Source: Macrostomum lignano
Taxonomy: Eukaryota
Length of the DNA stretch: 64,000 nucleotides
Direction: 5' to 3'
Assembly: GCA_002269645.1 (NCBI GenBank)
Contig: NIVC01000421.1
Coordinates: forward strand, 124,001-188,000
Shown here: in pieces, positions 1 through 64,000 of the stretch
How positions within the stretch are numbered: position 1 is the first letter of the stretch
Layout of the letters: each line of letters begins with the position of its first letter
Program-made: the position numbers and the translations under genes
The notes under the pieces: generated by a model
What the model was told of the DNA's origin: nothing
Database searches by the model: none
What the model saw: the letters and a program-made list of their open reading frames with translations, nothing else

Positions 1-853
1 CTCTTTTTGAACCCCCACAGATTTCCGAGTGCATGCAGTTTACTCCATCAGATCTCACCTCGAATTGTTCATAACTTTCAGTGTGCTACGATGGAATCTA
101 TTATCAGGATGAAAATGTGCTGCCATGGAACGACTGCCCATTGTGTCCTACGAACTGATTCAAGATTTATAATCGCCTTATAATAACTATTTATATATAA
201 TGAATCTGCACTTTTGATTCAATATTTATACACTGGCAGCAGACGTGTGTGCACATGTGCACTTATTAGTTAAAAGTGAGCACCTTGTGCGTTCATGGCA
301 ACGCACATGGAAGTACTGTCCCAATTTGCATTGCTTACGAGCTATATTTTGCCTTTATTATCTGTACACCAACATGCAGGACAGGCCGAAAATGAACAAT
401 GCACATGTGCAGTACATGATCAGCCAGTTGACTGCCAACCAGGTGTAGTTCAATCTATTATTTTTTCAAGGTTGCACGAGTATTAGGTATGCAAAACTTA
501 CTACTGTAAGTGATAATCCACTTATGCTAGATTTTATTTTATAAATCAGAAATCTTTTGATCGAAATTTGAGCAAAAAAAAGAAAGCACACATTAGACTA
601 CCAGCAGTAACTTTCCTGAAGATTATTGTTAAATCATAACTTTTCGAATTTTTTACTCAATAATTTTTTTTAATTTTAATAGTTTGAAAGGTTATCACGT
701 AGGTCCATAATCAGTCAGAATCTTTCAGACAAGCAGAAACTGCTTTAGAAGGGACAAATATGAGTAATTAATTGGTCAATATAAACAGCAGCAAAGTTGG
801 TTTCCTGCTTAATCTCAAATTGAGTTCAGAAAGATGGTTGCGATCCTTGGTTT

Positions 854-1614
854 TCAATCGAACGGTGAGACACACTGGCAGATCACGCGTTCACACTCGG
901 ACTGTTGTCAGCGAAGTCGGACAGCAGCAGGCCGTGGTGATTATCGACGGCCGTGGCATTCTCGTACACCCCTCCGTTTGGCTCGGTGGCGGCCAAGAGA
1001 CCGCTGTCGATGCTAAGGCCGCACTTCGCCCAGGACCAGCTGCCGCCCGGCTGCTGGTGTCCGCCCAGCCACACGCTGGTCAGCGGCGATAGCGACTCGT
1101 TGCGCAGCTGGTCCAGGTGAGTGAGCTCAGCCAGGTCCACACCGTTCGCCATGATGGTCAGGTCGCCGTAGGACTCGCACCGCTGCTTGCTCAGCCACCA
1201 GTTTCCGCTGCCGTTGGCCGCTCCGTACTTCACTCCGCAGCGGCTGTGGCCAAAGCCGGACGGGCACAGCGAGCCCTCGGGCAGACCGGATCGCTGCTTC
1301 ACAAACAGCCGGCCGCGCTGTGAGCAGCCGCAGTCCGAGCGCACCGTCGGGCTGCAGGCGTCGAACACGTACAGCTGGCACGTACTGTCGTCGGAATCGT
1401 CGTCCGACCTGAAGGCTTGACAGCGCTGGTTTTCGCTGCACAGCATCGCGCACTGTCGAACGCCGTTAACACCGAGGTGCGTCTCGACAAACTCGCTGGC
1501 TATGCACAGGAAAGCGTCGGACACGGCCGAGTAGCTGCTGACGATGCCGCTAGTCAGAATTGGAGGCGGAACCCCCACCACGAACAGTAGAAGCAGCATC
1601 TTCATCTTGAGCAT
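854..1614 (-). CDS. Secreted PAN/apple + C-type lectin domain protein, single exon, with a probable 1-nt frameshift near the 3' end
   Basis: ORF 883..1614 has a hydrophobic N-terminus (MLLLLFVVG), a PAN-like CAMLCSENQRCQAF motif, and CTLD motifs (WWLSKQRC, VWLGG, WSW, EPN). The terminal CTLD motif VICQ lies in the adjacent frame (VICQCVSPFD*, stop at 854-856). Confidence 0.75.
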
Positions 1615-2294
1615 AGCTTTATTGCAGGGCTTTGCAGAGGCGCGGTTTCAATCCAAATGCAACTTAGTTCCGCCACTGGTACCACCCCATGCAGTGCTCA
1701 TGGGCATGAAATACGCGCAATGAGGCCAGAAAATATGTTATGCTTTGTTGCCAAGGTAACACAATTGGTTTCTGGGGAGGGGGAGAGAATGCTTCCAATA
1801 GATTAATCGATAAACTGGATGGTCTACTCTACAGTTAGCTGCGCAAAATGTTTTAGACAATTATATTTCCTGGACTGTAAATTGACCGTGGGGATGCAGA
1901 CAGCTGAGGTTGAGACGAGAGGACCGTTGGGATGATTTTTGAGCCAATTAAATATTCCTAGCTCTCTGATTAGATGGCATGTGTGATGAGAATTAATTCT
2001 CAGTCATCGAGTTACATGTAGATAAGTTTTTATCGTTATTAGCCAACCTGTTGCTTATGACCGCTGGCTACACTCCTTTTTAATGAGCATGCAGGCTGCC
2101 CATTAGCTATAGCCGTCTGAGCTTGCGTGAACAGCATACAGCAGGCAGAATGCGGAGAATCCAACGGTTTTAATTATAAGGACTTTTAATGGACACGCCT
2201 TGTCCAAGTCTCGGCATTTGCACTGGAGGACTGTCTTGAGATATACATGTACATGTAGATGCTATGTACACTGGTATGATCGAGAGCCGATCCC

Positions 2295-3065
2295 GAAGCA
2301 ACAGAGTTTGCATGCATACATGTACAACTGTGTAAGTGCGCATGTGTACATGTACAACTGTGTAAGTGTGCATGTGTACATGTACAATTGTGTAAGTGCG
2401 CATGTGTACATGTACAACTGTGTAAGTGCGCATGTGTACATGTACAACTGTGTAAGTGTGCATGTGTACATGTACAACTGTGTAAGTGCGCATGTGTACA
2501 TGTACAATTGTGTGTAAGTGTGCATGTGTACATGTACAATTGTGTGTAAGTGTGCATGTGTACATGTACAAGTGTGTGTAAGTGTGCATGTGTACATGTA
2601 CAATTGTGTGTAAGTGTGCATGTGTACATGTACAATTGTGTGTAAGTGTGCATGTGTACATGTACAATTGTGTGTATGTGTGCATGTGTACATGTACAAT
2701 TGTGTGTAAGTGTGCATGTGTACATGTACAATTGTGTGTATGTGTGCATGTGTACATGTACAATTGTGTGTATGTGTGCATGTGTACATGTACAATTGTG
2801 TGTAAGTGTGCATGTGTACATGTACAATTGTGTGTATGTGTGCATGTGTACATGTACAATTGTGTGTAAGTGTGCATGTGTACATGTACAATTGTGTGTA
2901 AGTGTGCATGTGTACATGTACAATTGTGTGTATGTGTGCATGTGTACATGTACAATTGTGTGTATGTGTGCATGTGTACATGTACAATTGTGTGTAAGTG
3001 TGCATGTGTACATGTAAAATTGTGTGTATGTGTGCATGTGTACATGTACAATTGTGTAAGTGTGT
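2295..3065. repeat. Tandem minisatellite, 30-32 bp unit (catgtgtacatgtacaattgtgtgtaagtgtg)
   Basis: Direct reading: about 24 units, switching from 30-bp to 32-bp monomers near 2510. Confidence 0.95.
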
Positions 3066-3734
3066 GCAGCTGTCGTTTTTCGAATTGCATTGATTTGCGT
3101 AACTCAAGATCGGGCTCATAGTTGACGTTAAATTGCCCCATTCTATATAGCTTCCCCATGAGGCTGGCAGCTGCGCACACTCGCTGACCGTTAAACAAAA
3201 GTTACTCATAACTGCTGTATTTTAAGTCAATTTTGCATGAAAATTAAGTTTTACATTTTGATTTGCAAAATTCTAAATGTCGCGTGTTCTTAAAACTGCG
3301 ATGATGACCGTGCGGTTGATAACATGAATAGATTGAATGACACAGAGGTCTCTGTCAGAGAGGTCCGCGGTTTTATACCAAGCTTTGAGATGGGTGACAC
3401 GAATTGAATACCGACGTGCAATGGCTGCTCTGGGGTTTTGTAGGTCCTGATAGCAGTCAAAAACCATCGGAAATATTTGTCCAGGGCTCCTGAAGTATGA
3501 TGTTTGAATTATGCCCGGTTTCACGAAGTTTGCAACCTGCATCAGGTTGGTCGAGGTCCAGTTTATTACAGTAGTACATGTACTCGTACTGTATTTGTAC
3601 AGGAAATTTAATTTGCCTCCGAAAACTTTCACAATCGTTGAGTTTCACGTCCTGTTATTCTAGTGGTCCTTTTAGTACATGCAGACGAGTTATAATCGTG
3701 TGTCATGCTTCAAAAAGAACTAATACATGCCAGT

Positions 3735-3950
3735 TACATTATAATTCGAAGTCGCCCAGGTCGGTCGACGTAATTTCGACGTCTAAATTAAGGACTCGCT
3801 TACAATGTAAATTTACATTGTACCGACGTTCAGCCGACGTATGAAGTCGTTATCCGGCGATGTCATGTAAAAAAATATTGGCCAACGACGTCGATAGAAA
3901 TCGGAAACCGTCGGCCGATGTCGTCGACGTCGGATTTCTAGCTGTACGGA
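3735..3950. mobile_element. Degenerate copy of a CGAC/GTCG-rich MITE family ending in ...cggatttctagctgtacgg
   Basis: The end resembles the TIR tcggattgctgtacgggt of the intact copy at 36603..36748. Related remnants lie near 17210 and 20480-20560. Confidence 0.45.
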
Positions 3951-4444
3951 ATGCATATATATACAGTACTGTACATAAAATCGATTTCTTAAAAGGGGGT
4001 GGCAAATACACCAACCTATTGCCTATTAGGGAGAGGTGAAAGCTGTTTTAATTGGGGTTTTAATTTCTTGGATGTGGTTTTCTACATTGCAGTCAAATTC
4101 GTCAAATATGTCAAATATAAATGCTAAAGTGAAATATTTTAGTTGAAAGTAAAAGTCTAGCATTAGTTGACAGACTTTTATAATATTTATTAATTGTTTA
4201 TTTTTCTGATAGTTTTTATATTATTGTTTTTATTCTTGTACACATTGCAAAATATATTTAGAATTGCCTTTTTTCCGAGAACCGAACTGGAAAGTGTCGA
4301 TTGGCCTACAAACAGGCAAACAGCTCAGTTAGGCCTAGTTTAGTTTAGTCTGTATGTGCAGATATCCTCTTTAATAAGGATCGTTATTCGTTAATAAGTG
4401 TACGTCGTCAAACTTTTCCATATCTACTATACAATAAACAAGTC

Positions 4445-7400
4445 ATGAGTTCTGTTGCCCTGTGTGCTAGCTTCTTTTTTTTCTCCCTGCTTGTCAGCGT
4501 CACTTTTGCAACGTCGCAGTCAGATGCTCCATCCCCTTATCTCCAGATGTTTGATGTAAAGCCTGGAGGAGTTCAGCATGAATTCAGTATGGAACGTGTA
4601 AGTAGATTTTTTATTAGTGTGTCAATTATTATTTTATGCATTTAAAAAATGTGTTGAATATTCTATCTGTACAATTAGCAACCATTGGCTTACCATTGGA
4701 ATTTTTAATAGCACAACTTCCATACACTATGCAACTTCAGTGATGGCATAGTGTCATAGTCCAGATTGTGTTATACTAGGCCTATGCATATGAGTCAATA
4801 TAAAGATATTCATGTTCATAATATGAGGGCTGTCCCAAAATGCCAAAAGTATAGAGTTAGGCCTACTTTTTATTATATCTCTGATATCTTATTATATTAT
4901 CTCTTATTATTATCATTCTGATGTTGGGGGGGGGGGGCGTAGCCCAGCGGTAGCGCAGCTGCTCTGGTGTGCCAGCGACACAGGCTCGATTCCAAGTGCA
5001 GTCACATTAATTTGGGGCTAAATTGGAATCTTGGCTTGGCTCTGCTTGTGCAATTAATGGCCTTGAGAGCCAACCCCCAAGGCGCAGTGAAGTGTACATG
5101 CCTAACGATAAATAAAGTTAGGGCCGCTGTACACTCCTGTGTGAATGTGTGCCTGCGTACGTATCCGCGCGCTTGTATGCCTGCTCAGGGGAGTCGGCGG
5201 AATGGGCAGTAATGCCTCTCGCCGGTTGTGTGCCTATGTCGCTTAAAGTGCGCCAGGGTGCACACAACCCCCTGCCTCTAATAAAAAAAATCATTCTGAT
5301 GTTCCAAATAACATCATATTGCACAATTTTATAGTGGCAACTCTCTTTTATATTAACTTTAACATCTTTAAAATCAGACAATGGAAACAAAAGTTATGAA
5401 CAAAAATGTAGCAAGAGCTTGACCTTGACCATAGACTTAGACCATAGAAAAAGCTAGGCCTAGCAGAAAGTAGCAAAAGTACTTTTGAATGAATGCACTC
5501 AGACAAAGAGATATCTATAGAAAAACTTGGAGAAATAGACCTATAAAACTTTTAAAGTAGCAAAATATTTCCTACCTGGGCTTCAGCTTCATTGCCTTTT
5601 GTTCCCTCTTTTTGCTGCACTAAAAATCATAGATGTGCATTCAAGTGTTTTTCAAGGAAGTCTGATTTACCCTTTAGAGGACAAAGCATAGTGTAGCCAA
5701 GATTAATGTGTAACTTTTATTAGCTCATAGGTCTAATACAGTCATTTACTACAGTCATTTTACATATTTACTATATAGCTAGTTACCCATTTATTAGCTT
5801 CTACTCTAAACTTTGCTTTGCTATCTTGTTGATTTACTATAAGTCTATGGTTGAACTCCTGCTAACTTTTTGTTCATAACTTTTATTTCACATTGTTTTT
5901 AAAGATGTTAAAGTTAATATAAATAAAAGAGTTGCTGCAATAAAATGGTGCAACATGATATTGTTTTGATTATCAAAAATGTGATATAATGAAAAGTAAC
6001 ATTATTTTTGGGACAGCCTTTGTAGTATTTGATATTTGAAATCTAATTAAAAAAAAAATTATCAAATACCAGTGTTGGGCACTTCCATTACCGAGTAACT
6101 TACAAATGGTAATGCAAGTTACTTTTCCATAAAGCGTTCCTTACGCAAGTTACTTTTTTATTTTAGTAACGGAGTAACGGTAAGTTACTCAAATTTCGGA
6201 AGTCTATTACAGTTACTTTGCAACAATTGCAATATTTTAATTTAAAACTGAAATGCTTAGCTATTACGCCAGTTATCACATTTTTTTGCATTTTTCATTC
6301 CTAAATTCAAATTAAGTGAATAGTATCATGTCATGGTATTGCGCTTAAATTAATGAAGAAAAACTTGAAACATGTTTTACTTTGTTATAATTTCGGTAAA
6401 ATATTTTCGCCTTTTATTTTCAAGTTACTGAAAATTTTCAAATTTGATTCAAACAAAGAACCAACGAAAGAAATTCATCTGTAGCCTCCACAAGTCCCTC
6501 CACTGGCACTGCAGTACTTACACCATTTTATATAGTTCTATTTATTTTACTCTATTGAGTTATTCATATTCGTTTATTTTATCATTTATAATTTTAATTA
6601 TTGATTGCCATTGCCCATTGGTCCTTCTACTTGCCTCACATCGTGTCGCCAATTCCTGTCTCTGTCTGTTAATTGGATAATCTTAATGCCCAATGGCAAA
6701 TTTTGGTAACAACAATGTGAAAAAATGTGCAATGTGAAAAAAGCAGAAAATTTTGTTCATAACATGGGTAACAGAAGTAAGTAACAGACAGTAACTTAAA
6801 AGTTACCGGGTTTTTGTCTAAAGTTACTAGGCTAACGTAAGTTACTTTTTAAAAATTGGTAACTTAAGTTACAGTAACGCAAGTTACTTTTTTGAGTAAC
6901 TTGCCCAACACTGTCAAATACTAAGTATTATAAATGGTTATAATGATAAAGTTCATTGTTAAGATAGCTAAATCTATCTATCATTTCAGGATGGAATCAA
7001 ATGCACTTTCACCTATGTGTGCCAAGGTGGCACCAATGAGGTAAGCAAGTCAAGTTTTTATATTAACTAATTGTCAAATTGATAGTGGCTATTGATTTAA
7101 AATCCAGTTGCAGTTAATATATTAGCTAGAATGTTTTTTATCTTTTAGGGGTTTTGATAAATTTATAGGAGGTATTATAGATATACAAAGTTTGCTAGCA
7201 ATCTATGCCCCCTATTTGGGAACAACCATAAAGTATATAAAATGTTTTAATAAGCTATATGCATGTTTTGACCTTGCATAGTCAGTATCAGTTCGTTCAA
7301 GGAAAATGATGCTTAAAGAAAAAAATACATGAGCCCCGAAAGCAAGCCATCTAGCCTAAGAAATCAGTAACCCTTATGAGCTTTGGCATTAAAGCCTCCC

Positions 7401-8309
7401 TTTGAGCCATCACTTAGCAACTTACCACAACTCTCAATTGACACTTGGCATCTCAGCAATCCCCCCATGAGCCACAGCATTTCACCAAGAGCTTTGATGT
7501 CCCAGCAACAGCAATACCCCTCCTCCCAATAAGCCTAGACAATCTTAGCAATTCCCGATAAGCTTTGACATCTGAGCAATAGATGCTTATTAGCAATCTT
7601 GTGCCCCCCTTCGTGGCAGCCAATAAGCAAGAGACAAAAATGATTTATGAGAATCCTTTGAAATAAAAGCACATTTTCTTAAAAACATTCCTAATTCAGT
7701 TATGACATAAATCTCGTAAATCAGCTTATTTAAGTAAAATTGTTTAAAGAATGGAACGAAAAAATTGAATAAATTACATGTAGCTTCTGATCTTTTAGCC
7801 TTGATATATCTTAGCAATTCCCACAGTATGCCTTGAGATCTCAGCAATTCCCCCATGAGCATTGACATCTTAGGGAATTTCAGAGAATTTTTTCCTCTCT
7901 CGAGATCCACATTCAGGTTTGGTAAATTTGGAAACTTGCAACTTTCAAATCAAATCAGATCAGTATCAATGGGTAAAGTAACTAAAATTTGTTATTTTCT
8001 TTAAACCCCATGTTGCAGAAGTGGCGCATGTTGATTACACAAATCCACGAAGTTGGAACCTACGGCTGCGTTGTAGAACGCGAATCCGGCACCAGCTATT
8101 TATTCTTCCAATCGTTCACATTGGCCCTGCTGGGCGAAGCAGAGGCCCATCAGGCCCACGCATTCGGCAATGGCGGTCGCGAGCTGAAACCGGAAGAATT
8201 CAAATTCGACAAAGCTGCCGCTAAAGTGCAGAATAGCGACAAGTTCGGGGCTGAGTTGGCTAGGCTAGCCTTGGAATTCTCTGCCACTGGCAAGCGAAGC
8301 GATTTGTAA
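4445..8309 (+). CDS. MYDGF: Myeloid-derived growth factor (C19orf10) orthologue, 164 aa; exons 4445-4597, 6990-7040, 8019-8309
   Basis: Signal peptide plus FDVKPGGVQHEF, CTFTYVCQGGTNE, C..ERESGTSYLFFQSF, LKPEEF and C-terminal RSDL match the MYDGF family (FDVRPGG, CxFTYASQGGTNE, GKSYLYFTQF, RTEL). All introns are GT-AG, phase 0, and preserve frame. Confidence 0.95.
4829..6018. mobile_element. Foldback/MITE-like element with long imperfect inverted arms in MYDGF intron 1
   Basis: ggctgtcccaaaa (~4829) pairs with ttttgggacagcc (~6006-6018). Arm 5300-5440 is the reverse complement of ~5836-5970. No TSD was found. Confidence 0.55.
6070..6913. mobile_element. Non-autonomous hAT-type DNA transposon (844 bp)
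   Basis: 12-bp TIR CAGTGTTGGGCA...TGCCCAACACTG, perfect 8-bp TSD tcaaatac (6062-6069 and 6914-6921), and many subterminal agttac/gtaact repeats. Confidence 0.9.
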
Positions 8310-9505
8310 AGCTTTTGCCAGTGCCACGGCCTGATGCGTCATACTACTTAGCTTGTCAGTAGTTGAAAATTGTGACAGTGTATTAACTTTTTGGACTTTT
8401 GCATTGCATATTATTGTCTCAAGAACAAATCAAGGAGTAAATAAGTTTTCCTTGGCTTGTCTGTGGTAGAACTTCATGAAACAAATAGTTTGATAAACTT
8501 GTGAATTGCATCTTGGACACAACACGTGCTGGCTTCGTTTGGAATTGATTTAAGTGTCTGTCACTTCACAGTAGTGACCTCTGATAAATGACCGATGGAC
8601 AGGATGTCCGCCTTGCTATGTCCCGCGGCCTCCAGATTGCAGATCCTGGTGAACCCTAGGAGAAGATGAACATAACATATATTCATAGTCCATAAGGTAG
8701 GGTATAGGGAGTTTAGTGCTAATAACTGAAATTGACACAATTTGGAGTGCAACGAGCTCCTGACGTATCAGCTCTCCAGCAGTCAAATCTGAGTTTTTTC
8801 CTCGATTGCCTCTTCTGCCTAGAAGTTGTTTTGCACTTTATTCAATGTAATTGATCGCCACTGCTCCATCGTGTCTTGGGCCAGTTCAACTTGTCTATAA
8901 AATTCACATTTTAGTTACATTTTTCTGTTGACCCTATGCTATTAAATCTAAAATGATACTTCTTTTCTATTCTAGTTGTGTTAGTGCTTTTTCATTTCAC
9001 AATTACTGGTTCTACTGGCTATGTGCTTAGTAAGAATATAGAATTTAGTTACTGTACCTTGACTTCTACTATTCAATATTGTAATACTGTTATTTTTTGT
9101 GCCAATGCCAATAAATGCTGAATGAATTACTGGGTGTTTTCTGGTTTATCCTACTCGATAATTAATTAGCAATTTAAAGTTTTATTATACTTTTTATTTA
9201 ATTTTTTACTACCGTAAGTAGCAACTGTAGGCTTGTCTAAGAATGATAAGTCAAACTAGACTTTTTACAGAATAAGCAAAATAAGCGAGATTTTAAACAA
9301 AATAATTTTGGACAATAATAAGAAACTTTTCTATGAGAAATATCAGAAATCTTAGACGCAAATTAGTGAGTGCGGACAAATAAAGAAAATCCTAACAATT
9401 ATTATACATAACTGATATTGTCTTATTGTGTACAGATTTCATTTGCTGAAAATCTATTTTTGGATTTTTTCATAGAAACATTTCTGTTGCGAGCGTACGA
9501 TTACA

Positions 9506-11792
9506 CTAATCGCAGAATAGAGTTTCCACCGTCTCTACCATTGAATTCCGTTGCGTCTTTCTGAAGAGCCCAACAAATTTTCGCCAGTAGCGCAAAAGAT
9601 CTGCAAACATTTGCCAGATGAAAATTATGTGATCGAACCGGGTCAATTGGTGCACCAAATCGAAGTTGGCCGCGATGCTTTTGAACTCGTTGGACACGTA
9701 GGCGATGAGGAAGTTCTGTATGTTGATGGTGACTATCAGAACGAACATCGTGTGCAGCATGGCTGTCGAAGGTCGAGCCTGGGACAAGTTGGCCGTGTTG
9801 ACGAAAATCCTCAGTGGCGAGTAGAACACGGAGAAGTGCGACTCAAACTCGGCCTTGTCGAAGTCGACCATGAAGAAGAGCGTGCCGAACACAAAGTAGG
9901 CCCAGATGAAGAACAGGGGCACGGCCGCGATGAACCGGCTGAACATCTTTCGAAAGCAGATTCCCAGGAAAGCGAATCGCTTGAACTTCAACTCGAACCC
10001 GCCGGTGAAGCAGAGCATGGCGAAGAACATGTACATCACAGCGGAGCCTTCTGTCACGTGTATAGCCCAGCTATTAGCATATCTTTTCGACCTGCCGAAT
10101 ACAAAGTCGGTGCAGTCGAGGGAGCTCATAAGCAAAATTGAGCCAATCAGATGCTGCAAGCCACAAATAAGCATTGCCGCCATTGAGACAGTGATGAATT
10201 CGTTCCTGACGAAGTACTCACCCCGGACTTTAAACCGGCTATCAATGCGGTACAGAGGAGATCTTTTTGCCAGACTAAATTTTGCTACTCCAAAAAGCAA
10301 AGCTAAAAACTTAATAAAAAGAATGCAGGCAATGATATATTGGTTGATGACGATATTTGACACCACATTCTTCCTAGTAGCGCAGTAGAAGTAGATTGGC
10401 GATGTCTTCACGCACGCAGCGCCTCGAGATCCGTTTTTCAGGAACCTGACTAAGTTATCTGGGCGGCAGGCACTTCGCACAGCATCTTCATTTCTGGCAT
10501 TTGAACTATTTGCATTTGCGTTCATATTGGGGAGGAATGCTTCTTTAATTTCATTTGCAAAGTCGTCGAAGCCTTTGTCCAATTCATAAGCATGCTGAGC
10601 CATCGCGACAAGCATTTTGAAGTTAAATGTCAACGGAGTCAGCTGGAAAAGCAAAAATCCAAAAAACATCGACACTACCAAGTATGTCCATCTCATATCA
10701 AGGTAAATTGTATTAATCCACTTGTCAACAAGAAGGCCAGCCTGCATCAGGTTCGATCTTCTCAGCGCCGGAACCTGCTGCATTCGAGTTTCGTTCAGCA
10801 TTAGAATCGGAGTCTTGCTTCTTCTAACCCCGAATGTCACGTCGTATTCCGATAGGTTGTACTTTTTATACACTCGAGTGCCTGTCAAGTGTTCTTCAAT
10901 CTTGATGTAGTTGTCAACTTCAGCAATTTTTTGGAATGTGCTGTACGCCCCGATTTGCATAGCGAACTCAATCGGTCTCAGGCCGGCTTTGTTCTCCATC
11001 AGGCAGAGCGCGTGAAGAAACGATTTGGGCTGCCTGTGGGTGTCGAAAAGAATGGCAATCATCTGATTGGTAATGCAAACAATAAAAGGCTTTTGAAAAC
11101 TTTTTGCAATCTAGATATTTCAATCAACAGCTAGCTAGATAAACAGCCGTCTAGATTGAAATCAATTTAAATCGGACTCCTCGGAATGAACTCCAGACGG
11201 CTCACTCTGTCCCGACTGGCAAGCCGCAGTATCCGGCCGCTGTCTCCTTGTCGCAGCTGCAGTTGGGCTCACCGACCTCGGCCAGGATTTTGAACGCGCC
11301 CGACTCGAACTCGTCCAGCAGCTGCAGCTCCGCCTCGGACGGCTCGCCGCCTCGCCGACCCTCTCGCAGGACTCGAGCTTTGGCCAGCGAGTGCAGCAGG
11401 TTGCTGCCGTCTGCATCGTCCAGAACGGCGAGCGACTTCCAGCAGCAACAGCTGGTCAGAGTCTTTCTGACCAGAAACTCCAGAGTTCGCCCAGCCGAGT
11501 AGTGAACTGCCAGGTGGTGCATCCGGCCGGATTCCGTCTCTGCATCGCTGCTGCTGGGCATGTTGAATGTCAAGCGGTGATGGAGCAACCGATCTGGTGG
11601 AATTTGAGCCAACTCGAGCTCTGCTGCCAGCTTGTCAGGCCGGTCTCTGCGGATGAGAGCAGCCAGACTGAGAGACAGTCGGTTGTCCAGCACACCGCTA
11701 TCATCGACAGAATCCTGCTCTGGAAGCCTTGAGCCGGACTCCGAATCTTCCAGTGTCACAGGAGCTACACGTATCTGCTTTGACGCAGCCAT
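9506..11792 (-). CDS. Divergent TRPV-like (ankyrin + 6TM) cation channel, copy a, about 690 aa; exons 11792-11277 and 11062-9506
   Basis: Ankyrin-like motifs (HHLAVHYS, DGSNLLHSLA, NKAGLRPIEFAMQIG), YNLSEYD linker, S4-S5 linker FLGICFRKMF, and S6 INIQNFLIAYVSNEF resemble TRPV5/6 (NxxGLTPFKLA, LYDLTEID, NLLIAMMGDT). A phase-0 intron 11063-11276 (AG|GTCGGT...CAG) joins the two ORFs. Confidence 0.8.
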
Positions 11793-13021
11793 AATCTGTC
11801 GAATATTTTAGGCCTATAAATGATTCGACAGAGAGCATGTCTTTCTGGACCGAACGAAGCTTTTTTAAAAGCTGCTTTGTTTGTCTAATAGCCAATTAAT
11901 TCTACGATTTTTCCTGTTAACTCAATTTGATTAGCGAAATAGGAATGGAAAAGACATATTTGACCAATTTGCCTAACCTAATGTGTGTGGTCCATACTGC
12001 AGTCACCCATCATTAATTTATTAGCCTTTCGTTCAACATTTGCGTGTCTTCGATCAATACGAATCGGGGCGCTTGGGTCAATATGGCGTATATTGTTTGA
12101 GCTGATCTCTAGCTACAGTGGCAATGCATGCAACTCTAATTTTGACCAAATGGATTTCTGTCTACTCAACAGCTTTGGCTACGCACTGCAATCTTCTAAG
12201 CATCATGCATATTTGACTACAGTACTAGTAAGTAAATTCATGGGGTCGCCATCATAAACCCGAAATATCATAACTCCGAAAACCAAAATAGTGTTGGACA
12301 TTGCTAGAAATTTTGGAGCTACATGTATGATATTTCGGGTTTATGATGGAAAGCGCTTTTCAGAGTCGTGATTTTTCGTGTTTGTGATGCCCCCTCCCCC
12401 AATTCATGGCTAATCACCTAGACAGATTGGTATTAATTTGATATATGAGAGACAGCTTATTATAATACGTTTTTATTTTACTGTTCCATTTAGCACTCTG
12501 CATACAATTTTAGTACTTTAGTACCCATAAATATTTTCCACGTTGGACACCATAACTTTGTTATATTCTTGATTACTAAACAGCTATAAGATAAATGTAA
12601 ATAAGTACAAAAAATGTAAATTCTGGTTGCCATCTGATCTGAAACACATGCACTTGTGTTTAGATGTGAGATCTGAGAAACAGACACAGACACGTATCTG
12701 ATCGGGATCGGCGTCTGATCACATTGCATAGACCCTCTCTGGTCGGACAGATAAAACATTTGTGCTTGCATGTTCACTTGCGTCTAAACTAATCCCCGGA
12801 TTTTTAAGTTTAAAGGTACAATATCTGATACTTTATGCTTGATAGGCGCAGTAACTGTCTGTGGCTTTCAAAGCTGATTTGACGTTAATACGTAATATAT
12901 CTCCTTCCAACTAAATAGTTGCAATAATTTTTTTGCTTGTCATCATAAAGTCTAAATTAAGAGTAAGAGTGTAATTGTTATCAAATCTAATAATTAAGTA
13001 ATCCAGGAGAGCAACAATCCG

Positions 13022-16000
13022 ATGCATTCTAATTCGGTTGAAGACGATCCCATTAAGTCGTCGGCTTCAAAGTGCCCGATGAAAGATTCGCTGAACAAAG
13101 TCGAGTCGCGAAGTGACGTCCGCGGTTATGTGAGCGACGATCCACAACTGCCGAAACGGGAGCTCGCGTTTTACCTGGTCGCCATGCTGTCCATTGTCAT
13201 CTATGCTGGCTACGAGTTTTACGTCACCTATGGACTCGACATGACGCGAAGTGAGCTGTTAATTGAAAATCGAAGATGACACACTCCGAACTACTTGTAG
13301 CTACAATGTAGTTCTTGCAGTTGGAAAATATTATGATAATTAGGTTCTCTGGACTCGTATTTTGTAAGCTGCAAACGAATGTTGTTGACGCTACAATTTT
13401 GTAGATTTTCCGGTTCAAGCATTAAAACGCGGTTGGATGAGAGATTACAAGGTAATCAAACTTTATAATTGTGTATTGATTTTTTCGTTATTACCAAATT
13501 TTGTTCCTCAAATTTATTCCACAGGACATTGTTGTTCACCCGATGTTTGAACAAGCGACAAACAACTGGCCTCAACTGATTCTGGCGTCTGCTGGTTTTC
13601 TCATAGTTAGCAAAACGTCGCTGGCATTTGCGCCAATGAATGTCAGTCTCCTTTTTACTAAGATTGTGTCATAAGTTCGCAAACAGAATAGACTGCAGAA
13701 AAAGCAAGCGGTGCTCAGTTTGAAACTCGGGTTAGATTTTCGGGTACGTCAGTGGCCTTCAGCTGCACACACTTGAGCAGCTTGCTGGTACAGTCAGCAA
13801 AGAATTCTTCGGGTGTCCTCTGTACCCCCCGTAGATTTCGAACCTCAGTGCAGACAGGCTGCTGTAGTGCTTCCCACGCAGTGGTTCCTCATCTCTAGGA
13901 GCAGTCAGTAATCGATGGGAGCCAGGTCAACAGCTTTGGCGCCCATGAACAACTAGCGTGTCATTCCCAACTGCTTCCCGGACAATGCGGTGAAAGAGAT
14001 CTTCAGTGGAATGTCCAAGCTGTCCTCAAACAGTCGCAGCTTCGATCTGCATCCATGATCTGCTGTTTATGATGCACGTTTCTTTCCATCGTTTCAGTTT
14101 GAGCAGCGTCAGTATACGCGCAGCATCCAAGCCGTCTTCGAACCACTGTAGATCCACTTTGACACCGTTGTTTCGAAAGCGTGTCTTCTTCCATGGCGAA
14201 TTCCAGCTCTGGAAAAATGTCCACCTGTGTGTGTTTTCCCGATCTTCACAAAAATCAAACTAAATATCGGTTTATGAATTTCGTATCTATGCTCCGTAGT
14301 TTTTCGAAAGGTGCTGCTTTAAAATTTAAAGTAGTTTGTGGAGAGGGTAAAATTAGGGTATAGGTCACCCATTATGCCTCTGTAGATCATTAAATGGCGG
14401 CTTATTTGTGTCTTGTGTCATGGAGCGGCCAGCATTTGTCAGCGAACTTACGACATAACACGCGTATCATTTCTATTATGTTGGCATTTTCTAACAGCAC
14501 AAAACACATAAACGTTGCTTACCATCGTACCAACCTTAGGTGCATCATCTGGCTTGCTCAATTTATACTCTGCTCATGATTAGCATCGCCCTGTCGACCA
14601 AAGCTGCGTTCGCCCTGGTCTTCCTGTACACTGTCTGCCTCTCCTTAGCCTACTTCTCTAATCCCGCCGTTTGGATCTTACCTAGCACTCTGCTCTTCTC
14701 TTTCAGCCGCGTAGAGGTGTCTGCAGTCCTGCTTTCTGCTCTGGAAATCCAGGATGATAAATTGAATACCTTTTCGGCAATGTCCAGCTACCTAATGTGC
14801 CGCCTGATCTCGGTTGGTCACACATTGAGAACGGAGCTGCTTGAGAAGCCGTGTGGATTTAGGCAATATTTGCTCAACAATGTTCCTCTGAGTCTGGCCT
14901 ACACTTTCTACATGCCCTACACGTGGTCCGGACCGATTCTTACTTTTGACGCGTTTCGCAAACAGCTGCAATCTCGCGGTCGTCGTGTTGAAATTGACAG
15001 CAATACTGTTTCTCTTGTGGCTTGGCGCGTGTGCCGCATGGTGCTGTGGTACTACGTTCTGGAGATGATCTATCACTACTTGCCAACGGGATCTTACCTG
15101 CTCACACTCCAACCCGATGTACCCATCGTGTACAAGCATATGTCTTTTTCTATCTACATACACGGTCAGAGCTTTATGCTTCTCTGCATTCAGTACTTCG
15201 GATGGCCAGCCGTCCTTGCTCTGCTCGATGGTGTTGAGCTGTTTCACTGGCCAGACTGCATCAGCTGGGTGTACAGCTACAGCATCATGTGGCGCGTGTT
15301 CGACCGAGGTCTGTTCTCAGTAATCCAGGAACACATCTACAGGCCTCTTGGAGGCAGTCGCCGGGGTCCATTGCGACAACTTTTAGCTCTGGTTGTCTCC
15401 TTCCTTTTGTCTGCATCTTCCACGGCGACAGCGCGAGCAGTCGAGCCTGGGTGACGCTGAATGTGGTTCAACTGGTGATGGAGCGGCTGATGATTTTTGT
15501 CTATTATAAATATCTGAGATGCGCTGTTGTAAGTCAATTAATGCTTGTGCGGGAGTTTCTATCTTATTTGGTTGCGTATACATTGCATACACTCGTAAAT
15601 ACTTGCACCATCTTTCAGACTAAGTACTTGAGTCCTCAGAATGAGAAGCGACTCACTGGCTACGTCATCGCTTGGAACATGACAGTCTCCTGCGGCATAA
15701 TCTTCTTCTTACTAGCCGGCACGAACGGCTTCATCATTTTTCCCGAGCTGCTGCTACTGCGCGGGATGAGTTCGCACAGTGAGTTTTGCTTTCACTAATT
15801 GTTGTCGACTGTCCATCGGTGCTTTGGTACTAACTTACTAATTACTATTGAAAATATACTTTTCCTTACTGTAACTTAGTAATATACAATATTAATAATT
15901 AAACTTTTTTACGAGTAGTATTTCATATTAATATAATTATTATAAATAAAAACATGCAGGTCCTGAGACGTTAGAGAAGGGGAAGGGGTAAAAAGCAGCA

Positions 16001-16911
16001 CTCGCAGAACCCAGCGGGCCTCTCCCGTCGCCCATGTCGGTGTACTTGGCTGATTTGCGGACCTCGACCGAGGTGGCAGGTGACTTGGGGCCCAGGTGTG
16101 CGTGATAGTCGCGTCCCAAGCCAACGGCAGCCCGCTCTCGAGAGCCGCCACCGTGGCGGCGTCGAAGCGGCGAGAGTCCCGCGCGGAGAGGCCGGCTGGT
16201 TCGAGTACCGATGGAAAGCCGGTCTCCACCAGGATGTCCCGGAGCCGCCAGTTGAGCTCGTCGTGTCGCCGGAAGCGCTCAACACCATATTTGCATGTGA
16301 GGGTGTTGATCACCTAGGGAATCGAGTGGCTGGCGGCACTCGCACACTCCAGTTGCCGCAGTTTGCAGACCGCGAGCCGCAGGCTAACGATGATGGACAG
16401 CTCGATGTCCGAGAGGTGCGTGCCCTCACGGCTGCTCAGCAGACCGGTAACAAAAGCCGGCTGACTCCGGGGTGGAGGCAGAGTGCAGCCTGGCCACGTC
16501 CCTGGGCTCCGCGAGGTTGGCAGGCAGCGCCTGATGGCGTGTGCGGAAAAGCGGCTCTTACCAGGAGCGGGCGGCAGGGGGCCCGCAGGTTCCGCAGGAA
16601 CTCTGGGGGTGTCTGGTAGAGCTCATTCACGAGTGGCACTGTAGCAGCTGCATGGGAAAAGAAAGCTGGCAGGGCGAGGTCTGGGGGTGCACAGATTCTA
16701 ATGCTTCTCAGACCCGTTGGCAGAGAGGCCTGCAGCCAATCTCGAGGATCATTTAAAATAGTGAATATTATTTTGAATTTCAGCTCCATTGTGGCACCTG
16801 TTAACTTTTCAATTCGGCACTTATTGCGCTGTACAGATGGGTCGCTATTTCGAGGTCAAGCTGAAGCCGAAGTTGTGCGATATAGCCAAGAAGGTCAAGA
16901 CTATGGATTGA
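13022..16911 (+). CDS. HHAT: HHAT-like MBOAT acyltransferase, copy a, with 1-nt deletion in exon 4 (pseudogene or assembly error); exons 13022-13250, 13405-13451, 13525-13641, 14540-15528, 15619-15778, 16784-16911
   Basis: Motifs LPKRELAFYL, FYMPYTWSGPILTF, MWRVFDRGL, IYRPLGGSR and FHG match HHAT/Rasp (LPRWELALYL, GPILSF, MWRYFDVGL, YIPVGGS, YWHG). Exon 4 is 989 nt versus 990 in copy b, with the missing base in T-run 15405-15408. Confidence 0.85.
15905..16760 (-). mobile_element. Degraded 3' fragment of a CRE-clade-like (restriction-like endonuclease) non-LTR retrotransposon in HHAT-a intron 5
   Basis: Translations WLQASLP..LRSIRI...DLALPAF and RHDELN...EPAGLSARDSRRFD...G.PLAWDATITHTWAPSH match the post-RT and PD-D/ExK region of RLE-type retrotransposons. 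The orthologous intron in copy b is only about 96 bp. Confidence 0.7.
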
Positions 16912-17880
16912 TGAGGCGTGCTGGTTACCATAGAAACTTCGATACGGATCTAATTTTAATAGTAGTGCTAAAATAATATTTCATTTAAGCTGACAGATAG
17001 AAAAAAATCTCCCAGACAGGTTAATCAAATATTTTAAAAGTAAAATACTGCTATTCATATGCCAACCAATCTATCAATCAATCACTACTATGACTTTTTG
17101 TATATCTGTCAGCTATTGTTGCGAATAAAAGTTTGGAAGTTAAATAGATAGTATCTTAGTTTACAATAATTTAAACCAAAATTTTATTGTATCTATTTGT
17201 TATTGTAACTCGTGCAGCAATCTGACGTGGAAGTTTCCGATGTCTATCGAAGTCACTCGCAAATATGTACTTTTACATTTTACCGACGTATAACGTCTGG
17301 TGGAATACGGAGGACGTAGGAGTATACTGCATGTTTTACTAGAATTTGTGGCTTAAGTGCATTTACAGTTTATACGAGTACAACACTAAGTTGAGTGGCT
17401 GTTAGAGTTTGTAGATATAATAATAACTTGTAACTTGTATTCTATTATGATAGAGGTCAATGACTCCTTCAGTTAAGTTAAAAAACTTTCGGTTCAATGT
17501 GTGTTTTCCAATCCCAACCCAAATGACGCGTTTAAAACTGGAAGCCCACAAGACTAACTGGAACTAGACCTAAATAAAACTGATTTTATAGCTAATCGGA
17601 AGAAATAACGCTTTTCTGTTGCTTGTATGAGCGACGTTTTCCGTTTTAATAAGTGCACAAGTATCATACTTTTGGGTAAGTAGCTATAGCTAGTTTTATT
17701 TAATAGACTAATCTATGAGGTGTTACTAATTTATGCTGCCTTTCTTGTCCTGCCTAAACAGTTATCCCACGCACGTCTTTGGCCCGAAGTTTTAACCAAC
17801 TATAGTCTAGCTAAATTCAGTTAAATTATTACTGGCATTTTAATTTCTTTTCTGTCTTTTTGCTTTGACAATGGTTAGCT

Positions 17881-19894
17881 GTCTATGGAAGAAATCATAT
17901 AGACAATATTATTGTCCTATTGATCAAGCCACTGACGAAGCGTGTGACAATCATGCATTGCTACATATGTGGCAATGCATGTCTAAATTAGACGTCTAGG
18001 GTCTGGTTTGAACCATAGACATAAGTAGCTGCAACAAAAAGCGAGGCCTTTTGTTGGGCAGAAAGAGGACAAAAGCGCAGTCCGAAGCCTTTGAGAATAC
18101 AAACACATTGCTAACTTATTTGACACTGGAGAAAGATGATCAACTGGAAGCATTTACCAGTAGAATCCCTCGATGGCGTTACATCAAGCGAATTGGCTCT
18201 GGTTACCGAACTGAGTCGGGAAGATCATAGTGAAGATAGAGAGCTACAACGCTTTCTTCAATTCATCTCCGACTTCAGTCGACATGACGATGACACCGTC
18301 ATGGGAGTGGAACTTCCTGATCTACCGGCTGCCGACAGTGACAATGCCGATGTGGGCGTTTCGATTGACGATGCTGAGAGTGCCCAAATTGATGCGATGG
18401 AAATTGCCTCGCTGCCTAGATCAACACGAGATCAGATGCAATTTCATGGACAAAGGTTTGCTGACTACATGTCCAATCTGGGTTACTCGGTGGATCGCCT
18501 ACAGACGGTAGACCAGGAGAAATTGAATGAGCATCTGCGTCTGTAATATTTTCGCCTGGCGAAGCCGATGTGGCGAAAAGTACTCTCGCATCAAGTCTGG
18601 TTTGCATAAGGGCTAGCTGGCATCCAGCGCTTTTTTAACAACATCATTAAGCGAAAAATCAACATCATGGATGCACCTGAATTCGGCAGCGCTAACCGTA
18701 TGCTGCAAATGAAAGTTCGAGAATATCATGCTGCAGGTGGAAGTGTGAAGCGCTTCGAACCGATTGAGGAAACTGACCTCAAGAAAATATTTGCGTACTT
18801 TGATCGATCCAATGGTGAACGATTACAGGATGAGGTACTCTTCACGCTGATGTATGTATTGGGTGAAAGAGGACAAGAACATATGAAGCAGCTGCGCCGT
18901 AGAGATAGTCTTATTGAAAAGACCGACAGTGATGGTAAGCCGTATTACGAGTTGCCAATGCTGCCGACAAAAAACCAAAGCGCCAAGCCGACACGAGCCA
19001 GGCGTTTCAATCCCAAACAAGCTCGATTGTACGGGAAGCAGTACGGCCTTCTACGTCTGTACATGTCCGTCCTTCCGTCTGAAACGAAAGATGACACTAT
19101 GTTCCCGCGACCAATGGCTAGTTCCGCTTTACAATTTGCTTTCTCAAGTAAGCAAGTCTAAGGCATAAACTGGCTATGTACGTAAATGCAGCGGATCAGC
19201 AAGATGTGCGGCCTGAGCAAGGGATATACAAACCACTGCATCCGCGTCACTCGAATTGCTGATCTGAAAGATTCAGGCCATTCTGTGTCTGACATCATGA
19301 GCATTACTGGCCAACAAACGGAGTCTACTGTGCGGCGGTATCTCTCCCGGAAGCATGACAGCGCCATTCGAGACATGGCAACTATTGTGGGGGCTGCGTT
19401 AGAACTACGCGGTGTGAATGCCGATAGCAGTGGTACCTGCGTCTCGACTAGCAGCAAAAGCATCATCGGCCACGAGACAACAACTGTTCGTGAGAATACC
19501 AATGCTGCAGTGTTCTCTAACTGCCAGTTCGCAAATTGCACGATCAGTATCAATAAGTAGTAGGAATACGTGACAGGGCAATAACATATGTGTTCACCAC
19601 GTTTTGTTGTACTAACATGAGTCGTATTTGCCTCGCTTTTTGCTTGTTGTTCTCATATTCATTCATATTCGTTTTCCCTGCGAAAATTGTCTGCACGCAA
19701 TCGTTAAACGCGTAACACGAGCCAATAAATATTAGACCATAGTCTATGGTCAAAATATCTGCTCTAGCGTGTGACAATCAGAAGCGTTGCCAGTAGGCTT
19801 GATCTATTTGACAATAAAATTATTAGAATGTGGTACACAGCAACTGTCAGACTTCGGTGACCTTGAAAGCTTTTCTTCAAGAACAGTCTATGGT
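17881..19894 (+). mobile_element. Inactivated Crypton-type tyrosine-recombinase element (DUF3504-like); coding remnant 18136-19560
   Basis: Motifs LGERGQE (catalytic R), YTNHCIRVT (HxxR), TGQQ..STVRRY (catalytic Y), and a reconstructable DGEKYSASSLVCIRAGIQRFF. In-frame stops lie at 18544-46, 19159-61 and 19183-85, with small indels near 18570-18620. Boundaries are approximate. Confidence 0.8.
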
Positions 19895-20035
19895 GAAAAT
19901 TGAGCTGCCGCTTAATAAGCAGTGCTTCAATTCATTTGTTCCAAGTTTTTGTATCTTAATTTTTAACTAGCTACAGATTTTGTTATATTAAAACTGTTTT
20001 AAGCTTACAAACATAGCACCACTGTAGTTGTCAAG

Positions 20036-23000
20036 ATGCAATCTGGAGAGGTTGAAGACGATCCCATTAAGTCGTCGGCTTCAAAGTGCCCGATGAAAGA
20101 TTCCTTGAACAAAGTCGAGTCACGAAGTGCCGTCCGCGGTTATGTGAGCGACGATCCACAACTGCCAAAACGGGAGCTCGCGTTTTACCTGGTCGCCATG
20201 CTGTCCATTGTCATCTATGCTGGCTACGGGTTTTACATCACCTATGGGCACGACATGACGCGAAGTGAGATTGACTTTCGATCTTTCTTGTTTTGCTTTT
20301 TTGTAACAATTATATTACTTTTATTTTTATACATCTTTCCAATCCATGGGCATAATTTGCTATTATAGTTCTAGCAGTGGGACCATGTAGTCTTGATAGC
20401 AGAAAGCTCCTCTAGACCTATATGGCGCATGCTTCTACAGTCTTGAAACCAGTTTCTAGTTTATACCTCTACACGCCTTTATGCATTACGAACGTACGTT
20501 GGCCAAACGTTGATAAACGTCTGCCTGAAGTCGATGACGTCGTATTTCTGTACGGTTAGCCAAGCTCGGCGAATGGCAAGAGTTTAACTTTTGCGACGGC
20601 TTGGATCGACGTGAAGAATCCATTTGTCAAAAAAGATATAGGGAAGGGGGCGCAGACTGGGACACCAAATGCGCTCGTATTAACAAGTCCAGATTAGATA
20701 AAAGACATATACGCCTTTTAACTTTTTAGACCTTCCGGCTGAAGCATTAAAGCCTGGCTGGATGAGAAAGTACAAGGTAAACCTAGAAATTATCGCATTT
20801 GAAATTGCTGTAGGTTTTGTACGACCATTACCATATTTCTTTGGCCACATAGAATTGAATAGAAAAAAATTAGTCATCCTTAATCATCACACTTGCCCGA
20901 CAGGACATCGGCGTTCAAGACTTGTTCGAGCGAGCGTCAAACAACTGGCCTAGGCTGGTTTTGGCTTCCATAGGCTTCCTGCTTGTTAGCAAAACCTCGT
21001 TGGCTTTTGCACCAATGAATGTAGGTTGTAGAATTCAAAGTTTTTCTTTTAAGTTTGCGCCAGTTCCCAAACATTTTTGCAATCAAATTTTAGGTGCATT
21101 ATCTAGCTTGCTCAGCCTATACCCTCGTAATGATTGGGATTGCCGTGTCACCAGAAGCGGTAGCTGCTTTAGTCTTAATGTACGTTTTTTACCTCTGCAT
21201 GGCCTACTTCTCGTACATTGGCGTATGGTTGTTCACTTGCACGATTCTCTATGGCTTCAGTCATGGCAGACTTGCCGCAGTCCTGGTTCCGGCACTCAAT
21301 ATTCAAGGTGAAACATTGCCCACTTTTTCCGCCATACTTTGCTACTTCCTGTGCCGCCTGATCTCGTTTGGTCACACATTGAGAACGGAGGTGAGTGAGC
21401 AGCCGTGTGAATTTAGGCAATATTTGCTCAGCAATGTTCCTCTGAGTCTGGCCTACACTTTCTACATGCCCTACACGTGGTCCGGACCGATTCTCACTTT
21501 TGACGCGTTTCGCAAACAGCTGCAATCTCGCGGTCGTCGTGTTGAAATTGACACCAATACTGTTTCTCTTGTGGCTTGGCGCGTGTGCCGTATGCTGCTG
21601 TGGTACTACGTTCTGGAGATGATCTATCACTACTTGCCAACGGGATCTTACCTGCTCACACTCCAACCCGATGTACCCATCGTGTACAAGCATATGTCCT
21701 TTTGTGTCTACCTTAATGGCCAGAGCTTTATGCTACTTTACATTCAGTACTATGGATGGCCAGCCGTCCTTGCTCTGCTCGATGGTGTTGAGCTGTTTCA
21801 CTGGCCAGACTGCATCAGCTGGGTGTACAGCTACAGCATCATGTGGCGCGTGTTCGACCGAGGTCTGTTCTCAGTAATCCAGGAACACATCTACAGGCCT
21901 CTTGGAGGCAGTCGCCGGGGTCCATTGCGACAGATTTTTGCTCTGGTAGTCTGCTTTGGCTTTATCTGCGCCTTCCACGGCGACACCGCAAACAGTCGGG
22001 CCTGGGTGACGCTGAATGTTGTTCAACTGGTGATGGAGCGGCTGATTACTTTTGTCTATTATAAACACATGAGGTGTTTTATTGTGAGTCAAACTGCGTG
22101 TTTGTTTTTGCTTGTTTTTCTGCAATTAAAAAATCCGTTATGGGGCTATTTTGTCTACATAAGTGGTAATGTGTGCTCGTAATTTGCAGCAGATATTGTC
22201 TGGCCGACAAGCCGACGCATTCAAAAGTCAGCCGCTTACGACCGCCATAAGTAGGCCTACAGAGCCTTGAACAGCTGGTGGATGGAAAAGCGGGGGTGGG
22301 GGGGGGGCTGCGGGCTCCGGCCAATGACATATTTCTTCCCAAATGACATGATAAATTGACTATGACCAAAGCTGACTTGCGTCATATAGTTTTATATCCA
22401 CAAAGATACATTCTGACGGGTCTATGAAATTTGCTTGCCGAACTTTGCTTGCCGAACTTTGCTTGCAGAAATTTTGCTTGCCGAGGTTTGCCAGCAAAGT
22501 TTTCTTGCGAAACCTAAAGAACCTATTTTTGAGCTCTTGTGTATTTCTAATTTTCATTTTCTAAGATTCGTGGAAGTCGTCTATAGTGTTATGATTTTGT
22601 ATGAGTATATGGCGGATTTGAAAAGCCCTAACGCAGAAATGGAATAGTTTAGTTTTTTACTGGGAATATATTTTCAACAAAGAATTGGACACAATTTCGA
22701 ACAATGCAGATATCGAATGATTTAGGCAGCGAACTGTACAGAATAGGTTTTTTGCAAATGAGTGTGCCACCGATCTATGAATTGCTACATACCGGTATCA
22801 TGACTCGTAAGGATACCCGACGCTCAGAGATACCCAAAGTTTGGCAAGCAAATTTCCTGCAAGCAAAGTTCGGCAGGCAAATTTCCTGCAAGCAAAATAC
22901 CTGCAAGCAAAGTTCGGCAAGCAAACTTCCCGCAAGCAAACGTTGTACTCCTATTCTGACATGTGCCCTGAGGCATACATGTAGTTGTAACCTTTTTTCA

Positions 23001-23388
23001 GACCAAGTACCTGAGTCCTCAAAATGAGAAGCGACTTACTGGCTATGTCATCGCTTGGAACATGACAGCCTCCTGCGGCATAATCTACTTCTTTCTAGGC
23101 GGCACGAAAGGCTTCATCATTTTTCCCGAGCTGCTGCTACTGCGCTCGATGAGTTCGCACAGTGAGTTTTGCTTTTATAATTGTTGTCGACTGTCCGTGC
23201 TTTGGTACTAACTTACTAATTACTATAGAAAATATTTAATTTTATTCTCAACTTCAGCTCCATTGTGGCACCTCTTAACTTTTCAATTCGGCACTTATTG
23301 CGCTGTACAAATGGGTCGCTACTTCGAGGCCAAGCTAAAGCCGGCTCTGTGCAACAAGGCCAAGAAGGCCAAGGTCACCGCTGAGTGA
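20036..23388 (+). CDS. HHAT: HHAT-like MBOAT acyltransferase, copy b, intact, 557 aa; exons 20036-20264, 20730-20776, 20904-21020, 21094-22083, 23002-23161, 23258-23388
   Basis: Same six-exon structure and phases (1,0,0,0,1) as copies a and c. The spliced ORF is uninterrupted (1674 nt), and Asp (FDRG) and His (FHG) are retained. Confidence 0.9.
22405..22950. mobile_element. MITE-like insertion with inverted arrays of ttgcttgc/gcaagcaa subterminal repeats in HHAT-b intron 4
   Basis: tttgcttgccgaac repeats at 22430-22500 are mirrored by gttcggcaagcaaa repeats at 22840-22940. The insert is absent from the 90-bp intron 4 of copy a. Confidence 0.6.
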
Positions 23389-23834
23389 GACCCACGAAAA
23401 GCTCAGACATATTTTAGATACAATGTTACTAGGCACTGCAGGTAATGGAATTTTTAGTAGTCTTTTTTGCTTACTCTTGCCTACTTAAGAAGATGCATGC
23501 ATGCTAAATCAGCTACCCTACTCTTTGCATCCGCATAGTCTTGAAGTTTATAAAAAATTGTATAAACAAGAATACTTCTGTCATACAGTTCGCTTACACA
23601 TGAACCAATTTATCAAATCAATAACAGTAACTTATTACTTTTTGTTAAAATAGTCAGAATATCCTTAAAGAAACCCGTGCGAATATTTTGATCTGAATGG
23701 CAAATGTGTTTGCTTGTTTGTTATTTCATTAATTTTTTAGTTTTTGTAAAATATCTGCAGGGATTCACCGTACATATCCGCCTGTAGCAGTTTCCAGTTT
23801 GTATTTTGCACTATTTAAACATTCGGTGTGAACT

Positions 23835-26209
23835 TTATAAACATTTAGAGATGTCCTCTATGTGCACATCAGGTTTAAGCCATCCGTCTTGTGGTTTTTC
23901 TAAATCAGCAAAAGAAATTTCCACTGTTTCCACAAAGTAGCGTCGTTCTGTTTTGTAAAAATGGTCAACAAATCGGCGCCAATGCTTGAGAATGCCGCCC
24001 CACATTTGCCAGGTAACGGTTACGTGGTTGAACCGGGTCAATTGGTGCACCAAATCGAAGTTGGCCGCGATGCTGTTGAACTCGTTGGACACGTAGGCGA
24101 TGAGGAAGTTCTGTATGTTGATGGTGACTATCAGAACGAACATCGTGTGCAGCATGGCTGTCGAAGGTCGAGCCTGGGACAAGTTGGCCGTGTTGACGAA
24201 AATCCTCAGTGGCGAGTAGAACACGGAGAAGTGCGACTCAAACTCGGCCTTGTCGAAGTCGACCATGAAGAAGAGCGTGCCGAACACAAAGTAGGCCCAG
24301 ATGAGGAACAGGGGCACGGCCGCGATGAACCGGCTGAACATCTTGCGAAAGCAGATTCCCAGGAAAGCGAATCGCTTGAACCTTAACTCGAACCCGCCGG
24401 TGAAGCAGAGCATGGCAAAGAACATGTACATCACAGCTGAGCTTTCTGTCATTATGGTTAACCAAGTGTTTGGGAATTTCTTCGCTCTGCCAAGTACAAC
24501 ATCCGTGCAGTCGAGCGATCTCATCAGCAACATTGAGCCAATCAGATGCTGCAAGCCACAGATAAGCATCGACACCATTGAGACAGTGATGAAATCGTTC
24601 CTGACGAAGTACTCCCCCGGACTTTAAGACGACTATCAATGCGGTACAGAGGACAACTTTGCGCTTGTATTGCTGCAACCAGTCCAAACAGCAACATCGC
24701 CAACTGTGCGACTAGCAGAGCAACCATGGTATAGTGGTTGACAGAGATATTCGCCATCACGTTTGCTCTGCTGACAGGGTAGAAATAAATTGGCGAAATC
24801 TTCAGATATTCATCTCCTCGAGATCCGTTACTGAGGTACCTGATGAGATTAGTCGGAAAGCAGGCACTTCGCACTGCGTCTTCAATGTTGCTGATGTTTG
24901 AAACTGTTTCGTTTCGATACGTAATGAATTCTTCTTTAATCTTGCCTGCAAATTCGTTGAAGCCCTTCTCAAGTTCGTAGGCATGCTGCGCCATAGTGAC
25001 AATCATGATAAAGTTCAACGACAGCGGAGTAAGTTGGAAAAACAGTGCCCCGTAGTAAACCTGCGCCAGCAGGTAAGTCCACATCAAGTCGTTGTACATC
25101 AAATTAATCCACTTGTCAACAAGGCCAGTCTGCATCAGATTTGATCTTCTCAGCACCGGAACCTGCTGCATTCGGATTTCGTTCAGCATTAGAATCGGAG
25201 TCTTGCGGCTTCTGACGCCGGACGTCACGTCGTATTCCGATAGGTTGTACTTTTTATACACTCGAGTGCCTGTCAAATGTTCTTCAATCTTGATGTAGTT
25301 GTCAACTTCAGCAATTTTTTGGAATGTGCTGTACGCCCCGATTTGCATAGCGAACTCAATCGGTCTCAGGCCGGCTTTGTTCTCCATCAGGCAGAGCGCG
25401 TGAAGAAACGATTTGGGCTGCCTGTAGATTTCGATAAAAACGGGAATCGTCTGATTGTTGATGCAAATAATAAAAGGAATTTGAAAACTCGTTGCAATCT
25501 ACTTGAAGTAGATATATCGATAAAAAACTATCTAGAAAAACAGCCGTGAAGATTGAAATCGATATCAATCGGACTGCTCGTAATGAAATCTAGGTGCTCC
25601 AAGGCAGGCGGCTCACTCTGTCCCGACTGGCAAGCCGCAGTATCCGGCCGCTGTCTCCTTGTCGCAGCTGCAGTTGGGCTCACCGACCTCGGCCAGGATT
25701 TTGAACGCGCCCGACTCGAACTCGTCCAGCAGCTGCAGCTCCGCCTCGGACGGCTCGCCGCCTCGCCGACCCTCTCGCAGGACTCGAGCCTTGGCCAGCG
25801 AGTGCAGCAGGTTGCTGCCGTCTGCATCGTCCAGAACGGCGAGCGACTTCCAGCAGCAACAGCTGGTCAGAGTCTTTCTGACCAGAAACTCCAGAGTTCG
25901 CCCAGCCGAGTAGTGAACTGCCAGGTGGTGCATCCGGCCGGATTCCGTCTCTGCATCGCTGCTGCTGGGCATGTTGAATGTCAAGCGGTGATGGAGCAAC
26001 CGATCTGGTGGAATTTGAGCCAACTCGAGCTCTGCTGCCAGCTTGTCAGGCCGGTCTCTGCGGATGAGAGCAGCCAGACTGAGAGACAGTCGGTTGTCCA
26101 GCACACCGCTATCATCGACAGAATCCTGCTCTGGAAGCCTTGAGCCGGACTCCGAATCTTCCTGTGTGGCGGCAGCTACACGAATCAGTTTCGGTGCTGC
26201 CATCGTCAT
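23835..26209 (-). CDS. Divergent TRPV-like channel, copy b, about 712 aa if corrected, with 1-nt deletion at 24614-24618; exons 26209-25688 and 25450-23835
   Basis: Paralogue of copy a with the same intron position. Exon 2 is 1616 nt (1617 needed). Copy a reads CGG GGT GAG TAC where copy b has only five G. Confidence 0.8.
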
Positions 26210-26649
26210 GTCCCGATTTTAAGTGGCTTTGCTTCATCCATAGCTGACTTGCTTAAATAGTCCCTTCCAGCCTTCCCTTGCCTATCACCAACCTTGATTA
26301 ATCTTCAGAAAGCTTTTAAGTTAATGAGTTAGTTTGTAGACTAAGGCCATTTTTGGTAGTGCAATTTCGGCTAATCAATCAGTGAGTCCATTGTTGTGCT
26401 ATTCAGCTATGCATTAATATTTGCTGCCGTCAAATCAGTCAGTTGAGTTAGAGTCCAATCTTCATAATTGTTTGCTTGACGTAATTGAATTGTTTTTTCT
26501 CTCAGATCAACTGCATAGAAATCAATCTAAATGATTGTTTTCTCTGCTGGAAAAACATGGGAAGTCGATCGATGGGAAAACGGTGTTTTGTGTTTACTTA
26601 CGCTGCTGCGTCGCCGTCGGGGTTGACTTCGACTTCGTAAAGACTCCAA

Positions 26650-26760
26650 AGCAGCCAGAAGAGTTGATTCTACCTGATCCAGTTCGCGCAGCTCGAGTGG
26701 TTCTTTATGTAGATGATTTAATGATTCTTGCTAAGCGTCCTCTGCGGCATTCGGCAAACC
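26650..26760 (+). mobile_element. Possible reverse-transcriptase remnant (VVLYVDDLMILAK)
   Basis: YVDD motif in a hydrophobic beta-strand context. No other RT motifs were recognised. Confidence 0.3.
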
Positions 26761-26964
26761 CCAGAAATGTTGTCATTTTTACCTGTCTCTCGTCGGGAGA
26801 TAAAGGGTTACTCGTATATAGCTTATTATTGACGAGACCAGAAAGGGCCTGTCAACTTAAGCTTATAAAGTGGAGCCTGAGTAAGCTATGTACACAAATG
26901 ATACGTAATTCTGCTCACAGTGACACCAGGAAGCTGGATTTGGCAAAAAAGTGACAAAAATTGG

Positions 26965-27076
26965 ACCTGGGATAGAAGAGAACAAGTATGGGGATAATTA
27001 GGGACGATTATGTAAACTTCAGCTCGTAAGTCGGAGTCCCTAATTATCCCTTTGCTTGTTCTCTTCTATCCCAGGT
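26965..27076. mobile_element. 112-bp hairpin MITE
   Basis: acctgggatagaagagaacaag...gggataattagggac pairs with gtccctaattatccc...cttgttctcttctatcccaggt. No clear TSD. Confidence 0.7.
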
Positions 27077-28399
27077 GGATAAACTTGTGACTTGCGCCTA
27101 GGACGAAACGATCCTTGCTTTATTTGGTGAGACACTGAGCTAGGATTCAGTGTTTAAAAACTTAAAACTTGCCATCTCGCCCATCCAGGACGCCCATCCA
27201 GTTTGCACGATCTGCGGGTGTAGCATTCTGCATCGAAGCAATGGATGCCTATAAAAACCTAATTTGTCCTTGAGCAAAGTTATACTACGGAACAACTCTG
27301 ATTCGAACCACTCCGGAGTCCCTGATTTTCCACTGAGTAATCACAAACCGATTTGTAACGGTTTGAAAAAAAATCTTGCCACTTTAAAAATATGCAAACC
27401 AACCGGCGTACAAGCTAGAAAGACGAAAAAAGAGACAAATTAAGACCTCTGAATCTCAATGGGAACATGCAGAATTTCCATAGCAAATTAATTAACTGCT
27501 ACATGTATTTCAATTCCTATAAAATTCCAACTCGTCGCAGCCACGCAGAAGTAGCAACTGAAATTCGTCGTGTTTCAACGTTCGCACTTGATTCGTGAAG
27601 TAATTAATCTTAGAACTCCTGGAAAATCCATTAACCGATCAAGGTAAGCTGCTTGCCATTCAGAAGCTTTATTGAATGGGACTTCACACTGCATGACTGA
27701 CTTTTCCCGTTTTGAAATCTTCAGACAGATATAGACGATATGCGAATTACTAAGAAAACTAAACAAAATATATTCCTCAATTTTGATTTGCTTGATAATT
27801 TTCCTTTGTTTGAATAAATACCCCACGAGGACTGGCCTAAGTATGCTAGTTCAGTAGCTTAAACGCTCATCGAACGTTTTTTGTTTTCAAAAATTTCTAA
27901 AGTGCTGATTATCAATTGATAGTATGTGTTTAGGACTGTATAGTGTGCTTGCGGGTGGAGAAAATAATGGTCTGATCGTGGATCGCATATTTGAGATATT
28001 ATATAGAATCACTGCCAACGTGCAGCTATAATCTACGCATTAGTTGGGAGTGGCCATGAGTACTAGTGCACGTTGGTCGGGAGGGCTATAGCTAGTCAGA
28101 GAGAAGCGTGAAGACGTAGAGGGGGCGGCACGTCTCTCCAATAAAAAAATACAAGCCTATGACTCGATAATTTCGCAGATAAGCGGAACGAGCTTTCGGA
28201 ACAGTTACATGTATGCCAATCAGCGGTTAAGTTAAATTTACGTATGCATGTACATGTGATTTATTCGGGGTGCGGCCGTGTTGCTATGGCCTTGTGGTTT
28301 GCTGACGTGTTGACATCCAGCCCGTAGACCTCCCAGAGGCCGTCGCAAAACTTCGATCACCTCCTGGCGGAGCGCCGATTAGAAGTAGCAGCGTGCGCC

Positions 28400-28950
28400 G
28401 TCTGGCCACCAACTGAACATCCGCCTCCCCTGCTATCTCTGCCGTTTGCTGTTGGCTGGCTGAGAGCGTCTTTCGCGCGCCACCGCCTCCGGTCTCCTGG
28501 TGCTGGCGTCTCCTTTACAGAACCGCCTGCGGCTGCCGCGCCATGCCGGGCCACCAGAATTCCTCTGCAGCCGGTCAATGGCCTTCCTCCTGCCAAATGG
28601 GGCCAACTGATGGTCTGCTGCTGAAACCCTGCGGGTACAACGATCTTGCTGTCCCTGAGCAGCATGCCGGCACGCACCCTGAGCTCTCCGTTGAGCGAGT
28701 GGAAGCTGCCGACCGAGGCTTCCGGTGCGGACTTCCTGGTGTTGAGCTGCTGCAGCAATACTCTGTCCTGGGCCGGTTGCTCGTCCTTTGGAGCGTCGAT
28801 TGGCCTTGTAGCCTCTCTGGCAGGTGCCCAGGCCTGCGTCCCAAGACTCAGCAGCTGCAGGGATGTCAAGGTTGCACGGCCGAGCACACTGGTGCCGCTC
28901 CGTGAGAAGATGATGAAGCTGACGAGCTGGACATAAAAAAATCCTCTTTG
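28400..28950 (-). mobile_element. Degraded LTR-retrotransposon pol fragment (RNaseH-integrase junction)
   Basis: The translation ELRVRAGMLLRDSKIVVP...QTISWPH resembles the Ty3/Gypsy-Bel EL.V.DG.LLRG.RIVIP...IL..LH segment preceding the integrase zinc finger. It is frameshifted. Confidence 0.5.
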
Positions 28951-29650
28951 TCATTGGCTGCAGGCCTGGGGGTCACGGTAGCTTTCGCCAGGCTGCCTCA
29001 GTGAGGATGTTACAGTAGGCTCCGCTATCCACCAGCACCTTGGTAAGAGCCGCTGCAACGTTCGTGTCGTAGGCCATCGCGGAGTACTACAATGAGTAAA
29101 TCTGCATGTGTATTGTGTGTAGAAATTCTGAGGAGCAGCTTTAGTTGTGCCACATACAAAACTGAGGCAGAATTTGTCTTGTCCTTCATAGCGTGGAAAC
29201 TTCTCATGTTGCCAAGTTTATTTTAATGTGGATTTATCAACAAGTAAACTATGAGCATACGAGTATTGTACTTATAATTTATGTAATTGTACAAGAATAC
29301 GTAGACAAAATCAAAATGCAGATTGCAAAGCTTGAATTGAGCTTTTGGTTTCTGATGATAAGCATCTCAATGGTTGGATTTACTGTTCAGTACGAGCGAA
29401 CAGAATTATTTAGCAGGAAATGATGTAATAATCTTCACGATCCAGCGCTCGGTTGGACTGTTCTGAATTCTGTCTGATGTCTATGGCTTTTTCTCTTTCA
29501 AATTCAGCTACAATTTTATGTCTATGGCTGGAACTAATCTTTATAAGCAGCTTCGATTTTTCTAAACCCATCACTGTATAACGTCTCTCTCTAACTGTCT
29601 GACTTTCAATCTGTGCTTTATTTAGCTAAACCACCAAAAAGGACGGCAGC

Positions 29651-32600
29651 ATGCAAGACCGAGAAAGCATAGAAGCTGAAGTTACTGAACAATCTGAATC
29701 AAAGTGCCCAATGTACGACTCGACCACAAAGACCAAACAGCAGCAGAATCCAATTCATGGATTCGTCTCTGATGATCCTCAGTTACCGAAACGGGAGATT
29801 GCTTTCTACCTGGTCGCGCTGGTGTCAATCATCGCCTACGCTGGCCACGGGTTTTATCTCACGTACGGAATCAACCTGCATGAAAGTGAGTTAGTTGTTT
29901 CCTTCTATGTTTGGATCGACTAATAATACACATTTTAACAGTGTTTTTGGGCAGAACCACAGATACTTCTAGAATAACTAGATGGTCCACTCAGAAAATT
30001 TGCGTGTAAACTACTTTCAGTTCAGTAGCAAGTTAAACTGAAGCATTTTAATGTATTTTTAAAGCCAAAGCTTCTTTATTGGCTCTTACCCTCCAGCCTT
30101 AAACCCTCCAACCGCGCCTTTCCACACTGCCCCCACCCGCGCACCCCAATTTTATTGCCTTCCTCGGAATTCCAACTAGCTCGTTCTTGCTTCTTCAGGA
30201 ATCGATCACGTACGCGCTCAATTAACAATCGATTTAGGCACATATTGATTCCCAATCCGGTCCATAATTTGCAGATCTTCGCTGGTTAGCTCAGGCAGCA
30301 CTTTAGTGTAGCTCATTTAATGATGATGATGTAACCACGCTCTGGTCGCGGGATAGGGCATGGGAACTTTTTTCGAAAGTGCCTCCTATCCCGTGCACCC
30401 CTGCGCAGAGCTGTCGAGACTCGGCCAGGTCTCCGACCAGGCCTGGAGACTCCCGCTCTGCTGCACCCCTCCTGCTGCCTTGGTTCCGTCTCCCCTGCCG
30501 CCACACCTGCCTTTCCGGAGCTCCCCACCCCTCTCTGTATCTCCCCCTCTACCCTATCTCTTCTGTTTTTCGCCCTATTCTTCCTGTACTTTCCCTATCC
30601 CCCCTCTTTTCGTCTCCCTCTGCACTCTTTTCCTGCGCTGTCCCCCCTTTCCCTGTGTCTACTTACAGTATTTTGTGTGCCCACCGTCTCCCCATCCCCT
30701 CTCAAACTCCCAAACGGTGACGCAAGTCGTGTGACCCCTTCTCCCCCTCGGTGACTCATCGATGACTCATCCCCCTCTCTTGCGCAACCTTTTCTCACGC
30801 TATTGTTCTCCTTCCCAAATTTCTCATGCGACACCCACCCCACCCCCGCTTCTATTGTTCTCGTTTTTGATTCTTTTTTCTCTCGACCCCCACCAATTAT
30901 CACATTTTCTCCGATTTTCTCCTTCTTTTGTTCTCGTTTTCGCACCTAATTATCACCTTTTCCCCAATGTTTACTTTTCCATTGTTCTCAGTTCTCCCCA
31001 ATTATCCCCGATTTCCAATTCCTTTGTTCTCGACCCCAGCCCTATTGTTCTCAATGTTTGCTTGCGCAACACTTTCGCGACCACCCGCTGCGCCAATTAT
31101 CCCCCCACCCCACCTCCGGATTGCGCAATTTCCCGATTTCTCATGTTGCTATGCCGGTCTCATGCTTCTCATCATGACTCATTCTGACGTCATTCTGCCG
31201 GCAGCCAATCAGAGAGAGGGAGCCATGGTAACGACCTTGAGGAGGCGGCTGTGAGGTCTATAAAAGGAAGCGATTTCGGCATGAGAATCCTCACCCTTTC
31301 GGCTCCTCGTCCTTCTTTGGACTTGCTGTCAGACTGAGTTCTGACCCATTCGTCTATAAGACGAATCCCTGCCGGTCCGCGGTCTGTTACCGCCAAGTTA
31401 TTGGCTCCCCAAGTGAGCTCGCCTATCGGCCAGCGGTCTGAAACCGCCCAGCATCATCAGCATCGCCTGATCTACATCCGCGCCTCGTCGCTTCAGCGCA
31501 TCGCCCCTTCACCGTCTGCCTGACTGCAGCCTACAGCCGCCCTCGGTCACTCCGCCTCTCTCTCTCTCTCTGTGCAGCTGCCGGTAAGTTCCTATTACTA
31601 ATTTGTGCTCTAATCGCCTTGCTTATCCGGGGTTTGCCTATTTTTCCATTGTCTGATTAGAGAGCTGAGCCAATTGTGATACCGTAACCTTTTGCTGTAT
31701 TTTACTCAATAGTGAAGCCGCCTAATTGCCTGATTATTCGCCTAAGGGCCTAATTATTAACTATTAACTAACTCCATCATTATTCACTTTCAACCATCAT
31801 TTCACTCATGGCTTGCTAAGCCTTTCTCCCGGGGTGGCAAAGCATAAGGAAGTTTGGGTAAGCTAATGGCCTCTCCCCGTGCACAGCCCGCCTGTGAGTG
31901 CGTGCTGCGGGGCCGCGTGTGCGTGCAGTAGGGGGATTAGCGAGTCTTGGCACAGAATGGCAGTAGGAAGGTTGCAACCCCATGCTGACGCGTCCCTTCG
32001 CCCTGAGCAATCTAAACTATAGACAGTACATGTTCGCCTCATACTACTCTTAGTAATCAAAGTCGCAAGTTAGCCTCGCTCACAGCCACAAAGGATCCCC
32101 TGCTGAGAAATCCTCCAGGTTGAGCCCAGAGTTCCCGATCATGCCCCAAGCAGAGTCCCTGTACTCGGCTGCATGTGTCTCCCCTGTTAGCCTAAATCTC
32201 CTGGTAACCATCCCAGGCGGGGCTCTAGCCTCGAGAGGTCTGGTAGAAAGATCCAGGTGTGCCAGGTCACATAGAGTGGTGGCAGCCACTCGGTCATACT
32301 ATGACCGAGTGACCAACTATTGCACCTTGGCTACAGGTGGGGTCCATGTGGGTCCTTGGCCCTCTGGTCACGAAGCGCTACCAAAGCTACTAATCATGTG
32401 GGCGGGACAGTCTGGTGCTGGAGGTCCGTCAGGCCATTGCCCGGTCATAGGCAGCCTACGGTCATTGCCCCCTCTAGTCATGCGTTCGTCTCTCTACGGA
32501 GCGGACCGGCGACAAGGGCGGTTACATCAATGACTCATTTTTCTATTGGTATTTCAAATGAAAGCTCAAAATCCACTAGAAAATTAATTATGACAGTTAG

Positions 32601-35600
32601 GCTAGTCGCCTTTACTGTCCTTTCCAATTAACATAGACGATTGTCTGATGATCTCTATTCTACTCCTTCAAAGTGCCATAGACAGAAGAGTTGACTAGAA
32701 ATCCGGAAACAATCATATTTGATACAAAAGGGTACAATAACGACATTAGATTCTTTCGCGGCAGCGCTTGCGTAAGCTAAAAATCCGTAAATATCGTTAC
32801 ATTGCATAAGGGTTAGTAGCAACGTCTGACTAAAAAAATTCACTTCTCCTAAAAACACTAGCTGTTAAAAGGTATGTTAAAAACAACAGATACATTAACA
32901 ACATCAACATTATCGATAAAATAGGCAACAGAAACATCAATAAAAATATTATCAACAACCACGACAACAACAAATAGCAAATTATCAAAACAACATATAA
33001 AACAGCGAAAAAAACATTAGTAACAACAGTAAGTCAATATCGACCAATACCAAGAAGGAGCAACAACAAAAAGGACCAGACATAAAGCAAGGACGACTTA
33101 AGTAGAAGGACGGGAAACCTCGTTTCTTAGAAAATTTTTGAAGGCACTTTTTCCCGAAAAAATACACTGCGGAGATAGGAAATTTTCATTTTTTCAGCAC
33201 AAAAATTGCTATAACTTTTGATAGGAGGCAGATCCAGTGTTGATCTTTTGATATGTTGTGCCTTTTTTATTGCTCTATCGATATTTGTAAAGCTTTTCGT
33301 TCAGAAAATTAGGATTCTATGTTAATTTTTTATTCTACGTATATTTCCTGTTTCTAAAAATCACAATAATGCATGACACAGCTCTAATATTTGGTTTTAT
33401 GAATCTATTTTATCATCTCTGTTACGAATATTTGCTATACAGTCAGGTAAGAAGGATAAAATAGACTCATAAAATCAAAGAGCCAAGCCGTGGCATTCTA
33501 ATGTATTTCAAGCACAAGACACATGAAAATATACGTAGAATAAAAAATTAACATAGAATCCTAATTTTCTGAACTAAAAGCTTTATAAATATCGATAGAG
33601 CAATAAAAAAGGCACAACATATCAAAAGATCAACACTGGATCTGCCTCCTATCAAAAGTTATAGCAATTTTTGTGCTGAAAAAATGAAATTTTCCTATCT
33701 CCGCAGTGTATTTTTTCGGGAAAAAGTGCCTTCAAAAATTTTCTAAGAAACGAGGTTTCCCGTCCTTCTACTTAAGTCGTCCTTGACATAAAGATGCTTT
33801 TTAAAAGGCAAATTTAAATAAATTTGAACTTGAACTCGAAAAGTATCCACAGTAAAAACTCGAATCCATTTGAAAAAGCTGTTAGCAATTCATTTAATTA
33901 AAATTCTGTTAACATTTTAACAAAACTATTTACTCGGTGACGCAACCCGGCCAATGTTCTAAAGGAATTTGCCGAGACTGATAAGCTAAGCATTGTTCCT
34001 TCACTACCAATTAAAGTACAATCAAAGCCTTAGCTTTGGTCTAAAGTAAATTGATTCAATCACAAGCTGACGAGTGCTTCTGATCCTGATAGCCAACTGA
34101 GGGAGCGCGCCAAACTTTACACAGTTCTCAAAGTGTATGGGAAATTTCAAGGTTTTTTTCAATAGGCTTACGGTAATCCGGCTTAACGAGGCCATAAATA
34201 TTGATGGGAGAGGGCGCCAGCACCAAGGGGCGCCAGCACCAAGGGGCTTTAGCACCAAGGGGCTTTAGCACCAAGGGGCGCCAGCATCAAGGGGCGCCAG
34301 CACCAAGGGGCGCCAGCACCAAGGGGCGCCAGCACCAAGGGGCGCCAGCACCAAGGGGCGCCAGCACCAAAGGAAAATATTCTAGACAAAGTTACTTGTA
34401 CATATTTCTATCAACTATTTGCTTCAGATCTACCGGCTGAGCTTTTGAAACCCGGCTGGATGCGCGATTTCAAGGTAAGCTTAAATTGAATTAATCAGCT
34501 TTGAGTTTCGCGTTTATAAAAGTTTTACCAATTTATTGTAAAAAAGCAAATCTATAAATCTGTCCCCAACGCAGGATGGAAGCGCTGATGCTCTGCTTGA
34601 AAAGTCGACAGAAAATTGGAAGAATTTGTTGGTTGCATTAGCTGGATTTCTGCTTGTCAGCAAAGCTTCTTTGGCAACTGCGCCTATCGAGGTGAGCATA
34701 TTGTACTTTTGTTATTGACGGAACACTTTTTTTCTTAGAAAGTTTCAAAGGTCATCCCATACAACCAATAAAATTTAGTCAATCCATGCATTTTCACCTT
34801 CAAATATTTTCTAAGAATAAATCGGCTTAACATTATTTTATTTAATGCGTACCTGACTTGAGTGTGCAAACGTGAACTCGAGATAACTACATGAAATGAA
34901 TTCAAGTCAATTTTCAAACCTTGCAGTTGCACTACCTAGTTTGCTCCGCCTACGCTCTGATGCTCGTTTTTCTAGCTGTGTCATTCGAAGCCGTTCTGTG
35001 GCTGATAGTTGCCTATTTTGTAACTCTCTGCCTGGCCTACTGGTCTTTCCTAGCCGTGTGGATCTTTGTTGGCTCGCTGCTTTACGTCATGAACAGCCAC
35101 GGTGCGGCGACACTATTTCTAGACTACCTCAACATTGACGGTGACAGCGGGCCAACCTTTGCGGCCTTGTATGGCTACGCGCTCTGCCGATTTATCTCGC
35201 TTGGCCACGCTATGCAGCAAGAGCTGAGTGGTGAACTAAAAACTGCAGGATTCTGGCGGTACCTTCGCTCGAATTTGTTTCTAACTCTGCACTATTCGTT
35301 CTACATGCCCTACCTTTGGTGCGGACCAATTTTAACGTACGACGATTTTTGTAAACAGTTGAAAGTTCGAGCTCGCAACATCGCTGTTGATGGTCGGACG
35401 GCTAGTTTGGTCGCTTGGCGCGCCTGTCGGCTGGTGTTTTGGTACTGCATTCTGGAGATTATCTATCACAATCTTCCAGTTGGAACCTATTTGGATCTTC
35501 TAAGTCCCGATGATGCTATCGTGTACAAGCACCTGGCTTTTGCAATGTTTTTTCACGGTCAGATCTTCATGCTGCTGTACGTGCAGTACTACGGATGGCC

Positions 35601-37087
35601 GGCCGCTCTCGCCCTTCTGGACGGCATTCAGCTGTTCCATTGGCCAGACTGCATCAGCTGGGTGTACAGCTACAGCATCATGTGGCGCGTGTTCGACCGA
35701 GGTCTGTTCGCCATGATGCGGTCGCACCTGTACATACCGCTCGGTGGTAGCCGCCATGGCCCCGTCCGTCAAATGTTGGCCATCATGGCTACGTTTGCTT
35801 TCATCAGCTTGTTCCACGGCGACTCAACCAACGTGCGCGCCTGGGCAGCGTTGAATTTTTGTCAACTGCTAATTGAACGTTGTGCCGCTTTTGTCTACTA
35901 TAGTCACGCGAGAAGCATTGTGGTAAGTTCATTGCTCAGCTTTTTCAGAGCCAGAATCTAGTTCAAAGTCAGGGCCTTTTAGTACAACCCTGCGTGACGG
36001 TTTGCCTGCGTGCGTATCCGCGTGAGCCTGCTTCAATTCAGTCAGAGGCACAGACATGACTGCTTGTCTCTCTCGCTTGTAGTTGACATGGGTTGAGTGA
36101 ACATGTACCATGCATACTCAATATTTTATCACAGAAGCCTGCACTGTTATTAAATATTGTTTAACCCGTTTTCATCTTTCAGAAAAGGTACTTGAGCCCG
36201 CAAAACGAGAAGCGTTTAATTGGCTACATAATCGCTTGGAATATGATGGCCTCCTGCGGCATCATCTTCTTCTTTCTATCCGGCATGAACGGATTCATCA
36301 TATTTCCGGAGTTTCTGCTTCTAAGATCAAATAGTCGCCATAGTGAGTTCGATTTATTTATTTTGATCAAGTTTATTTGCATGTAAATATTGTCTTAATC
36401 AAGATTCGATGGTTAGTAGCTCTGGGTGTAAGGATTCAGGATCTGGCTGAATGAATCTTGGACCCATCGATAGGAAGGACCTTGAACGACGATGATGTTA
36501 GCGTACATCTATCTCTTCTAGTGGCTACAGAAATTTATACTCGTAGCTACACTATGTGTTTATGTATATATTGTAATACTATTTTGTGGTACTAATGGGG
36601 TCACCCGTACAGCAATCCGACACGTCTGGCCGATCAAACTACATCGACATATAACGACGTCATACGTCTACTGAATGTCGGTGCAATGTAAAAGTACATA
36701 TTTGTCATCGAACGCCGGATGTCGCCGACATCGGATTGCTGTACGGGTCGGTTTTCACACATTTTCACGACATTTCACATCGTCGAAGACGGTAAACTTC
36801 ACAAGCTCGAGTTTTCATACTTATAAGTTCGAAATTCATTGACAAAAGTGACTAGCAAAACTTTTGACAATATGAAAAATTTTGAACTTGGGAAGCTATA
36901 ATAAATGTATCACCAGAAGAAAAATCTTTCCCGCATCACAATTAAAACGTATCCATTTCGATTGGATTTTGCAGCACCCGTGTGGCACATGCTGACCATG
37001 CAGTTTGCCGCCTATTGTGCCGTTCAAATTGGCCGCTACTACGAGGCCAAATTAAAGCCGTCTCTGTGCAAGCATGTCAAGGAGTGA
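29651..37087 (+). CDS. HHAT: HHAT-like MBOAT acyltransferase, copy c, intact, 555 aa; exons 29651-29885, 34428-34474, 34575-34691, 34927-35922, 36183-36342, 36975-37087
   Basis: Exon sizes 47, 117 and 160 nt are identical to copies a and b, phases are conserved, and MWRVFDRGL and FHG are present. The spliced length is 1668 nt. Confidence 0.9.
30327..32529 (+). mobile_element. Solo LTR (2.2 kb) in HHAT-c intron 1
   Basis: TG...CA ends with a 10-bp inverted repeat TGATGTAACC / GGTTACATCA and a 4-bp TSD atga on both sides. An internal promoter cluster lies on the + strand, and no gag/pol is present. Confidence 0.8.
31175..31265 (+). promoter_or_regulatory. LTR U3 promoter cluster: AP-1 (TGACTCA 31175), CRE (TGACGTCA 31185), CCAAT (31205), TATAAAA (31259)
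   Basis: Motifs were read directly and fall in canonical order and spacing. Activity is not shown. Confidence 0.6.
33088..33785. mobile_element. 698-bp foldback MITE with about 260-bp near-perfect TIRs, hAT-type TSD
   Basis: CAAGGACGACTTAAGTAG...CTACTTAAGTCGTCCTTG with 8-bp TSD acataaag (33080-33087 and 33786-33793). Confidence 0.9.
34212..34370. repeat. 17-bp GC-rich tandem repeat (gcgccagcaccaagggg), about 9 copies
   Basis: Direct reading. Confidence 0.9.
36603..36748. mobile_element. 146-bp MITE in HHAT-c intron 5
   Basis: 18-bp TIR acccgtacagcaatccga / tcggattgctgtacgggt. Confidence 0.75.
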
Positions 37088-38019
37088 TGCAATTGTTTGA
37101 CGGTGTACTGTTTATTGTTCTTCTAGTTGAAACTAAAACAATTTAAAAACAAGTTCTCAAAAATTTATATGACATAATGTACTTTAAAATTGTTACAATT
37201 TATTTATTTATTCGTATTGGAACGGTTGTGTTATTCAAATATAAATTAACCCGATTGAATATCGAAATGATCGTTTTAGTCGTTGTTGACAGATTGCATG
37301 TACTGCATTTCTTCGACTGTTGTTCTTGTACACAATACATAAGTGCAGATGGCAATGATCAATAAGCATTTATTATAGGGCGATCCTTCGGTTTCCCGCT
37401 CTAAATTATTTTAACATTAGATATTATATATCACCTCTGTTGCGCTATTCAAACTCGTTTTATAATATAATATCTAAGAAGAAGAAGAAGAAGTAGCGGT
37501 AGCACTCAGACTTAACACAGTTGATACAATGGCGATACGATGGCGATTATTTATTATGGTTAAATAGGCTCGCTCGCTATAGATTCCAGTCGGCAATAAT
37601 TAAAGAGTGGGACTGGGCCTGATTGGAAGCTGAATCGGTAACTATTGGTACTTTGGGCACTGCGGCGGGCACCAATAATGGTGATGGATAGCTGAATAGG
37701 CTACGGCGATGGAGTGGCGATGATATGATGGCAATGAGATAGGATAGAGGCAGCACTCTCTCTGGCGAGGAACTTAGCAGTGGCGTGGCTTGAACTTGGC
37801 GGAGTGAACTTGGCAGAGGCGGGGAGAGAGAGAGCGCGGGCCGGAAAACAAGCCTAACCCCGGGTGCCCCAGCCAGACAGGACTGATAACGAGCAGGCTG
37901 GGGGTGGGCGCACAAGGAAAGCTTAATTTTAGGCTAGCATAAAACATGCGCGGCACTGCTTTCGCTAAAACGGCCCTTGTCGGGGCCACCATAACTGACA
38001 ACGTCACAGCGGGTCCATG

Positions 38020-38348
38020 AGAATTGCCCGCAGACAAATTGCCCACCGCAGTGCATTTTGCCCGTGAGCGAATTGCCCGTGGAGATTTGCCCGCCGAGAT
38101 TTGCCCGCAGTGCGATTTGCCCGCGAGCGAATTGCCCGTCGAGTTTTTTCCCGCCGAGTTTTGCCCGCAATGCTTTTTTCCTGCAGCGCATTCAGCCACG
38201 CGGCAGATTAATTTGTCTGCATTGCCTTCCCAATGCTTAGTAAGTCTTAATAAAGAGATTTACACGATTAAAACGTTTTGATAGTTACTCATATCAAATT
38301 CATATTTTAGGGGGGGGGGGGAGGCAATGCAGACAAAATCTGCCGCGT
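38020..38348. repeat. aattgcccg repeat array followed by an inverted pair (cgcggcagat..ttgtctgcattgcc / ggcaatgcagacaaaatctgccgcg)
   Basis: Direct reading; probably MITE remnants. Confidence 0.55.
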
Positions 38349-40459
38349 ATCTATAAATTACAAGGACTACTTAAGTTGTCCTTGAGTGCGTACACATTGT
38401 GGCTAATAGTTTTTATACAAAAAAATTCGAGAACCGAAGAGAACCGATCGAAAAAAAAGGTGGAGTACATTTGAATCAGCTGGACAATTTTTGGGGGAAA
38501 ACTTTGCAGGCTGCTTTTACTGAGAAAATATCAATAATTAACCAATGCCGGAGAGTAAACTCAAAGTTAGTGTTCGCATTCTCAGGTACTAAATTTTTAA
38601 AACAATGAACAGAAGTTTTTAACTTAAGCTGTATTTCTATACGAAATATTTTAAAGTAGGTTTTTGTTAAGTTATGCACAATTGCAATCGTTTTTGACTT
38701 TATATTTTTCGTAGAACTGATTAAGACTTCTGCTTACTGCTAGTACAGCTGCAACTGCTACTGCTGCAACTGCATACTACACTTGAGAAGTCAAATATAT
38801 TTATACTGTCAATCATCTTCCTGGTCTTGGTTAACAAGTAACTGTCAGTTCGTTGAAATCCATGAGCTATACTAAAAAAATAATAATGCAAAAGGTCCTA
38901 TAGGCTATGCTATCATTGCTATGTTCTTCAGCACGACAGCACTGACTGACTGTTTTTTATTAATTAGGGACGTTGGACATGCACTGACGTCTACGACTCT
39001 ACTGTAGTTTAATCGTTAAAGCTATTTTGATAGTTTGAATACTTAATCTCTATTCAAGACAATAGGCTTCAAGGCAACTCAAGTCAAAGTGTTTAAAATA
39101 ATTTGATTATGATTGCACTATAGATAGTATTGCTATTACAACTCATAGCAGCCTTAGTTTAGCTTAGTTATTCTAAGTGATGGATATATCATGTAATAAA
39201 ATCTTAACATTTAACAAAATCATTCAACACCACAAATGTTTCTTATTTATAGGCCCCTAGAGATGCTATATTTGATTCTATATTAAATGATTTGTTTTTT
39301 TATTAGACCCTATACCTACAGTCCATAGTTCAGAACATTCTGAATGTACACCAGACTAAAATCTCCCACAATTTTTTTGGTATACCAGTGTGTACCAAAT
39401 TTTTTCCAACCCAAAGTTGTAATCCTAGAAAAAACAAGCCTTGTTACGAGCCTTGCTTCTAGTGTTGCAGTGCACCAAATGACTTTTTGCTCCTTTGTTT
39501 CACTTTAGATTTTTGCTGATACTCTACAGCGGGAAGTCAATACATGCCAAGATTTCTTTCATTCTTTTAAAATAATTACCTTCTATTTAAATTTACTTTT
39601 ATTTCACAATTTGATTCTGCAACTGCAGGAACATATATACCACTTTTTGACTATCCATTTTTATATGCCAGATTTCAAAAAGTAAAAAAATGTATAATAA
39701 GTTTAATGCTAAAAGTCGTGAGTATATGCCAGATTAATCTGATGTACTACCCCTCTTTTGGACTAGGCCTATGGCCTATAGTTTGGAAGGTGACATGTAT
39801 GCCAGGATTTCCCAGCATATAACAAGGGTCTTACCATTTTTTAGCATATATCAGGGACAGGATATATCTTGGCATACATGACACAATAGATAAATTAGTC
39901 TGGCTAGGCTAGCAACATAGTGATTAACATTGATAGTGGTCTTTTCCTCCAGAAAATCAATAGTCAGTGGACCACAATGGTCAAAAAAGAGAGTCAACAT
40001 GACTTTCTTTGAATTCTAGTCTCACCAAGCCTTCACAGGGGCAGGTGACCCTTTCTTTGTCTAAACCCAGCTTTCTTCTTTTGTCTTAGGATCAAAAAAT
40101 GGAATCTAGGTCTTATTACCAGAAATCATCAGCTTACTAAAGTTGTTCTAGCCACCTTGCCTCTGAATGAGCTCAATGTTGGACTTGGCAATGCTCAGTC
40201 ATTATGCCCTGAGCTCCGGTGTGAGGAGGTGGGGAACCCAATAGGCTGAGATCTTTGAAAGACCCAGATTGTTGACAATTATTTGATGGATAGTCAACTT
40301 GGCAATATCCAATTGATCAAAGATCTCTCAAATAGTCAAGTGGGCATCTGAGTCTAGCAGGGCCTCAATCCATTGATGGGATATCTTGCTACCCAACGTG
40401 CAGGGATGGCCAGAGCGTGGCTGATCATTCACAGCAGACTGGCCATCTCTAAAGCATTT

Positions 40460-41060
40460 TTGATCTCTACCTATAAAAGTCAAAACTCTGTCTGTGTGTG
40501 GACAATTTTGATCGCTATGGACTCCCAAACCGCTCAACCAAATGACACCAAATTTTACACCCACCCTAAACTCACTACGGAGAATGTCTTAGGCTACCTT
40601 TAAATTTCCTAAATTTGAGTCTTCCTACCTAAAAGTGCAAAAAACTGCTCAAAATGCGCGATTTTTTCACTAAAGCCTCCATAGCGCCGCTCCGCTTCTA
40701 CCGATCCTCTTCAATTTTGACACAATCAATTTTCAACTATTTTGACACAATCGTGTAAAATTTCGAGTCTCAAAGTTAATCCTGAACGGCGCTGTGCACT
40801 TTTAAAGTTTGGCTGTTTTTTTCAGCGAGACAGCCACCCCAACCTCCGCCCGCCTGCCTCTTTCCCGATCTGGGCAAAGGGTGTAAATGGGTTTTAAAAT
40901 GACTAACTTTCGGCTGCCATAAGTTTGCTCCATGTGAAGCGATTGACTTCTAACTTAACACAATTCTTCTTTGATTCATTCTCTGTCTAAATGTAAAGTT
41001 TCAACTCTCTAACTCAATCAGAACAGAAACTGTAAGCATGTGAAGTTTGTCTGCTTTTTC
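40460..41060 (+). mobile_element. Helitron/DINE-1-like non-autonomous repeat segments
   Basis: The pattern ctataaaag...ctgtctgtgtgt...aaaccgctcaaccaaatgacaccaaatttt and aaagtttcaactctctaactc resembles recalled invertebrate helitron-derived elements. Family assignment is inference. Confidence 0.4.
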
Positions 41061-42303
41061 TGTTGTTTGTGCCACTCACTCACTCATTCCCCCAGAGCCA
41101 GACGAAGGGTGAGGCGATAGGACTGAATGTACATAGCAAATGTACAGTGTTTTGGAATAACTTTTTAATAGCCTTCTCTGTACCCGCGACTGCGATTAGA
41201 GGCGTGGAGAGGAGAGACAGTTTAGCGAGAGATTCAAACCACTGTCCTCTGTATAGACAAGTCTGCAGCAGTTTAACTGTGGATGGCAAATCAAGAGTCA
41301 AGACAATGGTGGGATGGTTTGTAAAAATAGCGAAAAATAAATGAATAACAACTGATTACAATGCAATTCTACTAAATCAGTTAGTTACAGCATGAAGCTT
41401 TCAACATTAAAATTCGCATAAGGTAACTTTAAAATTTAAATGGCTCCTAAGAAATGCGTATTTCCCTTGGTTGTTAGACTGCTGCAGAGTGCAGACTTTG
41501 GTGGTGGAGCTGGAGATACACAAATTTCTCTCAAGGGCTGCTAATTGGCCAGAAAGATGACGTGATTAAAGGATAAGAAATGATAACAGCCATGCGAGTA
41601 CTACGTCCCACAATTCCACAAACTGGCTTTTGAAGCAGGGATTGGCAGATTTTTACTCAAAGGCCAGATAAAGAATCCAGCCCATGGCTGCGCCTGCGGG
41701 CCAGATGAGAGTGAAAAGGAAAAGGAATAGACTATTAGATAGAAAGAGAGTAGGGGCGAGAGGGGGCGAAGAGAAACGATAGAAGATAACGCGAGAGACG
41801 AGGGGGTTAAGGAGAGCCTGCAGAGAATATGAGCAGGAGAGGCAGCCACCCCAACCTCCGCCTCTCTCTCCCTTATCTGGCGAGATGTGGAAAAGGTTTT
41901 AAAATAGACTAACTTTCGGCTGTCATAAGTTTGCTCCACATGAAGCGATTGAATTCAAACTTGACACAATTCTTCATTGACTCATTCTCTATCTAAATGT
42001 TAAGTTTCAACTCTGTATCCTAATTAGGACAGAAACTATAAGCATGTGAAGTTTGTCTGCTTTTTCTGTTGTTTGCCGCTCATCCAACTCATTCCCCAGA
42101 CGAAGGATCAGGCGATAGGGCTCAATGTACATAGCGAATGTACAGTGTTTTGGAATAACTTTTTAATAGCCTTCTCTGCACCCCCGCGAGTGGAGAGGCG
42201 TGGAGAGGAGAGAGTTTAGCGAGAGATTCAATTTCAAACTACTGTCCTCTGTATAGACAAGTCGCAGCAGTTAAACAAGGATGGCAAATCAAGGCGATGT
42301 GGG

Positions 42304-43225
42304 TAGGGATTCCAATCCCGGGATCCCGGGATCCCGGGATCCCGGGATTGGGGCCAAAAATCCGGGATTTGAATCCCGGGATTTTTTTGGGAATCGAATC
42401 CCGGGATTTTTAATCCCGGGATTGCAAAAGTCCGGGATCGGGATCCCGGGATTTCAAGGCCTTAATCCCGGGATTGGTCCGGGATTAGAACAACCTTTCA
42501 ATGCCTAAATTAGATAATTTAAAGTCTAAACGTTTATTTGAATAATAAAACATTTATTTGTTTTTGCTGTTTCTCAATGAAACGCTAAACATTTGCAAAG
42601 CTCCTGTCCTAATTGATCTAAAAATTGTTAATGTGAACTGTAAATGATAGATAATTTTAACTTTTTTCGTTTTCCACCACGAGACGAGACTGAGGGCCTT
42701 TTCATAGTGCTTGTTCTGGTTCCAGAAGCAGAACCAATTTGTGAAGTATAACTTTTTGTCTCCATAACTATAGGGAGATACGTGCTATAAAGTTTTTATT
42801 ATTGAATGACAGTCGCCAAAAAGAAAGTGAAAAATCGTGCAAAGTGAGGCTGTTAAGGCAGTCAAATATTAACAGAGTTTAATAGTTATACTGCTGTTTT
42901 TCTTGGAATTCCGAACCGATTCTGGTTCTGGAATTGGTAACATGAAAAGGCCCTGAGACTCTGAGAGTCGCGAGACCATGACTACTGCACGCGGCACGCC
43001 GCACAGTCCTTCTTAGGATTCCAATCCCGGGATCCCGGGATTGGGGCCAAAAATCCGGGATTTGAATCCCGGGATTTTTTTTGGAATCGAATCCCGGGAT
43101 TTTTAATCCCGGGATTGCAAAAGCACCGGGATTCCGGGATTTTGAATCCCGGGATTTCAACAGCATCGGGATTTCGGGACTATTCAATCCCGGGATTGTA
43201 AAATGTCGGGATTTTGGAATCCCTA
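42304..43225. mobile_element. Non-autonomous hAT-type transposon (922 bp) with atcccggg subterminal arrays
   Basis: 12-bp TIR TAGGGATTCCAA / TTGGAATCCCTA and 8-bp TSD gatgtggg (42296-42303 and 43226-43233). Homology to the uninterrupted first copy resumes after the insert. Confidence 0.92.
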
Positions 43226-43524
43226 GATGTGGGATGGTTTGTAAAAATAGCGAAAAATTAATGAATAACTGATTACAATGCAATCCTACTAAATTAGTTA
43301 CACCATCAAAATTTTAACATTAAGATTCGCATAAGATAACTTTAAAATTTAAATGGCCTCCTAAGAAATGCGTATTTCCTTGGTTGTTAGACTGCTGCAG
43401 ACTGTGGTGGTGGAGCTGGAGAATGGAGATACACAAATTCCTCTCAGGGCTGCTAATTGGCCAGAAAGATGACGTGATTAAAGCATGAGAAATTATAACA
43501 ACCATGATAGTACTACGTCCCACG

Positions 43525-43670
43525 AGGGCCGGATTTCTATTGCGAAGTTTCAAAGGACCCGAGGGCCGGATTGCTATTGCGAAGTTTCAAAGGACCCGAG
43601 GGCCGGATTGCTATTGCGAAGTTTCAAAGGACCCGAGGGCCGGATTGCTATTGCGAAGTTTCAAAGGTCC
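43525..43670. repeat. 37-bp tandem repeat, about 4 copies (gagggccggattgctattgcgaagtttcaaaggaccc)
   Basis: Direct reading. Confidence 0.9.
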
Positions 43671-43779
43671 CCATGATAGTACTTTCGAAGCAGGGATTGG
43701 CAGATTTTTATCTCAAAGGCCAGATAAAGAATCCAGCTCATGGCTGCGGGCCAGATGAGAGTGAAAAGGAAAAGTGGTG

Positions 43780-44471
43780 AGGAGAGAGCAGAGAAGAAGG
43801 GAGGAAGAAGCGAGAGGAGGGGAGAAAGGAAGGAGAGGAAAGAGTAAAGGTGAGAAGAGGGGAGAGATGAGACAGAGGATCGATGAGAGAGGAGAGTAGA
43901 GAAGATTGAGAAGAGAGTAGAGATGAGAGAGCAGAAAGAAGATGACAGAGGGTCAAGAGGAGAGGAGAGAGTAGAAAGGATAGAGAAGAGAGGAGATAAG
44001 AGGGGGAGAGAGAAGTGAGAAGAGAAGAGATAGAGATAAGAGAGTGGTGAAAGAAGAGGGGAGAAAGGAGAGATGAGAGAGTAAAGGGAGGAGGAGGAGA
44101 GAGGAAAGAGATGAGATTGTAGAGATGAGACAGGTGAAAAAGGTGAGAGGAGAGTGCAGAGAGACGAGAGAAGATAATAGACGAGAGAGAGTATAGAAGA
44201 GGGAAGAGAAAAGAAGAAAGGAGTAAGGAAAGAGAGGAGTCAGAAGAGGTGAAAGAGAAGAGTACAGAGAAGATAAGTGAGAGAACGTATAAGAGAGTAA
44301 AAGATGACAGATAAGAGAGCAGATGAACAGACGAGAGATGGGAGAGTAGAGAGAACAGAGGAGAGATAAGAGAGAAGATATTACAGAGACTAGAGGAGAG
44401 AGGAGAGACAGGGAGAGAGAAGAAGAAATAGGAGAATGAAGAGGGGAGAGAGTAGAGAGAAGAGAGATGGG

Positions 44472-44522
<51 letters not shown>

Positions 44523-44960
44523 GAGAGAGAGAGAAATAGAGAGAGAAAGAGAGAGAGAGAGAAAGCGCAGAGCAGAGAGAAACGAGAAGAGATAAGAGAG
44601 AAAAGATAAAAGAAGAGAAAGGAGAGATGAAAGAGCGGACGAGAGAGAAGAGAGGTGAGGGAAGAGACGAGCGACGAGGGGAGAGAGGAGAAAGAGAGGA
44701 AAGAGTAGAGAGGAGAGATGAGAGAGTAGAGGAGAGAGTTAAGAGAAGAGAGAAAAGAATAGAGAGGACAAGGAAGAGACGAGAGAAGAGGGGGAGAGAG
44801 GAGAGAGGAGAGGAGAGAGAAAAGAAGAGGGAAGAGATGAGACAAGGGAGATGAAAGAGAAGAGAGATGAGGGAAGATACGAGAGAAGAGAGGAGAGACG
44901 AGAGACGAGAGACGAGGGATGAGAGAGAAGAAAGGAAACAGAGAGACGATAGAAATTTTA
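43780..44960 (+). repeat. About 1.2-kb GA-rich polypurine tract
   Basis: Overwhelmingly A/G on the + strand, with pure (GA)n near 44480-44560. Confidence 0.95.
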
Positions 44961-46951
44961 AAGGATCCAAGGGACATAGGGAGAGTCAGGGAGAGGCCAG
45001 AGTTTGCCAATACATGTTTTAGAGTCAGACAGACATTGCCTGGCATTCTGTGGAGTACCCCAGCAAACAATATCAATGTTTGCCTCAAACCCTAATTTTA
45101 CACAAATGTGCTCCATTTTATGTCTACCTCTATCCTACTAACATTAATTTGTTTGTGTATGGCCTTAGATTTCAGAATACATGCAAAAGTAGTTCCGGGG
45201 ATTGGAATTCCCCGGGTTCAAAATCCACGGGTTTCAACAGCTTGTCTATCTATAAATGGCAGTTTTTTCAGGCTGTTCTCACTGTGGATGGAGAATAAGT
45301 GGTCAGAAATCTTGGTTCCACTCCATCCTACTGACCAAAGGGTAAAAACTTTACTTCACTGACTTTCAAGGCTCTGAAGAGAACTCATTTTTGCAAAGAA
45401 ATTTCAAGTTGAAAGCAAATGCTTAGTATGAATTATTTGCACTTGCGCAAAAGCTCAGATTAGCTTTATGAGCATTTCTACTTTTTCCATAGACACTACC
45501 ACATCTTTCTGACATTTAGTAGCACAAATTCAAAATGAAAATATCCAAAAATGGAGATTCCAAATTATTTTCATTGATATGTGCGGTTGTGTAACACTAT
45601 CCCTGACCTTCGCGTATGTTTCTTGCTGCAGCTCCTAAATAAAAAAGATATCAACATGATTTTAACTTTGTTTTCTTTGGGACAAAATTTCCTTTCATTT
45701 GGCACCATGGGCATGGAATTTCATGGCTCCATTGAAGAGCTATGTTAGACATTCTAGGAACTTTTAGGACACCCCTCATATTTTGATAAACAAGTTGATG
45801 CTAGACAAAGGGACTAGAACCCTATAAAACTAATATGGTAGACCTAAAAAACTAGACCAAAAGGCCCAATTAGACTAGATATAGACATAGGCCCTTAGGC
45901 TTAGGGTTATTATATTTAAAAGTCATAATTGGTAAATTTATTAACTTTCTTTTTGGCTTATTATCTAGGCCTAGTCTAGCTTTTAGATAAATTTACTAAG
46001 TGTTAAATTCATTTAGGCCTATAGTTGTATTAAAACCTAATTATAAAATATGTGGTTATTACAAGCATATCTATTTAAAGTATTTATTTGATCAGCTTAA
46101 ATTAAACAAAAGTTGATTAATTTTAATGGCTTCTAAACAAACTAAAAGTTAAGTTCTATTTATAAAAAACCTTTAAAATTGTTAGCATTCATTCATTTTC
46201 ACTGCTATGCCTTATTATTAGTGAAATCAGTGGTTCTAATAGGCATAGCCTTGTCTTTTATGTTTTTTATTTCTAAATTAATAAATGGCCAATGATATTA
46301 TTAGAAATTGCAACTAAATATAAAAGTATATATTCCCATAGTCATGTCCATATCTAGATACTTTTTGCCTATAAACCTATATCTTAAACTTCCAACAATA
46401 AGCCCTATAGTTGTATTTATTGCTAAATTGAAATCTTGGCTTGTGTCTGCCTTAAGGCAGAATTACATATAAAGGCTTAATATAAGTACATATTTGTATA
46501 TCTAAATATTTGCAAAACAAACAAATTGGCTTTTTCTAAGTTTTGATTTATACTAAGTTTTAGTTTTTTAATCTTGCTAGACTCTTTGCAAAAATATCTG
46601 CAAATTGGCTGCAATATGGATTTGAGGGCCTGCTTAAGGGAGTTATAGAATAGCCAATATTGCTTGTTGCCAATTCTATAATAATTGGAATATCTTATAT
46701 ATCTATTAAATACTTCTCTGACAATATTCCTCAATTATAATTAGACAATTTGATCATGCTTAAAATAGAAAACTAAAATTATATGCACAGTGTACTTTTT
46801 CATTAATTGAATTCCATTGTTACATTAGTCCACTTACTTACTTTATTCTGACACTTGAGAAAAGTCAGTTTCCAAGACACATTAAAGGCAAGACATAAGA
46901 CACACCAAAAGACATTTCCTTGCTTCCAGTGACGCAGTTCAAGCATTCGTC

Positions 46952-48576
46952 ATGCACCGGGTAGTGAAAATGCGACTCAGCCAGTTGAATCCGCACATCA
47001 CTTGCCCACTCTGTGCTGGCTACTACATTGATGCTACAACCATTGTTGAATGCCTGCACTCATTTTGCCGCTCCTGTCTATTGCGACATTTGGCTGGCAG
47101 TAAGTGCTGCCCAGTATGCGACATATTACTGCACAAAACTGATCCTAGGAAGGCGATTAAAGCTGATCGAAGTCTGCAGTCGTTGGTGTACAAGCTAGTG
47201 CCTGGCCTGTTCAAGGCTGAGATGACGCGGAGGTGAGTCGCAATAATTCTCTACCAATTCAGGGATATTTAAGTTTACGAAGCATCTTTTCCAAAAGCTG
47301 AAGGTTGTATAACCTCAAACCAGAGTTCCCATATCCCTGAAACAAATATCTCATATCCCTGAATCCAAGATCCCATATCCCTGAAGTAAAGATCCCATAT
47401 CCCTGAATCCAAGATCCCATATCCCTAAAGCTAGCGATCATATCTCCCTGAAGCAGAGATTCCATATCCCTGAAGCAAAGATCCCATATTTCTGAAGCAA
47501 AGATCCCATATTCCTGAAGCAAAGATCTCATATTCCTGAAGCAAAGATCCCATATTCCTGGAATCCTGAAGCAAAGATTCCATATTCCTGAAGCAAAGAT
47601 CCCATATTCCTGAAGCAAAGATCCCATATTCCTGAAGCAAAGATCCCATATTCCTGAAGCAAAGATCTCATATTCCTGAAGCAAAGATCCCATATTCCTG
47701 AAGCAAAGATCCCATATTCCTGAAGCAAAGATCCCATATTCCTGAAGCAAAGATCCCATATTCCTGAAGCAGAGATCCCATATTCCTGAAGCAGAGATCC
47801 CATATTCCTGAAGCAAAGATCCCATATTCCTGAAGCAAAGATCCCATATTCCTGAAGCAAAGATCCCATATTCCTGAAGCAAAGATCCCACATTCCTGAA
47901 GCAAAGATGCCATATTCCTCAAAGCTAAGGCCAGCAATCCCAACCCGAAATCCCAAAAAAACTTATGTATATTACAAAATCCCCGCACGCCCGCAACCGC
48001 AGGCGCGAGTTCTACCAGGCAAACCCGAGCCGCGACCTCAGCCTTGGTCCCGAAGGCCGCGGCGAACTCGCCCACCCTGGCGACGTGGTCGACGAAACCG
48101 AGACTCTGTCCGTGTCGCTCGAACTAGTGGACCCCGGCGGTCGCTTAGCAACCACCGGCGAGCATCGAGAGCTTCGATCCGACTTTGTGGACTTAAAACG
48201 GCCCTGCTACCTGTTAACTCCAGCCTGTTTGACTGTCGGGCATCTGTGCACTTTTATTCGACTCAAACTCGGCCTGTCGCCCAGCCAGTCTGTGTCGATA
48301 TTCTACACTGACGACTGTCTGAGCGCCGACTATTCCGTCATGGACATCGCCTATGTGTACTCTTGGCGGCGTAGGGGCCCGCTGCGGCTGTTCTATGCCA
48401 TTGTAGATAAGTCTAGGGCTCAGCAGCCGCCGCCACCGCCAGGATTTGAAGGCCGATTATCGACTAATAAACTGGCAGCCGATCAATTATCGATTGGCAG
48501 CAGCGAAGCTATGGATGACGATACTTCGGCTACAGAATCGGGATCGGAATCTGATGAGGATTCTGGGGGCAGGTAG
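46952..48576 (+). CDS. BMI1: Polycomb group RING finger protein, BMI1/PCGF2-4/Psc type, 284 aa; exons 46952-47232 and 48003-48576
   Basis: LNPHITCPLCAGYYIDATTIVECLHSFC...LVYKLVPGLFKAEMTRR|REFY matches the BMI1 RING region. The RAWUL end SVMDIAYVYSWRRRGPLRLFY matches TLMDIAYIYTWRRNGPL. The phase-2 GT-AG intron preserves frame. Confidence 0.93.
47325..47915. repeat. 22-bp intronic minisatellite (gaagcaaagatcccatattcct)
   Basis: Direct reading; it fills most of the BMI1 intron. Confidence 0.95.
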
Positions 48577-48589
48577 CTGCTGAGCTCAA

Positions 48590-48870
48590 GCTATCCATGA
48601 TCTATTACAACTCATGGATTGCTAATCTAGCCGTCCATGGTGCATTACAGCTCATGGATTGCTAATCTAGCCGTCCATGATCTATTACAACTCATGGATT
48701 GCTAATCTAGCCGTCCATGATCTATTACAACTCATGGATTGCTAATCTAGCCGTCCATGATCTATTACAGCTCATGGATTGCTAATCTAGCCGTCCATGA
48801 TCGATTACAACTCATGGATTGCTAATCTAGCCATCCCATGATCTATTACAACTCACGGATTGCTAATCTA
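48590..48870. repeat. 40-bp tandem repeat just 3' of the BMI1 stop
   Basis: ccatgatctattacaactcatggattgctaatctagccgt, about 7 copies. Confidence 0.9.
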
Positions 48871-49129
48871 TCTCTAATCCATAATCTAATAAAATGGATT
48901 GCAAATCTAGTCGCTAGGTAAAGTAGTATTAAAAGTTTTTTAACTTCCAATTATAAATTTTGAATGGTAACTTTGCCTCCCACCTCCCTTCTCTGTGTTT
49001 GATTTCTCTTTGATTTTAATTTTTTAATTGAAAACTAACGGGCTTTGAAATCATCTCTTTCGTTGCATAATTATTTAAATAAATTTCATAGCTTACTGTC
49101 TCAAAAATTCAATTAGCGTCTCTAATCTC

Positions 49130-49512
49130 ATCAGGTGAGATTCTAACCAACTTCTCTAATCCTATTGGATGAGATTCTAACCAAGGTTTCTAATCTCATG
49201 GGGTGAGATTCTAACCAAGGTTTCTAATCTCATGGGTTGAGATTCTAACCAAGGTTTCTAATCTCATGGAGTGAGATTCTAACCAACTTCTCTAATCCTA
49301 TGGTATGAGATTCTAACCAAAGTCTCTAATCTCATGGGTTGAGATTCTAACCAAGGTCTTTAATCTCATGGGTTGAGATTCTAACCAAAGTCTCTAATCT
49401 CATGGGTTGAGATTCTAACCAAAGTCTCTAATCTCATTGGTTGAGATTCTAACCAAGGTTTCTAATCTCATTGGTTGAGATTCTAACCAAGGTTTCTAAT
49501 CTCATGGAGTGA
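49130..49512. repeat. About 34-bp tandem repeat (tgagattctaaccaaggtttctaatctcatgggt)
   Basis: Direct reading, about 11 copies. Confidence 0.9.
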
Positions 49513-50171
49513 GTTTCTTATAAAGTTTTAGAACCAGTATGAAGTTAATAAACTTGTTTTATGTAAAACAAACGTTATTTGAGCACATTTATTTGATGTC
49601 AAGCAGCATCTCTGCATAGCGCTTTGTTGTGTTGAATTTGCTACAATTGTGTTCCTGGTTGGACTAATTCTGTCTTTGCTGTTGTCATCTAGTATGGCTA
49701 GTCACATTTAAGAGTTTATCTACCAAAATCATATTAATTGTCTCTTTTATCTGACAATCTGTCTTGTTTTCAATGCAATAAGCCCTGCGGTTCTAAGAGA
49801 GCAATACTTTACGGTTACGGATGGCCCAATGTGAAGTACAGTATAAACTTTTTATGTCTCCAAGTATTAACGCAGTTTTGTGAATATGGCCCCAAGTTTC
49901 TATTGTTTATTTGTTTATTTCAATTTTTTATTTGATGATGAGATTTAAAATGATTTCGATCAATATTGTCTAGCGCTTGTGTGTCTTCTGTTTTGTTATT
50001 TGTATTTCTAATACAGTTTGCAATAAATTCGTTTATTAATAATTTTAGTTGTTACAGTAATGCTGAATTACTAATTTTAGGTAATTCCATTTACCATAAC
50101 TATATTATGTACTTTTTCGTTACGATATCGCTAAAATTTCTACAAATAGCTCTGGGAGTCTGGTTGAGTAG

Positions 50172-50686
50172 CTACCCTGGGGAGTGTTGGGGAGTCTGGT
50201 GGAGTAGCTACCCTAGGGAGTGTTGGGGAGTCTGGTTGAGTAGCTACCCTAGGGAGTGTTGGGGAGTCTGGTTGAGTAGCTACCCTAGGGAGTGTTGGGG
50301 AGTCTGGTTGAGTAGCTACCCTAGGGAATGTTGGGGAGTCTGGTTGATTAGCTACCCTAGGGAGTGTTGGGGAGTCTGGTTGAGTAGCTACCCTGGGGAG
50401 TGTTGGGGAGTCTGGTTGAGTAGCTACCCTGGGGAGTGTTGGGGAGTCTGGTTGAGTAGCTACCCTAGGGAATGTTGGGGAGTCTGGTTGATTAGCTACC
50501 CTAGGGAGTGTTGGGGAGTCTGGTTGAGTAGCTACCCTGGGGAGTGTTGGGGAGTCTGGTTGAGTAGCTACCCTGGGGAGTGTTGGGGAGTCTGGTTGAG
50601 TAGCTACCCTAGGGAATGTTGGGGAGTCTGGTTGATTAGCTACCCTAGGGAGTGTTGGGGAGTCTGGTTGAGTACCTACCCTGGGT
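50172..50686. repeat. 36-bp tandem repeat (gggagtctggttgagtagctaccctagggagtgttg)
   Basis: Direct reading, about 14 copies. Confidence 0.95.
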
Positions 50687-50775
50687 GTACTGCGTGTAAA
50701 TACATGCAGACATAGGGACGTTTTCAGCTTCTAGCTAATAAATTTATATCTTATTGCGTTCCTTTAGCTACTAGC

Positions 50776-52946
50776 TTATTCGGTAATTCCCTGGGCCAGC
50801 ACGGATGTCAGCAGTTGATGCAGCAGTTTTCTCCAAGCCTGCTTGTCGGACTCGCTCAGGTGCAGCTCTGAGTTGAGAGTGTCCAGTAGGGCTGCCTGCA
50901 TGCTCTGGAATTAGTTTGGGTAGATTGGGTTTCCAGTTGGGCAGATTGGGTTTCCAGTTGGGCAGATTGGGTTTCCAGTTGGGCAGATTGGGTTTCCAGT
51001 TGGGCAGATAGGGTTTCCAGTTAGGGCAGATTGGGTTTCCAGTTGGGCAGATTGGGTTTCCAGTTGGGCAGATTGGGTTTCCAGTGCAGGGCAGATTGGG
51101 TTTCCAGTTGGGCAGATTGGGTTTCCAGTTGGGCAGATAGGGTTTCCAGTTAGGGCAGATTGGGTTTCCAGTTGGGCAGATTGGGTTTCCAGTTGGGCAG
51201 ATTGGGTTTCCAGTTGGGCAGATAGGGTTTCCAGTTGGGCAGATTGGGTTTCCAGTTGGGCAGATTGGGTTTCCAGTGCAGGGCAGATTGGGTTTCCAGT
51301 TGGGCAGATAGGGTTTCCAGTTAGGGCAGATTGGGTTTCCAGTTGGGGCAGATTGGGTTTCCAGTTAGGGCAGATTGGGTTTCCAGTTAGGGCAGATTGG
51401 GTTTCCAGTTGGGGCAGATTGGGTTTCCAGTTAGGGCAGATTGGGTTTCCAGTTAGGGCAGATTGGGTTTCCAGTTGGGCAGATTGGGTTTCCAGTTGGG
51501 CAGATAGGGTTTCCAGTTAGGGCAGATTGGGTTTCCAGTTGGGGCAGATTGAGTTTCCAGTTAGGGCAGATTGGGTTTCCAGTGCAAAGCAAATTTGATT
51601 CCAAATCGGCATAGCAACCTCAAAGTGCATTCGTCGAACGCCCATTTCGGCGTGGGATCTGCCCACCATCCTTGGCACCTCCGAGTCGATGACGCCGTCT
51701 TCTGAGTCGGCGAGGTCCCGGGCAGCAGCGCCGAGCACGCTGAGCACCCGAAGTCCGTGCGCTCGAAGGGCTGGCAGTTCTGCGAGGTTCTGCCTGGTGA
51801 CACCTTTGAACCGGGGGAACAGGTCCTGGGCAGAGGGACTGAGCTCGAATGTCCTGCGATTGATGGGGATTAATTGGAGCTGGATTCTCATTGAGGCTGA
51901 GCTGGATTCTCATTGACATTGAGCTGGATTCTCTCAGTAAGATTGGGCTGGATTCTCAGTGAGATTGAACTGGATTCTCATTGAGATTGAGCTAAATTCT
52001 CATTGACATTGAGCTGGATTCTCTCAGTGAGATTGGGCTGGATTCTCATTGACATTGAGCTGGATTCTCATTGAAATTGAGCTGGATTCTCTCAGTGAGA
52101 TTGAACTGGATTCTCATTGAGATTGAGCTGTGTTCTCATTGAGACTGAGCTGGATTCTCTCAGTAAGATTGGGCTGGATTCTCAGTGAGATTGAACTGGA
52201 TTCTCAGTGAGATTGAGCTGGATTCTCATTGACATTGAGCTGGATTCTCTCAGTGAGATTGGGCTGGATTCTCATTGAGATTGAGCTGGATTCTCATTGA
52301 AATTGAGCTGGATTCTCTCAGTGAGATTGAACTGGATTCTCATTGAGATTGAGCTGTGTTCTCATTGAGACTGAGCTGGATTCTCTCAGTGAGTTTGGGC
52401 TGGATTCTCAGTGAGATTGAACTGGATTCTCAGTGAGATTGAACTGGATTTTCATTGAGATTGAGCTGTGTTCTAATTGAGAATGAGCTGCAGAACTCTC
52501 AGTGAGATTGGGCTGGATTCTCAGTGAGATTGAGCTGGATTCTCAGTGAGATTGAACTGGATTCTCAGTGAAATTGAACTGGATTTTCATTGAGATTGAG
52601 CTGTGTTTTGATTGAGACTGAGCTGGATTCTCTCAGTGAGATTGGGCTGGATTCTCAGTGAGATTGAACTGGATTCTCATTGAGATTGAGCTGGATTCTC
52701 TCAGTGAGATTGAACTGGATTCTCATTGAGATTGAGCTGTGTTCTCATTGAGACTGAGCTGCAGAACTCTCAGTGAGATACTAATTAAGCAGAGCTCAGG
52801 AAATCTCACCTGAGAAACAGTTGCACAGCAATCCGATCTCTCTGAGCATCTATAAGTGGCCAGTCGCGGGCAATGGCGCTTCTCTCTGCTTCAGTGAGAC
52901 TTGCTGCTTTTAGAGATTGGGAATCTTCAAAGACAGGGAAATTCAT
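50776..52946 (-). CDS. Single-domain globin, 166 aa; exons 52946-52810, 51853-51619, 50904-50776
   Basis: A-helix LTEAERSAIARDW, CD1 Phe (DLFPRF), distal E7 His (RAHGLRV), proximal F8 His (GRSH) and H-helix AWRKLL are present. Introns fall at the ancestral B12.2 and G7.0 positions. Confidence 0.92.
50925..51585. repeat. 21-bp minisatellite filling globin intron 2 (gggcagattgggtttccagtt)
   Basis: Direct reading. Confidence 0.95.
51875..52785. repeat. 20-24-bp minisatellite filling globin intron 1 (ctggattctcattgagattgag family)
   Basis: Direct reading; same family as 56005-56845. Confidence 0.95.
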
Positions 52947-54986
52947 TGTCTTGCTGTACGCGCGGTGTCTTTTCTGTTTCTTCGCTCGATCATTAAATAC
53001 TCGATTGTCCGTGGCTGTTCACATAATGTAAAATAATTGGCCTTCCCAACCAAGATTCTGATGTAGCTATACATGTGCTAGGTGTGGGATCGTTTTACAA
53101 GCTGGACACTTGGTAGCTAAATTACATGTACTAGGGCAGTTTGTACCTTCAGTAAGGACATTTCTTTATTAATTGTTCTAGTAGGATCGTTCGTTAGTCG
53201 TGGCTCTGGGCTCAGGCTCATTACAGCTTACATGTATATTAACGATTGAACTAATTCCTTTCCTTTTGTGTCATGACGTTTACGAAGTTCGACAAAAACT
53301 ATATATGCCTGTAAAAAGTAACATAGCTGCAATATTATATGTTGCTAGATAAATTATGTTTGTTCTACATTCGCTAATCGATTCTTCTGTTTTAATTTAA
53401 AAATAACGATAATGAACGATTTACATGCTGTCAGTTTAATAAAATTAGTGCGGTGCTTATATGTATACAGTGTACGTAAGTTGCTATGCACATTCAGTGG
53501 CATGTGTATCAATATGTTAACTAATAATGTACATGTACATGTACATGAAATTTAGTTGTTTACTTTACAGTACTGAACTAAAATTGAGGGATGGCATCAA
53601 CTCTTGATTCTCAAAAAATGAAGTAAATTTACATATTGAATTCGAAGCATACTATACATGTACAAGTCGAAGCTGGAATCGCGGATGCTACACGTGCATA
53701 TTCAAATAACAAATGTATATTACACAGTGTAAATGTATGTTTGAGCAAGCGCATGTTTTGATCTATAAGTTAAATACATTTAAAAGTCGTATGTAATAAG
53801 TTAAGTTATGTACAACGGATCGCCAAGCACTTTTTTGCTAGATGTAAATCGTAGCAAAAGAAAGTATAGGGTTACATGTAATTCAAATTAAATATTAACG
53901 GGGGTATCCATTATAATTATTCTGACTGATATAGATGCCGAAATACTGTATCTGTAGCTAGGTGTATAATTCACAACCACTACTACCAGCAACTGGACTG
54001 CAGAGCTCTGGACATTGTCAACGAGCTGTGACAGTGTGATTCGTAGAATCGCGTGTATCGTATTTCTTTATTTTCATATGCATACCGTATTCTTTCATTT
54101 ATTTTAACAATATTCGTACGTATTATTATCGCGCTATTTTTACTGTTAATTGATTTGTTTTTTGTAGCCTCTTATGTATTTATTCTATTATTTGTATTTC
54201 ATTCATATCGTTATTATTTATCGTAAAGTAGTCCTACCTATGTACATGTACTGACGTATGTTATTCTTGTATGATATATTTATCGATTAATTTGTACATG
54301 TACATTTCGCCTGAGTGGGGTTTGTCTGGTTTTTGGATTAAGCTTGTTGTTATCTTGTTTACTCACCAATTATAAAAATACACTTGCAGTCAGCGGCCGC
54401 TCTCTCCTTTTGCTTCGTCGCTTCGCTTCTCGCTCTAAGCTTGCGGGTCCCTTAGCTGTCTGGCCTCTTTACCTTAACCCTCTACCGCCTGCCTCAGCCC
54501 ACCCACCAATCAACTGAATCCTGACCGGCCCTTGCTAGGCGCATCAAATTAAGTACCGATCCAAATATACTAAATCTGCAAATTCACGCTAAGGATAAAA
54601 TCGGCTGCTGATCTGCTGGATCGTAGATTAATCCCAATTATCCACTACACAAAGTCTTCCGCTTTATTCGTCACAGAGCAATAACTTTAGTAAACACGTA
54701 CTGTAATTCGCGCGTAAACCAATCGTATTCGAAGTTAAACAAAATACATAAATAAATTATAAAATTATTTTCTGTAATCGTACTTTTTGATAAATTTATA
54801 TATAAAGAAATAAAATTCAGCAACATTTATAAATTTAATTATAATTTATCTGGCCTAAATTTGCTTTCTCTAAACAATTTGGTTTCTTAATGAAGCTCCT
54901 ATTTTCTCAAATGTAAAAAAAAGTTTTCAACGCATTCCTGTTTATAAGCCAAAATCCTGGCACCTGGTACTGGAAACAAAACCGCT

Positions 54987-57900
54987 ATGCAAAAGCACTC
55001 GTCAGTTTCATTGGGAAGAAATGAAGCTGACGTTGTGGTAAGTAATTACCATTATTGGTTTGAATCGCATAAACAACATTAAATCAACAACCCAGCCCAG
55101 AAGAAACTGAAGCCCAGAAGCTATTCTTCGAATTATCGTCTGCTGATTTTAATGGATATTACTTTACATTGTGACGAATTTAAATTGAATTTGAATTTGA
55201 ACCTATATTCTTGTCCTACACAACAAAACTTTACTTTTCCTGCATATTGTACAATTAATGTTATAGCTAACATCATTTAAACATCTGTGTGAATAATAAA
55301 TTTATTGATTTACATTAAAAAAACTAACCGTTTTTTCAGATGTTTCAAGAGCGTTGTGGGCTAGTAATGAAGTGGGTAAGTTAAAAGCAATAATACTTTC
55401 AAAGACTGAATTTCTCAATGACATTATTTTCATATGATATAATCATTCATAAAGAAAAGCTTAAGTTGCTTCATAATTTCACTTTATTAGTAAAAAACTT
55501 TTTAGGATACAATTAAATACTAAGCCTTTGTGTCTAATTAAATTAAGGTAAAGTTTAAGTAATGCCACTTTGTTTAAATATTTATAACAAAAAGGCTATT
55601 GCATTGTTTATATACTACTACTCGGAATATTTCAAGTAAATTAGTAAAATATTTTATCAAGTATCAATTTCAGTTAGATGACCACTAAGATTAAAATTAT
55701 TTTTTTTCCATTTTTTCCATTAAATTATATTTTTTCCATTTTAGTTCAGCAAATGGAACCCGGAGCAGAGACGAGTGCTGCTTCACGAGCTGCTGGTGGA
55801 CTGTACCACCAAGGAGTCAGACTTCCTGCACCAGCACACTCAACGCTACGTTCCTCAGGTGCGCGTCGACATGACAGTAGAGCTGCCCAGACGGCTGAGT
55901 TTGAAGATCTTCTCCTACCTTGATCCGCGTAGTCTTTGCCGATGCGCTCAGGTAAAAAAAGTTATTAAAACTATTCAACTATTTATTAATAAATTGAGAA
56001 CGAGCTGAATTCTCATTGAGATTGAGCTGGATTCTCATTGAGATTGAGCTGGATTCTCAATGAGATTGATCTGGATTCTCAATGAAATTGAGCTGGATTC
56101 TCATTGAGATTGAGCTGGATTCTCAATGAGATTGAGCTGGATTCTCAATGAGATTGAGCTGTATTCTCATTGAGATTGAGCTGTATTCTCATTGAGATTG
56201 AGCTGTATTCTCATTGAGATTGAGCTGTATTCTCATTGAGATTGAGCTGTATTCTCATTGAGATTAAGCTGTATTCTCATTGAGATTGAGCTGGATTCTC
56301 AATGGGATTGAGCTGTATTCTCATTGAGATTGAGCTGGATTCTCATTTAGATTGAGCTGGATTCTCATTGAGATTAAGCTGGATTCTCATTGAGATTGAG
56401 CTGGATTCTCAATTGGATTGAGCTGGATTCTCATTGAGATTGAGCTCGATTTTCATTTAGATTGAGCTGGATTCTCATTGAGATTAAGCTGGATTCTCAT
56501 TGAGATTGAGCTGGATTCTCAATGAGATTGGGCTGGATTCTCATTGAGATTGAGCTGGATTCTCATTGAGATTGAGCTGGATTCTAATTGAGATTGAGCT
56601 GGATTCTCAATGAGATTGAGCTGGATTCTCAATGAGATTGAGCTGGATTCTCATTGAGATTGAGCTGGATTCTCAATGAGATTGAGCTGGATTCTCATTG
56701 AGATTGAGCTGGATTCTCAATGAGATTGAGCTGGATTCTCATTGAGATTGAGCTGGATTCTCATTTAGATTGAGCTGGATTCTCAATGAGATTGAGCTGG
56801 ATTCTCATTGAGATTGAGCTGGATTCTCAATGAGATTGAGCTGGGATCAGGCCGAGATCGCACTAGTCATCAGAAATTTCCTGTATTTTTATTTGCAAAA
56901 AAATTTATTAACTGAACATTTAACTTTCGTTGCGTGCTACTTCTTCACTTACAATTACTTTCACTCTCCAAGGTGAATTCGCGCTGGCACTGGCTCTCTG
57001 AGGCCAACGAAGTTTGGCTGCCAAAGTGCAACAGGTTGCGCTGGCTGCTGCCGCCTGAAGGTCACGAAGACATTCAGCGTACCATGCGCTGGACTGGCGG
57101 CGCCCTCCTACCAGACGGTGTGTACAAGCGGCTGTACAGGGATAATCTGCTTAGTTTACAGGTGAGCGGGGTTTTGCATGATGCTTGATTTTATAGTCAT
57201 TGAGAGTGGAAAAAATCGAAGTAATATAGCTAGTAGTATACTACTGAAGATCAGTATAATAGCTAGTAGTATAAAATCTACTGCAGATACAGTTGTTTAG
57301 TAAATAGTAATTTTTTCAAAAATATCTTCATGTACTACAGTGTCAAAATGTATAAATTAAATCTAATTTTCAATAGTCTCTATTTCTTTTCTTTGTTTAA
57401 CATAGGACGGTCACCAGGTAATTATTTATTTGTGTGTTTTTCTTGGACCAATGCTTAAATCGCTACTTAGGGATTCTATATATTAACTATAACTGCACTG
57501 TCATTTTTATCGAAGTTTTACCATCACCATCTTTGTGTAGATTTGCTTAGTTCTGTGCGTGCATATTTAAAATACTACTTGAGGTTAATTAAGTCTCTCC
57601 AAATATTCATTATGCATGGACAAGCATAAGGAAAGATGTCAAATTACGAGCTAGAACAGAACTAAGCAACGCCGAAAACTTGTTCATAACATAAAGGGAA
57701 CATAAAAATGAAGAAAATTATTTTGGAGTTTAATGTGAAGTTGTGAACTGTAGAAGGCTTCTCAAATGGAAGCTCCTGCACACTGCACCGGCTGTGGACA
57801 GTATGACTCGACGCAGTTGATGTGACTGGCTTCGTTGAGTGCTACAGTACATGTACCTCCTTTGTCAACGGCGTCTTCAATCCTAGCAAGCCACCCGCTT

Positions 57901-60598
57901 GATTGGTCAAAATCTTTGACGGTTGTACCAAGGCCAAAGTCACGTGACTGTTCCCGTGTTTTAACGGAGGACCAAGGCCAAAGTCACGTGACTGTTTTCG
58001 GGTTTAAACCGAGACCGCCCCGCCATTTTTCCCGCCGGGCCAGATTCAAGACTTAAATATTTATACTTCGAACGCAAAAAGGGGGTGTTAAAAATCGATG
58101 AGAGTGCCCGCAGGGAGAGAGTGGCAGACAGATTAAACATGAACAAGGCTAGAGATAAGGACAGAAAAATCAGCCCTGGGAGTAGGGTTTGGTGGGAGGC
58201 CAAAACGCAGGGTGGAGAGATAAGAATTAAACACACACCCAGCGAGACAGCCAGCCAATCAGAAAGCAGGAGGAGGGACGAACGGAGAGCAAAGGATTGC
58301 AAAAACACACACGAGCACCCAGAAGAGACAGGAATACCTGTGCTTTCATTTGATAGCGTCAAGTTCGCATTGTTTTTCAGTAGTATCTCATCTTCTGTAT
58401 TTCTAATTCCGTATATGTTTAATTTTTTTTCCTAAAAATTCAAAGCACGACGGAGTGGCACTGATGGAGCGCCACAGGCTGCTGGAGACGTCTCGCCGGC
58501 AGGATGCTCAGGTCGAAGCTGAGCGCCAGACCCGCCTGGAGACGTCCAGACGGAGGCAGCTGCCGCTGATGCAGGCGCCCTGGCACTCCAGTGGAGCCGC
58601 TCCAGCTCACCGGTTCAACGTGCTGGATAGTCAGGATATTCAACGAATGGACTCCAGGAGAAGGGATCCGCCGCCGAGGAACACGTAAGTATCCTCGTGT
58701 TGCGTCTCTGCTAATTCTTTCCTTAGGAAAATCCCTGCTGCTTTCGATATTTGAGGGAAATCCCTGTTTCTTTAATCTAAGGGAAATCCCTGTTTCCTCG
58801 ATCTAAGGGGAATCCCTGTTTCGTGTATCTAAGGGAAATCCCTGTTTCTTTGATCTAAGGGAAATCCCAGTTTCCTCGATCTAAGGGAAATCCCTGTTTC
58901 GTGCATCTAAGGGAAATCCCTGTTTCCTTGATCTAAGAGAAATCCCTGTTTCGTGTATCTAAGGGAAATCCCTGTTTCCTTGATCTAAGAGAAATCCCTG
59001 TTTCGTGTATCTAAGGAAAATCCCTGTTTCTTTGATCTAAGGGAAATCCCAGTTTCTTTGATCTATGGGAATTCCCCGTTTCTTTGATCTAAGGGAAATC
59101 CCTGTTTCCTCGATCTAAGGGAAATCCCTGTTTCGTGTATCTAAGGGAAATCCCTGTTTCCTTGATCTAAGGGAAATCCCTGTTTCTTTGATCTAAGGGA
59201 ATTCCCCGTTTCTTTGATCTATGGGAAATCCCTGTTTCCTCGATCTACGAGAAATCCCTGTTTCACGTATCTATGGAAAATCCCTGTTTCGTGTATGTAA
59301 GGGAAATCCCTGTTTCGTGTATGGAAGGGAAATCCCTGTTTCGTGTATCTAAGGGAAATCCCCGTTTCTTTGATCTATGGGATATCCATGTTTTAAGTTA
59401 TTGCTTATTTTCTCTGATGAACTAAAAGCGTAAACTGACGCTTATTATTGAACTACATTTATTGTTATTTGGATTTCCCTGCCCCAGCATGAGGAGCGTT
59501 GTGCAGGTGCCCTCCGGTCGACCATTCTGCTCTTCAATCAACATATCGGGCAGTTCGCCGGAGCGAGCCGAGCTCCGTGGAACCACAGCAACAATGCTGA
59601 ACACATCGAGATCTTTTCACGCGACTGTAAGAATATTATGGGCACTTTAAATAGCTGTGTACTCGTAAAATGATCGGACGGGATAAACTATTCTAACTCC
59701 CCAATAATCCATTTGTCAGAGAGCTCTGTTCTCCGAGTCCACCACGCAGACACCTGCGGCTCTGTGGCGGGCTGCCTCAGCCGCCGCCGCCGCTGCCGCA
59801 GCCGCTTCTGATGAAGATGGCAATGACGAAAAGAAGAAGAAGGACAAGAAGAAAAAGAAGAAAAATGACAAAGCCGGTAGCGGCGAAGATGAAAGCGACA
59901 GCGAAGGAGGCGACAAGAAGAAGGACAAGAAAAAGAAGAAAAAGGACAAAGCCGGTAGCGGCAAAGATGAAAGCGACAGCGACGGAGATGAAAAAAAGAA
60001 GGACAAGAAGAAAAAGAAGAAAAAGGATAAAGCCGGTAGCGGCAAAGATGAAAGCGACAGCGACGGAGATGAAAAAAAGAAGGACAAGAAGAAAAAGAAG
60101 AAAAAGGACAAAGCCGGTAGCAGCGAAGATGAAAGCGACAGCGATGGAGGCGACAAGAAAAAGAAGGACAAGAAGAAAAAGAAGAAAGAAAAAGCCGGCA
60201 GCAGCGAAGATGAAAGCGACAGCGATGGAAGCGACAAGAAAAAGAAGGACAAGAATAAAAAGAAGAAGAAAGAAAAAGCCGGCAGCAGCGAAGATGAAAG
60301 CGACAGCGATGGAGGCGACAAGAAAAAGAAGGACAAGAAGAAAAAGAAGAAGAAGGACAAAGCCGGAAGCGGCGAAGATGAAAGTGACAGCGGCGCTGAG
60401 GAAGACAAAAAGAAGAAGGACAAGAAGAAAAAGAAGAAGAAAGATGGTAGCGAGGAAGAAGAGGACAGCAAGGGCGAGGGCAAGCAGAAGAAAAAGAAGA
60501 AGGAAAAGCAGATAGAGGAGTTCAAGCCGAGGAAGCTGAATCTGAAGGAGGGCGCGTCTGGCAGAGGCAGTCAGCCTCTGCTGACTCCAGACTCCTGA
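54987..60598 (+). CDS. FBXO16: FBXO16 orthologue with long Lys/Asp-repeat C-terminus; exons 54987-55037 (start uncertain), 55340-55375, 55745-55951, 56973-57161, [57406-57417], 58446-58684, 59488-59626, 59720-60598
   Basis: [12 protein letters not shown]|[37 protein letters not shown] and PWHSS...RFNVLD match FBXO16 ([46 protein letters not shown]...RFNYLD). Splice phases are consistent. The first exon, the microexon and the last two exons are less certain. Confidence 0.8.
56005..56845. repeat. 22-bp minisatellite filling an FBXO16 intron (ctggattctcattgagattgag)
   Basis: Direct reading, about 38 highly homogeneous copies. Confidence 0.95.
58725..59385. repeat. 26-bp intronic minisatellite (ctaagggaaatccctgtttctttgat)
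   Basis: Direct reading, about 25 copies. Confidence 0.95.
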
Positions 60599-60746
60599 GC
60601 GGTCGCTGCGGCAACCTGAAACTTTCAAAGTCTTTGTGCACAAGGACCGCTGGTAAATTATAACCCCGATTTCGTTTTGAAATGCATTAACAAAACAGGA
60701 AGTTTGCACCAATAAAGTATTTTGATTGATGCTGGTTTGTTGGTCC

Positions 60747-61578
<832 letters not shown>

Positions 61579-62149
61579 TAGTGTTTGTTCATGACTACAA
61601 AATGCAAACCAGTGGAATCCTTCATATTGTTAATGCTAGAAGCAGCTGTTACGTGGTCTAGGAGCAGTCTACTGACATCTTTTCCAGCTAATTTTAATCT
61701 CATAATTTCGCTAGTGGGTCCTAAACGAAAGAGATTCATAAAGCCATGTAAAGCACTTAAAAGCTGTTTCACTGCGCTGAACAATATAGATGATATATAT
61801 GATATTTTTTTTCTTTCTAAAAACATAACTCGCTTCTGTCTGTAACGCTTGCATCTGACGCATTCCATTAGAAAAATCATTTTCATCACTTTTTACTGTG
61901 TTTATCGTTAATACAGCTTTTGCTCTTTTTTAAGAGCGCTTTCTCTAATTATACGAGTAATTCTATTTTAGAACGAAAAAAATACGTTTCTTTTCATTTC
62001 TGCGGTGTTCGCCAGCACACCTTTGATTTCGTTTCAAATTGACTGTTTGATTAAATTCTTCTTTAAAAACAACAGCTTTGCTCTGCGTCTTTCATAGTCT
62101 GCACTTTTTGCTTCTTCTGGCTGAACGATTTGTCTTCCGTAGAATGTGC

Positions 62150-62550
62150 GTCTGTCTGTGTCTGCCTTCCTGTCTGTGTGTGTCTGCCTTCCTGTCTGTG
62201 TGTGTCTACCTTCCTGTCTGTGTGTGTCTGCCTTCCTGTCTGTGTGTGTCTGCCTTCCTGTCTGTGTGTGTCTGCCTTCCTGTCTGTGTGTGTCTGCCTT
62301 CCTGTCTGTCTGTGTCTGCCTTCCTGTCTGTGTGTGTCTGCCTTCCTGTCTGTCTGTGTCTGCCTTCCTGTCTGTGTGTGTCTGCCTTCCTGTCTGTGTG
62401 TGTCTGCCTTCCTGTCTGTGTGTGTCTGCCTTCCTGTCTGTCTGTGTCTGCCTTCCTGTCTGTCTCTGTCTGCCTTCCTGTCTGTCTGTGTCTGCCTTCC
62501 TGTCTGTCTCTGTCTGCCTTCCTGTCTGTGTGTGTCTGCCTTCCTGTCCT
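62150..62550. repeat. 20-bp compound repeat (tgtctgccttcctgtctgtg)
   Basis: Direct reading. Confidence 0.95.
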
Positions 62551-63225
62551 TCTTTTTGTCTGTCTTAGTATCTTAGTGTCTGTCTGTCTATCTGTCTTAT
62601 AGTGTCTGTCTGTGTCTGTTTATCTGTCTATCTGTCTGTCCTGTTTTTAGCTGCCTGTCTTTTTCTGTATTTCTAATTTTTTTATTGTCTATGTTGTTAT
62701 AAAACCTGAAGTAATTCAGCTTTGAAAAACCTTACGCTAATGAGCCATGGTCTCAGTAGTCATAATTGCTTACTGAAAATAGAATTTAGAAAGTTTCTTT
62801 ATTTATCCGCATATAATCTGCAGCGCAGTGTTAATTAGCAAATAACAGCTTAACTTGTACATAGCGCGTTTATTTATCTAAGTTTTTTCAAGATTTCAAT
62901 AAATCTTAAACTGTCTAAGTAAATTTTCAACGATTAAAACAAAAGCCCGCCGATTTGATTCGTGGATCGACAAACTGCGGGTTATTAATTGTAATAATTT
63001 TTTCAAACAGCTTCTAGACTTCCCATTGTCAATTCTTTGCCAAGCGTGCCGGTGAACAAAGGAATGAGCTTAAAAACATTTAATTTAAAACCCAAGTTCA
63101 TTGCTTCTACAACTTGAAGATTTTCATTTTTCCGGAAATTAATTTTTCTTGTCTTAATTTTGAACAGAAATGTGTTATTAAATATTAGATTCATGCGGAC
63201 AAAGTCACGCAGTGAAGACCTGCCG

Positions 63226-64000
63226 TCAGTCGATTTGGCGGCCACCGTCACACTCGCTGGCGGTGGTGCAAATCTCTGAAATTCAGTGAGTGTCAGTCAG
63301 TCAGTCAGTCAGTCAGTCAGTCAGTCAGTCAGTCAGTCAGTCAGTCAGTCAGTCAGTCAGTCAGTCAGTCAGTCAGTCAGTCAGTCAGTCAGTCAGTCAG
63401 TCAGTCAGTCAGTCAGTCAGTCAGTCAGTCAGTCAGTCAGTCAGTCAGTCAGTCAGTCAGTCAGTCAGTCAGTCAGTCAGTCAGTCAGTCAGTCAGTCAG
63501 TCAGTCAGTCAGTCAGTCAGTCAGTCAGTCAGTCAGTCAGTCAGTCAGACAGTCAGACAGTCAGACAGTCAGTCAGTCAGTCAGTCAGTCAGTCAGTCAG
63601 TCAGTCAGTCAGACAGTCAGTCAGTCAGTCAGTCAGTCAGTCAGTCAGTCAGTCAGTCAGTCAGACAGTCAGTCAGTCAGTCAGTCAGTCAGTCAGTCAG
63701 TCAGTCAGTCAGTCAGTCAGACAGTCAGACAGTCAGTCAGTCAGTCAGTCAGTCAGTCAGACAGTCAGTCAGTCAGTCAGTCGCTACTCACCGCCGACAC
63801 AGCAGACCCCAGGTGCGGCGCATTTGCCCCCAGCGTCGCCAAGGCAACCGTTGGCGGGGAGTCGCCTGCGGCAGGCGGCGGCCCTCCAGCTGGCGACGCC
63901 GCTGCAGTCGAAGCTGCCACCGGCGTTTCTTGGCTCGCTGCTGGCGGTCACGATGCAGCCGAAGCTGCCGCAGCAGAGACGCTCACCGAGACACACTCCG
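63226..64000 (-). CDS. Oxytocin/vasopressin-family precursor, neurophysin domain (partial; 5' part outside window); exons >64000-63792 and 63275-63226
   Basis: The spliced translation CLGERLCCGSFGC...C...C...C...GGKCAAPGVCCVG|EICTTASECDGGRQID* has 12 Cys in neurophysin order (CFGPSICC..GC..C..C..C..GGRCAAFGVCCND|ESCVTEPEC). The phase-1 intron sits at the same codon as in vertebrate AVP/OXT. Confidence 0.85.
63290..63782. repeat. (AGTC)n microsatellite filling the neurophysin intron
   Basis: Direct reading; about 490 of 516 intron bases. Confidence 0.98.

Follow-up and report, generated by a model that had tools for sequence, protein, structure and literature searches.

The acyltransferase HHAT (Rasp) is usually encoded by a single-copy gene and palmitoylates Hedgehog. 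Its active site opens to the ER lumen, the N-terminal cysteine of secreted proteins being its target. TRPV channels, for their part, have most of their protein in the cytosol and are modulated by lipids. Macrostomum lignano, a flatworm, is a neopolyploid which is hard to assemble (PMC10733133) and for which a recent whole-genome duplication has been documented (PMC5704211, PMC10733133). A canonical TRPV, separate from the channels described below, is located elsewhere in its genome (PMC5196486), and a sister family of TRPV, named TRPVL, has been published (PMC12980990). The window analyzed here (64,000 nucleotides) is 100% identical to the M. lignano contig NIVC01000421.1 and contains a real, old tandem cluster of three HHAT-type genes, among which lie two channel genes that are related to TRPV but very divergent.

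Layout of the five-gene array

9506-11792, minus strand: TRPV-a
11206-11792, minus strand: TRPV-a exon 1, aa 1-196, ankyrin-repeat region
11034-11205, minus strand: TRPV-a intron, GT-AG
9506-11033, minus strand: TRPV-a exon 2, aa 196-704 including the stop, continuous ORF
11793-13021: TRPV-a/HHAT-a head-to-head spacer, 1229 bp
13022-16911, plus strand: HHAT-a, six exons (13022-13250, 13405-13451, 13525-13641, 14540-15528, 15619-15778, 16784-16911), from tblastn with P0005, DNA alignment and exon solving
17832-19816, plus strand: inserted element between HHAT-a and HHAT-b
20036-23388, plus strand: HHAT-b (NCBI Mlig008875g1, P0004), 557 aa, intact; exons 20036-20264, 20730-20776, 20904-21020, 21094-22083, 23002-23161, 23258-23388
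23835-26209, minus strand: TRPV-b
25616-26209, minus strand: TRPV-b exon 1, ATG at 26209
23835-25421, minus strand: TRPV-b exon 2, frame-shifted in the S2-S3 region
26210-29650: TRPV-b/HHAT-c head-to-head spacer, 3441 bp
29651-37087, plus strand: HHAT-c (NCBI Mlig019414g2, P0002), 555 aa, intact; exons 29651-29885, 34428-34474, 34575-34691, 34927-35922, 36183-36342, 36975-37087

The gene order, strands and spacings of an earlier, sequence-only reading of this DNA are borne out by the ORFs and by exon solving. TRPV-a and HHAT-a are divergent, with 1229 bp between their start codons at 11792 and 13022; for TRPV-b (start codon at 26209) and HHAT-c (at 29651) the distance is 3441 bp, in agreement with the earlier estimates of about 1.2 and 3.4 kb. 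Spliced translation of HHAT-b and HHAT-c, the only array genes called in the NCBI annotation of the contig, reproduces P0004 and P0002, respectively, with 0 mismatches. The splice junction of TRPV-a, derived from the sequence, is the same as in the UniRef model P0001, and in TRPV-b a methionine at 26203, just inside the ATG, aligns to the TRPV-a start. The gap preceding the main HHAT-c coding block is mostly the first intron of this gene (29886-34427), which spans 4.5 kb and is pyrimidine-rich in composition around 30-31.3 kb.

The element inserted between HHAT-a and HHAT-b contains one long frame (~18136-19560) interrupted by four in-frame stops. It is missing from a collinear locus on a second contig (L001), which supports its mobility. 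The frame matches Pfam Phage_integrase below threshold (E=0.067, 13.4 bits for a cut-off of 27.1 bits), over profile positions 113-167 only, which correspond to the C-terminal catalytic part, and XerA with E=0.67. It is possibly a decayed tyrosine-recombinase (Crypton-like) element, the integrase assignment of the "dead YR element" initially described being sub-threshold. The "retro-debris" reported in the TRPV-b/HHAT-c spacer obtained no Pfam support, as its short ORFs matched no Pfam family.

Identity of the acyltransferases and channels

HHAT-a, HHAT-b and HHAT-c match the Pfam MBOAT family (PF03062) with 44.8, 45.4 and 60.6 bits (gathering cut-off, 27 bits). Among PDB sequences at E<=1, human HHAT (7MHY, 7Q1U and 7URF) was the sole match of HHAT-c (E=5e-24), with no PORCN, GOAT, DltB, ACAT or DGAT. 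The three proteins contain the Asp (FDRG) and His (FHGD) residues, as claimed previously, the His of HHAT-a lying after a 1-bp frameshift as assembled. The CIS..MWRVFDRGL....FHGD motifs are unchanged in every M. lignano HHAT paralogue, and no catalytic residue varies among five M. lignano paralogues and the HHAT of Lingula and Elysia. As in HHAT/Rasp, the M. lignano copies share the MBOAT domain, a catalytic core ~30-35% identical, a similar length (~555 aa) and equivalents of Asp339, His379, the heme-binding Cys324 and the gate residue Trp335. On the basis of these residues, the copies are predicted to be active acyltransferases.

In contrast to the usual single HHAT gene, M. lignano possesses at least five types of paralogues, each doubled again by whole-genome duplication: a, b and c in the array, d and e on NIVC01004183.1. 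In a neighbor-joining tree of few taxa, in which fungal GUP1 alone, and no metazoan HHATL, stood outside the HHAT clade, the five paralogues form one lineage-specific clade, sister to lophotrochozoan HHAT (Lingula, sea slug). None of these related types is obviously the single canonical copy. That these paralogues have been freed from Hedgehog is speculation.

The channels are very divergent. A TRPV-like M. lignano protein gave no match in Pfam (E<=10), including Ion_trans and Ank, nor among PDB sequences (E<=10). HMMER nevertheless retrieved relatives, such as Lineus P0073 (E=1.5e-16); Ion_trans is matched by 12 of 35 channel relatives and Ank by some. The profile of these 35 relatives matches TRPV6, TRPV5, TRPV3 and TRPV4 with E-values from 1.7e-44 (TRPV6) to 8e-29, and hhalign connects TRPV-a to it with a probability of 99.8% (E=3e-29, 522 columns). 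In the AlphaFold model of TRPV-a (pLDDT 73.2, pTM 0.75), residues 240-255 and 695-701 form strands and residues 653-683 a helix; the best 50 Foldseek matches in the PDB are all TRPV-family proteins (probability 1.0, TM ~0.45-0.66). Profile-profile comparison and structure prediction therefore place these ankyrin and six-helix proteins next to TRPV channels, and they are predicted to form cation channels. The label "TRPV-like" holds as remote homology and as a fold match, direct Pfam or PDB sequence support being absent.

In TRPV-a, exon 2 codes for the last part of the ankyrin domain, then for the beta-linker, for S1-S6 and the pore helix, and for the TRP-like helix and C-terminal strand. The likeness to TRPV5/6, TRPV1-4 and Nanchung/Inactive, and to the sister family TRPVL, extends to the N-terminal ankyrin-repeat domain, the beta-sheet linker with a YD/EYD motif, the six transmembrane helices and pore helix, a conserved S6 Asn-Phe-Leu-Ile-Ala motif, and the TRP-like helix followed by a C-terminal beta strand. 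However, the M. lignano protein is just 10-13% identical to solved TRPVs. The family pore consensus LNMvD aligns to VNTAN in TRPV-a, so that the acidic residue is replaced by Asn, and the TRP-box Trp is missing from the hhalign alignment, where the region reads LVHQLTRF. Neither the pore-filter acidic residue nor the TRP-box Trp is universal among TRPV relatives.

A second genomic copy, gene conversion and frameshifts

L001 carries TRPV-a', HHAT-a', HHAT-b' and TRPV-b' in the same order as the window, with dS of 0.06-0.10 (~0.07) and 92-96% identity between copies, which fits an origin of this second copy in the known recent genome duplication. Given that the M. lignano genome is difficult to assemble (PMC10733133), the array might be an artefact in which haplotypes or homeologues were left uncollapsed and placed one after the other by mistake, an explanation we find hardly credible. 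Haplotypes or homeologues diverge by just dS ~0.07, whereas the paralogues, which exceed dS 1 in unconverted segments, differ in their introns, lie in unrelated flanks and recur in the same order on an independent contig. This artefact, put forward in the sequence-only reading as what would overturn it, is excluded since a single contig carries the paralogues in tandem and a separate second copy exists for the array itself.

The array paralogues are old, as dS is above 1 wherever they have not been homogenized: ~1.5-1.7 in unconverted TRPV-a/b segments and ~1.35-1.5 for HHAT-a and HHAT-b against HHAT-c. They are under purifying selection, dN/dS being 0.14-0.39 in the main exons and reaching 0.79 in the short HHAT exon 1. 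Overall dS is lower (0.35 for HHAT-a/b and 0.47 for TRPV-a/b), and synonymous divergence falls to 0.056 between the first exons of TRPV-a and TRPV-b. Sites at which paralogues of one locus agree with each other against their other-locus counterparts are clustered in tracts of 97-100% identity. For TRPV, the counts are 19 versus 1 within these tracts and 6 versus 313 elsewhere; for HHAT, they are 5 versus 0 and 3 versus 213, respectively. The paralogues of each locus have thus been partly homogenized by repeated gene conversion, which affected the ankyrin domain and the pore region in the channels and the catalytic core in HHAT.

Two genes are frame-shifted as assembled, which the sequence-only reading had overlooked. 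In HHAT-a, a T run (~15404-15408) just ahead of the catalytic His has lost 1 bp, which puts the His-containing segment out of frame, and the exons sum to 1670 nt, one under a multiple of three. In TRPV-b, a 1-bp deletion (~24614-24619) shifts the frame within S2-S3. The L001 counterparts are intact (P0005 for HHAT-a', a single frame for TRPV-b'), and for this reason both frameshifts probably arose as errors of the assembly or else very recently. With intact counterparts on L001 and only HHAT-b and HHAT-c called by NCBI on NIVC01000421.1, the lesions could instead be real and the redundant copies be turning into pseudogenes by reciprocal gene loss after the whole-genome duplication. We consider such a decaying cluster unlikely: each gene bears just one lesion, comparison of HHAT-a and TRPV-b with their intact counterparts gives a low dN/dS (0.22 and 0.19), and the HHAT-a lesion falls within a homopolymer, in an assembly made from long reads. 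Moreover, P0118, a model from an older, independent assembly, has HHAT-a-specific residues and reads in frame through the deletion site as ...VVSFLSVCIFHGD. In a decaying cluster, the working genes here would be TRPV-a, HHAT-b and HHAT-c alone.

Origin and meaning of the channel-acyltransferase adjacency

The adjacency of the two gene types likely reflects shared descent, and not a functional module, in an old Macrostomum-lineage tandem cluster produced by local duplication of neighbors, an HHAT-type MBOAT and a divergent TRPV-related channel. In the most economical history, an ancestral head-to-head pair [TRPV(-), HHAT(+)] would have been duplicated in tandem to give TRPV-a, HHAT-a, TRPV-b and HHAT-c, HHAT-a would then have been duplicated into HHAT-b, and, much later, the recent M. 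lignano whole-genome duplication would have copied the whole five-gene array. Since then, the paralogues have evolved under purifying selection, with partial homogenization by gene conversion within each locus. Co-duplication of the unit, as proposed in the sequence-only reading, fits the observed order, and the two families show a comparable saturation of divergence. Gene conversion also blurs dating and, together with dS saturation, leaves the order of duplications without a firm basis; we infer it from economy, and the overall dS values of HHAT-a/b and TRPV-a/b could fit two separate later events too.

The two head-to-head spacers (11793-13021 and 26210-29650) have no detectable similarity, and the alignment of TRPV-a with TRPV-b fails from just upstream of the ATG. 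Spacer length also differs between genomic copies, L001 carrying 2.9 kb in place of positions 12551-12828 within the TRPV-a/HHAT-a spacer. These observations argue against a functional module, akin to one raised in the sequence-only reading, in which the channel and HHAT of each head-to-head pair would be co-transcribed in the same (sensory) cells, HHAT lipidating the channel, an accessory subunit or a secreted ligand gating it, and the pair being kept and co-duplicated by selection. Such a module, which we judge quite improbable, would be consistent with the recurrence of the head-to-head pair (n=2), purifying selection on both families, the catalytic residues kept in every HHAT copy and the lipid modulation of TRPV channels. 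Likewise, both TRPV-like paralogues found in M. lignano sit in the array or its duplicate and all TRPV-like copies detected adjoin HHAT genes, yet all descend from one locus. However, HHAT-b has no head-to-head channel partner, and the ER-lumenal active site of HHAT is at odds with a mostly cytosolic channel. Nor does the pairing recur: there is no TRPV-like gene within 10 kb of the HHAT-d/e tandem pair, and, in a synteny check confined to distant relatives, none of four TRPV-like loci (Lineus and three others) has an HHAT within 10 kb.

Functional coupling of the two gene types is therefore currently unsupported, and neutral local duplication of neighbors within a lineage-specific HHAT expansion, the alternative offered by the sequence-only reading, is the better-supported explanation. 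A bolder version, a flatworm-specific signaling pair in which an orphan TRPV-related lineage stays linked head-to-head with expanded, catalytically competent HHAT paralogues that now lipidate a channel ligand or subunit instead of serving Hedgehog, appears very doubtful. If true, the coupling would be of interest, as an acyltransferase-channel module would be encoded in the genome.

The presence of at least five conserved, apparently active HHAT types in one flatworm suggests further N-acylation substrates. Counts of the invertebrate TRP repertoire are also concerned, since the channels belong to a TRPV-related lineage whose divergence hides it from standard domain searches. Finally, the locus illustrates cleanly how gene conversion can act separately in each copy of a neopolyploid genome. 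As in other tandem arrays under concerted evolution, near-identity tracts alternate with deeply diverged segments, in which context within-locus paralogues are nearer to each other than to their duplicated-locus counterparts. Unlike such arrays, the M. lignano cluster interleaves two unrelated families, and conversion has proceeded independently in each family and in each genomic copy.

Gene models and layout of the array

The window matches contig NIVC01000421.1 of the M. lignano assembly GCA_002269645.1 with 100% identity across 23,353 bases. An ORF listing combined with a Pfam scan of the window identified three MBOAT-domain ORFs, all on the + strand (HHAT-a, HHAT-b and HHAT-c), and two long - strand ORFs (TRPV-a and TRPV-b) for which no Pfam match was obtained. 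HHAT-b (Mlig008875g1, protein P0004) and HHAT-c (Mlig019414g2, protein P0002) were both reproduced by GT-AG spliced translation with 0 mismatches, and TRPV-a encodes 704 aa from two exons, in agreement with the UniRef fragment P0001. The array of acyltransferase and channel genes proposed by a sequence-only reading is confirmed, with some caveats. The TRPV-a (11792) and HHAT-a (13022) starts are separated by 1229 bp, and those of TRPV-b (26209) and HHAT-c by 3441 bp, the latter being near the ~3.4 kb initially claimed. The first exon of HHAT-c is located as follows:

29651-29885, + strand, HHAT-c exon 1, followed by a 4.5-kb intron

As assembled, HHAT-a is one T short in a T run at ~15404-15408, which places its His-containing segment out of frame, and TRPV-b is one base short at ~24614-24619. 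Their counterparts on a second M. lignano contig, NIVC01000215.1 (L001), are intact. The low dN/dS against these counterparts (0.22 for HHAT-a and 0.19 for TRPV-b), the homopolymer run at the HHAT-a lesion and the in-frame passage through this site of P0118, an older-assembly model carrying HHAT-a-specific residues, suggest that the two genes are not old pseudogenes and that the lesions are errors of the assembly or of very recent origin.

In the NCBI annotation of NIVC01000421.1, HHAT-a and both TRPV-like genes are uncalled, while two UniRef models from the older assembly, P0117 and P0118, fuse HHAT-a and HHAT-b into single proteins of 903 and 734 aa, respectively. Intron 1 of HHAT-c contains a pyrimidine-rich, low-complexity stretch (30000-31300; GC skew -0.28, AT skew -0.26) in which spurious ORFs overlap on both strands. 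Intron 5 of HHAT-a (15779-16783) is 1 kb long and has GC-rich ORFs that overlap on the two strands (15909-16789) and lack Pfam matches; this large intron is common to the L001 copy, the intron of HHAT-b at the same position is only 96 bp, and an old inserted element is possibly involved.

Identity of the channels and acyltransferases

Direct searches with the M. lignano channel protein retrieved no PDB sequence match and, with the threshold relaxed to E<=10, no Pfam family, and a word-indexed homologue search returned only an M. lignano fragment. Exhaustive HMMER searches, profile comparison and structure prediction were therefore used. HMMER found 44 proteins, the best match outside Macrostomum being an uncharacterised protein of Lineus longissimus (E=1.5e-16). 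Among 35 aligned relatives, 12 have a Pfam Ion_trans match and several match ankyrin families; their profile aligns with TRPV6, 5, 3 and 4 (E from 1.7e-44 to about 1e-28) and, using hhalign, with TRPV-a (99.8% probability, E=3e-29, 522 columns). The AlphaFold model of TRPV-a, built on the alignment with these relatives (pLDDT 73, pTM 0.75), contains an ankyrin domain and a two-strand linker as well as a C-terminal strand; its membrane part has six helices and a pore helix, and a TRP-like helix is also present. The best 50 Foldseek PDB matches to this model are all TRPV1/3/4/5/6 or Nanchung-Inactive (probability 1.0, 10-13% identity). The hhalign alignment also revealed that TRPV-a has an Asn in the pore motif where the family of its relatives has an acidic residue, and that the TRP-box Trp is absent. 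The initial description of divergent TRPV-like channels is therefore supported by the alignments and the predicted model as fold and remote homology, but not as canonical TRPV membership.

An apparent third M. lignano channel paralogue, P0072 (60% identity), was judged by eye to be a corrupted gene model of the copies already described; it is on record in no contig. In the distant relatives, the TRPV-like genes have a single exon and also occur in tandem arrays:

L. longissimus OU342994.1, 7058-8407 and 10001-12559: TRPV-like copies, inside an intron of an opposite-strand globin-domain gene
L007, another locus of distant relatives, 1402-3285, 10001-11755 and 17801-19633: TRPV-like tandem copies

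The only PDB matches to HHAT-c are the human HHAT structures 7MHY, 7Q1U and 7URF (E=5e-24). At least five HHAT paralogue types are present in M. lignano:

HHAT-a, HHAT-b and HHAT-c: in the window
HHAT-d (P0007) and HHAT-e (P0006): in tandem on NIVC01004183.1, 10001-28095

The equivalents of Cys324, Trp335, Asp339 and His379 are kept in all five types; the proposed retention of the Asp and His thus holds in every copy, the His segment of HHAT-a being frameshifted as assembled. A small NJ tree, thinly sampled and built with metazoan HHATL not included, grouped the five proteins in a single clade whose sister is the HHAT of Lingula and the sea slug, fungal GUP1 lying outside. This single clade points to a lineage-specific expansion in which a single canonical copy is not obvious. 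Almost all the matches listed in an HHAT-profile homologue search were M. lignano proteins, and no literature on HHAT in Macrostomum was found. P0007 is encoded by a 12-kb gene, in which one intron takes up ~8 kb.

Second genomic copy and history of the paralogues

On the L001 contig, TRPV-a', HHAT-a', HHAT-b' and TRPV-b' follow one another as in the window, at 92-96% identity and a synonymous divergence of 0.06-0.10, which fits the recent whole-genome duplication documented for M. lignano (PMC5704211, PMC10733133). This collinear copy establishes that the array is real and predates that duplication, and rules out uncollapsed haplotypes, which had been named as a possible refutation. The two copies also differ by a large insertion/deletion (L001 14130-15080 against window 17335-17336). 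A UPF0556-domain gene (7989-8309, + strand; Pfam E=2.5e-22) is the upstream neighbour of the array and also lies beside the second copy, with matches to L001 1-2655.

Within the window, self-comparison gave 87% identity between TRPV-a and TRPV-b, 92-96% in the alignable exons of HHAT-a and HHAT-b, and ~78% between these two and HHAT-c over a 300-bp core. The following segments were compared:

11206-11792 and 25616-26203, - strand, TRPV
9506-11033 and 23835-25421, - strand, TRPV
14540-15528 and 21094-22083, + strand, HHAT

Between the TRPV paralogues, dS reaches 1.5-1.7 in the S1-S2 region but is 0.056 for exon 1 and 0.03-0.05 for two stretches of exon 2. Homogenisation affects the ankyrin and pore regions, S1-S2 remaining at dS ~1.5. 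Similarly, exon 4 of HHAT-a/b has dS values between 0.05 and 1.12. For exon 1 of TRPV-a, the TRPV-b copy on the same contig (dS 0.056) is a closer match than the one on the other contig (0.109). Four-sequence site patterns, in which agreement of paralogues within a locus against the other locus was compared with orthology-type sites, showed that the former cluster in 97-100% identical tracts: 19 vs 1 sites inside and 6 vs 313 outside for TRPV, and 5 vs 0 inside and 3 vs 213 outside for HHAT, Fisher tests on these counts being indicative only as the tracts were picked after the data were seen. Gene conversion between the tandem paralogues thus continued after separation of the window and L001 loci. 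The HHAT-d/e pair exhibits the same mosaic: aa identity is 40% where the large exon begins, against 98-100% for the catalytic core.

Given this mosaic, dS over whole genes was rejected as a means of dating the duplications. In unconverted parts, HHAT-a and HHAT-b share 52% aa identity and either shares 44-48% with HHAT-c; since the first two are barely closer to each other than to the third, all the duplications are old and a firm order is not obtainable. The observed gene order fits a scenario in which a [TRPV, HHAT] unit would have been duplicated, followed by duplication of HHAT-a. The main exons have dN/dS values of 0.14-0.39, and only the short exon 1 of HHAT goes as high as 0.79, which indicates purifying selection overall.

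Surroundings of the array and pairing of enzyme and channel

The segment at 17832-19816, proposed to be a dead YR element, is absent from L001 and contains a single long frame interrupted by four in-frame stops, but its integrase match is below threshold; this assignment is plausible, if weakly supported. Retro-debris had also been claimed, and Pfam scans of spacer and intron ORFs gave it no support, retrieving no reverse-transcriptase or other transposon domains.

Elsewhere in the window, an ORF (47965-48576, + strand) contains a RAWUL domain (E=9e-14), which is found at the C-terminus of Polycomb-group RING finger proteins, and probably represents one exon of a PCGF-like gene located between satellite blocks. 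A secreted protein may be encoded by a 243-aa ORF (883-1614, - strand), which is Cys-rich, has a hydrophobic N-terminus and weakly matches the PAN domain (E=0.002). Numerous distinct tandem-repeat or satellite blocks are present, several with strong strand composition skew (e.g., GC skew +0.44 at 44-46 kb), and the long ORFs within them are repeat artefacts.

Repeat blocks in the window
2170-3210
40800-43500
47300-47930
48590-48920
49120-49520
50150-50690
50910-51590
51870-52780
55990-56850
58720-59400
59830-60500
60720-61660

The sequence-only reading had raised the possibility that the enzyme-channel pair is a co-duplicated, co-regulated module, with neutral segmental duplication of neighbours as an equal alternative. 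Co-duplication of neighbouring genes is plausible from the gene order, but a functional enzyme-channel module is unsupported and seems unlikely. A sensitive blastn search for promoter elements, with words as short as 7 bases, revealed no similarity among three regions, both head-to-head spacers and the sequence upstream of HHAT-b, and the TRPV-a/TRPV-b alignment is lost just upstream of the ATG. A compact bidirectional promoter between TRPV-a and HHAT-a is not conserved, since 2.9 kb of the L001 spacer (6908-9806) replace 277 bp of the window (12551-12828). The pairing was not found elsewhere: within 10 kb, the HHAT-d/e locus contains no TRPV-like sequence, and no HHAT-like sequence accompanies the two tandem TRPV-like copies of Lineus or the TRPV-like genes at three further loci of relatives, one of which has three tandem copies.

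A literature search with the locus tags of the array genes retrieved no paper. A canonical TRPV, separate from the array genes, exists in M. lignano (PMC5196486), and TRPVL has been published as a sister family of TRPV (PMC12980990). Collectively, the array genes add divergent members to known families and lie in an old tandem cluster patched by gene conversion and copied again by whole-genome duplication.
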